Source of the DNA: Lepidodermella squamata
Lineage: Eukaryota > Animalia > Gastrotricha
Direction: 5' to 3'
DNA length: 64,000 bases
NCBI GenBank assembly: GCA_047495785.1
Contig: JBLDXI010000015.1
Location: 1,178,001 to 1,242,000 of the forward strand
Position 1 is the first letter of the stretch. Each line of letters opens with the position of its first letter. The notes under the pieces are model-generated. The model was not told the origin of the DNA. It saw nothing but the letters and a program-made list of their open reading frames with translations, and searched no databases. Below, piece by piece: positions 1-64,000 of the stretch. The position numbers and the translations under genes are program-made.

Positions 1-1724
1 GTGTCTTCTTCAATTTCAGCTACGTCACAATGCTCGTAAGTCTTCTATTTCGTTAAGCATTCCGCATTCGGCTGAAAGATGATGCATTCGTCATTTCGTT
101 AGTGTTGAAATTTTGCGGGACTGGAAGATTTTTCAAACCCCCCAATAACACATTTTGTAGAGGCTATCGATTTTTTACTCATGTTTTTCAAGGCTCCTCC
201 GCTTTTATTTCTAGTTTTTCATCATTCTTTCATGCTTCCTCTAAATTAGGCCGATATATCCAGTGAAATACTACTTACAGCCTTGAAAACTTGATTTCTT
301 CATGAACCGTTTGGATCTAAAAAATTCTATGTTTTCTGGATGGCCGAAATCTGGGGCCAAATCAAGGTTGAAACTTCATGCTAATTCGCAGCTGGTAATG
401 AGTGCGAGCATTGCAAAGCAAAAACTTGGAAACAGAAAAACTGGGTTGCATTTAGGAGCAATGGTTGTTGACCGATGACAAAAGTTTAAATAAATTTACG
501 TGTGCTCAACAGAAATTAGATCTACCTAAAGCGGACGGCGGGTTTACTGGAAAGGTTAAAATTTAGTGGGTGCTTCAAGAGTGCATTATCGGAACCTTGC
601 TAGAACTTGCTAGAGTAGAGCGTAGAGAAGATAAAATGCAGGAACAGCTGAAAAATTTGCATAAACTTGACGTGAAGCCTAGAATTATTGTAAACCGAGA
701 TAAAATGGCAAAATCGCCAAAATTGCGTAAAGTATCACTGCCAACTTTAAGCTGCCTGTTTTGATTCCCGAAGAATCCTCTCCAGCGACCAGCGCCCTAT
801 TCCCTATTACATTACAAATTCTTCACTAAGGGATTCATGTTACGTCGATTGCACATTCAATTTTTGATTTTTCTATGTTTTTCGTTTCCTCTAGACATTT
901 TGGATCATTTCGACTTTCAGCCTTCTATTGCTTGCTCTCGACTGCTTCTTCGCTACTCGCTTCGTTTTCCTGTACGACAAACCACGAACGCTAACAACGT
1001 TCAAAATCGTAGTCACCGGGCTATGGCTCATAGCACTAGGCTTTTCAATTCTTTCTGTAGAACTGCAACTCGAAGTTTTCGCTGCCTTTCATTACTTCAT
1101 AGTCGGCCTTCTCGGAGCTGTTCTCCTAGCTATCGCAGCGCTTTCATTAGATGCATTCCTTCTCACTGAACGGATTAGGTAAGTTTGAGAAACGGCGAAA
1201 TATTGAATAATTTTACGTTATTTTCAGACATGAAACTGCAATGGTGAGTAAAAGATGGGAGAATGTCACTTCGACTCGTAGAAAATCGCTATGGACCATC
1301 ATTATAATGATGGGAAGTTCATTATTCTGCTGGTGCCCCTACATCGTCTACTTCGTAGTTGACGAATTCAAACTCATGGACGATTACATGCAGCAATACA
1401 TACTGTAAGGCATCTCAGTGATTGAATGATAAATTTCCAAATGTTTCCTCTTTCAGTTTGATCGCCTGCGTTCTGATTTTTCAAACGAACGCTCTAATCA
1501 ACCCCGTAGTTTACTCGCTGAGATTCGGCGACGTTCGGGCTCAATTACGGCGTGAATTAGTCCGTCAAGAATGTTTAAAGCCCATTGGACGGATGTTTCG
1601 CGTTCGAGCTGGCAGTTTCGGCCGTGATTTTTCTGAAGCGTCTTTCGAGTTGGTTCGAGTGAGAAATAGAATAAGCTCATTTGCTTTACCACAGCAAGCA
1701 ACATTAGTGCCGGCTGAAGGCTGA
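1..1724 (+). CDS. Class A (rhodopsin-like) GPCR, DCF family copy 1, 5'-partial. Exons <1-35, 895-1178, 1228-1404, 1457-1724
   Basis: The spliced frame gives TM3 ...LLLLALDCFFATRF, TM6 FCWCPY and TM7 NALINPVVYSLRF. GT-AG introns lie at 36-894, 1179-1227 and 1405-1456. Paralogous to 2147-3556 and 20028-21483. Confidence 0.85.
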
Positions 1725-2146
1725 GTATAATAAAGAATTTGCTACGAAACGGGGTCGATTGTTGTTTTTAGGCTCTATTCATAGCTTTTTGAAACAAAAG
1801 CACGTGAAAAAAACGGATTATTTTAAAAGCCTATGTGCGCCCCCCGCCGAGATTTAACTGCTGCTAAAAAATCAGAGATTAATAATTTATCACAGACTAG
1901 CACGCAAAACATATTTGAAACCACCTGCTCTGAGTAAATATTCGCTACTGTGCTGTGAAAAAGCCCTCAATATTTATTCTACGAATCCTTTTTTATAAAA
2001 GCGTCGCTCTAAATAATTTGCGTGATGTTATTTTTTATCCAGGCATCACGATACATATAATTTTTGTCTATATTATCTAGGCAATAGTCATCGCAGTTTC
2101 GTCTCCGGATAACACATGAGTTCAGAACTTGACTATATAATCTTCA

Positions 2147-3556
2147 ATGTCAGCAGCAACAAGAAATGCCTCTAATGCTGTAGATTTCGCAATAGCTGCA
2201 TGCAGGCGGGCTCTTCTTGCTGGCCAGAATGGGCCAGCATCTAATTTTACCACAAATTTCGACGACGATGACTTTCTATCACTTTGCAGCTGGGAGACAA
2301 TTCAATGTTCGCTGAGTCCTGACGGGAAATGTGGCGATGATAGTGGGGAGGAAGCCCAGTGGCATATTTTCCTCATTTACCTACCCATCGGGCTGTTGCT
2401 CTTCCTTCTCAGCTTATTTCTCAACGTAATATCTATAATTCTAGTCGTTAGGATTCGGAAAACACTTCCGGTTAGTTTGAAGTTGTGACATGGGTCAAAA
2501 TACCTAATTCTCTGTTAACAGCGTCATGCCTTCTTGATCAGCATGTCGATTTCTGACCCAATTCTAAGTTTTCTAGCCGTAACTCAACGTTGCTCGGACT
2601 TCTTACCCGATGGTGCGGCCAAAACGTTCATTGATAAGTATGGCAACGTACTCATGATGGTAAGCCGATGCTCCCCCATTGAAAACTTATCAATTGAATT
2701 ATTTATTTCGCAGACCACATGGTTCATCTCAACATTCAGCCTTTTACTGCTGGCGTTAGACTGCTTCTTCGCGACCCGTTTTGTCTTCACCTACAGCAAG
2801 AAGAGGACATTAATCCTGGTTCGCCTATTCGTTGTAGCGTCATGGACCGTAGCCACAGCTCTATCAGCAATTCTAGTCGTTTTCGACTGGGACTATTCCC
2901 AAATCATTCAATACTCAATCATCAGTCTGCTAATTGCAATACTCATTTCACTGGCTGTTCTGTCGATCGATGCTTTTGTTTTAACTGAAAGGATCAGGCA
3001 ACAGAGGCATGTTTTGGCTGATTCGGCAAGATCGCATGGCTGGAGAAGTCGTGTTAAATCCCTTCTCACAATTTCGATTCTTGTCGGAAGTTCTTATTTC
3101 TGCTGGTTACCATTTGTCGTACTTTTCTTCGTCCAAACTACTGACCCGCTTACCGACGGGAATCTTCTTTACATTCTGTAAGTTGGGATTTACGAATTAA
3201 TATAAAATTTTAATGAATTTTAAACGTGTTTTAGGGCCATAGTTTGCATCACATGCTTCCAGCTCAATGCAATTGTCAACCCTATTGTATACTCACTAAG
3301 ATTCGGTGATGTTCGCGCCCGGTTGCGATACGAGATGATTAAGAATCGTTATTTACGCCCAATCGGGCGATTTGTCCGTAAAAATAGTGCTGCTTCACTG
3401 AGTGGGATGAACGGTGAAGCTTCAGCTATGCTGCGTCGCTCGAGGAGTACGCATTGCCCGGTTGTTAGACGGTCTTTCCAAGCTGATTTCGATCTAGAAC
3501 TCAGGCGCCATTCAAGCCCGGTTATTCGCTCGAAACGCTTCTCAGTTGCTGTTTGA
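2147..3556 (+). CDS. Class A GPCR, DCF family copy 2. Exons 2147-2470, 2522-2659, 2714-3177, 3235-3556
   Basis: Seven hydrophobic helices after splicing: TM1 FLN, TM2 SMSISD, TM3 LALDCFF, TM4 W, TM6 FCWLPF, TM7 NAIVNPIVY. Introns of 51, 54 and 57 bp, all GT-AG. AATAAA lies just after the stop. Confidence 0.9.
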
Positions 3557-4373
3557 TTACTCTGTGTATAAAATAAAATGGATTTAAACTATAGTTCTAA
3601 ATTATAGGCTAAGGAAAAGTGATCTTCCCAGAATAAATTCGAGATTTCAGACCAATAGAGATAACGAGGATTTTCGGCTATCCTCAATTTCAAGTTGAGT
3701 AAAAATTAAGCTGTTGAATAAGTGCTGGGCTAAATCGTGCCGTGCATCAATCATTCAGGCGTCAAATTTGTTTCTAAATTATGGGCATCGCCCACCGTTT
3801 CAATGAGTTATTGAACCTCCCAAAACATGTTAAATTAGGTCGGGCAGAGCTTCCTTCTCGTGCTTGTCCATCGTAATTAGCTAATTAACTTCAATGACGC
3901 GATTGGCAGATGAACCGCATTATTCACATTGCACGCATTTTTTCCAGGTACCTATTCAGTTAAAAGTCATCTTTTGTATTTTCCAGATCGATTCTCAGCT
4001 GTATAATGAATTTGAGGTAAGAATCACCATTCGGCTATAATTTCCCATTCCAAGTAAGGAAGGAATAACTTTCTACAACTTTTTACGCTGAATACGATGG
4101 CGCGGAGCATTCAGGGAAAAAGTTGAGTAGACGGCACATTTGGCACGTCCAAAATTACCTACTTTTTGGGAATATCCGAAATCTAAAAAATCAAAAACTT
4201 ACGATTCTCGGCGGGGACTATGCGTTTATACTGGGAACATTGAGATCTACCTCTGGTGAAAATATTCCGCAAGGAAAAGTTAAGGAGAACTTGAATACCG
4301 TTTCTCTGATTTTGAGTGGATTTTATGTTTTTAATTATTTTTAGCTTGAATTGATGAATGGTTTTTCAGCTCG

Positions 4374-5600
4374 ATGAATGGAACAAGCAATCAAGTTAAC
4401 GTTTCTTACCTCACAGCGACGATTATCAACGGTGCTTGGTTGAATGTCGACATACCAGAACGAGGCTTTGGTCGCGCCAAGCCATACTTTGTCGCTCATT
4501 ATCACGACGTTACCTCGACAAGTATTGCAGATCGGCTCGGATGGGCCGTTGCTTGCTCTGTTATGTCGTGCTTCACTTTGATTGCTTCAGCCGTCAATAT
4601 TTATGCCTACATTCGTCGTGGAGTGAAGCAAGACTTCCTCATGCTAACGTGCTTCGCCCATGCGAGAAATATCATTTTCCAAGTCTGCTACTGCTTTGGC
4701 TTATTTACTGTCCTGCAAACTGGTTGGTGGGAGTCGACGACTGCCTCGTGTTCAATCACGTACTGGCTGGCTGGGGTTTCGGTGGATTTGGCCTAGTCAT
4801 TGAAGCATTAATTTCATACGAAAGACGACTTTGCATCTTGTCGCAAACTATCAATTACAAACCGAGTTCCATCAAGGTGGTTTTGCCGTTTTTTTTATTA
4901 AGTTTCGAAGAATTTTTCGTTGCAGATAGCAGCTGTCAGCCTAATTCTTCTGATCACTTGTCTCACCTTGACTGCTGGTTTAACATGGTGGCCATGGAAT
5001 ACCTTCACCACTCAGTGGGTGATAATTGAAGGAGTTAATAACAATCACCCTGTTCCCATTTGCGGCGATTGGTATTATAGTATTTATCACGATTTCGACA
5101 CAACATTCTTAGTCCTACTCTACTACGCCGTATTATTTGGTGGCTCGTCCATATCTCTTGGCGTTAATTATTGGAAAATTTTCAAAACAATTGATAATCT
5201 GAAAAAAGCTCGCGGTAGGACAACTCAGCAAGGAACAGCCGATGCCATTATGTCCATTGAGTCTAGCTTTTCAACTCACTCTCGGCCCATCGTTGTCGCA
5301 GAATGGCAGCGTAAGGAAATCTATCTTGTCAAAATTTCACTGTTATGCTACCTCGTATTCATCATCAGCTACATTCCGGGATTCGTCTCGATTTTTGAAT
5401 TGTGCACCTGGGCGCTTGGATCAACGTCGGTTGAACAAGCTTGGGTCAGGAAATTTTCGTTGTTCACTATGTTTACTGGCATGTTTCTAAATGCTGTCCT
5501 GCAATGTGTCACGCCGTCTCTCGTCGAGGCAGTTTTCGAGAAAATATCAAAATTAAGATTTAGATCATCACGAGTCCTATCTATCGCTTTAAAGATATGA
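4374..5600 (+). pseudogene. Divergent class A GPCR (ERR family copy 1) with a 1-bp frameshift at 4770/4771; pseudogene or assembly error. Intron 4877-4925
   Basis: Collinear with 5839-7188. The frame of ORF 4374 switches to that of ORF 4436 exactly where the paralogue reads WLDWSMGGFGLVIEASISYERR; adding one base restores YWLDWGFGGFGLVIEALISYERR. Confidence 0.75.
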
Positions 5601-5838
5601 AAACTGAGTCGAGCGGGATCGATGACGTCATACGCGATGCTCTCATGTTGTATGCTATCAAGTAAAATTTGGCTGATTACTTTCCTTGAACGATTTAGCG
5701 AGAGACAGTCAATCTTTCTTACTTTCTCACGCAATAACTCATAATAAATAATTAGAAACATGATAATACGAAACATCCATTGAAATTTGTCACATTCTGT
5801 ATCGAATGAAAATCTTTGCTTATTCAGAGTTAGTGACC

Positions 5839-7188
5839 ATGAACATATCACATTATTTAAAAGAGAATAGTAGTACTGGCCATAAGTACCCTGTTGCTCA
5901 GGTGTTTAACGGTGCTTGGCTGAATGTCGATTTGCCTGATAGAGGATTCGGTCGGGCACGGCCGTACTACGTGGCCTTTTACCATGACTTGACTTCAACA
6001 TCGGCTGGGGATCGTTTAGGCTGGACTGTAGCCTCTTTAGTCATGGCTTGCTTCGCTGTTATCGCATCGATCGCAAATATTTACGTCTACATTCGCCGTG
6101 GCGTGAAGAGAGATTTCCTAATGCTGACTTGCTTCAGCATCGCTCGCAGTTTGACCTTCGTGATCTGTTACAGCTATGGCATGCTGATCACACTGGAAAC
6201 TGGCTGGTGGGAGTCGACCACGAATACCTGCACAACTTTGTTCTGGCTCGATTGGTCCATGGGCGGTTTCGGATTGGTCATCGAAGCCTCGATTTCCTAC
6301 GAACGCAGACTTTGCATTACCTCAAATTCGATCAACTACAAGCCAAGCACTTTGAAGGTAGATTTCGAGGCAACTCTTTGTGGGTGTGCTAATTTCAGAA
6401 TTAAATCACTAAATTAACTATATAATATTTTCCCCAAGAATCCATTCCTATTATATTATAAATTGTGTTACATTAAGTGTTGGATGTGACCATTTTTTAT
6501 TTTTGCGTCTTCCTTAAACTTTTTTTAGATCGCTGGGCTAAACGTTCTACTTCTAATTGCCTGTTTGGTTATGACAGGCAGTTTTATTTGGTGGCCATGG
6601 AACTCGATGACAGCCAAGTCGGTGATAATTGAAGGTGTTAACAATAACCAACCGGTGAAAATCTGCGGAAATTGGGATTACAGTATCTACGGTGATCTCG
6701 ACACTGAGTTTTGTTCGGTCATCTACTATAACATAGTTTTCATCGGATCTTCAGTCTACTTAGCTAACAACTACTGGAAAATCTTCAAACTCATTGGCAA
6801 TTTGAAGAGCAGTGGAACGAGCATCGAAACAGTGATGTATAAAATCCCGTCGATCCGCTCCAAGTCAAATTTAGCTGAATGGCAACGTAGAGAAGTATAT
6901 CTGGTCAAAATATCTGTCTTCAGGTTCGTTCTCTTCGTAACCAGCTACATTCCAGGCTTTCTCTCAGCAATAATCGTCTGTGCATGGTCACAAGGTGCTT
7001 GGGCAATTGAACCTGCCTGGCTCAGGAAATTTGCAGTTTTCCTCATTATTTCTGAGATGTTTCTCAACGCCTCGCTTCAATGTGCGACCCCGTCCACAAT
7101 CGAAGGTGTGCTGGATAAGACTTTTGACGCGAAGAGAAGGCTTATTAACTGGTGCAAACGTCTTCAATCACGCGTGATGGCACTGTGA
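5839..7188 (+). CDS. Divergent class A GPCR (ERR family copy 2). Exons 5839-6357, 6529-7188
   Basis: 7-TM hydrophobicity pattern, TM3 Cys plus ECL2 Cys (KICGNW), ERR at the DRY position, TM6 SYIP. The GT-AG intron is at the same position as in copy 1. Confidence 0.8.
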
Positions 7189-8842
7189 AGTAAAAAGTAG
7201 TTTATGTTTAGTACTCTCATAACAATGGACAAGGGACCAATAGGTTATCAACGCCAAGCCGAATCTAATTATGTTGTAAACTCAAAGTCCCAATCATTGC
7301 GTAGGAAGTACAAGGAATCGCATCGGTGAATATGAGTTTTGCCCAGCATCCTCAATACAATATCATATGAGTTGAGCTGAAATAAGACGTCCGACATCAC
7401 TGAATGTCACGTGTGCTTACGTTTTGGCGACACTGAAGATTGAATGAAGACATTTCCCAATAAATCTTGATATGTTAAACATTTCTTTTTTGAGGACACT
7501 GGATTAAGTTGTCGTCATTCGGGTGCAAATAGCGACATTCATTCATTCATTTCACGTATTTAACAAGGTTATCGTTACAATGTACAGTACAGCGTGCAGC
7601 TCATAGAGCTAAAAACAGGAGACTAATGTCATCAATCTCGAATTAACGAGAAGGATCAATATAGCGCAACTGATTTATGACATGCTCAGGCCAGGCACCA
7701 TCGCGTATGCATTTTTCCGGTACTTTCCGAAAGCCTCTCTCAGTAGAATAAAGAATATAGAATTGAACATACAGAAAAAACTTATTACAACTCTCAGCCC
7801 TTCGCCTTTCTTATCCCTGAACACATCGAAGACCATTCTTATCTGTTATGAAGATCCCGAAAAGATGATGGTTAATAAATTAGTAATTTCTCATATTTTC
7901 ACTTTACTTCTCAGATTTTTGCATTATGTGCTATTAGAATTAAGGAGTCGCATCGGTGGATATGATGTGCTATTTATGTTGGACTTGAAGCGTCTTTAGA
8001 GCAAGCCTCGAGATCCATGAGCATCTCTCCGAAGGTTTATTTTTCGGTAATGTGTCGGCAATGATGAGCTCTAAAACAAACTATCATCCGTTTCATTCTA
8101 TGTCTGTTCATTGTCGAGGATTAACCTTTCGCCGAGACGGGAATAGCTAATTTTGCACTCATGTTTTTATGTATTACGGGCTTCGGATCGGTTTTAAGTT
8201 TTAAATATTGTTGAGCATAATCAATGGCAAGCGTATCGAGCTTAGCTAGCGCTATTTTTTAGGATAACGAATGTGAAAAGGTCCGGGATTCACTCACATT
8301 TGAATACAATTAGCCAGAGATAGCGATGGTCCATGCCCAGGCGCCCTGTCTTTGAAGGGCAGGGGCCATACTCCAGCCTCCAGCTCATTCGCCACTTATT
8401 TATTTACTGTATAACGGTTCTCCGTTCGAAAACTGTAACGGAGAACGATTTAGCGCCCTCACTTTTCGGTTCAAGTGTGGGTGCTAATAGGCGCGTAACA
8501 GATAACGTATAAAAGATGATAGCTTGGTCTGAAAACCGGCGACACTTTTTATGAAGAGCTACCTTTGACATTTACTGATGATGGACACTGAGTGTGCAAA
8601 TAAAATTACACACATCCACCTCACGCACTTGGTTCATATAATAACGAACAATTCGCCGCTAGTCAAATCTTCGCTAAAATTGATGCCAACATTGAAGTAC
8701 GAAGTACGAAACTTAGATTTATCTATGAATTTGAATTTACTAAAATTAATATACCCCGGTTTTCTACCCCGCGAACACCCGCCTTCGTAGACTTACGGAT
8801 TTTGAGAATGGCGTGGGCATCCCGTCCTCACGTCCAGGATCG

Positions 8843-9177
8843 TCTCGCTCCCTTCAACTGGAAGACCCGGCTCTTCTCGATCTCCTCGATCTAATGCGGG
8901 TTTTTTCGGTAAACACTTTTCACTGACAATTCGATTACATTCGGATGGGCACATTTCCAGGCTCGCCTATGTTTCGTCCGTGCGCGCTCTCCTATTGGCT
9001 GGCTTGTCTGCACGCCCTGTTGCGCAATCGGTAGCGCGCGCGGACGAGCCTGGAAATGTGCCCATCCGAATGTAACCGAATTGTCAGTGAAAAGCGTTGA
9101 CAGGTCATTTACCGAAAAAACCCGCATTAGATCGAGGAGATCGAGAAGAGTCGGGGTTTCAGTTGAAGGGAGCGAGA
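8843..9177. mobile_element. Fold-back / MITE-like element with inverted arms of about 120-130 bp
   Basis: 8843-8965 (TCTCGCTCCCTTCAACTG...ACATTTCCAGGCTCG) is the near reverse complement of 9045-9177. No coding capacity and no clear TSD. Confidence 0.75.
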
Positions 9178-9239
9178 TTTGAAAAAACCATTAAATTATT
9201 TCACCAAGTAACCCTTTAAACTCGGGTGCGTGCGAATGA

Positions 9240-9840
9240 CACTCTATAAACGGTAAAACTGCTACTAAAACAGACACAAAATCTGCTATTATTTCGCGCG
9301 AAGTGCTACTAAATCTGTCTAAGTGCGCATAAAACGATAAGTGTGTTGATAAAGCAGGTAATATGACACTAAATGTGGAGAAGTGCCACTATTTTGACAA
9401 AACCGCTAGTACTTTGGGAATGTGATGGTAAATTGGAAAAATTGCTATATAAAAGAGATATCTTAATCGTGGTGATTGGCATGGAAATGACTGCCGCATA
9501 CACGAATGCCTTGACTTTTCTGTTCTCGAATCTAAGAAGGCTAGTTTTGACCAATCATTGCAAGTTTTAGCCGATAGCCCCATCCATTTCGAAAAAACTT
9601 TCGTTTTGAAAATCGATTATTGGTGTCGATATTAGTTCTACAGGCTGAACCATAATTCGTAAAGCCAACTAAAATAATTACAACTTTCATTCACCAAGTT
9701 TTTCAGCATAGTAGCGCATTTCTCAAACTAGTAGCAAATTGCGCGAATTAGTAGCAATTTACACGATTTAAGCAGTTTACCTAATTTAGTAGCACTTTTA
9801 CCCATTTTAGTAGCGCATTTATTTTCACTCTTTAAACTCG
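9240..9840. repeat. Degenerate non-autonomous element with subterminal GCTACTAAA/TTTAGTAGC motifs
   Basis: TGCTACTAAA motifs at about 9260 and 9304 face several TAGTAGC motifs at about 9709-9815. GTAAAACTGCTACTAAA (9253) matches TTTAGTAGCACTTTTAC (9785) in inverted orientation. Confidence 0.4.
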
Positions 9841-9906
9841 TGTGGACTCAGACTGTGGGCGCGCGCGCGCGCAGTTCAACTTCTTGTTTTGCCGCGCGGA
9901 TAAATC

Positions 9907-10206
9907 TCAAAGGTCACTTTTCGAAATTGTTGTCGGTTTTTAGACTAAAATAAAATTTGAGCGATTCTCCGTCGATTGAATAGGTATGCGGTCTCGTTCG
10001 AAAAAATTGAAGGGAAAATTTGTTACGTGCACTCAAACTTTGCTGTCGAAATCAGCGCGCCCAAGTTGTGTGCGCGGGTTTTGAGTGCACGTAAAAAAAT
10101 TCCTTTCAATTTTTTCGAACGATAAACCCATATTCAATCGACGGAGAATCGCTCAAATTTTATTTTAGTCGAAAAGCCGACAACATTTTCGAAAAGTCAC
10201 CTTTGA
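9907..10206. mobile_element. Fold-back / MITE-like element with inverted arms of about 130 bp
   Basis: 9907-10037 (TCAAAGGTCACTTTTCGAAA...CGTGCACTCAAA) is the near reverse complement of 10079-10206. Confidence 0.75.
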
Positions 10207-11973
10207 AAGGATACAGGTGACTTTTCGACACCAATAGGAGTGCGCTCGCGGACGAAACATAGGCGGGCCTGGAAATGTACTTCGGATGAGGCGTGGGATT
10301 AATCAGCTTCCTTCTTTTTTACACTCTGGTAAATTATAGGTTTATTCATAAAAACTATTTGATCAAAAAAGTTGAGTCGTTGATCTCGCAACTTTAAATT
10401 TTTTGAGATATTTTTCGTTATTCGGCAAGCATGAATTTCCGCAGCTAATTCAAGAAGACCAATATGTTAAGGCGGCTTTTGCAGTTCTAATCAAGGGTCT
10501 CCCAAGTTCTGACAATCATTCAGTAGGCGGGGTGAGCAAGGGATGAGCAAACAAACAACGCGGCGCGCAAATATTAGGCTGGTTAACGCGATAATATTTT
10601 CGCGCTTTGTTGTTAAAGCAGCAACCTCTCTCACGCGGCTATAAACAAACGACTAGTAGGTGCTGTTGAGTATGGATATCCAACCGTATGTACTTATTTG
10701 TGTTTATAGGTTAAACACCCATTCTACACTCGAAAAATCACTATTGCTTCGATATAGCAAAAATAATAAATAAATCCCCGCCTGACCGACTATTAGTCGC
10801 TGAAATGTAAACACGGTTGTTGATTTTGAAAATCACAATAATATTTTGGTGTGTGAGAGACGGAAAAAGTATAATAATTAATCGGCGATAAATATAAATA
10901 AATTGCATTTGTCCACTCGTCAGTTTTCCAACTTGCGGTGAGTACTGATTCATCCTTAATTTTGTGCCAATTTATTTGTTGAATTTAATTCAATTTTAAA
11001 CTGTCCTAATAATGCGAAATGCATTCCTATTTAATGTAATTAATGCCCCCCCCCCCCTCCCATGTACTGTTGGCAAACAACGAGTTAAGTGGATTATACA
11101 AGTCGCTGTAACCGAATCGAAAACTGATCAGAAGTCCTGAACAATTTTCGACCCCTTATTCCGGAGACATCAATTAGTAAGCAACTAAGAATTTACGACA
11201 ATGCGCGAGAAATTTTTAATCATCTTTGAGGTTTTTCTTGCAATGTTATCATTTTATGTGGTCATTTGTTAGGACAGCGCGTAAAGTAGGTCACTCGCGC
11301 GTCGCTTTTATTGCCGCAATTGCTATTAGGTCAAGTCGATTTATTTCCTTGAACTATCCGCATAATGCATTATTATTATTCTCTACTTTTCCTTCTCATA
11401 ATTTATGATATATGCATGTGAAGAATTATCACCGCTCACCCTGTGATTCTGGCTGATCAGGATTTCTGCGATTTCTAATCACTGGGAATTTCCTTAATTT
11501 TTCAGTAATTACTGTCTTGGTTTGTTGAAAGACCAACATTCCAGGAATTTTCAAATGAGGTAAAATTCGCTCTTTAAAATTGGGGAAAAACTAATTGTAT
11601 GTAGGCGAGGGATATCTTTGAAAAACCTTGAGTCTAATTTCAAAAATTTGAAATATTCAACTTTTTTAAATCAATTTTGTTCCAGTCACCTGTAGTTTGA
11701 TTTCGAACGAAATCTTATAATGAACGAATATTAGAGGCGTGGGAATTTCTACGGTTAAGGTTTCTAACACTCAACCCTGAACAATTTTTTCACAAAAACT
11801 ACGAAGAATCTACACCAGAAAAAACCACCCTAATTGGGTTGGGCTGTTAGTTATTTGCTTGTGAATTCCTCTCACCTTAGGGCCCTTGGATTACCCTATT
11901 TCACCAATTTTCAAAATTTATCTAAATTCGTGCTTAAAACCGAAGTCATTTACTTACACCCTAATTCATCTAT

Positions 11974-12020
11974 ACCAAAAGCATGAATTCAGTTTTAGTA
12001 TCTGAATTCATGCTTCTGGT
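11974..12020. repeat. Short hairpin, 19-bp arms with 1 mismatch
   Basis: ACCAAAAGCATGAATTCAG, a 9-nt loop, then CTGAATTCATGCTTCTGGT. Confidence 0.6.
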
Positions 12021-12228
12021 AAATTCGGGTGTTTTTTCCGGCATATTACGATAATCCTACCAACAACTATACTGCAACACGGGGTAATTTTGGATTTTGG
12101 ACATTTAATAAAATTTGAAAAAATAAACCTTAAATAGGAAAATTATGTTATACTTCAGACGAAAGTGTAGAATTTTTCTGTAATTTTTTCCTGCATTTTC
12201 TGTATATTTTGGCTATTTTACGGTACGG

Positions 12229-12403
12229 CGACAAAACAGCAACTTCGCAGAACAGCGAATGCAACTAAACAGCAAATTTTTATTTCTCGACAAAACAGCA
12301 AAAACTTACTATGTAAGAGATGCACCGTATTTCTGCCGGAAATTCTGCTGTTATGTCGCAGAGTGAAAAATTTCCTGTTTTGTTCCGTTTGCTGTTATGA
12401 CGG
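12229..12403. repeat. Imperfect fold-back built from CGACAAAACAGCA motifs (MITE relic)
   Basis: CGACAAAACAGCA at 12229 and 12288 faces TGCTGTTATGTCG (12346) and TGCTGTTATGACG (12390). Confidence 0.45.
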
Positions 12404-15400
12404 TCTGCCTATTTTACGATTTTTACCTTTTTTTTAAGCAAATATTGTTAGCGCTGTGCGGTAACATTATTTCAGCAAAATCGAGACACGAACGATTTTT
12501 CACCTGAATTCTGAATTTAAATTGATTTTTTCTTTCTTCCGTCAAATTTGATTTTATTTCGATCACTGCGAGTTACTAAACTCATGGAATGCCCCGCAGC
12601 CTATATTTCGTCTCGGAATGTTCGTTTCTTGCGAAGATTATAGGGTGGCCTGAAATCGACAATAATTGCACTGATTTTAACGCGAGAAATGTCTTGAAAA
12701 TCATATTTTGCTCCAATTTCCTTGGGCCTCGGGCCATTCGATAACCCAACAGACAAATCATGTGTTTTTTATAGTTCGCAAGTCCAAAATCGACTTTGTC
12801 CAAAACGTTATCCTATTTGTCCAAAATTACACCCGCGTTATACCTTATCTTAAATCAAACATGTTATTGTTGAATATTTTTAGCAGAGGAGACATGTTAA
12901 CCCAATCCTAAAATTGATTAATTAACCCAAAATTACCCTAAGCTAACTAACGTCCTGGAATGGCCGGAGGATGCAATGACCAATATGCGACATGAAACAT
13001 CAACCTGCCAACATTTGATTAAATTATATACAGGCGCTAATCAATTTGAATGAGTTGTCTGACAACTTTTAGGTCCATCCTAAAATTTCATCAATTTTCT
13101 GTCAACGCGCGACATATTTGTCAGTGCATAGAATTTCGGGTACTTTTTGTTCTATTATCCCATTCTCCTATTTTCTACCTCGAACGTATCTCATCATCAT
13201 CATCAATAATATATAGGCGAAACACTTTATATATTATAGGAAAAATAAACCTAGGAATATAACCTGAATGATGATAATAACAAGGCGAAAAATAATAATA
13301 ATAGACGGCCTAAAATGCGCTTGGTGTGTATTTATTTTTCGATTGCTGTATATAAGCAAAAGCTCTTCGTTATAGCAATAAACGATAACATCGCGTTTGT
13401 ATATATTAATTTTAAAACTAAGAGGCGATAACTACAAATAAACGCAGGCGAGGAAAAATTTGTTTGGGTTACTTACGATCTATCGATGTGTTAAATAGTC
13501 GCGAATCTTTCGCCTCGCAGTTATCATAATAATAACAAATACAAGCGGGCCCCGTTATACAATAAGCAAGAGCGCGCGCAATCTATTAAGCGCGAAAATA
13601 TTTGTTTGATTTTTACATGATATATACAAACAAAAACGACGGCTAATATTGTTGGTATTAAATAGTTTTTGTTATGGTTAAATATGGCTACTTTCTTATA
13701 TATAATACACAAACGGTAAGCTATTTTCGAATAATATATATGCGCAAGCGTGTTTATTTTATTTTTCGCGCGCCGATTTTTTAGCGCGCTCGCGAAAGAG
13801 AAACAAAAACGCCTCCTTAAAATGTAAACAATAACATTATGTAAACTTTTCGAAATACTCACCCTATATTTCCGCGCCCAGCCTACATTCCTAATTATTT
13901 CAGCCAGCCACTGCGACGGTCCGAGGATTCGAAATCACTCAACCGTGGCACAGACATGGTGTTGGCATATCGCCATACCGTTTATCGCATCCGCCGCGGG
14001 ATTAGGGTCCCGAAGCGACGCAGGTAATGCGGCTAATTTATTTGTAAAAATTTAACCCATAACTTGATTGCAAACAACTCAGCTAGGCCAGCTGTAATTA
14101 AATTAGCCTTGCATGTATAGATAATGCTATTGATAGGTCGGTTGTATTAGGATTGTGTTAGGGTCTCTTTTATCTCGTCTCAATAGAACGCATCACTTAG
14201 TATAAAAAAATTATTAGAATTTAGCGCTTTTGAACATAGTTAGGAATACAGATTTTAGGACATTCAAAATTGCAGCTACTATATTTTGCAATTGTATAGG
14301 CCACATTTCAGAAAGAATCGTGAGAAAACATATTATCTATTAAATTGGAGGGTATCCCAAGCTTAGCCCTAGATCTGTGAACGTGCGTTCGAAGTTTGTT
14401 TTCCCTTGCATAGGAAAAATACTCTCTTAGAAAAGCTAGGTTATATGACCACAGACTCGCCCTTCTTTTTCAATTAAATGTGAAAAGTTGGCACGGAACT
14501 CTGTTGTGTGCAAATTTTAGGTAAATATGCCGTAATTTTTTGTTTTAGGGAACGCGATTAACCTCAAATAATCAAATAAATTTCTCGCTCAATCTCCAGC
14601 ACTTGTACAGGGCTCTAGGTTCCTCCGTTTACGATAACTATTCTTGATTATTCCTTGATAAATCAAGAATCCTAATACATTTGGACTAATATTATTATAC
14701 CGCTCTTAATCTGGGTTGGAGCTATTTCGGAGTTATATCGATATTATATCGATTTAAATCTAGTTTCAAAAGTGGGCTTTTCGAGAGGTTCGAGAGACGT
14801 TTCATCCGTCAATCAAAAATTTCGGGTTTTTTCCAACTCTCTAGCAAGAATTAAGCTCCAAGAAGGCTCGGTGGTGTGTTTCTCTGTCAATGGATAGAAA
14901 ACTAAGGAGTAAGGAGTAAGGAAACTGACTTAAACTTGAGCCAATCTAAGCTGAGGAAAATTCGGGATATTCGAGGTCAATTTGTGCCGAATAATATTAA
15001 CCACATCTCGGTTTTCCGGTCGGACGATTTAGTTTTCGTTGAATTTTGGGTTAGGATTAAGGGTGGCTTATTAGCATTAGGGTTAGGGATGTATCTTTCA
15101 TGTTTAAATTTAAATATTTCTCACCATTGAAGCTCATCTCAATCTCAAATCTCAATCTTTCCTTTCCTTAGTAGCCTAAATTTTGTAAAATTTTGTTCCG
15201 ATTTGCTTGATATTTTCGATTCGCTTATCTTTTTACAGAATCTGCCTTTCCGCTTGTTTTCCGCAAACAAAGATTGTGATGACTGCGTTCGTTAACTTCC
15301 TTCCTCTCGCCATGGTGTCAAATCGCGGGGTGATCAACAGGTTAACTCGGTTAAACTGATAACTATGTCATATTGCTTGTCCGGAATGTTATTTTTCTGT

Positions 15401-15922
15401 GACAATTACGCAAAACTAGAAAGCGTACCCCTTTGGCACGCGCTAATGTGTCCAAAAGGGTTACGGAAAATTAGCACCGGTCGTCTGATCATGATTCACG
15501 CGTCATCAGGGCGATTTTCAAGTTGAACTGTAATAAAAGTACCACATTCTTCATAACATAAACAAAGATATAATCGGGAGTGACAGCGGTTTTTTGGCAA
15601 TAAAACGCATGGAAAAATTGCACAGCCCTAGTTATAAGAAATTTGATTAACCTTGCGCGTAGTAATATGGCCGGTTTGTTTGTGCGTGCGATAATTTGTT
15701 TCGGCGCGCAAAAAGACGCGCGTTTCCTGGCGCGACTGCGCGTAAGTGCTAGTGAAATATTAGGAGGAGGCGCCACGCGGCTCGGCTCGCTGTCCCGGCA
15801 TTTTAAATGACAGGTTACATAGCGTTATAATCTAATCACTCGTGTTTGCATCGCAATATAACAACAAATTGAGTTTAGTGCCCACAAGTGAATAAGCATG
15901 ATAAGTCGATACTCGCCAAGGT

Positions 15923-18077
15923 ATGATGATGTCACCTGCAATTTTTCATAATTACCTGTCCATGCGTGTATCTAGTTTTGATTTTGATAATTCATCGTTA
16001 ATTACCGAGCCATCGCCCTACTTAAGCCCATCGCCTGGCATGAGTTTGGGCAGTGCGATCATTTTCCCGCCAGCAGCGCATTTTGGCCTCAATCGAACGT
16101 CGAAAAGCAGTATGCAGCCTAACCCGAGTTTAACGCTACATGGCGACGAGGAGGACGACTTCAGTATGTCCAGCGAAGATTTCCCGCCCCGAACCTCGCA
16201 ACAGCCGTCAACAAGCGGCGAGATCCCGCAGGAAGATTCGAATCCAACCAACCAAACCCAACAGCAAGAGGGTGACCACAAACCGCCGTATTCCTACGTC
16301 GCGTTAATCGCGATGGCCATTCGTTCTGTCCCGGAGAAGAGACTCACCCTGGCGAATATCTACAAATACATCACCGACAACTTCCCGTTCTACCAGAAGC
16401 ATAAGAAAGGCTGGCAGAACTCGATACGGCACAATCTGTCGCTGAACGAGTGTTTCATTAAAATTCCGAAGGAGGGCGGCGATCGTAAGGGGAATTTTTG
16501 GGCCCTGGACCCAGCTTACGAGCCGTTGTTCGAAAACGGAGCCTACCGCCGCAGGAGGCGGGTGAAACGCCAAACTACCCACCATAGCCACCATTCTCAC
16601 CATGCTAGAGGTCATTCGAGCTCTGTAGCTCACTCTACGTCTTCAAGCGTCGCGGCAGCTGCAGCTGCTGCCCAGGCTTATTCTTTGATGTATTCGCAAC
16701 TTTTGGTTGGAGGGGCGGCCGGGACCGGTCAAACGTTCAAACCCCGCCAGTACTACGCAACTGGCGATCCTCAAACTGCTTACGCGCAAAATCCGCTTCT
16801 AGTCGATCAGCAATCGCTTTATCAAAGTTCGTCGGGGTATCAAGGTCAAAATCAGTACCAGCAATTGATTGCTGGCCTAACGGCTGTTCCGAATGTTAGG
16901 GCTGGCGTTCCTACGGTTGGGCATTCATCTGCGGCTTCTAACCCTTGGATGACAAACTTGGCAGCTGCTTTGTACTCAACAACGAACCCGGCAGGAAATA
17001 TGGCCGTTCCTAAACCAGCTATGGCTATGGTCGACAGTTCTATGGTCGGGGCATCTAACAATTCATTTCCAGGTAAGGAATCAATCCTTATTCTTCATGA
17101 TTCATCATCCAAACCGAGTTCGAGTTCAAAATGTTTATAGAACGTTTAGATGGAAACTCAATTAAGACACGCCGCATGAAAAGGTCCTATTAATTTATGT
17201 TGCGTCACACGTTCAAATCTATAGCTTGGATAAGGATATACTCAATTAATGAAGTGTCGCTAAGAAAACAGGACAAGCTTGTATCTTCGATTCGCATAGA
17301 TGATTACAAAACGAGATACTCTAAATTTAATTGTCTCGTCTTGTCATATCAGTGATAAATGATAAAGGTTAGATTCCGGGGTCTGAATCAACAATTAACC
17401 AGAATTTCAGGACAAATGTGCACCTTGTCCGGTTTGGAAAACAATTGGGACTAGGATGAAGTTTGCCCCTAGGCCCTAGGTCACCCTAATAGGACAACCC
17501 TATAACCGCAATATGCTCATTTAACTTGAAATCAATATATCCCATGATATGAAGCTTTCCTGGTGTTCACTCTTCCTAATTGAAGATGCCCAGTGGTTCG
17601 AAACTTCTACAGCTCTCTAAAGCTTGGGACCCTCAAATGTAGCCTTAGTCCTTAGCTCTTAGTCCTATTACCTTAACGGCTTTGAATATCTGTTGTTCTC
17701 TTGTAATAGAGTTTGGCAGCCAATACAGCTCGGCCCTTCGAAGGCTCTACTCCGAATCGCTGTTGAACAGTAGTGGAGCAGGCAGCAGCTCTGTCGACCC
17801 AAACCATGGCCTAATTCAAAGCAGCAGCTATCTATACCCGGACGCGTCTGCCTCATCTGCAGCAGGAACTACTTACGCGCTGTCCTACCCGGCCGCCGCC
17901 GTCGCCGCCGCTCCGAACCAGACGCTAGTAGGAGGCCTGCTGTCTAGCGACGCGGCGGCGCCTTTCGTGGCCTCGACGCTCTTCAAAGCGATACCGGGAG
18001 CCGGAAATCCGACCGGCGACGGCGCGCCGATGCGGCACGGCAACAATAACAGCACGCAACCGCAATCAGATGCTTGA
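15923..18077 (+). CDS. foxl2: Forkhead box L2 transcription factor. Exons 15923-17072 and 17710-18077 (about 505 aa; exact start Met uncertain)
   Basis: The forkhead domain [15 protein letters not shown]...[37 protein letters not shown]...YRRRRRVKR carries the FoxL2-typical [16 protein letters not shown] and EGG-RKGN residues. A phase-1 intron (CAG|GTAAGG...TAATAG) joins in frame to ORF 17682. Confidence 0.92.
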
Positions 18078-20027
18078 ACCGGACGTCTGGACGCCTATTG
18101 CCCAACCTTGCTGCTGACATCAACTGCAGAAAATAATCTGACACATTTTTTATCATTTGATACTTCTGAAATTCGATCCTGATGAACACAAATCCTTTCC
18201 TTTTTACCTTGAAATTTTGTTGTATATTATATTATAGACGATCTCTCCCGCTTATTTTTTAGTACTGATCTCAATCGTATTTTCCTCCTACTGTTTTTAA
18301 TTACCACGCTTTCGATAATTAGCATCATTTTTAATTAGCTGATGAACTGGAGATGTAAACAAAATGCGTCCTTGACGAATAAAAATAAGTCAAAAATTGT
18401 GTTTTTCCGAGTTACTTAATTGTTCCGAACGTGACTGCTAATTAGTGCAGCACCGTAAGCAATCATTAAATAAGTGCGACAGTAAGTGAGAAAATTGATA
18501 CGCATCGACGAAATTAAAAACCGGGATTCAGACGAATTTGGGCAAATTAGTTGAAGATCGCAGGTGATGGCAATGAACAGTGGCAGGGGACGGCGCTCAT
18601 CGGACTATAAGGAGCTATTCAGTTTTATGAAATGAGGTACCTCCATGCTAACTTAATTAGGTCGAGGACACATTGCCAATCGTGCCCAAGTGACGAAGCT
18701 TGGAAATGAGGGCATGACGCATAGTCATGGCAACCGTCGCTAAGGATTTTTTCCAGTCGTCAAAATGGGACAATTGAGAGTGATTTCTCCCATTCCTGTC
18801 AAGATGTTCAAATTTATTTGCCTCCAAAAAGCTGAAAGATCGATTGATTTCTCACACCCCCATCAGTCATTTCGTGAGTTAAAACGAGCAGCGGAATCAA
18901 TTGGCTAATCTAATCCATCTGACAGGCCGCATTGCCTCGAGCGTTGGACCGTACTACAACTGTCGATGACGGATCCAAGTAGCAAAATTATTTTAAAAAG
19001 CCATAAGATGACGATATTTTATTGCCTTGGTTCGCACCCGTGATGCGAGTTATCGCTATCTCATCATTGGCTGAATCACAAGTTGAGCATGCATCGTAAT
19101 ATAGTTTGAACTTACAAAGATGCGCTGATAACACTTGACTACTACAAGGTGAGTTTATTGACCATCATAGCGTACACACGAGAAAAATAACACACTTTTA
19201 TTACAGGTGATCATAGCGCATGTTAAGTGTAGAATTGAGATTAAGTCATCGGCATGCCGCCAAAAGCGAGTGCATCTAGAAAGCTCGTCGAACTTTTTCA
19301 AAGAATTAAAGCTTCTTATTAGCTTTCTCTGATAACGCTATCCTCAAATTTTTATTGGCATAATTTTTCGAGATAAGGCGATTTATGGGGACCGAACGGT
19401 TAAATTTTGTAATCGAGCATTCATTTTGAACTTCAGTTCTTGATAAACAATAAAAAAGTAAAATGGTGATATTTTCCAGCTTTAAACTCCAGAGCACACA
19501 CGTGTCATGAATCATGAATAAGCCGATAAAAACTATAGTAAATAAGTCCTAGAATTCCTATGTAAAAGGCACGGTAATATGCATATATCGAATGTTTACT
19601 TAGCGTTATTTTCACATGTTGTAATGATTTTAAATCTTGCAATTCACTTGCAATTCACAAATGCATGGTTGCAAATTATTATGTTTCAGGTTCAATCCTG
19701 ATTCTATTTTAAGGGCTTCTCAAGAGTTACAATAGCTTTTTTCTACGCGTTACTCAAAGTTCGAATGAACTCAGGGGCATTTTTACCTGGCCACTTTTTC
19801 GGCCATTGTACTCATTCAAGTATGTGATATATCATATTTTGGTATAAAACGACCCCATGACAATTACCCACGCATAAATAATGCCAACGCTCCGGGGTGT
19901 TCTTACTGCGGTTTCTGAAACGAGGGTGAATTTGCATGAATGATGCGCTCGGCTTGCCACCCGAAAGAAAATGCCCCACTCTGTATCGTAGCCAAATACA
20001 TTTTGTGATTTTGCATGATTTTATGCC

Positions 20028-21483
20028 ATGAATAGGGCAATGCAGAACTTGAGTTATCAGTTGGAGGCAGAATTTTACACGGTTTTATCCAACTGCCGGG
20101 CTGCAAATGCTACTGGCGTCCAGTCGGAGGAAGACACTTTTCATCAATGGCTGAATTGGACCATTTTCCTTGTTGAAAACGATTTCAGTCCCAACAAAGC
20201 CTTCCCGGTCAAATGCAACAAGCTGATCAAAGGATGCGCCTTCAATAAGGCGATCAACTGTATTACGGCTTTCATGAACATTTGGGATGCATTCGTGATT
20301 TACCTTCCTTTTGGTATTCTTCTTGCTATAATGGCTCTATTTCTCAACACATTCGCAATATTCTTGATGGCAAGAGTGAAGCCGACTAAGCCGGTTTGTA
20401 TTTTCTGTAATTAATCCTAGTAAAAATGAATTTTTCTGCTATTTTAGCGCCATTTAATAGCAATAAGCATGGCGATTTCCGATGCAATTCTGGGAACGAT
20501 CACTTTCATCCAAAGATGTCGAGATTTCGTAACAGTTGACTTCCTCCAGGCGAAATGGGTTTATTTCTCCCTAAAAACCATTGTGACAGTAAGTTTGACT
20601 AATTCCTCAAATAACGAGCTAAATCCGCTTTTCCAGGCAACATGGCTGGTTTCGATTTTCAGCCTACTTCTTCTTAGTATCGACTGCTTTGTGGCATCAC
20701 GATTCGTGTTCCGCTACGTCAAACCATCGACTGTCACTGCAACTAGAGTCGCTATAATTGTAATGTGGCTCTTAGCAACAGGATTCTCAGTGGCTATTAA
20801 CGTGATTTACGACCTTAACTTCGCGAGTCTAGCGTTGATTCTAGCTATCCTCCTCGCGATCATCCTATTGACAGTTGGAGCGTTCTCGTTGGATACATTC
20901 TTGCTAACGGAACAAATGCGAATAGCTGGCAGGCGTTTGTCGTCTATGACCCCAAATCAGTTCAAGAAATCAGAAAAGTTCGTCAGGAATTTCCCTTGTT
21001 CTCTATATACCTTCTGATTTCACAGAGACAGCCGACGAAAAACGCTAGTAACAATAGCAATTTTAGTTGGAACGTCTTACTTCTGCTGGATGCCGTTTCT
21101 AGCCTTCTACTTTATCAAAGGTTACGTGAAAAATTTGGACTTTAACACAGTATACCTCCTGTAAGTTCGCAAATCAAATTTCCATTCTTCCTAATTTCAG
21201 CAAATTTCACAGGGGAATTTTGTGCGTCGTACTATGTAGTCAACTTAACGCAGTTTTGAACCCTGTCGTTTACACTTTACGTTTCATGGATGCAAGAGCC
21301 CAGTTGCGCCGTGATGCCTTGCGAAATCGATGGCTGAAACCACTAGCCAAGATCCTAGCTCGACCTAACGATCGCCGTTTCAGCAGCATGTCAGTATCAG
21401 AAATTTCTTCTCAGCCTAGTCGAAAAATCAGCTCGGTTAATCAACCTGAGCATTCAACAACAACGCGCAGACTATTGGACTAA
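20028..21483 (+). CDS. Class A GPCR, DCF family copy 3. Exons 20028(or 20040)-20393, 20448-20588, 20637-20977, 21026-21160, 21213-21483
   Basis: TM1 IYLPFG...FLN, TM2 SMAISD, TM3 LSIDCFVASRF, TM6 YFCWMPF, TM7 NAVLNPVVY. Four GT-AG introns of 48-54 bp, three of them shared with copy 2. Confidence 0.88.
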
Positions 21484-21676
21484 TTAATGCATGGTATATG
21501 ATACCGCCAAAAAATTACCGGTTGATAACAATAAATTTTCTTTACGTCACGCAAAATCGATTGAAAGCAAACGTACTTCTCATAAATTTTTTAATACCTC
21601 GATCGATAAATATCGTTTGATTCTCACACTTACTCACTGCAACGAAAGTACGTACATTTTTTTCATTCGACTCGAA

Positions 21677-22720
21677 ATGGGTGCTAGTTTAGCGAAGAAA
21701 CGCGCTAAAGAGCGCCATCAAGCTACGTTCGACCTTCAAAACGCTGTGTCTCATCTTTCAGCGACAAAAGTTCGCCTTGCCCTTGCCAAGGGGGGCGATG
21801 TTAATCACAAACCCTTAACTCCAAGCGGGAGAACTGCACTGGGTTGTGTTCTCAGAGAAGCGAGGCTTTCAAACAATGATAAAGTAAGGATCGATTTGGC
21901 TTGTTACATTGCTGAGATTCTACTTGAAAACGGGGCTGATCCTAACCTACTGGCCTTTGACCCCGATCAGCCGCCTAGAAATCGCTGCTACGCTGTTCCG
22001 CCCTTGGTCTACGCAGCTGGGGTGATTTTCCCGAATCATAAAGGCAGATTGCTTCAAGTCATGATGCAACATGGCGCTAAAATCGATGCAGCCTGTCCTG
22101 TTCCTACAGGTCTTCTACAACACCACACCCCTTTAATGCGAGCAGCTTACTGCGGATCCAAGGTAAACGTTTCGACCCTGCTGAAATCTGGAGCAGACGC
22201 GTTTCTCCCAACAACTGACCCTGAAACTAATCGCTTGACTACGGCATTAGCTGAGGCCTTCAAGTTGCTGAGATGTGGCTCGACTATCAGCTTACTCGCC
22301 AGAGAATACATGAAAGTTGGTTGGTTCTACCTGGAATCTTGGGAAATTGATTCCTTATTCATCAGCACGTCAATTCTACCACGGCGAATCCAAACAATTC
22401 AAGTTATGGTCAAATGGGGGTTCGTTTTTGGAAAAGATTCTGATCCTGTGATATCTCGCTTCTTCAATCAACTCGGTGAAGATGATAGGAAATCCTTACT
22501 AGAATTCATAGTTGTTGCGAGAGAATCGTCCTCGTCTTTCACAAATTCCGGTGAGGAAGCAATCGATCCTCGCCTCTCCAATATTTTTCCACTTTCGCTG
22601 CAATCGATTTGCAGAGTTGCTATTTTGAAGCGGCTACCACGTGGGCGGAAAGTGAGAAACACAGCTATCAACAAGTTGACTCTACCTCATCCCTTGTTAC
22701 AGTACTTGATGTTTCTGTAA
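21677..22720 (+). CDS. Ankyrin repeat and SOCS box protein (ASB-like), copy 1, intronless, 347 aa
   Basis: Ankyrin motifs (GRTAL, LLENGADPN, HTPLMRAA...LLKSGAD) and a C-terminal SOCS box PLSLQSICRVAI...INKLTLPHPLLQYL. ATG 21677 (MGASL) was chosen by alignment with copy 2. Confidence 0.88.
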   Translation: MGASLAKKRAKERHQATFDLQNAVSHLSATKVRLALAKGGDVNHKPLTPSGRTALGCVLREARLSNNDKVRIDLACYIAEILLENGADPNLLAFDPDQPPRNRCYAVPPLVYAAGVIFPNHKGRLLQVMMQHGAKIDAACPVPTGLLQHHTPLMRAAYCGSKVNVSTLLKSGADAFLPTTDPETNRLTTALAEAFKLLRCGSTISLLAREYMKVGWFYLESWEIDSLFISTSILPRRIQTIQVMVKWGFVFGKDSDPVISRFFNQLGEDDRKSLLEFIVVARESSSSFTNSGEEAIDPRLSNIFPLSLQSICRVAILKRLPRGRKVRNTAINKLTLPHPLLQYLMFL

Positions 22721-22739
22721 TGAACCGAGTAAAATTGTT

Positions 22740-23050
22740 GTTTTATTCATTAATTCATCCTAGACATTTCTATCACAATCAAAACCGAAATCACATCTCA
22801 AAGTAGACAGGATGACTAAATCCCAAACCTGCCCTCGAGATCTAATAGCTTGTGTGCTTGCTCAACGTAGATTAATCGCCAGCACTCGTCCCACTGGACT
22901 CCCGGGCTTCTAGCTGTCATTGAAGCCGTCTGATGCTGTCGAGAGGTGACGTTCGGTATACCCGTCAGATCAAGTGCATTCCTTTAGTGACGCGACACTT
23001 GAAGTCGTCTGGCTTGATGGTTATCTTATTGTATAAATTGAAATTGAAAA
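22740..23050 (-). pseudogene. Decayed 3' remnant of an SGNH-hydrolase gene
   Basis: The sequence after the ASB1 stop aligns with the sequence after the ASB2 stop, which is the coding 3' end of SGNH copy 1 (ACAATCAAAA...AAATCACA...AAAGTA-ACAGG). The minus strand reads PVYFEM* here versus PVYFQAVIFIFDC. Confidence 0.55.
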
Positions 23051-23946
23051 CGCTTCCCGGGCTAAAATATTTGAGTGAATTTTGCGCATTCAAGCCATGG
23101 AAAAAGTCATCGTTTGCTTGTGGAAATGAAGCTGATGGATGAAGGTTCGAGAAGCGAACTATAACTTATTTCCCCCAAGTCCAGCCTGAAACACCAGCAA
23201 GAGAACATTTCGCTGCTGAAATGCGACACTGGGAATAGCTGTTCGAGTTTGACTTGAGAGGAATTGAGAATTACGATTATTTTAGTTTCCGCCCCTTGTC
23301 TCATTTTCACCCGTAATTTAGACTGAAGTGACACGAACCGGCAGTGTAAACAGATGGCAACCGCCGTGATAAGCAGAGTCGCAGTCCCATGAGTCGGTCG
23401 AGACGAGTCGAGTCGATATCGCCAGCAACAAATAAACAATAAATCTCACTGATCTAGGGATGGAAGATCACAACAACTATTAAATTGTCAAAGGAGAAAC
23501 GAGATCCATGAGGTCCGCGGCTCGTTCCACGGTATCATGGATCTTAGTCAGTTGAAAGTTTGCGTTATTTTGCACAGGTTTATATTTAGGAATCCATATC
23601 ATGATTGGTTGGGAGTTTTTTAGGTGCTCAGGTGAGCCTTGGCGGCAATGAGCGTTAGCTACTTGAGAAACCTGAAAAGCCCGCGTAAATGTTTACCTTG
23701 TTTGCATTGAACTTGGTATTGGTCTCTCGCCTTTTTCCACTGTGAAAGCTCTGTGATTAATGAATGGTATATATAATACCGCCAAAAATACCGATTCACA
23801 GCAACAAGTTTCTCTGCGTCACGTAAAATCGATTAAAAGCAAACCTGTACTGCTCATGAATTATTAATCTATGAGTCATTTTGGTCTCGCACTTACATAC
23901 TTCCTGTGTGCCGACAATACGTAATTTCTTTTTCATTCAGCCCGAA

Positions 23947-24987
23947 ATGGGAGCTATTTCATCAACGAGACGAACCAGAGAACGCCTTCAAGCAACGTTC
24001 GACCTTGAAGTCGCCGCGTCCCATCTCTCCGTGACTAAAATTCGCCTGGCTCTTGCTAAGGGGGCTGATGTTAATCGCAAACCCCAACCTAGCGGAAGAA
24101 CTGCCCTGGGCTACGTTCTTAAAGAGGCGAGGATTTCCAACAAAGATAAAGTGACGGTAGACTTGGCTTATTCCATTGCTGAGATGATATTTGAAAATGG
24201 GGCTGATCCTAACGTGATGGCCTATCACCCAGATTACCCGCCAAGAAATCATTGCTACGCTGTTCCACCCTTGGTCTACATCGCTGGCGTCCATTTCCCG
24301 TATCACGGAGGGAAGTTTCTCCAAATTATGATTCGACATGGCGCTAAAATCGATGCAGCCTGTCCTGATCCAACAGGCCTATTACAACACCACACGCCTT
24401 TGATGCGGGCAGCTTACTGTGGCTGTAAGGTAAACGTTTCGGCCCTGCTGAAATCAGGAGCTGACGTCTTCTTCCCAACCATTGACCCTGAAACTAATCG
24501 CTTGACTACGGCATTAGCTGAAGCTTTCAAGTTGCTGAGGTGTGGCATGACTATCAGCTTACTGACAAAAGAATACATAAAAGTCGGCCGGTTCCAACTG
24601 GCAGCCTGTGAAATTGATACTTTATTCCTCAGCGCATCGAATGTCTCACAGCGGATATACGCAATTCAAGTTATGGTCAAATGGGGATTTGTTTTCGGCA
24701 CAGACTCTGATGCTGTGATATCTCGCTTCATCAATCACCTCGGTGAGGATGACGGGAAATCTTTACTAGAATTCGTTGTTGTTGCGAGAGAATCATCTTC
24801 GTCTTTCAAAATTACCGGCGAGGAAGCAATCGATGCTCATCCCTGCAATTTGTTTCCAATTTCCTTGCAATCTATGTGCAGAGTTACAATTTTGAACCAG
24901 CTACAACGTGGGTGGATTGTGAGGAACGCAGCTATCAACAAATTGACTCTGCCCCAACTGCTGTTGCAATACTTAATGTTTCAATAA
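23947..24987 (+). CDS. Ankyrin repeat and SOCS box protein (ASB-like), copy 2, intronless, 346 aa
   Basis: Collinear paralogue of 21677-22720 with SOCS box PISLQSMCRVTI...INKLTLPQLLLQYL. About 190 bp of upstream sequence is also duplicated. Confidence 0.88.
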   Translation: MGAISSTRRTRERLQATFDLEVAASHLSVTKIRLALAKGADVNRKPQPSGRTALGYVLKEARISNKDKVTVDLAYSIAEMIFENGADPNVMAYHPDYPPRNHCYAVPPLVYIAGVHFPYHGGKFLQIMIRHGAKIDAACPDPTGLLQHHTPLMRAAYCGCKVNVSALLKSGADVFFPTIDPETNRLTTALAEAFKLLRCGMTISLLTKEYIKVGRFQLAACEIDTLFLSASNVSQRIYAIQVMVKWGFVFGTDSDAVISRFINHLGEDDGKSLLEFVVVARESSSSFKITGEEAIDAHPCNLFPISLQSMCRVTILNQLQRGWIVRNAAINKLTLPQLLLQYLMFQ

Positions 24988-25007
24988 TACATCGGGTAAA
25001 AGGTTCT

Positions 25008-26720
25008 TTAATCCATAAATTTATCCACAAACGTTCCGTTACAATCAAAAATAAAAATCACAGCTTGAAAGTATACAGGGTAATTATCTGGGCTCTGGTT
25101 TGTTAACCTTAAATCCACAGCCTCAACGCTGAGCGAAGTCAAATTGTGGCAATCAATTTCCAAATTAACTGTCGCATTTTTCGACTCCATAGTTGCAAAA
25201 TCAACAGGAGCTGGTCTCGCATTGACTTCCCAGTGAAGAAAAATTCGGTTGTATGGAGCAGTTACGACAGTTCCATTGTTCAATGTGAAATTCGCTTCGA
25301 CGTTAAGTTCCCCTCTTGTTGAAAGGCTTTTCATTTCATGGGATATTGCTAGTTGAGGCAGTCGGCACTTCTCTTCAGCAGGGCAGTAAAGTGATTTTTG
25401 CTTGAAATCCATAAATTTGAAATTGATGACAGAATTATTGGTCGCTGGAAGCGGGTACAATGTGAAATAATCATTGGTCCACCAAGAATTTCTCTCAGTC
25501 ATCGATTCGTTAAACTGAATAGAATCTTTTAATCTCGTGCTATTCCTGAAAGTTTTCCCAAAAGTAGCAAAACATTCCGATTTGATACCAGTCATATTTG
25601 ATGGTCGAATTATCTCATCCGGGTAGAAACCTCGATCGATTAATTGCCGAATAGATCGTCGTATTGATTCGATTGCGAACTCACTCACCATCAAATGCGT
25701 CCACTCACTTGCATGCATGTTGTCTTTCGGAGATAGATACCATCCTTCCACGTGCATTGATTGCCAAGATTTCATCGGCGCGAAATCATTACAGAAAAAC
25801 GCTGCGGCTCGAACTGTGGTGACATTAGCCGCCTTTGCAAGTCTGAAGTGCGCGATTTTCTCGGGATCAGCAACCTCGCCACACTGTCGCTGGTCTGTTA
25901 AAAGATGGTACAGGGGGTGAAAGTCTACGTCGATGATATGAGCGTTTGATTGAACTTCAGCTAGCTTCTTCAACATTTCTGGGTAGCCTTGCTCGAATTC
26001 GAGGTCGTTCAAAGCGTTGTCGAGAAGTATGAGATCGAAGCTGTTGCGTTCTGCTAGCAGTTCATCGACACATAGCGCGAAGAAGAGGCTGGGCGTGCCG
26101 CCAACTGACCAGTTTTCGCAAATAACCAAAATTCCGTATGGTTTGAATGCTCTTTTGAACCAATCACAAATTCGCAAAAAGTATCCCTTTTCCTGGAAAA
26201 TGTCCGATTATTATCAAATGTCCGAAAATTATCAAAATTCAACTACTAAAATTACTGGTTCAACTGCTCTTGGAACAGATGTGGAGCCGCCCAACACGGC
26301 GATTTTGAAAATTTTCTGCTCATTGAAAAATGTGTTGAGCCATAGCGACTTTGGTGGATCGATGAGCCTGAGCAAAGCCCGATGCAATTTTGTCTGATCT
26401 CCGTAATGAGCGATTCCGCGGTCGTAAAACTGCTCATAAATAAAGCTGTACGGCTCACCAGCGAGATGTCGAAGAAAGGATGAAATTGTAGGTGAAAAAC
26501 GCTTCCTTAACACTGATTTCTTTGTCGTCGTTGTTGTAGCATGAAACGCAGTGGAAACATTTTTCTGTCGACTATTGGTGGTCGATCTCGAAGTTTCGAG
26601 TTTCAGCTCGAGCTCTCGCTTCTGATATAGGCCGATATTTAACAGCACCAGTATCGCTGAAGCAAAACATATTGATATGAAGGTACAGCAGCGAACGTTG
26701 CTAATGTAAGCTGCAAGCAT
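25008..26720 (-). CDS. Type II membrane SGNH/GDSL-hydrolase-fold protein, copy 1. Exons 26720-26256, 26192-25008
   Basis: N-terminal anchor and S/T-rich stem. SGNH blocks: KIAVLGGSTS (Ser), NWSVGGTPS (Gly), LLDNALND (Asn), DNMH (Asp/His). One 63-bp GT-AG intron. Confidence 0.82.
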
Positions 26721-26908
26721 TGGCACGAGCACCGCTCACTTTACATCTTCTAAACACTTTTAAAGCTTTAAACAAAAACATGCTGCAAGCTGCAATACAG
26801 GTATAAAGTAGAATATGTGTACTGTTAAATAGGCCTCGCGTTTCTTCACCCACATAATACATGACTACGAATAATAAGGGCTGAGAAATAAATCTTCTTT
26901 TATTCTAC

Positions 26909-28739
26909 TTAAATAAATTTAGGCGCAAACGAGTCATCACAATCAAAGATAAATACAATGGATTGAAAGTGTATGGGATATTTATCCCTGCTCAAATTAA
27001 TTAGCTTCAAATCAACACTGTCAATAAGCGGAGCATCTCTGCTGGCGCCACAATCGATCGTTGTATTGACGAACTGTTTCTTATCAGCCATTGTGGCAAT
27101 TTCGACCGGAGTTGGCCTCGCCGCCGTTTCGTATCGCAGATAAATTCTGTTATATGGCGAGGCGAAAGTCATTCCGTTAGATAGCTTGAACCTTGCCTGC
27201 ACGCGGAGAAGACCGTGCGATGATGCAATCTTCATCGCATGAGAAATTGCCAGTCGCGGCAGTTTACATTTCTTCTCTGCCGGGCAGTAAACAGATCTTT
27301 GCTTGAAACCGGTAAACTTAAAGGCTGCCACTGAATGACGTTTCATTGACATTGGGATGAAGTTGAAATAGTCGAGTTTTCGATTGTTACCAGCCATATC
27401 ATTACGGTCCCATTCTTTCGGTGAGATCTGTGTTGTTTCGTTGAGCTTGACAGCATTTTCAAGCCGTGTATTGTTGAGCTGTTGAGTATGAAATGACATG
27501 AAGCATTCTGAAGTAACAGCATTGGCTACGCTCCTTTGCTTCTCGATGAAGCCAGTTTCAATGAGTTGCCGCACCGATCGCCGGATCGATTCGATGGCAA
27601 ATTCGCTAACCATCAAGTGCGTGGCTTCGCTTGCGTGAAAATTGTCCTTTTTAGATAGATAGCGCGCTGAAATTCTATAACGTCTTCAATCGAGCTGAAT
27701 ATGTTGAACTACTTACTTTTTATATTTGAATCATCTCTTAACGGAGTCAAGTTGTTGCAGAGAAACGCCGTAATTTTAACAGTTGTGACGTCCAACGCCC
27801 TTGCCATGCGATAGTGTTCGCTTGATCCGGGATCGCCGACCTCCGAGCAATTTCGTTTAGAACGCATAAGGTCAAGAAGCGGCAGAAAATCAATATCGAT
27901 TATGTGAGCGTTCGGCTGTGCGACCGCAATTTTGTTGATAAGCTCAGGGTATCCTTTCTCGAACCTTTGATCGTCATTTAACGCGTTGTCGAGCAGGATG
28001 AAGTCAACGGAATTGCGCTTCGGCAGCAGTTCGTCGATGCATAGTGCGAAGAACACGCTTGGAGTGCCACCAATGGCCCAGTTTTCGCATTCTACTTCAA
28101 TGCCGAATGGGGACATCGTTTTCGATAGCCAGCCGCAAACGAGTGAAACGTAACCTTTTTCCTGCGCAGTAAGTTAATTTAGCTTTTTAGATTTAAGCCT
28201 CTCAGATAAAATGATGTTGCTGATTAAGCATCTCTATCCTACATTTGTCTAATTGACTAAGTTTGATTGATTTGTTTCATATTAAGGCGGGAGGAAGTTA
28301 ATTGCCGCGAGTGGCTCAACAAGTTGTTCTCTCTGGTTCCCGCCAATTTGAAATTTATGAAAGAAATCGCGAAAAAATTCCCAGTGAATTTTCAGAAAAT
28401 TACCGGTGGGATAGCGCGAGGTACAGATGTTGAACCGCCTAATATGGCCACTCTGAAGACTTTCGGCTGATTCTCCTCCATCGGTTCCACCAATCGTAAT
28501 AGCGACTTGTGTAGCTTTTCTTGGTTTCCAAAGTGAGCTATTCCTTGGTCGTAGAATTGCTGATAGACAGCGCTGTACGGCGATTGACTGGCATGGTTCA
28601 AAAATGACAAGGTCCGTCCTCCGGCATTTGGCTTTAATAATAAGCTAGAATATTGATATAAGTCGAAGTGCTGGGGCACTAAAAACAACGATAATGTGAC
28701 AGAGCCGGCTAGTGTGATGAAAACAGCGATATTTCTCAT
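26909..28739 (-). CDS. Type II membrane SGNH/GDSL-hydrolase-fold protein, copy 2. Exons 28739-28404, 28161-27717, 27666-26909
   Basis: VAILGGSTS, NWAIGGTPS, LLDNALND and, after splicing, YLSKKDNFH. Introns of 242 and 50 bp. Confidence 0.82.
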
Positions 28740-29364
28740 ATTTAAATCGCTCTAAACGTTAAACTTTACGAGAAAAGTGTTGCAAGCAATGATTACGGGC
28801 AAGGCCTAAAATGACTTTTGGAAAATAATGAGAAGAATCACCTCATTAAATGCTCGCGTTCTTTATTGTCCTAGCAAGAATTAGGTTCCGAAATTATTGT
28901 CCGTATGGCAAATTAGTGTGTAAAACTATATTTTTTTAAGGACTATGGTTAGACTATGGAGTGGGCTAATCAAAACTTGGCTGTTATAATAATTGACGAG
29001 AAGTAAATTATTTTAACGATTTTTTCAATGCGAACGATACACGTGATGATTAAAAGGGGAGGGGTCGAAACTGGATTAAAAACAATGTTTAATCTGTGTC
29101 CAAGCAAACAGAAGCGAGAAATAAACACATCAAGAAGTGAGCAGTTTTACCCAACCGCAAAAAGTAGAGCACCTAATTTAATCCGCTTGTTAGGTTTTTC
29201 CTACTTTGATAGCCAGGTGAATTTTTAGAAAATATTCGACAAAAGCAGAATTAAATACGAGTTCTTAAGCTATCGAATGCCGCTGTTTCCGAGTCCGGAT
29301 GATTTTACCTTGATTTATGGCATATTTTTTAGTCACTCGGACACCCGGCCCGGGAGCGGGGTGC

Positions 29365-29923
29365 CCTAATTTCGGCCACCTCATCCAGGTACACTAATAC
29401 CATAAGTTTGGTATCGTTAGATTTCTCTCAAAAAGCTGAATTTAAAAACCGCCTTTGTTGCTTTACCTGTGAGCTTTTCCTAGACGAAGTGATGCCTAAA
29501 ACTCTGGTGTTTATGATACCGGAGAGGAGTAAAATTTTGGCAGGTACAAGTTCAATAAAAAAATTTCTACCCAATGGCCTAACTGCGGTTGGCTTTCTAA
29601 AAATCTGGAAAATATCTAAAAATCCCATGCCTCCTGTAGAATGAGAGTGTTGGTTTTTTCCGCCGAATTCGACTCTACTATTGACTGCTGATTTTTGGAA
29701 TCGAACCCTCAAAAACCCTTAAACTGCTCCTCTGGATCTCTTCGCCTGGGCGGCTTTAGATTAGGCGTTTAGCTGGTAATTATTGAGGGGAGAGCAGTAA
29801 ATTTTGAAGAGCCAGTTACAGGCAAAATACCTGAAAAGGATTAACGATTTCGGAGGTAAAATTTTACAACTCAAACAACGCTGACCGCGCAGCAACCGAA
29901 ATTAGGAAGTGGCCGAAAGTAGG
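29365..29923. mobile_element. Non-autonomous TIR DNA element, 559 bp
   Basis: Imperfect TIRs CCTAATTTCGGCCAC (29365-29379) and GTGGCCGAAAGTAGG (29909-29923), flanked by the direct repeat GCGGGGTGC at 29356-29364 and 29924-29932. Confidence 0.6.
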
Positions 29924-29950
29924 GCGGGGTGCTCTATAAGTTGCACCTAA

Positions 29951-30108
29951 AACTTTTTCGATTTTTTATTATTTTGCTAAAATTCCCAGAGAAATTACAT
30001 CGTAATAGTGATACTTATAGCTAATATATAAGAATTAGCTAAAATCATCACTATTCTGATTTAATTTCTCTGGGAATTTTAGCAAAATAATAAAAAATCG
30101 AAAAAGTT
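29951..30108. repeat. AT-rich palindrome with perfect 47-bp arms
   Basis: 29951-29997 is the exact reverse complement of 30062-30108. The interior also pairs partly (AATAGTGAT/ATCACTATT, TAGCTAAT/ATTAGCTA). Confidence 0.85.
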
Positions 30109-30593
30109 ACAACGGGCGGATTGTGAGATAAGTAAAAAAATTTAAAGGTCGCGTGCCCACTTTTCGCGTTTTTGTGTGAATTTTACTATAGGGTAACTAT
30201 AGGTACTAAAGGGTGAATTTTTTACTATAAGGGATGGTATTATAAGTAATAATACGTATAATATTATTTACTATACTATCACGATGTAACATTTCAGAAT
30301 ATTCGTGTATACAAAATGCCACCAGTCTCTCTGTGGGACAGGTTGTCATAGATTTTCTTTGATAATTAGAAATCATACCTATATATAAAAGATACGGGAG
30401 AAATCGATTAAAAACTCCAAGCAGGTTGAAGCTGAAGTACTGAACTGAATGAGAAGAGCATGTTATTGCCTGCAGGCTGTTTCGACTTATTGTTTACGAT
30501 ACTTGACCTTATTACTCCTTGAAAAACATCATTACAAAATGATTTACCCATTTTTAATTTATTGAGAGTCATTCGATGAAAAGCGATAATTGA

Positions 30594-31214
30594 TTATGAA
30601 TTTGAAATTTTTGTTGAATTGTACTCGATTTTCAGTCCGTCAAGCGGCCGTTCTCGATTGTCGATGCCACAGCAGTAATCGTAATTAACACAGCACCAAT
30701 CGTCGCTAGCCCCGGATCGTGGCCAAATAATTCGAAATCGCTCGAATTCTGTCGAGTTCCAACCAGAAGCTGGAAGGCACTCATTCTCCTCGATCTCCTG
30801 AGATTGAACAATGGCATAACAACAGCCGCAGCATCGCCCTTTCACCAGCCCACTCGGGCAGAATGAGCGATATTGGCATGAGCATTGCGGTTGAGGCATA
30901 ACTGTGGTTGGAGGTTGGTAAACCTGAACAGTTGGTCGTAAAGACGACGTTGTTGCATTTGTTGAATTTGAACCGTTGCGCCTCTTCGGCATGTGATGAT
31001 CGTGATCGTGGCGAAGAGAAATTATAGAAAAAATTGCGACCATGCCTAAGATAATTAAGAAGCCACACGCCTTGCCAGCGATGCGAACAATTTTTTCGCG
31101 GTTACATTCTTGGAAAAAACCAAGAGCGGCGTTGCTTCTTCGGCGACTCCGGAGACTGTCGTTATCGTAAGCTACTGTCGGTCGCCTCTGGTCCATGAAA
31201 TCAGGGGTATCCAT
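30594..31214 (-). CDS. Orphan single-pass (type II-like) membrane protein with a 12-Cys ectodomain, 206 aa
   Basis: Single-exon ATG ORF with TM ACGFLIILGMVAIFSIISL, then HDHDHH, KRR, an N-glycosylatable T/S/P stalk and CSC...C...CCGCC...C...WCC...YCC. Confidence 0.65.
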   Translation of the reverse strand: MDTPDFMDQRRPTVAYDNDSLRSRRRSNAALGFFQECNREKIVRIAGKACGFLIILGMVAIFSIISLRHDHDHHMPKRRNGSNSTNATTSSLRPTVQVYQPPTTVMPQPQCSCQYRSFCPSGLVKGRCCGCCYAIVQSQEIEENECLPASGWNSTEFERFRIIWPRSGASDDWCCVNYDYCCGIDNRERPLDGLKIEYNSTKISNS

Positions 31215-33253
31215 AACAGAGAGCAGGAAATGTTTTGTTTTTTGTACGAGAGCGTGTACTGATCAATTGTTTTAGTTCAACGAACGCTGTTTACAGCAAG
31301 GCAGCGTATTTAACGCAGATTGCTGACATTTCTCAACACATAAGGCCTCAACAGCGCACACTCGTTATCATATGAAGCTCATATGTAAGAGCTTGCCGTA
31401 ATTCAACTGGAGAACGGGATGCGCGATTTTTTGTGAGCAGACGCAGAGTTAAATGCAATAGCTGAATGTTAATATTTCATTCGCTGTAAGAAATCCTTAC
31501 GCCACTAAAGGCTAAATTCAGGATTGGAATATCGACTAAAAAATATTACGCCAAGTTAGCTTCAATAGTCGACCATTTTTGGCTACGGTAGGCTTAAGAA
31601 ATTCAGAATTTTGGATCAGGAATCTAAAATGACATGAAATCGGTCCGGGAGGAGACCTAAAATGTCTTCCCGTAGGCTTCAGGCTCATCGGAAATTTTGA
31701 AAATTTTTGAATAAGCATAAGGATCCCCTTCAGAATTTTATTTTGGCTTGGAATGGTATCTACTGCCCCTCCCCCTCGGAACACTGACCAATCAAGAACT
31801 GTTAAGCGAATCGGAAAATCTTTCCAGTGGCAGATACATTCGATCGAGTCAAGAAAAAAATCGGTGGACTGAGTTGACTGAGATTTCCATCTTTCGCCTG
31901 TCTTCGCCCTTTTCATTTCAAAATCGACAATGCCGCATTACCCAGCGACAATTCAGCCCTAATTACTCCCAATGCCTTATTTTTCTGAAATATACTTACA
32001 TCGAGATTGAGATTTAACCAGCAATCAACCCTGGGCTACTATTAAAATAAATTTGAAAATTTGAAAAATAAATAGTTAAAATTACGCGTAATTTTTACCA
32101 TATATACCTGAGTTATTTTCAATTTCGAGCTAATTTTCCCTCATCCCTCAAAACTTAATTGTACCTGATAGCAAGCGATCGGCTATTTTTTTAATTTTTT
32201 AACAAGAAATTGAAATAAAACACGGACATTTTTCAATTTTTTTTAATTTTTCAAATACAATTAATCCAATTTCTTTATTCGATTTTTTTTCATTTTCTCT
32301 TATTTTAGGAAAGAAAACGTCATTTTTCGTCATTTTCGAAAAAAATGTGAATGAAACGCCATAATAGCCAAATAACGTCATTTTTGAATAATTTTACGAA
32401 TTTTAGTCGCCAAAGTATGGATTATTCTGAATTTTATCTGATTTTACCCTGAATTTACTGGTGTTTTTTGTATAATTCTTTTGCTCAATCTTGACCCGCA
32501 AGAAATATTCAAAAAGTCATTTCAGGCTACCAGAAAATTCCAAAATTTGGTTCCGCTATACTGCACATTTGGTCCCGCTTGCCGTATATTTGGTTCCGGT
32601 AAAAGGACGACCCTTTTTCATTGTTCTTTTCTTTTCGTATAAGAACTTTTTACTCGGGCTATAGGTATCAGACTAATAAGTATAGGAACATGAATTATGA
32701 ATAGGAATATTTACGACGATCCGGATCGAGGTCGGCGTCGTAATGTTATTTTCGGGTTAATTTTTTGCAAACCTTCTTTCTACCATTCTACGCCATTTTC
32801 CATATTCTACCACCTCTCGGCCATCCAAAATGCTGAATTATTTTCATTTTCATTTTAAGGTGGAAACTCGAGAAAGTTTAACCGACCGAATATTCACACA
32901 GACGTGAAGCGATGCTAACATAGTATTTATTTCCATTTCGATATTCAAGGGAATATAATAAACTTCCAATTTTTTCGCTCTTCAGTCAAAATAGTTTGCT
33001 TTGTGTACGCTATCCGGTAGAATCCGGTTTGAAATTCAATGGATTTAAGAAAATTAGCTAACTCATTCATTGCGGAGAGGGAGAGGCATTTTTTATTATT
33101 TATCCTTACAATTAACCATTCTGCGCGCTGATTCATGCCAACAGGGCTTATCGCTATCGCGATGAGTCATCGCACTAAACTATTTCTTTTGGTATATGCA
33201 TGCTACACTATCACAAATGGCTGATGCAATTCTAAGTCATTGCGAAATTTCCA

Positions 33254-33281
33254 TATAAAACGAAGGTGAAAAACATCATTC
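33254..33281 (+). promoter_or_regulatory. Putative TATA box and initiator of the dioxygenase gene
   Basis: TATAAAA at 33254-33260 and an Inr-like TCATTC at 33276, about 80 and 60 bp before ATG 33340. Confidence 0.4.
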
Positions 33282-33339
33282 TCATTCACAACTTCATTCT
33301 TCTTTGTATAAAATAATTGCTAAAATTAATCATCATAAA

Positions 33340-34398
33340 ATGGCTAATCGAAACTTAGGAACGCCATACACGACCGTCACGCCGTTGGCTGATGTACACA
33401 AGGTTCTTGCTGAGCAAGGATTCGCAATCGTCAAGGAGCATTCACTTTCAGAGGAATTCTGCAAGGCGGCAAATGACGAAGTTTGGCAGGCTATCGAGGC
33501 AATTATCGTCTCTCCAGAATCCGCAAAGGTTGATCGAACGAAGCCAAAGACCTACGAGAACTTCTTCAAATTAGGGCCACTTCACAGCATGATGCTTCAG
33601 CATTTAGGATTTGCTCACCTGCCGACTGACTGGGCGGCCCGTGAAGCTGCGGCTCCTATTTTTGCTCACCTATGGAATGTCCCAGTTACTGACCTGGTGA
33701 CTTCAATGGATGCAATATCCTTCAACATTGCACCGGAAAATTTCAACCCTAAACGTGGTCATTTCTCGGCTAATAGAAAGCTATGGTGGCATACAGACCA
33801 GCGTTTGATCAACTCCCAGCCAAAGTGCATTCAAGGGTTCTACAATCTCAACGAGTGTGGCCCGGACGATGGTTGCCTCTCCGTGTTGGAAGGTTCTCAC
33901 AAGTACCACTCGGAATTGAGGCCGAAGTTCCACGCCGAGACTCACGATGCTCATTTTTCAGTGGTTTCTGATTGGCATCGCCTAAGCGATGACGAATATG
34001 CCTTCATTGCGCAAGAAAAGGGCTGCAAGTGGCGATTCGTTTGCCCACCGAAAGGGGCGTTTGTTATATGGGATAGCCGTACCATCCACATGGGGACTGA
34101 GCCTCGCCTGCCGCGCGAGGAGCCTCGAAATCGGTTGGTCTATTACGTCTGCATGTTTCCAAAATACGCGACGGCCAATGAAGGCTACTCCTGCACTGGG
34201 ATAAGTCCGAGAGACAAGGCGATGCGAATTCAAGCCTTCAATGAGCATCGTACGACAACTCATTATCCTTACCCGGTCAAGCTATTCGATAAATTACCGC
34301 GGCACATGTCGCAGGATATCAAGATCGATCAAAGCCGAATACCAAGAATGACACTTGAAAATATGACGCGTTTGCAATCTTCGCTTTTAGGCGTATAG
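33340..34398 (+). CDS. Phytanoyl-CoA dioxygenase (PhyH)-like Fe(II)/2-oxoglutarate dioxygenase, intronless, 352 aa
   Basis: HxD motif WWHTDQ, IQGFYNL...DGCLSVLEGSH, distal His in WDSRTIHMG and an Arg-bearing RNRLVYYVCM strand. AATAAA follows the stop. Confidence 0.85.
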   Translation: MANRNLGTPYTTVTPLADVHKVLAEQGFAIVKEHSLSEEFCKAANDEVWQAIEAIIVSPESAKVDRTKPKTYENFFKLGPLHSMMLQHLGFAHLPTDWAAREAAAPIFAHLWNVPVTDLVTSMDAISFNIAPENFNPKRGHFSANRKLWWHTDQRLINSQPKCIQGFYNLNECGPDDGCLSVLEGSHKYHSELRPKFHAETHDAHFSVVSDWHRLSDDEYAFIAQEKGCKWRFVCPPKGAFVIWDSRTIHMGTEPRLPREEPRNRLVYYVCMFPKYATANEGYSCTGISPRDKAMRIQAFNEHRTTTHYPYPVKLFDKLPRHMSQDIKIDQSRIPRMTLENMTRLQSSLLGV

Positions 34399-34966
34399 GA
34401 GGCACTATAGAGCAAAATAAAAAAAATTTCAGATATTTGTAGTTACGATTATTTAACGCTGATTATTTTCACAAAATAACATGCATTTACTTTCACAGTG
34501 CACGAGGGGTTCGACACTGAAAAATTGTTAATATACAGAGAATAATTATAAATGGATTCAAGAGAACTGTCACGATTCCCAATTAACCAAATTTCAGCTC
34601 GCTGGAATAGTCCCACAGTCTGGTCACAGGCGGGATCGAGGCGCTTCTCTGCTAATTCGCTGATGATTTTTTGTGAAAGATGACTTCCTCATGCCAAGTA
34701 CAGGTTGCTGCACTTCTAGTTCATATTTGGGGCTAAGTAACCGTTTTGAAAAGTCGAAGTAACCGTTTGCAGTTTATTCAAACCAGGAAGGGTGACATAC
34801 CAAAAACTAAAGATGAAAGATGAAGAATAATGTAAGAGATAGTTAAAGGCGGCCGTCCATTGTAGCTGACTCGAAAAATGAAATGTGTCAGTTGCATGGC
34901 AAAGCTGGTCGAAGAAGTCAAAATTAGCGAATTCCAGAAAAAGTGGAACTAAAAAGCTGAAATTGC

Positions 34967-35824
34967 TTATGCAGAGGCGGCGGTGGTGGGCTTCTTGTGG
35001 TTACGAGCCTTGGCAGAGCCAGAGCAAGAGCCAGACTGAGCCTGTTGCTGCTGACGAGACTTGGGAGCGGCAGAGCCGGAGCCAGACTGACCCTGCTGCT
35101 GACGGGACTTGGCGGCGGCGGAGCCAGACTGCTTCTGCTGGCGAGACTTGGGGGCAGCGGAGCCAGAGCCGGACTGAGCCTGCTGCTGCTGACGAGACTT
35201 GGGGGCAGCGGAGCCAGAGCCGGACTGAGCCTGCTGCTGCTGACGAGACTTGGGTGCGGCAGAGCCGGAGCCAGACTGACCCTGCTGCTGACGGGACTTG
35301 GCGGCAGCGGATCCAGACTGCTTCTGCTGGCGAGACTTGGGGGCAGCGGAGCCAGAGCCGGACTGAGCCTGCTGCTGCTGACGAGACTTGGGGGCAGCGG
35401 AGCCAGAGCCGGACTGAGCCTGCTGCTGCTGACGAGACTTGGGTGCGGCAGAGCCGGAGCCAGACTGACCCTGCTGCTGACGGGACTTGGCGGCAGCGGA
35501 TCCAGACTGCTTCTGCTGACGAGACTTGGGAGCGGCAGAGCCGGAGCCAGACTGACCCTGTTGCTGCTGACGAGATGTGGCGGCAGCGCCAGACTGCTGC
35601 TGACGGGCTTCAGCTTCTTCCGCAGAGTCTTCTTCCTCGGAGGATTCCTCGGAGTCGGAGTGCTCGTGGGAGTGCTCGTGGGAGTCAGAACCATGAGGAG
35701 GGGGAGGAGGAGGTCCGCGGGGTTGGCGGGCAACAGGGCCAGAGCCAGAGGCAGGGGGAGGACCCTGAGGAGCGGCCAAGACGGCGGCAACGAGAGCAGC
35801 AACCAAAGCGATGCGGACGAACAT
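34967..35824 (-). CDS. Secreted low-complexity repeat protein, copy 1 (285 aa)
   Basis: Signal peptide MFVRIALVAALVAAVLA, poly-Pro, a His/Ser/Glu block, then SRQQQ(G/A)QSGSGSAAPK-type repeats. Start, C-terminus and stop are conserved in all three copies. Confidence 0.85.
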   Translation of the reverse strand: MFVRIALVAALVAAVLAAPQGPPPASGSGPVARQPRGPPPPPPHGSDSHEHSHEHSDSEESSEEEDSAEEAEARQQQSGAAATSRQQQQGQSGSGSAAPKSRQQKQSGSAAAKSRQQQGQSGSGSAAPKSRQQQQAQSGSGSAAPKSRQQQQAQSGSGSAAPKSRQQKQSGSAAAKSRQQQGQSGSGSAAPKSRQQQQAQSGSGSAAPKSRQQQQAQSGSGSAAPKSRQQKQSGSAAAKSRQQQGQSGSGSAAPKSRQQQQAQSGSCSGSAKARNHKKPTTAASA

Positions 35825-36125
35825 TTTTAGTTTTTAGTTTTTAGTAAACTAAGTAGATTAAAAGGATAAGAAGCCGAAGGATAGTTGTGATTTTAGCTCT
35901 GAATTTCGCCTGCTTTTATGGCCAATTCCTTACGTGGGATGAGCGTTTCAGCTGCCTTCCCCCGTACTCGCGTGTTTGTTCCGTAAGAAAAAACAATCGG
36001 GTCGGTTTTGGTGCAATTTCACGAGCTGGCAGTTGTTTTACTACGACAGCTGATATTTTGGGCATGTTAGATGCCGATATCTTGTAAATGAATCACGCAT
36101 GGTTCACGTGCATATCACGGCCGCG
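35825..36125 (-). promoter_or_regulatory. Conserved promoter of the secreted repeat genes (also at about 39787-40065 and 47307-47585)
   Basis: The 5' flank is nearly identical in the three copies, with TATA-like CATAAAA (minus strand 35920-35914) about 90 bp above the ATG and a conserved GGTTCACGTGCATATCACGGCCG block containing an E-box. Confidence 0.55.
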
Positions 36126-36976
36126 AAAGTATCACCTATGTCAATTCCAAATTACACTGTTTTCATATTGTGGGGTGGGCGGCAGAACGACTTGCCCAAA
36201 AAAGAACCAAATGGCGTTAAACTAACTTTTTGCATCTTTGCCAAGTCATCGCTAGAAAAAAGCATTGCCAGCTTTTTCTGCGTATCAAAAGCGCTATGCC
36301 ATTTGTTTCCGGCATACCGCTTTGGCGCGAAACCCGCGATATCATATCGTTTGTCTTAACATTTCTATTTTGCTCAATCTCAGGAATTCGAGCGTTGAAG
36401 GCAGACAGAAAAAATCATCAATGATTGAATAGTAGACTGGATGAAACGATTGGCACTTCATAACGATTGGCCTTGGTTTTTTGATTGCCTTCCAATCTAG
36501 GAGAAATAATAGAAATGAGGTAAATCAGAAACTTCAAATCTAAGCTTTCACCGAAAGTTACTTATCGGCATCACTAATTTTCGCATTTCGCCGCTTCCCA
36601 ACACTGCCATGACAGTTGTGGAAATTTACAGGTCAAATGAATTTGGTCTTTTTCAAGAGGTATCGAATGGTTTTTACGAAGTGCCGGAAATTTCTGCGAA
36701 TTCAGAGCTCCAGAGCTAAGCGGATATTGAGAAAGTTTTCAAATGTGGGGCAATTGGTTGCTGTTGACGGCATCTTTCTGTGGCAGATAGATATATCTTG
36801 CTACTTGCTACTACGCACTTTTCGATCTTTTTCGAGAAAAAGTATTCAATGAAAGTGGCACGAGATTATAAAAACGTGCAGCGTACGCTCTCATTCATTT
36901 TTAATTTGAAGTCTAATTTGAAGTTGTTGCATTCATCATTTAATCGCCCGTTACAGCGCTTGCTTTTCCCGTCATC

Positions 36977-38590
36977 ATGGTTTTCTTCAGTATTAAAAAC
37001 GAGAAATCGAGACATCTTCTGTTCGTAGTAGCCATGTTGAGTGTGACGAGCATCAGCAGCTTTATTATTTTTGGCTATCATCCGTACCTGATCTCGTCGA
37101 CATTCAGCGGCAGTCGAGCAGCGATTAGAGATTATCAACCTGAACAACTAATGATTGATGTAATTCTAAAAAATGCGTCATCTGGATTCGATGTATCGTC
37201 AACGTTCCTCGATTATAGGCGTGAGCTGCTTCAAAGGAACGAACAAGCAGAAAAGCTGAGAGCCGCCATCGAGGAATTCTACCTCTCCCCTATGCGCAAT
37301 GATCTCAAGCGCAACGACAGCACGTTGAAGGTATGCGCGTTGAGAACCTAAAAATATATTTCTTAAAAAATCATTTACTATATCGCTGATTCCGCTCAGG
37401 TGTTGGCTTATCGGTGCCTTGACAATGAATTTTGCTGCGGGTTCGGCGATCGGCTTCGTGGGCTGATTGGGACGTTCTATCTCGCCATGGCTCTCAACCG
37501 GCTCTACTACATCAACTGGAGAGGGAAAAGCTTTCTGGAAGATTTTTTCCCATTTGAGGCGATTGATCGTGGCCAAGTTGAGGCTGTCCTATCAAGGATT
37601 CCGGAGAATGCGAGCCGTAATTTAGCGCACATGAACGACAAAAGTGAATTCGAAGTCTATGAGCTTAGCAAATCCTCGCGATTAAGCATGGAATATGCAA
37701 ACATTAGCCATGTGTCGATCCGTTCTAACTTGATGGTTCCTATCGAAGGTCTGTTGAGCAATTCTGAGTTTACTGGACTTTTCAAACAGATCACGGAGCC
37801 CATTTTGGATAGTGCGCATCAGTTCATCGACGGATCTGTTTTCCTTTCAGCAGCACTGAGAATTCTTCTGCCTCGGCCGTCACAAAAATTGAAGTCTTTA
37901 TTCGACCAATGCCTAGTGATCCGTAGCGGTGGCTTAATCAAGTGGAATGGCGCCTTTAAAATCGGCGTTCAAATTCGCTTCGGAGACAAGGGAAAAAGTA
38001 AATGCAAGTTGAACGAAGTCCCATGTTTTGCCGAGCAGGTAGCGAACCAGATAGCTGATCAAATGTCGATTGAATCGACTGGCAGCAAGCCTAAATTCAT
38101 CATTTTTCTAACATGTGATAAATTTGCAAATGAAACTAGGGTATCTTTCATCGAGACTCTGCATCGAAAAACAAAAGGAAGAACGGATTTCGAGGTGATC
38201 ACCAGTGCTGATATTTGTCCTCAGCTGCAACCGCGCCATTCCGGCCAAGACAAGCCCCCAGTGGGCAGAGATGCTTCATGGATTTTCAACGCGAAGACCT
38301 TTCTGGATTTCTATACTCTGACTCAAATGGATGAACTCGTCATTTCACGGAGCGGTTTTGGCGAGCTAGCCTCTTACCACAGCTTGAAGCCAACATATCG
38401 ATACATGTGCTACGGCTGCACCTTCAGACAGTCAAAAATGGATACTTTACGGCCTATCGAGCACGGTTACGGAGTTGGATTGACATTTAAAAGCACAACT
38501 GACGAATCAATCAAACGTGAGTGCCGATTCGAACATTTCAATCGCATCGGTAGAAATTTCGGTTTCGAGTTGATCACTTGGCCGCGTTGA
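36977..38590 (+). CDS. Type II membrane fucosyltransferase-like protein (alpha-1,2/alpha-1,6/O-FucT superfamily, GT23/GT37-like), copy 1. Exons 36977-37330, 37400-38590
   Basis: CCGFGDRLRG, motif I KIGVQIRFGD, motif II IFLTCD, motif III LDFYTLTQMDELVISRSGFG, an N-terminal anchor and a 69-bp intron. Confidence 0.82.
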
Positions 38591-39132
38591 AGTGAAATAA
38601 AATTATCTTTATGTTGCTAAATCATGGGCTGATTTATCACGATGAAACATTCTTAGTGAGTCGATGGCTGAACTGTTTTCTTTCTCCTGTTAAATGCTAA
38701 ATATATGATGGGCGTAGCGATTCATAATACGTACTTGTATTAGGAATCGCTGGTGCACCTGGGCTGATGGTGTATATTTTTCTGTGCGAATGCTCTGGGA
38801 ATTCGTATTTGCGGTAGGATGATGGTAGATGGTAGATTGATATATTTTTATCGGCCTGATTGAGCAGCTACTGTAAATATTGATAAGATTGATGTTTGGT
38901 TGAGTTTGGCGCTGGGTTGAACCATTTAATCTTATGCAACAAATTAATTGAAGAGTCACTCTTTATTAATGGAATGAAATCGAGAAACTATGCACTCATA
39001 TAGCAGCATACAAGCTGACGCAGGGGTAGCGTCGGAGATGGATTAGGCCTGTTGCATAGAGCAATTAGCAAGAGTAGCAGAAATTCGAAATTGGAAGAAT
39101 TAATACCAAAAAGAAACTACGAATGGATTTGC

Positions 39133-39786
39133 TTATGCAGAGGCGGCGGTGGTGGGCTTCTTGTGGTTACGAGCCTTGGCAGAGCCAGAGCAAGAGCCAG
39201 ACTGAGCCTGTTGCTGCTGACGAGACTTGGGAGCGGCAGAGCCGGAGCCAGACTGACCCTGCTGCTGACGGGACTTGGCGGCAGCGGAGCCGGACTGCTT
39301 CTGCTGACGAGACTTGGGGGCAGCGGAGCCGGAGCCAGACTGACCCTGCTGCTGACGGGACTTGGCGGCAGCGGAGCCGGACTGCTTCTGCTGACGAGAC
39401 TTGGCGGCAGCGGAGCCGGAGCCAGACTGACCCTGCTGCTGACGGGACTTGGCGGCAGCGGAGCCGGACTGCTTCTGCTGACGAGACTTGGGAGCGGCAG
39501 AGCCGGAGCTAGACTGACCCTGTTGCTGCTGACGAGATGTGGCGGCAGCGCCAGACTGCTGCTGACGGGCTTCAGCTTCTTCCGCAGAGTCTTCTTCCTC
39601 GGAGGATTCCTCGGATTCGGAGTGCTCGTGGGAGTGCTCGTGGGAGTCAGAACCATGAGGAGGGGGAGGAGGAGGTCCGCGGGGTTGGCGGGCAACAGTG
39701 CCTGAGCCAGAGGCGGGTGGAGGACCCTGAGGGGCGGCCAAGACGGCGGCAACGAGAGCAGCAACCAAAGCGATGCGGACGAACAT
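39133..39786 (-). CDS. Secreted low-complexity repeat protein, copy 2 (217 aa)
   Basis: Same signal peptide, acidic block and C-terminus ARNHKKPTTAASA as copy 1, with fewer repeats. Confidence 0.85.
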   Translation of the reverse strand: MFVRIALVAALVAAVLAAPQGPPPASGSGTVARQPRGPPPPPPHGSDSHEHSHEHSESEESSEEEDSAEEAEARQQQSGAAATSRQQQQGQSSSGSAAPKSRQQKQSGSAAAKSRQQQGQSGSGSAAAKSRQQKQSGSAAAKSRQQQGQSGSGSAAPKSRQQKQSGSAAAKSRQQQGQSGSGSAAPKSRQQQQAQSGSCSGSAKARNHKKPTTAASA

Positions 39787-40898
39787 CTTTAGAGTTTAGT
39801 TTTTAGTAAACTAAGTAGATAAAAAGGATAAGAAGCCGAAGGATAGTTGTGATTTTAGCTCTGAATTTCGCCTGCTTTTATGGCCAAATCTTTACGTGGG
39901 ATGAGCGTTTCAGCTGCCTTCCCCCGTACTCGCGTGTTTGTTCGGCAAGGAAAGAGAACCGGGTCGATTTTGGTGCAATTTTACGAGCTGCCAATTTTTT
40001 ATTGCGACAGCTGACATTTCCATGGTTTTACCGTTCATTAGGTTCACGTGCATATCACGGCCGTGATGTGAGATGCTGCTGAATCAACAACAAACTACAA
40101 CCTTTTTTCTAATCCGCTGCTGGTGTGCGGAGAGAAACAACCGCGTGGGTTGATTCTGAACTAACTTTCCAGTCGTCGGCATTTTTTTGAACATTTTTAC
40201 AAGTTAGAAATACAACTCGATTCCGGCATGTCGAATCTTGTTTCTTTCATGTAATCTTAAAATCGTCCAAGAATGAACAGAAAATTTAAAATTCAAACAC
40301 TGTCATCCAGCATGTTTTCTTCAGTGATATGAATCACCTGCTTTAGCGATCCTATTACATTTCCGCGAAAACTAAAGTGTGAACATTCTTTTATGAAGCA
40401 AAGCGTCGGAAAGTTGGATTTTGTAACTAATTAAAAGTATAGCACTTTCGTTTTTTTGCGAACCGAAGTGTCCTGAAGTACGTCTCATGCTTCCAAACGT
40501 TTCGTAAGAAAACCATTGTATACAGCAAAGCGCTAGTCCTATCGCTCCACTACTCATGGCTGCATCGAGCCGGCATAACAAAAGCACCCAAGTACACTTG
40601 TACCGAAATTCCAAAGGTGCTAGGTTAACCCAAGTGCTACAATTAATTACAGGGAAGTGTGGTAAATGCTCGAGGCGAAAATATTTCACAGCTCAAAACT
40701 AAAAAAAGATAATGCGATTAATGCTCTTCCATCTCAGTTTATTCACGTATACGTTCATTTTACCTGCTCAATCTCAATCAGGTGCGGGAGATTACATTGA
40801 GGATTACGGTTTTCCGGCAGCTGCACCTGAAGTAGGCTAAACTTCCTTGTAGTTTATGAACTTGTTGAGCAACTAAAGTTTAATCTAGTTTAATCCAG

Positions 40899-41902
40899 AT
40901 GAACTATTGCAAAACAATCGGCAATTGCTAGATGCTTGTAGGGATGGAGATTTGATCCGGGTTCGAGAGCTGGTTCAGCGCCTGGAATCTAGCGGCCAGT
41001 TGCAAATCGACTGGCAGGATGATCGTGATTCGCCGTGCTTGCCCAACCTAAAACAAGCTACATGCCTCATCCACACGATTGAATGCATGAACGCAACAAT
41101 GCCCAGACTCGCTTTAGTCACTTACCTTCTTCAAAAAAGATCGAGAGTCTCCATGAAAACATCTAATGGCTTGACGCCGCTTATGCTGGCAGCTGGAAGG
41201 CCTCTAGGTCTGGACGTTGCCAAAGTCCTCATTCAACAAGGAGCTGCAGTTGATGATCGATCAGTTAATAATGGTACTGCTTTGATGTTTGCAGCTTCAA
41301 ACCGTGCTGGAACAGAAATAACTCGCATTTTGATTCAACAAGGTGCGTCTGTTAACGCAAAGGATTCAGCTAATTGGTCGCCTTTGATGTTCGCCGCGAT
41401 CAACAGTTTCGGTAATGATATTGCCCAATTACTCCTGGGTAGGGGTGCCTCAGTTGGCGACAAAAATTCGAATGGAGAATCGCCAATGTTCCTAGCGGCG
41501 AGTTTGAACTCTAGAGGCTGGGATATGATGAGTTTACTCATCAGCCGAGGAGCTTCGATCAATGATAGGACCAACAATGGGACAACAATTTTGATGGGAG
41601 CTTCAGGTAACCCAAATGGGACTGATTTGGTTAGGCTTCTACTCAGTCGCGGAGTTTCGGTCAATGAAAAATCAACCAAAGGCCAAACTGCATTGATGTT
41701 CGCTTCGGCATCCGACTTGACCCTGCCAACTGTGAGAATCTTGCTCGATCGAGGGGCAAATATTAATGATAGGACAGTTACTGGTGAGAGTTCACTGATG
41801 GTTGCAGCCAGGAATGGGGCGTCTGCTGTTGCGCGACTTTTAGTTAGCCGAGGGGCCTCTCGCGACGGCTGCAGCAGCATCTATTCTTCATGCAATTCAT
41901 AA
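40899..41902 (+). CDS. Ankyrin repeat protein (about 8-9 repeats); 5' exon not resolved
   Basis: Tandem G-x-T/S-P/A-L-M-F-A-A...L-L-x-R-G-A-S-V-N repeats. The ORF has no ATG at its start and follows an acceptor TAATCCAG at 40898, so an upstream exon is likely (possibly 40556-40616). Confidence 0.8.
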
Positions 41903-42820
41903 ATCCAAGATTCCGTGTTCGTTTTATGTAATAGCCAATAAATGTTATTTGGGAAAATTCTGAATTTTCATGTCAGGTCATAATTCCAAGTCAATAGCGT
42001 TACATCTGTAGTAGTAAATCTACCTTTATTCTTCTGTCATTATATGCCTATTTCTCAGCCAAGCTAGCGGTTTGTCTATGCCTCTCAACCCAAGTACGGA
42101 ATGGCAGTTGAGTCCCTTTTTCACGTGATCGCAGGAACTCAACATTTCGGCTGGGTGAAAAAGGGTAATACACCAAAAAAGTGACAAAGACTGAAAGGCC
42201 TACGTCAGAGAGGAGTTGTTCGACGCTGTTCGAAAACATTCAAAAAAAACATATTTTTTTACGCTGCCAATCTCTTAATTTCGATTCACTTATCTACCTC
42301 TTTATCGATTACGACGGTCATAGTTGAATTACACGTGGGTTTGAGGGAATATGAGTAGTTCAAAGCGTGATGTCTAGTCGGCAAATGTTCAAACGAACTA
42401 ATTTAAAATTTGACTTGGAAACTTGAAGTTTGTCCTTTATCGTCGGGCTTTCATCACAGAATGATAACACTGTAATGATGAACTGCAAACGATTGATCTA
42501 ATAATAGCAGGTATTCAAGTTTAGACGGCTGAAAGTGATTTGTTCTTTGTTCAGAGAAGCTCTTTCTGCATGCTTCTTGAACTGGCGATAAGAATTCGCC
42601 TTATAGCTCATGGGAGATGAGCTATCAGTCTCTACGCAAGCAATTAAGCTGTTGAGACTGATACACCTTGGCAAATAGCCTAATCGGCTGGATAGTTTTA
42701 CCTTTGATTAGCTGCTGAGTTGGGTAAACATTAATTTCCTATCGTTAGAACGCCTCCGCGGCAGGATCGGCAGGTTCCTTCGAAGTTAAAACAGAATAAT
42801 TCATCTTAGAATTAAGAAGA

Positions 42821-45316
42821 ATGAAATTTGGAACTTTGTGGACGTTTCTCATCGCCATCATGAGCAGTGTATCGGTGGCTCGGTCGAATATATTTGAATA
42901 CGTTATTGCTCAGAGTGATTCGACCGAAAATGCGACGCTCTCCACGCCAATGCCTAATTTCATCACGTCGAGGAATTTCGGCCGTGGCTCGTCGAAGAGG
43001 CAGGTTATCTCTATTCTAGCATTAATAAGCTACACCGGGCAAGTACCAAGTGGCGTCGCCTTAACAAAATCAATGGAACTGGCATTGGACCGTCTTCGAA
43101 GTCTCCCGAACTGGCTCCGCGGTTACGAGCTGATCATCGAGACTATCAATGACCAGTGTTTGGATGATCTTGTTATCCGCAAATTCACGGAAAGAGCAGA
43201 TTCGAAAGGCTATAAAGGCATTATACCGCTTCCTATTGTGATCGGAAGTTTGTGTTCTGCTCAAGGTCAATTATCACTGGCTCAGATGGTTAAACATTAC
43301 GATTGGGTTGCAATCAATGTCCTCCAACAGTCGATGGAACTGTTTCAAGACCGGACGAAGTATTCTAACTTTTTCGCACTAGCTGAGCCATCCGAAATAC
43401 CCGTCCTCGCGCTAATCCACACGGCCGAGAAAATCGGTTGGCGAAAGGTTGCTATCATAAGTGAAATAGATTCATTCTGGAACCGTATCGAACGGTATGC
43501 GATTAACCAACTTGAACAGCGAAATATAACCATAACATGGTACGGAAAAGTTCAGTACAAGTCCGTAGATGACGAGGAGTGGATGGAAGCTTTTACTGAA
43601 ATGGCAAGATATCATCCGAGGGTGATTTTCGTAGGAGGGAGCTCCAGCATCAGCATGGCTTGTTGGCTCTATAAGTTCGGATTTTATGGCCCGAATTATG
43701 TGATTTTATACCCAGGCTGGACTAGACCAAGCCCATCCGCTGAAATACCGTCCTTCATAAAATCATGGTGCACCATAGAAAACGTAGTGGCAGTGATTAG
43801 GTCCATGGTCACAGCAGGTTTATCGAGTGTTTTCAACGACTTCCGTGACTCAACTGGACTGTCGAAGCCTGAGATGGTGAATGCGGTTTCATCTAGGATC
43901 GTCAAACCAGAGAGTCTTATTGGCGCTATCAATCTTCACGGGTCAAATATGTACGATTTGGCTTTGTTCACTGGCTTTCTCGTCAATTCGACTGTAGCTG
44001 TGTCTGAGTCAAGTGAGCTTTGCTATACAATCGTTTGAAAATCATGAATAACATTCATTTTAGAGAATTTATCATTGGTAGAGATGGTTTCTGATAATGG
44101 AAAATTCTCAGCGGTTGATATAATCAAAGAAGCGCTGTTTACTATGCAGAAGGTTTACGGCCAATTGGGCGAGTTTCAATTCGATGCGAAGACACAATAT
44201 AACTCAAAAGGGCATAGCACATTCAAAATAGCTCAGGCTGATGTTGTGAATGGGCGAGAGGAGCTTTCGATAGGTGGAACGTTCCGCATTAGTCAAACTC
44301 CTCCGCTCGATCTTTGGCCTGGCAAGCTACGATGGAGAACCAAAGATGGAGCACCTCCCAAGGATAGAGTAACTTTCGTTGATATTGAAGTCCCTCTCAT
44401 ACCAGCCCACACTACTGGTATTCTCACAGCTGTTGGAGCAATCGAGATATTAGCGATTATTACAGCAATAGCCGTTGTAGTGGTCAAACACAAGCTAGGG
44501 GCTTCCTCGAGATTCAAAATCAGTAAGCTTGATTCGCTGCGATTTCTTGGAAATTCTCTAATATCGAGTCAAGTTTTCGCTTTACCAATCGGCGTTATCG
44601 GAGGACAGATTACCGAGAAATGTAACGCTTTATCTGCGCTGCTGATTCTGGGAATGTCCATATCAACATTTTCTATCATCGTAAAGTTGCGTGAACAGTT
44701 TCCACCAGGCGTGTTTAACTTGAAAGGATCGCCTATGCTGTGGAGTAAATCAAAGGTCCTATTCTTCACTGCGGCCTATTTCGGGTCAATAATCGCTTTG
44801 ATGACAGCTTTTCTCGCAATATCGCCATTCGAATCCGCTAAAGTTTTCTTGAACGGCTACTTCGACAGTGAAAATATGAGTGTTTACTACCACGAGTACG
44901 TCTCCATTTGTCGATTAAGAGGTGGAATCTCGAGTTTGGCACTTGCGATTTCTGTTACAGCCCATCAATTGCTTGCGCTAAGCGTCGCCGCATACCAAGG
45001 CTTCACGATTTACAAAACTCAAAACCGAAAGTCGAACTCAGATTTGAAGAGACTGAGCTTGAGTGTCTACGTTGTTTTCATGATCATCCTTGCTGCTTTT
45101 CTGATATCTTTGACTATGAACCAGCGTAGCGTGCTTATAGTAGCTTCTGCCGCTTGCCTGATCATCTCGGCTACTAATGTCATATTACCATTCACTGGGA
45201 AGCCGCGTCTTGGTAAATTAGACACCGGTGTGGTACAGAAGGTAGCACGAGTACCGAATCGTGGATCGTTCAGGGTTCCGAAAGTACCTTCACGGCCACG
45301 ATTGACGACAGCCTGA
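42821..45316 (+). CDS. Class C GPCR, GABA-B-like architecture (Venus flytrap plus 7TM, no Cys-rich domain), copy 1. Exons 42821-44012, 44064-45316
   Basis: Signal peptide, periplasmic-binding-type domain (LRGYEL...DQC, IGSLCS, GWRKVAII, PRVIF), linker WRTKDGAPPKD, seven TM helices and a 51-bp phase-1 intron. Confidence 0.85.
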
Positions 45317-46029
45317 TTCATATGCGGGAGCCTGATGAGTATTTGAGGGTGGCACAACATCTTGATCGGCTGCCTGGAACAAATTTGATTCGTCTTAGTT
45401 TACATAATACCTTTATCATACTGAATAAGCGATCATTTCTCTAATATGTGTACCGAAATTTCCATAACAAGCAGCCCAATACAACTTTCAGATCCAATAA
45501 CTCTGCTTACGTCCCTTTCAACGGGATGGGAAGCGAAAAATAAAAAGGGGCAGCGTTGAGTGAAAAGACAGAGGCGAATTACTTCTTCGTAAAGGTGACG
45601 TAATCTAAGGTGCACTCCGAGCTTTCGACACATTCATTCCTGCCTGATCATTTCGGCAACTGCAGCGTCTGGCAGAAGTTTGAAATAACTTTTAGTTACT
45701 AATAAGCTGGTGCTCCGTCTTGTTCAAAGATGTAAAAGTCATTTTGCTGTTCGCTGGCAGTCATTGAACTGGCCATTTGGATCGAGGCGTTTTAGAAAAA
45801 GCAGCGAAAGTATTGAGTGAAGTCTATATTAATCCCATACATCTATCATAGCGTAAACCAACGTAACCAAGCTGGTAAAAATACTGTAATGCTCGAAAAT
45901 ATACGGCATACCAGTATAATATATCCCCAATTCATAATATAATACTATCACAATAAAAATAATTCGTTTCATAGCCCGTGGTAAATGTTCGAGAGATACT
46001 GTAAGCCTCCAGTGCGCATAAATTCTGGA

Positions 46030-46153
46030 TGGCTGTTCCACGCGAAAACCTTTCTTGATTCTACGCTTCGACTCGCATGGATAAATTCGTCTTTTCACGC
46101 TGCAGTTATTGCTAGCTAGCCTCTTACCACACACAGCTTGAGCCCAACATATC
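46030..46153 (+). pseudogene. Fucosyltransferase relic (motif III region)
   Basis: TGGCTGTTCCACGCGAAAACCTTTCTTGATT...GCTAGCCTCTTACCAC...CCAACATATC aligns to FucT copy 1 at about 38278-38400, with indels and a stop. Confidence 0.75.
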
Positions 46154-46661
46154 TGAACCAGTAGATTTAGCAGGATGGATCTATAACGCTGTATAGATCG
46201 CTAATAGCTTATTTTTGTTATCAAATCGGCTGAGTTGATGTCGAAACATTTAAAGACTTTGGGTGAAATTTGCGTACTGCTATGATTGAAAAAACCTGGG
46301 TTGATCAGTGCGGAATTCCCGTTAAAATGCTCTGAGAATTCAAGTTGCAATTTGCGGCAGAATGATGTAGAACTTGATAAGAAACTGAACATTTGAATTT
46401 AGCCCCGTGGAAGTTGAATGGAAGGCGCCTATTTAACTTGGGTCAAACTTTCTCGGAAAAACTGTGATATGATGATGTTTCATTTTTATTTATCGGATGA
46501 AAAGAAACTATGTAAACACAACATAATACGACCTGCCCTTGCAACTGACACAAGTAAGGCCTTGGAAAATAATTTAGGTCAGGTGCAGAGCAAGTGTTGA
46601 CCCGAATAAAAGAGTAATAGAAAGAATCGGAAAAAGAATCGAAGTAAATAGCCGAAACTGC

Positions 46662-47306
46662 TTATGCAGAGGCGGCAGTGGTGGGCTTCTTGTGATTACG
46701 AGCCTTGGCGGAGCCAGACTGGCCCTGCTGCTGACGGGACTTGGGGGCGGCAGAGCCGGAGCCAGACTGACCCTGCTGACGAGACTTGGCAGAGCCAGAG
46801 CAAGAGCCAGACTGCTTCTGCTGACGAGACTTGGCGGCGGCAGAGCCGGAGCCAGACTGACCCTGCTGCTGACGAGATTTGGCGGCAGCGGAGCCGGACT
46901 GCTTCTGCTGACGAGACTTGGCGGCGGCAGAGCCGGAGCCAGACTGACCCTGCTGCTGCTGACGAGACTTGGCGGCAGCGGAGCCGGACTGCTTCTGCTG
47001 ACGAGACTTGGCGGCGGCAGAGCCGGAGCCAGACTGACCCTGCTGTTGCTGACGAGATGTGGCGGCAGAGCCAGACTGCTGCTGACGGGCTTCAGCTTCT
47101 TCCGCAGATTCTTCTTCCTCGGAGGATTCCTCGGAGTCGGAGTGCTCGTGGGAGTGCTCGTGGGAGTCAGAACCATGAGGAGGGGGAGGAGGAGGTCCGC
47201 GGGGTTGGCGGGCAACAGGGCCAGAGCCAGAGGCAGGGGGAGGACCCTGAGGAGCGGCCAAGACGGCGGCAACGAGAGCAGCAACCAAAGCGATGCGGAC
47301 AAACAT
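46662..47306 (-). CDS. Secreted low-complexity repeat protein, copy 3 (214 aa)
   Basis: Same ends as copies 1 and 2, with a different repeat order. Confidence 0.85.
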   Translation of the reverse strand: MFVRIALVAALVAAVLAAPQGPPPASGSGPVARQPRGPPPPPPHGSDSHEHSHEHSDSEESSEEEESAEEAEARQQQSGSAATSRQQQQGQSGSGSAAAKSRQQKQSGSAAAKSRQQQQGQSGSGSAAAKSRQQKQSGSAAAKSRQQQGQSGSGSAAAKSRQQKQSGSCSGSAKSRQQGQSGSGSAAPKSRQQQGQSGSAKARNHKKPTTAASA

Positions 47307-48051
47307 CTTTAGAGTTTAGTTTTTAGTAAACTAAGTAGATTAAAAGGATAAGAAGCCGAAGGATAGTTGTGATTTTAGCTCTGAATTTCGCCTGCTTTTA
47401 TGGCCAAATCTTTACGTGGGATGAGCGTTTCAGCTGCCTTCCCCCGTACTCGCGTGTTTGTTCGGCAAGGAAAGAGAACCGGGTCGATTTTGGTGCAATT
47501 TCACGAGCTGCCAATTTTTTATTGCGACAGCTGACATTTCCATGGATTTACCGTTCATTAGGTTCACGTGCATATCACGGCCGTGATGTGAGATGCTGCT
47601 GAATCAACAACAAACTACAACCTTTTTTCTAATCTCCGCTGCTGGTATGCGGAGAGAAACAACCGCGTGGGTTGATTCTGAACTAAATTCCCAATCGTCA
47701 GCATTTTTCATTTTGAACATATTTACAAGTATAACTCGATTCCGTCATGTGGAAACTTATTTCGCTCGTGTAATTTTGAAATCGTCCAAGAATAAACAGA
47801 AAATTCAAAATTTAAACACTGTCATCCAGCATGTTTTCTTCAGTGATAGGAAGCACCTGCTTTTGAGATCCTGTTACATTTCCGCGAAAAGCTAAAGTTT
47901 GAATATTCTTTAATGAAGCGTCAGAAAGTTGGACTCTGCATGCACCTAATGGAAAGTATCGTAAATTCTTTTTTTCTGTGATCCGCCGTGTCCTGTCTCA
48001 TGCTTCCCATGCGTTTTCGTAATATTCTTCTCATTGCGCTCGGAGAACATT

Positions 48052-48220
48052 GGGTGCGTTTCTTTATTCTGTTGAATTTTATTTTATTCTTGTTGTTTTT
48101 AAGCAAAATAAACTCGCGTGCCTCCTAACATGTGTAAAACACACCGGCTTTAAAGAAATGTAATGTATTTTTCGATTTTCTAAAACAAAAAATCAGAAAC
48201 ACGAGTTTAGAAACGCACCC
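48052..48220. mobile_element. PIF/Harbinger-like MITE, 169 bp
   Basis: 12-bp TIRs GGGTGCGTTTCT and AGAAACGCACCC, with a 3-bp direct repeat ATT on both sides (48049-48051, 48221-48223). Confidence 0.65.
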
Positions 48221-48703
48221 ATTGGTCGTAACATTGGAACAAGTAAGATACAGGTTTAAGATATAGCAGTTTTCCATGGCAGTTCCGCAGTATTAAGTTC
48301 AAGTCATAATCGAATTCTCCGTTTCTGATTTTAACCTCGCAGATTTCTTCGCGATTGTCCTGGTTTTATCGATTATGACGCTAATAAGGAATTAATTATA
48401 CGTGACTTTATTTGTCGAGACGTATATGCCGAACTTAAGTTCAAAGCGTGTGCAGTAAATAAATTAACGAACTAATTTGCAATCGAAGTTCACATTTTAT
48501 TAGCCGTCGGCTCATAGCAAATAAAATTGGACATGAATACACACCAATCAAGAGTTGTTGAGACCGTGACATCTTAATAAGCAGCTTAATTACCTAGATA
48601 GTTCACATTATGAGTTGCTGCGGAGCTTGGTACTCATCCTTTATCCGAGACATGCCGGCATGATAGTCAACTTCAAACGGAATAATACAAAGATTAAGAG
48701 AAA

Positions 48704-51213
48704 ATGATAGTCAGACTTTACTGGATTTTACTGGATCCAACTATCATCACCTTCTTGATCGGTGTAGTAGCTGCTCAGAAGAATGTATTTCAATACGTGA
48801 TTTCGCAGAGTGATTCGAAAATAAACGCCACATCAGCCACCCCGATGTCTAATTTCATCGTCCCAAGAAATTTCGGCAATGGCGCGTCAAGGCGGCAGGT
48901 AATTTCAGTCTTAGCCTTGGTCAGTTACACCGGGCAAGTACCAAGCGGTGTCGCTCTCACGAAGTCCATGGAAGTGGCGTTGGAGCGGGTTAGAAATCTC
49001 CCAAACTGGCTCAATGGCTACGAGTTGATCATCGAAACTATAGACGATCGATGTTTGGACGATTTCGTCATCCGTAAATTCACTGAAAGAGCTGATTCGA
49101 AGGGCTATAACGGCATAATAACTCTGCCTATAGTCATCGGAAGTTTATGCTCTCCTCAAGGTCAATTGTCTCTTGCTCAGATGATCAAGCATTACGATTG
49201 GGTTGCAATCAATGTACTCCAGCAGTCGATGGAACTGTTTCAAGACCGGACGAAGTATTCTAACTTCTTTGGACTAGCTGAACCTTCTGAAATCCCTGTT
49301 CTTGCGTTGGTTCACGCAGCTGAAAAGATCGGCTGGCGGAGAGTCGCCATTATTAGTGAAATCGACTCGTTCTGGAACCGTATTGAGAGCTATGCGATTG
49401 ACCAATTCGAACAACGCAACATCTCTATTGCATGGTACGGAAAGGTTCAATACCGATCAACAAATGTCGATGAGTGGATTGAAGCATTCAGTGAAATGGC
49501 TAGGTATCATCCTAGGGTGATTTTCGTAGGAGGGAGCTCTAGTATTAGCACGGCCTGTTGGCTTTACAAGTTCGGATTTCACGGCCTGAATTTCGCTATT
49601 CTATACCCAGCCTGGACTAGACCAAGTCCTTTTGCCGAGATACCCACGTTTGTGAAACAATGGTGCACCATGGATAATGTAGTAGCAGTGATCAGGTCCA
49701 TGGTCACAGCGGGTTTATCGAGTGTTTTCAACGACTTCCGTGACTCAACTGGACTGTCGAAGCCTGAAATGGTGAATGCGGTTTCATCTAGGATCGTCAA
49801 ACCTGAGAGTCTTATTGGTGCTATCAATCTTCACGGGTCCAATATGTACGATTTAGCTTTGTTCACTGGCTTCCTCGTCAACGCGACGATAGCCGTCGCT
49901 GATTCAAGTGAGCTTTTTGAACATATTTACAATAAAATTACGAAAATATAATTTCAGAGAATTTATCTTTGGCGGAGATGGGAAATGGTGATGGGAAATT
50001 GTCACGGAGTGATTTAATCAAAGAAGCGCTGTTTAATATGCCGAAAGTTTACGGCCAATTAGGCGAGTTTCAGTTCGATGCTAAGAAGCAGTACAACTCA
50101 AAAGGCCATAGCACGTTTAAAATAGCTCAGGCTGATGTTGTGAATGGACGAGAGGAGCTTTCGATAGGTGGAACGTTCCGTATTAGTCAAACTCCTCCGC
50201 TCGATCTTTGGCCTGGCAAGCTGCGATGGAGAACCAAAGATGGAGCACCTCCCAAGGATGGTGTAACTTTCGTTGACATTGAAATCCCTCTCATACCAGC
50301 CCACACTACTGGTATTCTAACTGCAGCTGCAGTCGTTGAGATAACAGCGATTCTCATTACTCTAGCCGTCGTAGCAATCAGGCACAAGTTATTAGAGGCT
50401 GGATCCGGGTTCAAATACAATAAGCTTGATATGCTGCTTTTTCTTGGAAATTCTCTAATATCGAGTCAAGTTTTCGCTTTGCCCATGGGCGTTGTCAGAG
50501 GGAAAATTATCGAGAAATGTTCCGCTTTCTCTGCGATATTGATAGCCGGATTTTCTATCACCACCTTTTCTACCATTGTCAAGTTGCGTAAACAATTTCC
50601 ACCTGGTCTATTCAGCTTCAATGGTTCGCTTGTAGTTTGGAGTAAATCTAAGATCCTATTCACTGCATTGGCCTACTTCGGGTCAATAATCGCTTTGATG
50701 ACAGCTTTTCTCGCAATATCGCCATTCGTATCTGGCAAGGTTTTCATCAACGGCTATTTCGACATTGAAGATTTGAGTGCTTTTTACAATGAGTACGTCT
50801 TCTTGTGCCGATTCGGTAGCGGAATCTCGAGTTTGGCGTTGGCAGTTGCTGTAACGGTACACCAGTTATTTTCACTCAGCTATGCTGCTTATCAAGGTTA
50901 CAAGATTTATAAAACTCAAAGTCGAATTGCGAGTTCTGATTTGAAAAGATCGAGCCTGAGCGTCTACCTTGTGTTCATGATCATTCTGGCTGCTTTTTTG
51001 ATATCTATGACTTTGGACCAGCGGAACATGCTCGTCGTAGCTTCTGCTGCTTGCCTGATAATCTCGGCGACTAATGTCATTCTACTGTTCACTGGCAGGC
51101 GGTGTGTTGTGAAATTGGATCCGGCTGTTTTAGAAAAGGCTGCAAGAGTATCGAGTCGCAGATCATTCAGGATTGCAAAAGATCCGTCTCGGTCAAGATT
51201 ATCGACAGCCTAG
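48704..51213 (+). CDS. Class C GPCR, GABA-B-like, copy 2. Exons 48704-49907, 49958-51213
   Basis: Collinear paralogue of copy 1 with the same intron position (50 bp). Confidence 0.85.
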
Positions 51214-51504
51214 AGAGTTCGCAACGCCAATCAAGCTCAATCTAGCAATGAGTTGAAGGAAAACTGTGGCTATATTATATAATTTGAGTATTCATCAATC
51301 AGATATATATTGTCTTACATTTCAAACCCTCACACCTTTGAGCAGCCTCACACAAGTTAAATTTTACTTATTTCACGTTATTGTTTCAGTTGCTTTGATG
51401 ATTCTCAATTCTCATAAATTAATTAATTGTATTTCAGTAGTACTTTATTGATTTCTGAAAAAACTGCATCAACTTTAGTTTTACTTTAGCGATATCGATT
51501 TAGA

Positions 51505-53196
51505 TCAAATGAAATCAATGGGAGATTTAGTCACAGTTCGACTATCCGCTAGCTTTTTAGGGCGTTGAGGATAGATAGTCTTCGGCCGCGTGCTAATCTC
51601 GAAACCAAAATTAGCACCTATACGATTGAAGCGCCTGAACTGGCACTGAATCTTCTTCAGCGATCTATCAGTTTGGCTTTTAAAATCAATTTCATTGCCA
51701 TAGCCATGCTCCATAACAATAGGCCGCTTTCTATCTAGTTCTGACGGTATAAAGCCGCAACCGAAACATTGATGCCGATAAGTTTGCTTCAAACTGTAAA
51801 CAGAAGCAAGCTCGCCGTAACCGCTGCGAGAAACGACGAGTTCATCCATGCGTGTCAGAGCGTAGAAATCTAGAAAGGTTTTCGCGTTGAAAATCCACGC
51901 GTCTTCTGTACCATTCGGCGGCTTGCGGTAGTCGGAATGGTGCGGCTTGAGCTTTCGACAAACGTCAGAGCTTGTTATCACATCCACGTCAAAATCCGAG
52001 ACTGTTTTATTGACTGATCGATATAGCGCCGTCACAAAGGATCTGCGTGTTTGGTGGATCAACTTATCGATTGTTAGAAAGATAAGAAATTTCGGCTTTG
52101 TCCCTGTCGATTCAACGGTCATTTGATCACCGATTTGCTTGGCTACCTGTTCAGCAAAGCATCGAACTTCATGAGGTCTGATGAAGAACTGTTTAGCGTC
52201 TCCGAGACGGATTTGAACTCCAATTTTAAAAGCACGGTTCCACTCGGATAGACCACCACTTCGGCTCACTATGCATTGGTAGAATAGATCGCTTAACTTC
52301 TCCGACGGTCGGGGTAGAAGAATTCGCAAAGCTGCCGAAATCATAACAGATCCATCGATATATTGTTCTTTGATGGGTTCGAGCAGCTTTTTGAAGAGTT
52401 CTGTGAATTCAGGATTGCTCATCAGGCCTTCAATAGGCGTGTATGAGTTGGCATGGAGCGAAGCATAACTGACATTTTCGTAATCCCGTTTCAGTCGCGG
52501 CGATTTAGTCATCTCATAGTAGGGAAGTTCCGATCCAAGAAAAATGTTGCGGGATGAATCAACGTGGCTGGGAAGGTGTGATATAATCGCTTCGACTCGG
52601 CTGCGATTCAATGCATCGAAAGGGAAGAAGTCGTTTAGGACATGATTACGTGTCCAGTTGATGTAGAGCGGACGGTTGAGAGCCATTGCAACGTAGAAGG
52701 CTCCTACTACCCCACGAACTCGATCAGCGAATCCACCACAAATTTCATCCCCAACACAACGATAAGCAAACACCTAAAAGCGATTCCAGGATTCGTGATG
52801 GGCACAATTGTAATTAATTGAAAAAATAACCTGTATCGCTGAGTTGCTGCTTTTGTTGAGAACATCTTGCATTGGCGCGATGTAAAATTGTTCGATGGCC
52901 GCTTTCAATTTCTCAACTTGTTCGTTCCGCACTTGCAACTCGCGCCTGTAATCAAGAAAGGTTGATGAACCGATGAACCCGGCTGATGCATTCTTCAGAA
53001 TCACATCGATCATCAATATCGAATTGTCGGCGCGATGAGCCGCAGAAGCAGAATAATCGACATCAAATGCCTTCCAGGTGCGAGAAGGGTTGAAAAGCGA
53101 CAATAAAATGCTCAAACAACAAAAGCTCGCAATACTGGCGAGTAATATTCGAAACCACAAACGCTTTGTATCATCAGCTTTGCTGTATAGTAGCAT
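51505..53196 (-). CDS. Fucosyltransferase-like protein, copy 2. Exons 53196-52831, 52773-51505
   Basis: ICGGFADRVRG, KIGVQIRLGD, IFLTID and LDFYALTRMDELVVSRSGYG. A 57-bp intron lies at the conserved position. Confidence 0.82.
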
Positions 53197-53735
53197 CGCC
53201 TTTATTAAACTTTTTTCCGATAAAGAAAATGACAACGAAAATTCAATGGACTTTCATGAATGACGTCGCTACTATGAATTCACGAAATTCAACATTATTT
53301 TCATTCATTTGAAGCGCGTGCCGCTTCATTTCCTTAATTTTAATCGGTAGCGTTATTCTTCCGTGAATGCTTTTGTCGGTTAAAAAGACGATCGAGAGCA
53401 ACCTCTCGACATTTAATAATGCCCAGTATCGACAATAACCAGCATTTCTCCAAGCAGGGGATCACTGGTTTACTGGATGGTGAAAATTCAATGAGCATAT
53501 TTTGAAAATCGTCATAGCCAACCAAAAGTCTCCGGATGATCTGTTGTTAGAATTTTTAAATGATGACTGGTGACTGCACACCATTTACCATAACATAACA
53601 TGAGTCAGATCAGATAATATAAGTTCATTTTAATCAAAAATCCTTCATCTATCGCAATAAATAATCGACAGTTCAAGCAAATTTCACAATAACGAGAATT
53701 TTTAGGCAATAATGCTGGCAGCATTATCACAGAGG

Positions 53736-53851
53736 CTAAAATGGTCTGGTGAAAAACTCGAAACCAAATTTTCTACCGATGCGATTGAAGTGATCAAAGT
53801 GGCACTCGTGTTTCATTGATTTGTCAGTCACGCTGTTGAACCTGACTTCAC
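53736..53851 (-). pseudogene. Duplicated 3' tip of a fucosyltransferase gene
   Basis: Encodes EVRFNSVTDKSMKHECHFDHFNRIGRKFGFEFFTRPF*, nearly identical to the C-terminus of copy 3 (54060-54175). Similarity stops abruptly upstream. Confidence 0.8.
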
Positions 53852-54059
53852 GCACGAATGGCCGTATGAATCGAGGTTTCCAAGGAACCGACGATATATG
53901 ATCGTGTTCATGGATGCTCTTCATTCCCTCAAACTGCAGCCTGAAATCACGTCACACAAAGTGTAGTTGATCAGCTGATTTATTAATCAGAATCAAATCT
54001 GAGGCGTATAATTTAATTATCACAAATGTACTCAGAAGAAAAAGCAGCTAGTAGCGAGA

Positions 54060-55665
54060 CTAAAACGGCCAAGTAATCAGCTCGAAACCAAAGTTTCTAC
54101 CGATGCGATTGAAATGGTCAAATCGGCACTCGTGTTTCATTGATTTGTCAGTCACGCTTTTGAACCTGACTTCACCGCCGTAGCCATGGTTGATAGGCCG
54201 CATAGTATCCAATTTCGACGGCCTGAAGGTACAGCCAGAACATAGGTACCGATATGTTGGCTTCAAACTGTGGAAGGAAGCCAGCTCGCTGTAACTACTG
54301 CGCGAAATCACAAGTTCATCCATGCGTGTAAGAGTGTAGAAATCCAGGAAAGTTTTTGCGTGGAAAATCCACGCTGCTTCTTTTTCGATCGGTGGGTTTT
54401 CTATATCGCAATGACGCGGCTGTAGCTGAGGGCAAATGTCAGAGCTTGTGATCACTTCGAAGTCAAAATGAGTAGTACCATTGACCTTCCGATTGAGCGC
54501 TTCAATGAAAGATGCCCTAGTTTCATTCGCAAGTTTATCGCTTGTTAGAAAAATGAGAAATTTAGCCTTCTTCCCTTTCGATGCAACAGACATTTGATCC
54601 GCAATTTGATTGGCTACCTGCTCGGCAAAACAAGTGACTTCGCTTGGCCTGTTGAAGAACTTGCCGGGATCTCCTAGGCGAACATGAACGCCAATTTTAA
54701 ACGCACGATCCCACTCAGATAGGCCGCCGCTACGGTTGACAAGGCATCGGACGAATAAATCCTGTAATTTCTTCGAAGGCCGGGAAAGAAGAATTCGCAA
54801 AGCAGCCGAAATCATTACAGATCCGTCCATATATTGTTCTCCAACGCCCAAAATCGGCTCCATGAGCGATTTGAAGAGCCCATTGAATTCCGGATTGCTG
54901 AGCAGGCCTTCGATAGGTGTGAAGGAGTTGGTAAGAAATGCAGCATACTTAAATGTTGAGAAACGAGCGCTAAATTGCGGCAATTTGGTTAGTTTGTACA
55001 GCTTGTGTTCTCTCCAGTCGTGCATATATACAAAATGGCGGGCTTTTTTCCTCTCAAGCTTTGATAAAACAGTCTCGACACGGCGTTGATCTATGGCTTC
55101 GAATGGGAAGTAATCGTTGATCACATGATATTTCGTCCAGTTGACGTAGTAAAGCCGGTTGAGAGCCATGGCAACGTAAAACGTCCCAACTAGCCCGCGA
55201 ACGCGGTCTCCGAATCCACCACATAAGTCGGTCCCGACACATCGAAAGGCAAGCACCTGTTTCGTAAAAAAACGACGATACTTATTTTTGACGCATAATA
55301 ATTGCTAGTGTCATGGAAACCTCTAATTTAGTACCATTGCTGTGATTGAGCTTATGCCGAATTGGTGAAAGGTAGAATTTCTCGATGGCCGCTTTCACCT
55401 TCTCAGCTTGTTCGTTCCTCTTGTGAAGCTCGCGCCTGTAATCAAGAAAAGTTGATGACTTGCTGAATCCATCTGAAGAATTCTTCAGAATCGCGTCGAT
55501 CATCGATGAAAAATTGTGAGATTCTTGAATCACCGATTGATTTTGGCGAAGTGTAGCCCATTCGAGATGAGGTCGATAGCTTGGAAATAGTAGGGCAATG
55601 CTGCAAATGGTTAGTACGCCAGCGATGGTAATTAAAAGCCTAAAGCTTTTCGAATTCTTATTCAT
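54060..55665 (-). CDS. Fucosyltransferase-like protein, copy 3. Exons 55665-55321, 55256-54060
   Basis: LCGGFGDRVRG, KIGVHVRLGD, IFLTSD and LDFYTLTRMDELVISRSSYS, with a 64-bp intron. Confidence 0.85.
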
Positions 55666-56027
55666 GTTAAAAGAACCTCAAGAACCTATGAGAACGATAT
55701 AAAGACAACATGAAAACGTAGAAATCACACTAGCAATCGCGTGCTTAAAATACCGTTTTTCATTCATAGATGTTCTCTCATGCTTGAAAAACAAGAGCGA
55801 CCATTACATTTAAACCAGTTCATTTAATCAAATTTATTTTTGCTACCAAATTCTTGAATCCAAACTTAATGGCAATTTTCAAAATCATTTTCATTTTGGT
55901 GCAATTCACAAAGTCTATATATTTCATAGCCAATAATGATATATTGAATTAACAGTGATCCAATCACAAAAAAATTGTCAGGATGCAGATAAGAATAACG
56001 GCAAAATCCCGGCCCTATCAGAGACTA

Positions 56028-58517
56028 TCATTGTACTTCAGGCTCATTAGATAATCTAGGGGACTGCGCGCCTCGAGAAATTCTGAGCGAAATATGTGAC
56101 GGCGCTATCGACAGTTTCGGCCCTTGTTTCAGCGAGGCCAGTTTATCAATGAGAGGCAGGGCTGAATTAGCGACAACGATTGTTAAAGAAGCCGCAGAGG
56201 CGACCAGCATCATGTGAAGAGGATTAAGTGTTAGTATGATCAAAACGGCTGCTAACAGAATCAAAAACACAAGGTATACACTGGAACCGGTTTTCTTCAG
56301 CTCGGGAGTTATGGCTCGACTTTTCACGGCATGAGCGTAGTAGCCTTGAAGGGCTGCGTACAACAACGCGAAAACTTGTTCAGCCCCGATTGCAGCTCCG
56401 ATTGCCAAAGTTGTCTCACTGCTCTTGGATTGGCAAGTCAAGACGTACGGTTTGTAGTAGATACTAGGATCCTCCGCATCCACGTAAGGACTAAGCTGGA
56501 CAGTGTAAGCTTCAAATGGCGAAGCAGAGAGGAACGCCACGAGCAATCCAATAACCGAACAGAAATAAGCCGTTATGAAAAAAGCAACCCTAGACCTGCT
56601 CCACTGATTCATCGTCCTACTTCTGGTGAAAATGCCAGGAGAGAACTTTCGTCGAAGCTTCGCGATGATGGAAAATGTTACCAGAGAGAAACCGAGAATA
56701 AGAAGAGCTGAAAATGTACTGCAGTGGTTACTTATCAAATCATATCGCGAAAGATCCCAAGGCAGGGCGAAAACCTGAGCAGCTAGTATGATGTTGCCCT
56801 TAATCAATACCAAATCAAACCAAGTAAATTTCGATTCAGATCCTAGTGATAATTTTGTTTTCATCAGACAAACCACGGCTATTGTAGTTAACAAGACAAT
56901 CTCAAGCACTCCAAATGCCGTCAGAACTCCGATTGCGACTGTAGATAGAAGAGGAACCTCCACTGGAATGTATTTAATGCTATCTTTTGGAGGCAGCCCA
57001 TCCTTCGTCCTCCACCGCAGCTTGCCTGGGAAAAGGTCCAATGGTGGGTTATGGCTAATTTTGAAGGTACCAGCCAACGACAGATCTTCCCTTCCATTTT
57101 TCACATCAACCTGCACCACCTTGAAGACACTGTGGCCTTTTGAATTGAACTTGGTCTTCTCGTCGAATTGAAACTCGCCTATTTGAGCATAGACCTTCGG
57201 CATGGTAAACAGAGCTTCTTTGATGACGTCACTAGCAGATATTTTCCTGTCTAGTGTCGTTAGCTCCGACAGGGAGATGTTTCCTGTAGCAACAATTTAA
57301 AGACAACTTTCTAAGCCGGATAGAGAAAGCTTACTTGATTTAGCTACAGCAACTGTGGCATTGACTAAGAATCCGGTGAACAAAGCCAAATCGTAGATGT
57401 TTGATCCCAAAAGGTTTATTCCAAGAATTGCAGGTTCGGGTCTGAAAATCCTAGATGCAACATCATTCACGACTTCAGGCTTTGACAACCCAAAGGAATC
57501 GCGAAAGTCGTTGAAAGAACTCGAAAGACCACCTGTTATAATTGACCTCATCACTTCAGCGATATTTTCTCTTGTACACCACGATCTGACGTAGGCCGGA
57601 ATTTCAGCACCAGGGTTAGGTCGAGACCAGCCGGGAAATAACAGGACGTAATTAGGGCCATAGAAACCGAATCTGTAAAGCCAGCATACCATACTGAGCG
57701 CTGAATCCCCTCCAACGTAGATTATCCTTGGATTGTAACGAGCCATTTCTGTGAAGGTATCAATCATCTCCCTTTCACTCGTTGTTTTGTACTGGACCTT
57801 GCCATACCATGTAACCGTGATGTTGCGTTGTTCGATTTGATTGATCGCGTAACGCTCGATGCGGTTCCAAAACGGGTCGATTTCGCTTATCATCGCAATC
57901 TTCCGCCAGCCGATCTTTTCGACGGCGTTTATCAAGGTAAGAACTGGTATTTCAGATGGCTCAGCTAGCCCGAAGAAATTCGGGTATTTTGGCCTGTCGA
58001 GGAATAACTCGATGGATTGTTGGATCAAGTTGAGGGCAACCCAGTCATATTGCTTTACAATCTGCGCGAGAAATCGCTGTCCTTGAGGTGCACACAAATT
58101 TCCTATTAGTAACGGTAGGGTATAAACGCCTTGCTTGCCGTTTGAATCAACTCGTTGAATGAACTTCCTTACAGTAACATCATCGGAGCATGTGTCATCG
58201 AAGGCCTCGATAACGAGTTCGTAGCCATCCAGCCAGTTAAACGTGCTCCTCAAACGGTCTAGAACCATCTCGATAGGCTTTGTCGTTACCGGACCGTTCG
58301 TACTGTAGCTTAGCAAAGCTACGACTGAAATGATTTCTTTCCTAGTCGGATCTTTACTGAAATTTCGCGAGATGATGAAATCTGGCATTGGGCTGGTTAG
58401 GGTAACGTTTTTCCCAGCATCGCTCCTTGAGTGTATGTCTTCGAATGTTGTAGACTGGGCCAAACTAACACAGGCCAGGTTAGCTGCAATTGCAATTAAA
58501 AGGTATAAAAAGAGCAT
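56028..58517 (-). CDS. Class C GPCR, GABA-B-like, copy 3. Exons 58517-57335, 57283-56028
   Basis: Paralogue of copies 1 and 2 with the same intron position (51 bp), a signal peptide and 7TM. Confidence 0.85.
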
Positions 58518-59218
58518 GATGAATCTGAGACGTAATAAAAAATAAAGAACCTAGACTCTCTCTGATGTAGGTGAGACGTGACTTCGAGGGCGATGCCACT
58601 TACAATATTGAATTTCACCATTAATTATGAGCCGCAAAATGGTCTGTCTGTGAAATTGTGTTAATGGACTTTACTCTTCCGCAATACGCTTCAAAAACTT
58701 GCGGTGCAACTAAAAAGCATCCGAAATTAACATTTCCTGCTGTCATCCTGAGCCGCAGACACTTCTCAGTTGTCTCACAATTAAGCGCCAACATTTATTT
58801 TCGATTTCCCATTCGTAAGATGAGCTCTCTCCTCCGCAGTTAATAAAGTGAAAAATATTGATAGCGGAAAGCGGAAAAATAATTTTTTCAACCATACATT
58901 TTTCGATTATTCAAAAGCTGATTTGCTTATGCACACCTCGGCAAAATAAAACAACTCAACCTCGAAGCTAAGTCTGTAGCCATTTCCGTCAAGATATTCC
59001 GAAACCCTTGTTAACATTTGGGAGGATTGAAATTTAACTATGCAACATGCATTAGATTTATGGTCCAAAAATAAAGATTTCACAAGATATCATAATATGT
59101 TTTACACAGCAAAGCAGGATTGACAATAGCCGGTGCAATGGTTATGATGACATTTCATTCCCGAATCTGACTTATTGCACAATTTATGAGGGATGAGAAT
59201 CACCTTCAATGAAGCTTC

Positions 59219-61659
59219 CTAATTGGCATCATTCCCCGAAATTGAACCATGTATTTCCCGCGCGAATGCAATACAGCTGGAAAGAGCCGAAATTCCCAGC
59301 GCAACAAAAGAATAAGTTATTGCCTCAGCTGTAGGTTGCCGCACAATCTGGCCAACCAGAATGCCAAAAACTATCAGAGTAGCCATATTAACCTGTCCGA
59401 TTGAAAATAGCTTCATCTGTCGAACCTTCTCAGCATAGGCCAAGTCTCGCTTCCCGGCTCTCGATCTCACGGCCACAACGCATGTCATGACTGCAATCGC
59501 GTTTAGAGCGCCTAAGCAAGGCAGCCAAGCGAAACTATATTCTGAGAAGCAAATCTCAGCTTGCTTATCGAAATAAGCATCTCGCTCGTAATTATAAACC
59601 GCACCGCCCGTCAAGCTTACTATTTTCGGAAACGGCTCGTCACTTCCAAGCCAAACCACGATTATTAATAGATTTGCAAGAAGATAGGCGACGGAAGCTT
59701 TTAGATGGCTTCCACGCTTATCGCTGCCAGCTTTTTTGTCCGGAGGCTCTATGGCTACTGATTTTAGGTCGACGGAAGGAGTGTCTGCTGTCAGGGAAAT
59801 GCGGGGCGCTAGGACTGACTTCTTTCTAGTCGCTGTTGAGTGTGAAAAATGTGCGCTGCTCCCTCGATGATTCGAATTATAAGCCTTTTGCGGAATCTCA
59901 GATTGCAATTCCAAGATTTTGAAGAGAAAAGCTGCGTTCAGACATGCGAGAGCCAACGCAGTTGAAAGTACGCGCAAAACACAGATTTGCGAGCCATCCT
60001 CAACAAACGTGACTGACGCGAAGTTGCAAAGCAGACAGCCGACGAAAAACACAAATTTGAACATCTTTTGGACAGAATTTTTCTCCTTGGATAACAGGAA
60101 CGCTAACATCAACAGCTCTCCTACACTGATGACCCCAGCCAAGCTGTCTGCTAAGATTTCGACCCACTTAGGGGGTATGCTCATTTCTCGCATTACTGGC
60201 GGCATATCAATCGGAGGTTTCCCGCTCATCCAAACCGGTGCATTGAGTTCCTCGATCTTGTAACCGCTTATATCCGCGGCGACTTTGCTTGCATTTCTCA
60301 CGACGCTGTGAGTCATTTTCATGAAGCTCGAGGGGGTCCATTGAAAAACTGCTTGAAGTTCGACTTCAACCTCAACAGCAGGGGAGTACTCGGCATAACC
60401 GGCATGCAGGGTTTTGAAGCTCAGTCTTGATAAACTTGAATTAATCGCAAGGCTCACGGCCTCAGGATTCACTTTATAGTCTCCAAGCGTTGAATTTCGA
60501 GACCTCAAGTTAGCCTCAGCTGCATCGAGGCCTAGAAGAGCAACTAATGCAGCATCGTGGCACAAATGACGGGTCATTTCTGTTTTGTAGTCAGCCTTAG
60601 TCCGTTTTGATAGCATCTGCTCGAACTGGGGCATGTCATAGCCTAGACTTGTCGGGCCCATATTCAAGAGATTCGTGAAAATCGCCCCGACGTAAAACAT
60701 TTGCTTAAACTGCTCGATCAATATCTCACGGGTGCAGCCTGGCGGTAGCTTCGGCAGTCTCGCTGTCGGGTCGAAAAGGGTCGTCGTCTGAGGAATGAAA
60801 ACGTAACGACTACCCGTGATTCCTAAATTGTACGCGGTACATGCGAAAAGTATAACCGGAGGAACGGTGGAGAATTCGAGAAAAATAACTCGTAAATCGC
60901 TTGATTTGAATGATTGAATAGCGAGAGCGTCCACATCGACTACTAACCCGAACCACGGGACGGCTATTCCATTTTTCACCAAGACGTCTTGCATAGCTAC
61001 AGCGCCAGCGACGTCTCGAGGGTTTGTTGTACCTGAGATGATGGCTACGTTATTCCATTTGCCGACGAATTTAGCGAACATGAGACGAGAATAGACGACG
61101 AGTTCTCCCGGGATTTTGATGTGGTATAGGTTCGGAAACATAACCCGGTTTGCGGTCATTATCGGAGCTGCACAGCCAAGGGCAACTGAGACTGTTCCAA
61201 TGTGGTGGAGGGTTGATGCTAGTCTTTGACAGCCGCCTAAAACTGACGTTAAAAACTATTTTGCAATCAAAATTAAGGGAAATAACCTGAGAAATATGGC
61301 CCGATGGTAACTGGGAGAATGGTGGATGGATTTGAGTCCCTAACAAACTGAACTGTTGAGGTGACGGAATTCCCAGAGTTAGCTGACTCGTCTTTGTAAA
61401 CAACTTGGATTTTGTAGCCAGGGATGAAGTCCGGTCGTGAGTTGGCGACGTCAATCGCAACTTCCATAGCTGCTTTGCAGACATCAGGATCGCGGGGATC
61501 GTTACCTGTTATCGTAATCAGTGATTGTATGGTGAGGTTTGTTCGCTTAGTTGGATGAACGGCTCCTGGCGGTACGGCGTCAGTCCAGTTTAGCTGGCCT
61601 GTGGTGTAAGAGATCCAGCTAAGAGTGCAAACCGCCGTCAGAAGTATGTCTTTCATCAT
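59219..61659 (-). CDS. Class C GPCR, GABA-B-like, divergent copy 4. Exons 61659-61287, 61236-59219
   Basis: Signal peptide, AMEVAIDVANSRPDFIPGY, IGPYFSGGC, FPNL, KWNNVAII, W...KPPID linker and 7TM. A 50-bp phase-1 intron joins the two ORFs in frame. Confidence 0.82.
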
Positions 61660-62529
61660 CAGAGCTCTAATATTTAAAGTAAAAGTGTGATGATTGTCGT
61701 GGAGAGACAGAGGGGGATTTTCATCTTTTTAAAATATTAGTTTGCCTGAAAGATTAATTAACAATAAGGCCCCCCAAAATACAGGGGCAAGTGCACAGGT
61801 GATGTAATCAATTTGATGAGTTGCTCCAGTCTGCGCTATTAAGCTTGATTATGAGCCATAACGGACCAAAAACCGTCTGGCGATATGATTTCACTAGTCT
61901 AGTTTGCGTTATAGATTTTTCATGTGAGTTATCATGCTAATGGAAACCTTGATTTTGCGGATGGGCTTCAACAGTGCGGCTAACTAGTTATTGATGAGAA
62001 ATATTTGCTAGATTAAAGCACGAGACTTTCCTGCTACGCCCGCGAACCAAATGTTAATATGCGAAACGTAGATAACAGTTCAGGATTCAGGCATTCAAGA
62101 GTTTCAGGCAGTGTTATGAGAATTTTACGCAATAAAAAGGGACTCGCACAGAGTGAGCCCAATAGGAACCTACCCTTCAGATGATAGGATGAACTCGAAA
62201 AAGTAAATGGGTCAAAGAAATGTTAAGCCTGCTCGGATCTCTCACATGTCTTGCGTGGTCAACTAAACCATATTGAAGCCAATTAGGCACGTAAACGTTT
62301 GTCATCTGATCGTGAAGAAAATGCATATCTCAAATAACTCATTACGTTAATGAGTGAAAATCATAGAGCTTTAAGATCATAGGGCTTTTAGATAAAGATC
62401 AACCTGACCAACCCGGAAAAGGTCATCAGCATAAAAGATGATTCAACATTTAGCACTACAAGAGTGTTTATCAGTTGAAATCTGAAATTATAATGTTAAA
62501 ACATTATATTTCTTGTGACGTTAATTTTT

Positions 62530-63046
62530 ATCTCATTCTCTCTCTCATTCTCATTTTTATTGCAAATTGTTTTTCAACAGTTAGCAAATAGTTAAGTTTA
62601 GTTTAGCAGAAAGTTGTTTCTTGGCGCCTCACCACAGAAGTCACGTAGTTTACCAATGAAGGCGAATTAAATTTTATATGTTTGCAAAAAGCACTGTGAG
62701 AGTTGTTAACCACGCAAGACGGCAGACGGTTCCACGCAGTACGCACGCGCCTGGAAAAGCTAAATTTATAGTTCAGGTTATTTCTAACCGCTTTCATCGT
62801 CACAGAATGAGGAGGAAGGCGAGAGTTTCGGGAGATTATAAAAAAGTCAGAGAAATTTATATCAATACAACCCTGATACATTTTATGCATTAGAATGAGG
62901 TCATGTTGGAAGCGGCGAACCTCTAGCGTCGTTAAGCCCAATTTCTGTAGACGTTCCTCATAAGATGCACCCTCGACCGTTTCGTGATACGAGCTTCGAT
63001 AGAGTAGTCTTTTTGTGAACCGCTTTTGTACCGATTTTTGTACCGA
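62530..63046 (-). mobile_element. 5'-truncated CR1/L2-clade non-LTR retrotransposon (3' end of ORF2 and tail)
   Basis: The minus strand reads SVQKRFTKRL...SYEERLQKLGLTTLEVRR...DLILMHK...FSRRVRTAWNRLP, the usual post-RT C-terminus of CR1/L2 LINEs. It is followed by AATAAA and a TGAGAATGAGAGAG short-repeat tail. Confidence 0.85.
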
Positions 63047-63610
63047 TATCGTCCGGCATCACTGGAATAACAGTCAGATATGTCGATTGGTACAGTTTGC
63101 TAATCAGTTGAACCGAATCACTTGTTACAAACAAGGAAACAGGAAAATTTCACCATTATCGAAGACATAATGTCCTTAGTTAACAAATTTTACACGTTTT
63201 ATTGTTCTGGCGCATTAATTATAGGAATAATATTCTTCATGCTTTATCGTTAATCAGTCTCTGAAAACGTTTTGAAATTTTTTCCCAATATTGTTGGTTC
63301 CTTTGATCAATATCGATGGATGACAATCATTCGCAAAACCCAGACTTTACCAATCGATAGCTATCGCTATTTCAAGAAGTTCGATGGCTGATGTCCGACA
63401 AGAAGACTATTTGCGGATCGATTACTAGAGCAATCACGGCGTGTAGGCGTCGCTCATGCTTGAATATTTTATGTACATTGTTTCGTATCGGAAAAACCAA
63501 GATGCTGCGCGCTCAAAAAAACCCTGACAAGACAATGATGGGCGATAGGATCTACTAGAAAGTCGATCGCCGTTCACGTTGGGAAAAGCGTAACAAGAGC
63601 CCGAAGTTAA

Positions 63611-64000
63611 ATGCAGCTTACCAGCGGATTCAAGATTGTGCTATCTTTCGCCGTCATCATTTACGCGACAACAACATGGCTAATTTATTGTTATCTGGGC
63701 GATCGCTCATTCATCCCTTGGAAAGTCACAACAACCAGGGATTCATGTCAGCTTTCCCAATCAGAAAGTTTCGATAAGGCTACATTGTCATTCCTCCACC
63801 ACGTTGAAACTCATCCTTACAGCTCAATCTATAAGCCTTTCTACGATCGTGGCATCGCTAATTTTGGCGACCAGACGAAACTTCAGCAGGGTCTGTTACG
63901 ACTATTCCGTTCAGCAAGTTCTGTGTTGACTGCAAATTCGAAGGGAAGGCTATTCAAAGTAGCCATCCTCGGTGGCTCAACGTCTGTTCCACGTGCTGTA
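63611..64000 (+). CDS. SGNH-hydrolase-fold protein, copy 3, 3'-partial (absent from the ORF track)
   Basis: Manual translation gives MQLTSGFKIVLSFAVIIYATTTWLIYCYLG...PYSSIYKPFYDRGIANFGDQTKLQQGLLR...FKVAILGGSTSVPRAV, matching exon 1 of copies 1 and 2. Confidence 0.88.
   Translation, partial: MQLTSGFKIVLSFAVIIYATTTWLIYCYLGDRSFIPWKVTTTRDSCQLSQSESFDKATLSFLHHVETHPYSSIYKPFYDRGIANFGDQTKLQQGLLRLFRSASSVLTANSKGRLFKVAILGGSTSVPRAV

Follow-up and report, generated by a model that had tools for sequence, protein, structure and literature searches.

Organization of the locus

Within the window, a 64,000-nucleotide stretch of contig C15 of the gastrotrich Lepidodermella squamata, genes for a secreted repeat protein (Sec), for fucosyltransferase-like enzymes (FucT) and for GABA-B-type receptors are interleaved over 27 kb, in a receptor-dense and duplication-prone part of the contig (about 1.06-1.24 Mb). 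All 13 elements that an earlier note had read from the bare sequence, from Sec1 through the last receptor, C4, were found at the positions and on the strands claimed for them, and the two fragments among these, the FucT relic and the FucT tip, are real. The genes and features are as follows.

15923-17140, forkhead gene; Forkhead domain found
33304-34398, + strand, PhyH-like dioxygenase gene (Pfam PhyH, E 2.3e-8); left neighbour, bystander
34967-35824, - strand, Sec1; S/Q/A/G-rich repeat protein of 285 aa, open reading frame with N-terminal hydrophobic leader
36977-38590, + strand, FucT1; two exons, GT..AG intron at about 37331-37399; N-terminal TM anchor, type II membrane, GT-B fucosyltransferase-like
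39007-39850, - strand, Sec2 transcription unit; intronless CDS 39133-39786, 5' end at about 39850
40907-41902, + strand, ankyrin-repeat gene (ANK); Pfam Ank_2, E 7.6e-57; confined to duplication unit A
42821-45316, + strand, receptor C1; two exons, short intron near 44.04 kb; ANF_receptor, E 8.6e-16
45735-45818, + strand, receptor 3'-end relic of 84 bp; 72.6% identity to C2 51073-51156
46003-46153, + strand, FucT relic; pseudogene fragment with indels (1 bp deleted, 4 bp inserted)
46662-47306, - strand, Sec3; 214 aa
48704-51213, + strand, receptor C2; ANF_receptor, E 1.7e-13; sister of C1
51505-53235, - strand, FucT2; intact, conserved intron
53732-53851, - strand, FucT tip; copy of the 3' terminus of a FucT3-like gene, matching that of FucT3 itself at 87.5-88% identity
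54060-55665, - strand, FucT3; its large exon, 54060-55256, is the basis of a structure model
56028-58517, - strand, receptor C3; ANF_receptor, E 4.8e-10; outgroup to C1 and C2
59219-61659, - strand, receptor C4; N-terminal exon 61273-61659, ANF_receptor, E 1.7e-5, just under the cut-off

The orientation flip reported at about 51.3 kb is placed between the stop codons of C2 (51213) and FucT2 (51505), and the three repeated adjacencies described earlier (receptor and FucT on the same strand, FucT tail-to-tail with Sec, Sec divergent from a receptor) are all present. The inverted arm is composed of same-family tandem pairs (C4/C3 and FucT3/tip/FucT2) and contains no Sec gene. DNA identity is 90-92% among Sec1 to Sec3 and 65-70% among FucT1, FucT2 and FucT3; C3 is 68% identical to C1 and C2. 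Sec, FucT and the class C receptors are three kinds of functional genes, interleaved, with all copies under purifying selection (dN/dS 0.11-0.26).

Multiple displacement amplification (MDA) yields inverted chimeras, and the published assembly of this species was built from MDA product, with suspected chimeric reads filtered (PMC11660948), so that the flip at 51.3 kb might be a chimeric assembly join. This is extremely unlikely, as identity between the arms is no more than 65-70%, which does not fit an MDA palindrome of one sequence; moreover, a DNA run (X2) gives coverage in every depth bin over the part of the locus compared, 37.1-43.1 kb.

The flanks had been described as bracketed by SGNH enzymes, which was not confirmed: the left neighbour is the PhyH-like gene, Pfam PF13472 finds SGNH domains at 22 places genome-wide and at none inside the window, and the open reading frames 30594-31214 and 62603-62941 have no Pfam match. 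The proposed FoxL2 gene some 17 kb away is a forkhead-domain gene, the match being at the level of the Forkhead domain only. The best paralogue of ANK is located elsewhere and is only 35% identical. The host genome is compact, with short introns.

Three gene families

The receptors are, as far as their sequences tell, orphan GABA-B-like class C receptors, in which a flytrap domain (ANF_receptor) is joined to a 7TM region that is GABA-B2-like; the latter match comes from the 7TM exon of C1 (GABA-B2 chain 9jqx_B, E 2.7e-4). The Pfam family 7tm_3 matches none of C1, C2, C3 and C4, and in an upstream C4-like paralogue it reaches 27.7 bits, below the 33.5 cut-off. C1 and C2 share 80% DNA identity over 2473 bp (dS 0.58-1.04, dN/dS 0.11-0.26), while C3 and C1 are 48-63% identical as proteins, their synonymous sites being saturated. 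C1, C2 and C3 each carry a conserved short intron which, like the receptor 3'-end relic, the earlier note had missed. C4 falls in another class C-like subfamily, a very large one, and is no recent paralogue of the other three: its flytrap is 23% identical to that of C1, it has no match among PDB sequences, and 68 strong paralogues were scored among 1319 candidates. Pieces of class C receptors number more than 1,000 genome-wide, with 1305 and 1319 first-look candidates.

The FucT proteins are predicted, on the strength of a structural model, to be GT-B fucosyltransferase-like enzymes of the Golgi type, with a type II membrane anchor and a GT37-like fold. An AlphaFold2 model of the large exon of FucT3 (pLDDT 86.6, pTM 0.89) has Arabidopsis thaliana FUT1 (a xyloglucan alpha-1,2-fucosyltransferase of GT37) as its best Foldseek match (E 5e-12, TM 0.56-0.58), followed by NodZ, FUT8 and POFUT proteins at about 1e-6, and the top matches listed (FUT1, NodZ, FUT8, POFUT1, POFUT2) are all fucosyltransferases. 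Identity to solved structures is 12-15%, a word-based protein search with a FucT exon found nothing, Pfam gives no match to the FucT proteins of the window, and distant relatives reach 17-20 bits against XG_FTase, under its 23.4 cut-off, with about 30 residues aligned. A profile built from 23 paralogues retrieves 2006 representatives, and across those 23 the conservation of R193, D305 and S320 is 90% or higher, the Arg lying in a G-V-x-x-R-x-G-D motif. We take this Arg to be that of the GDP-fucose-binding motif, and the Asp and Ser to be the C-terminal D...S motif, of FUT8 and NodZ; a catalytic role of these residues is putative. Every FucT carries a conserved short intron of about 60-70 bp, also missed before. 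A reading of FucT2 as disrupted by an in-frame stop was rejected, the stop falling inside this intron. FucT-like matches number at least 110 genome-wide, with the local clade (FucT0, from a cluster upstream, to FucT3) restricted to this region of C15.

The Sec proteins make up a small orphan family, with no relatives found by Pfam or by word-based protein search. They are secreted, Cys-poor S/Q/A/G repeat proteins and intrinsically disordered. A leader peptide opens the protein, and its numerous Ser residues are candidate carriers of glycans; Sec1 contains three 189-bp higher-order repeats (TRF: period 189, 3 copies, 95% matches), and some paralogues have KR-containing units between repeats. 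Each gene sits in a cassette of roughly 1 kb that includes a conserved promoter (about 170 bp) of its own, and the cassette edges are identical at nine loci. Sec1 and Sec2 are 92% identical in DNA; Sec3 with 0.7 kb of 5' flank constitutes a 1.4-kb block 90% identical to Sec2, and the non-coding DNA upstream of the transcription start is 92.3% identical between Sec2 and Sec3.

Traces of expression come from one RNA-like whole-animal library (X1), which has contigs on FucT1, Sec2 and ANK, so that these may be co-expressed; such contigs do not rank expression or show cell types. Those over Sec2 span 39007-39850, with zero on either flank, and the loose contig end at 39850 reads like a SMART template-switch adapter when judged by eye.

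Duplication history

The repeated adjacencies are not a matter of chance; they follow from segmental duplication, as seen in colinear paralogous blocks (offsets 7751, 7529 and 5895 bp) and matching sister pairs. There is good support for one tandem duplication, that of a unit 6-7.5 kb long, with FucT1-Sec2-(ANK)-C1 (unit A) corresponding to FucT relic-Sec3-C2 (unit B). The earlier claim that three families were amplified as a unit stands for this one event: the blocks are colinear, C1 and C2 are sisters, and the relic has FucT1 as its nearest relative (77.5% identity, versus 66-70% to FucT0, FucT2 and FucT3, in an alignment of 151 shared columns). An older receptor-FucT pair, C3-FucT3, agrees with the FucT tree and with the ranking of receptor identities.

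A sister cluster lies about 90 kb upstream on C15 and comprises FucT0, Sec0, a gutted Sec copy from which the coding sequence has been deleted, and relics of a FucT and of a PhyH gene. FucT0 is the sister of FucT2 (79% DNA identity over 1679 bp, dS 0.64, tree support 97/94). The two clusters are tied together by an older duplication; next came the single tandem duplication of the FucT-Sec-(ANK)-receptor unit, after which the second copy lost its FucT. Decay has struck each type of member independently, as seen in the FucT relic, the FucT tip, the receptor-tail relic and the gutted Sec copy.

The families also differ in apparent age. Synonymous divergence (dS) is 0.64-1.6 between FucT pairs (FucT0-FucT1, 1.58) and 0.58-1.04 for C1-C2, compared with 0.02-0.09 among Sec1, Sec2 and Sec3 and 0.24 for Sec0-Sec2. 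The Sec copies are about 10 times younger than their partner genes, or have been homogenised. The near-identity of the paralogues suggests gene conversion, and recent events of this kind, or of re-copying, in which the neighbours took no part may be what keeps the cassettes alike.

These observations bear on the original proposal of a linked substrate-modifier-sensor locus, in which FucT glycosylates Sec, a class C receptor senses Sec or a related cue, and the trio has been kept and amplified together by selection. One three-gene unit did duplicate, Sec has a leader and many Ser as possible glycan sites, the FucT proteins are anchored in the type II manner that is usual for Golgi enzymes, and FucT1 and Sec2 are both present in X1. 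The 5' end of C1, however, has no coverage in that library although the Sec2 contigs are very deep. Nor were all member types kept after duplication: in unit B the FucT has decayed to 150 bp beside an intact Sec3 and C2, the inverted arm has no Sec, and the Sec copy of the sister cluster is gutted. Co-duplication of a neutral neighbour had been named beforehand as evidence against the proposal, and this is what was found, a bystander PhyH-like gene having been copied to the sister cluster, where it decayed to a relic (192 bp, 73% identity, 2.5 kb from FucT0); the family occurs at six places in the 121 Mb genome, one of them this relic. Together with the mismatched ages, the Sec loci elsewhere that lack a FucT neighbour, and the genome-wide abundance of receptors and FucT, these findings leave the proposal unsupported and make selection for such a trio very improbable.

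Neighbourhood of Sec genes across the genome

Two narrower pairings need to be weighed. On C15 there are three tail-to-tail FucT-Sec pairs (FucT0/Sec0, FucT1/Sec2 and relic/Sec3) and two divergent ones, all within about 120 kb, and the FucT0 to FucT3 clade is confined to the same region, as might be expected if enzyme and substrate were held tail-to-tail by selection with the receptors as bystanders. All of these pairs descend from one ancestral pair, however, and so count as one observation; the FucT of one is dead, FucT0 and FucT1 have diverged far more than Sec0 and Sec2, and no FucT lies within 6-10 kb on either side of five Sec loci (on C10, C18, C43 and at C15:0.43 Mb). Such a selected enzyme-substrate pair is very doubtful.

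The second pairing joins Sec to the receptors without FucT, the Sec repeats giving rise to secreted peptides that act on the adjoining receptors, or both kinds of gene having regulatory domains in common in a single cell type, secretory or sensory. Of seven independent regions, four have Sec no more than 3 kb from a class C receptor and five no more than 10 kb, where random placement would give 7-19% by a rough estimate; the two are often head-to-head, 0.6-1.7 kb apart. The receptor subfamilies differ between loci, the Sec-adjacent receptors being only 25-30% identical, so that simple co-duplication does not explain the association. The KR-containing units of some paralogues are in keeping with a peptide precursor, and the nearest neighbour of Sec by language model is a multi-peptide precursor family (apidaecin; score 0.75), a weak lead only. 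Against this, the usual K-S/A-R arrangement does not match a canonical convertase site, the background rate is rough, a genome with so many receptor pieces has many kinds of secreted genes inside its receptor arrays, and a common location in duplication-prone DNA may be all that brings young multi-copy genes together with receptor arrays. A functional Sec-receptor pairing is very unlikely.

Interpretation and comparison with known systems

The locus probably took shape through successive rounds of local segmental duplication, together with inversion and the decay of genes. The repeated adjacencies would then be a by-product of the duplication of multi-gene segments and not evidence that the three products interact. 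A more speculative elaboration, to which we give little credence, is that Sec is a mobile or gene-converting cassette favouring class C receptor neighbourhoods and, on C15, also the FucT clade. The layout would then represent the shared regulatory neighbourhood of one secretory or sensory cell type (e.g. an adhesive or cuticle gland), with Sec as a fucosylated product or as the precursor of repeated peptides sensed by the adjoining receptors.

Among known systems, the locus can be compared with clusters built by tandem or segmental duplication of lineage-specific chemoreceptor-type families, of which the sponge receptors mentioned below are an example. By analogy, Sec resembles the silk-, glue- or mucin-like secreted repeat families that are highly expressed and evolve in concert: a leader precedes low-complexity repeats in tandem, copies differ in their number of repeats, and paralogues are near-identical. 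Unlike these, it has no sequence similarity to any known family. The FucT proteins have in common with the FUT1/GT-B fucosyltransferase superfamily (NodZ and FUT8 of GT23, POFUT1 and POFUT2 of GT65 and GT68) the fold, a conserved Arg and an N-terminal membrane anchor, but differ in their sub-threshold Pfam scores, their low sequence identity and their animal host. Expansions of GABA-B-like class C receptors have been reported in sponges (bioRxiv 10.1101/120998) and are likewise lineage-specific, with a flytrap and 7TM region without a cysteine-rich linker, arranged in arrays and under purifying selection; the gastrotrich family is far larger, and its array is interleaved with two unrelated families.

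Gene Content and Surroundings

Every element named in the earlier note is present in the window, on the strand claimed for it, and self-comparison of the window yields a further receptor-tail relic.

Genes and relics of the cluster (window positions)
34967-35824, minus strand: Sec1, orphan secreted S/Q/A/G repeat protein gene
36977-38590, plus strand: FucT1, fucosyltransferase-like gene
39133-39786, minus strand: Sec2
40907-41902, plus strand: ANK, ankyrin-repeat gene
42821-45316, plus strand: C1, class C (GABA-B-like) receptor gene
45735-45818: receptor-tail relic, 84 bp
46003-46153, plus strand: FucT relic
46662-47306, minus strand: Sec3
48704-51213, plus strand: C2, receptor gene
51505-53235, minus strand: FucT2
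53732-53851, minus strand: FucT tip
54060-55665, minus strand: FucT3
56028-58517, minus strand: C3, receptor gene
59219-61659, minus strand: C4, receptor gene

The SGNH enzymes said to bracket the cluster are not found there: PF13472 has no match in the window, and the left neighbor is a PhyH-like gene. Farther left, a gene 18 kb from the cluster carries a Forkhead domain (15923-17140), two ankyrin plus SOCS-box (ASB-like) genes lie at 21491-22720 and 23881-24987, and an ORF at 2534-3181 gives a sub-threshold match to rhodopsin-type 7tm_1.

Duplication History

The proposal that the three families were amplified as a unit holds for one event or more. FucT1, Sec2, and C1 are colinear with the FucT relic, Sec3, and C2 at offsets of 7751, 7529, and 5895 bp in window self-comparison; the 1.6-kb difference in offset is due to the ANK gene, whose best paralogue is 35% identical, with none close. 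Sister pairs agree with these blocks. The relic is 77.5% identical to FucT1 versus 66-70% to the other FucTs (151 columns, with indels), and pairwise identity makes C1 and C2 sisters, at 80% in DNA, with C3 68-69% identical to either. The local FucT clade takes the form ((FucT1,FucT3),(FucT2,FucT0)) in a tree, with support 99/98, FucT0 belonging to a paralogous cluster upstream, and the receptors group as (C3,(C1,C2)) by pairwise identity. Taken together, these groupings suit the adjacency of C3 and FucT3 as an older copy of a receptor-FucT pair.

The inverted arm, to the right of the strand flip at ~51.3 kb, runs C4-C3-FucT3-tip-FucT2, placing members of the same family side by side, and contains no Sec gene. 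The window occupies C15:1178001-1242000 in a genome of 121.2 Mb and 151 contigs; the published Lepidodermella squamata assembly, of 122 Mb, 157 contigs, and 43% GC, derives from MDA-amplified DNA (PMC11660948). The two arms around the inversion junction at 51.2-51.5 kb appear to differ too much in sequence for an MDA palindrome.

Against a functional module, ages differ within the cluster and members decay singly. Values of dS are 0.58-1.04 for C1-C2 and 0.64-1.6 for the FucT pairs (65-70% DNA identity in window self-comparison), compared with 0.02-0.09 among Sec1, Sec2, and Sec3 (90-92%). The low dS of Sec, together with the 92% identity of the non-coding DNA that precedes the start sites of Sec2 and Sec3 (638 bp), argues for later, separate homogenization or re-copying of Sec. 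Decay is independent among cluster members, with the FucT relic, the FucT tip, the receptor-tail relic, and a Sec copy whose coding sequence is deleted (in the upstream cluster) as the decayed members. Purifying selection acts on every intact copy (dN/dS 0.11-0.26), so the genes themselves are functional.

The upstream sister cluster, ~90 kb away on the same contig (C15:1112001-1142000, loci L001-L003, genes at 1.12-1.14 Mb), contains a PhyH relic, FucT0 (plus strand), Sec0 (minus strand), three receptors, the gutted Sec, a 330-bp FucT relic, and an ANK gene. The three receptors are intronless, C4-like, and 76-81% identical among themselves. The PhyH relic (192 bp) corresponds to the PhyH-like dioxygenase gene adjoining Sec1 in the window (33304-34398), a member of a family with only 6 places genome-wide. 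It thus records a neutral neighbor duplicated along with the cluster, which the earlier note itself had named as telling against its reading. Four tandem copies of the same dioxygenase family, 53-55% identical to the window copy, occur at 3.62-3.65 Mb of contig C7.

The Secreted Repeat Family

The Sec proteins proceed from a leader peptide through Pro-rich, His-rich, and acidic Ser-rich segments to S/Q/A/G repeats of 29-30 residues each. They match no Pfam family, and a word-based protein search with Sec2 gives no relative at E <= 0.001. Repeat number has been in flux very recently: Sec1 contains three 189-bp higher-order repeats of 95% identity (35022-35588), compared with units of 87-90 bp in Sec2 and Sec3.

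Homology among Sec genes extends over a cassette of ~1 kb with like edges at nine loci, from ~115-170 bp upstream of the transcription start site (TSS) to just past the stop codon. Every Sec paralogue, on other contigs too, has a core promoter of ~170 bp in which a pair of E-box-like CAGCTG elements and a ACGCGAGT..GGGG stretch are invariant. Because the copies carry this promoter from upstream of the TSS, an origin of Sec as a retrocopy is ruled out. Another CAGCTG-like box lies ~130 bp beyond the Sec stop.

Sec core promoters
Window 39851-40020, 35890-36058, and 47371-47540
L002:1680-1800 (sister cluster)
L012:4620-4740 (Sec locus on contig C10)

In Sec paralogues on contig C10 and at 0.43 Mb of C15, the Q/S/G repeats are interrupted by a unit that contains Cys and KR (K-A-R-C-N-K-R-S-T-T...). 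It is possible that this unit provides dibasic processing sites, candidates that the window copies lack.

Sec paralogues with the KR-containing unit
L004/L005, C10:735316-735975
L008, C10:847835-848644
L010-L012, C10:1891404-1892366 and 1907515-1908516
L013, C15:432826-433614

The Fucosyltransferase-like Family

In each FucT, an N-terminal exon encoding a membrane anchor is followed by a conserved GT..AG intron of ~60-70 bp. The apparent in-frame stop of FucT2 falls in this intron (~58 bp), ruling out that gene as a pseudogene.

Searched exon by exon, the FucTs match no Pfam family; FucT3 has no meaningful match in a PDB sequence search, and its exon nothing at E <= 0.001 in a word-based protein search. 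An AlphaFold2 model of the large exon of FucT3, from an alignment of 23 paralogues of the same genome (pLDDT 86.6, pTM 0.89), has Arabidopsis FUT1 (GT37) as its top Foldseek match, E 5e-12, followed by NodZ, FUT8, POFUT1, and POFUT2. Language-model neighbors agree (O-FucT, FUT8_N_cat, NodZ, XG_FTase). Searching a library of 1.84 billion proteins with a profile of the paralogues yields 2006 representatives, a few of which give sub-threshold XG_FTase matches. With fold matches and no Pfam match above threshold, the predicted structure places FucT in the fucosyltransferase superfamily at the level of fold; membership in Pfam GT37 does not hold. A literature search on GT37-like enzymes in animals found nothing relevant.

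Further FucT-like arrays occur at C19:1.96-2.19 Mb, C13:1.948-1.955 Mb, and C7:2.481-2.486 Mb, and two divergent FucT-like genes at C15:2598466-2620180.

The Receptors

Pfam recognizes ANF_receptor flytraps in the receptors, and the 7TM exon of C1 matches the GABA-B2 7TM at E 2.7e-4. The 7TM exons do not reach Pfam 7tm_3, with a sub-threshold match in one paralogue, and a PDB sequence search with C4 gives no meaningful match. A short intron separating flytrap and 7TM exons is common to C1, C2, and C3. The window sits in a receptor-dense stretch of C15, where C4-like genes occur at 1103962, 1124280, 1130677, and 1138932.

Transcription

Two sequencing runs were compared, as contigs, with part of the window: X1, from 2015, whose RNA nature is a guess, and X2, from 2024, which is DNA-like and covers the entire examined stretch. 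FucT1, Sec2, and ANK each bear X1 contigs; depth is zero across both intergenic stretches and nearly so at the 5' end of C1. Loose ends of X1 Logan contigs at 39007 and 39850 look, by eye, like SMART cDNA adapters, and the latter puts the Sec2 5' end ~64 nt upstream of the ATG. These remnants suggest that X1 is RNA-derived and that they mark transcript ends. Sec contigs are far deeper than others in X1, but depth in contigs does not rank genes; the Sec paralogues also co-map.

Proposed Functional Linkage

The earlier note saw in this locus a candidate new system of linked substrate, modifier, and sensor. Its observation is largely right and its co-duplication claim partly so; the new system is unsupported, given the mismatch in ages, independent decay, an arm devoid of Sec, the PhyH bystander, and Sec loci lacking a FucT within 6-10 kb per side (C10:0.73, 0.85, 1.89, and 1.91 Mb; C18:0.32; C15:0.43; C43:0.07 Mb). 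The partner families are also very large: an own-genome search gives at least 110 FucT-like matches, and receptor candidates number 1305-1319 at first look.

A nominal excess of Sec genes next to class C receptors is of lasting value. Of seven independent regions, four have such a receptor within 3 kb of Sec and five have one within 10 kb, where ~7% and ~19% are expected for ~1,000 receptor genes placed at random; against this crude null, drawn from candidate counts, nominal P is ~7e-4 and ~3e-3, respectively. Simple co-duplication of pairs does not explain the pattern, as neighboring receptors are 25-30% identical between loci and the Sec copies differ by dS of 0.02-0.9. Young duplicates and receptor arrays may simply share unstable DNA; a real functional link, whether of Sec with receptor or of FucT with Sec, is in each case very improbable.

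The locus is best explained as an ordinary segmental duplication cluster of multiple ages, with two expanded families and an orphan secreted one as its components. Also of lasting value are the Sec family, with its concerted evolution, conserved promoter, and deep contig coverage in the RNA-like run, and the FucT family. Were the module real, it would give animals a rare example of substrate, enzyme, and receptor in physical linkage; the evidence is of textbook duplication, inversion, and decay of multi-gene segments, which can mimic a designed module. The size of the FucT family is unusual for an animal, the closest solved structure to this plant-FUT1-like family being a plant cell-wall enzyme, Arabidopsis FUT1.
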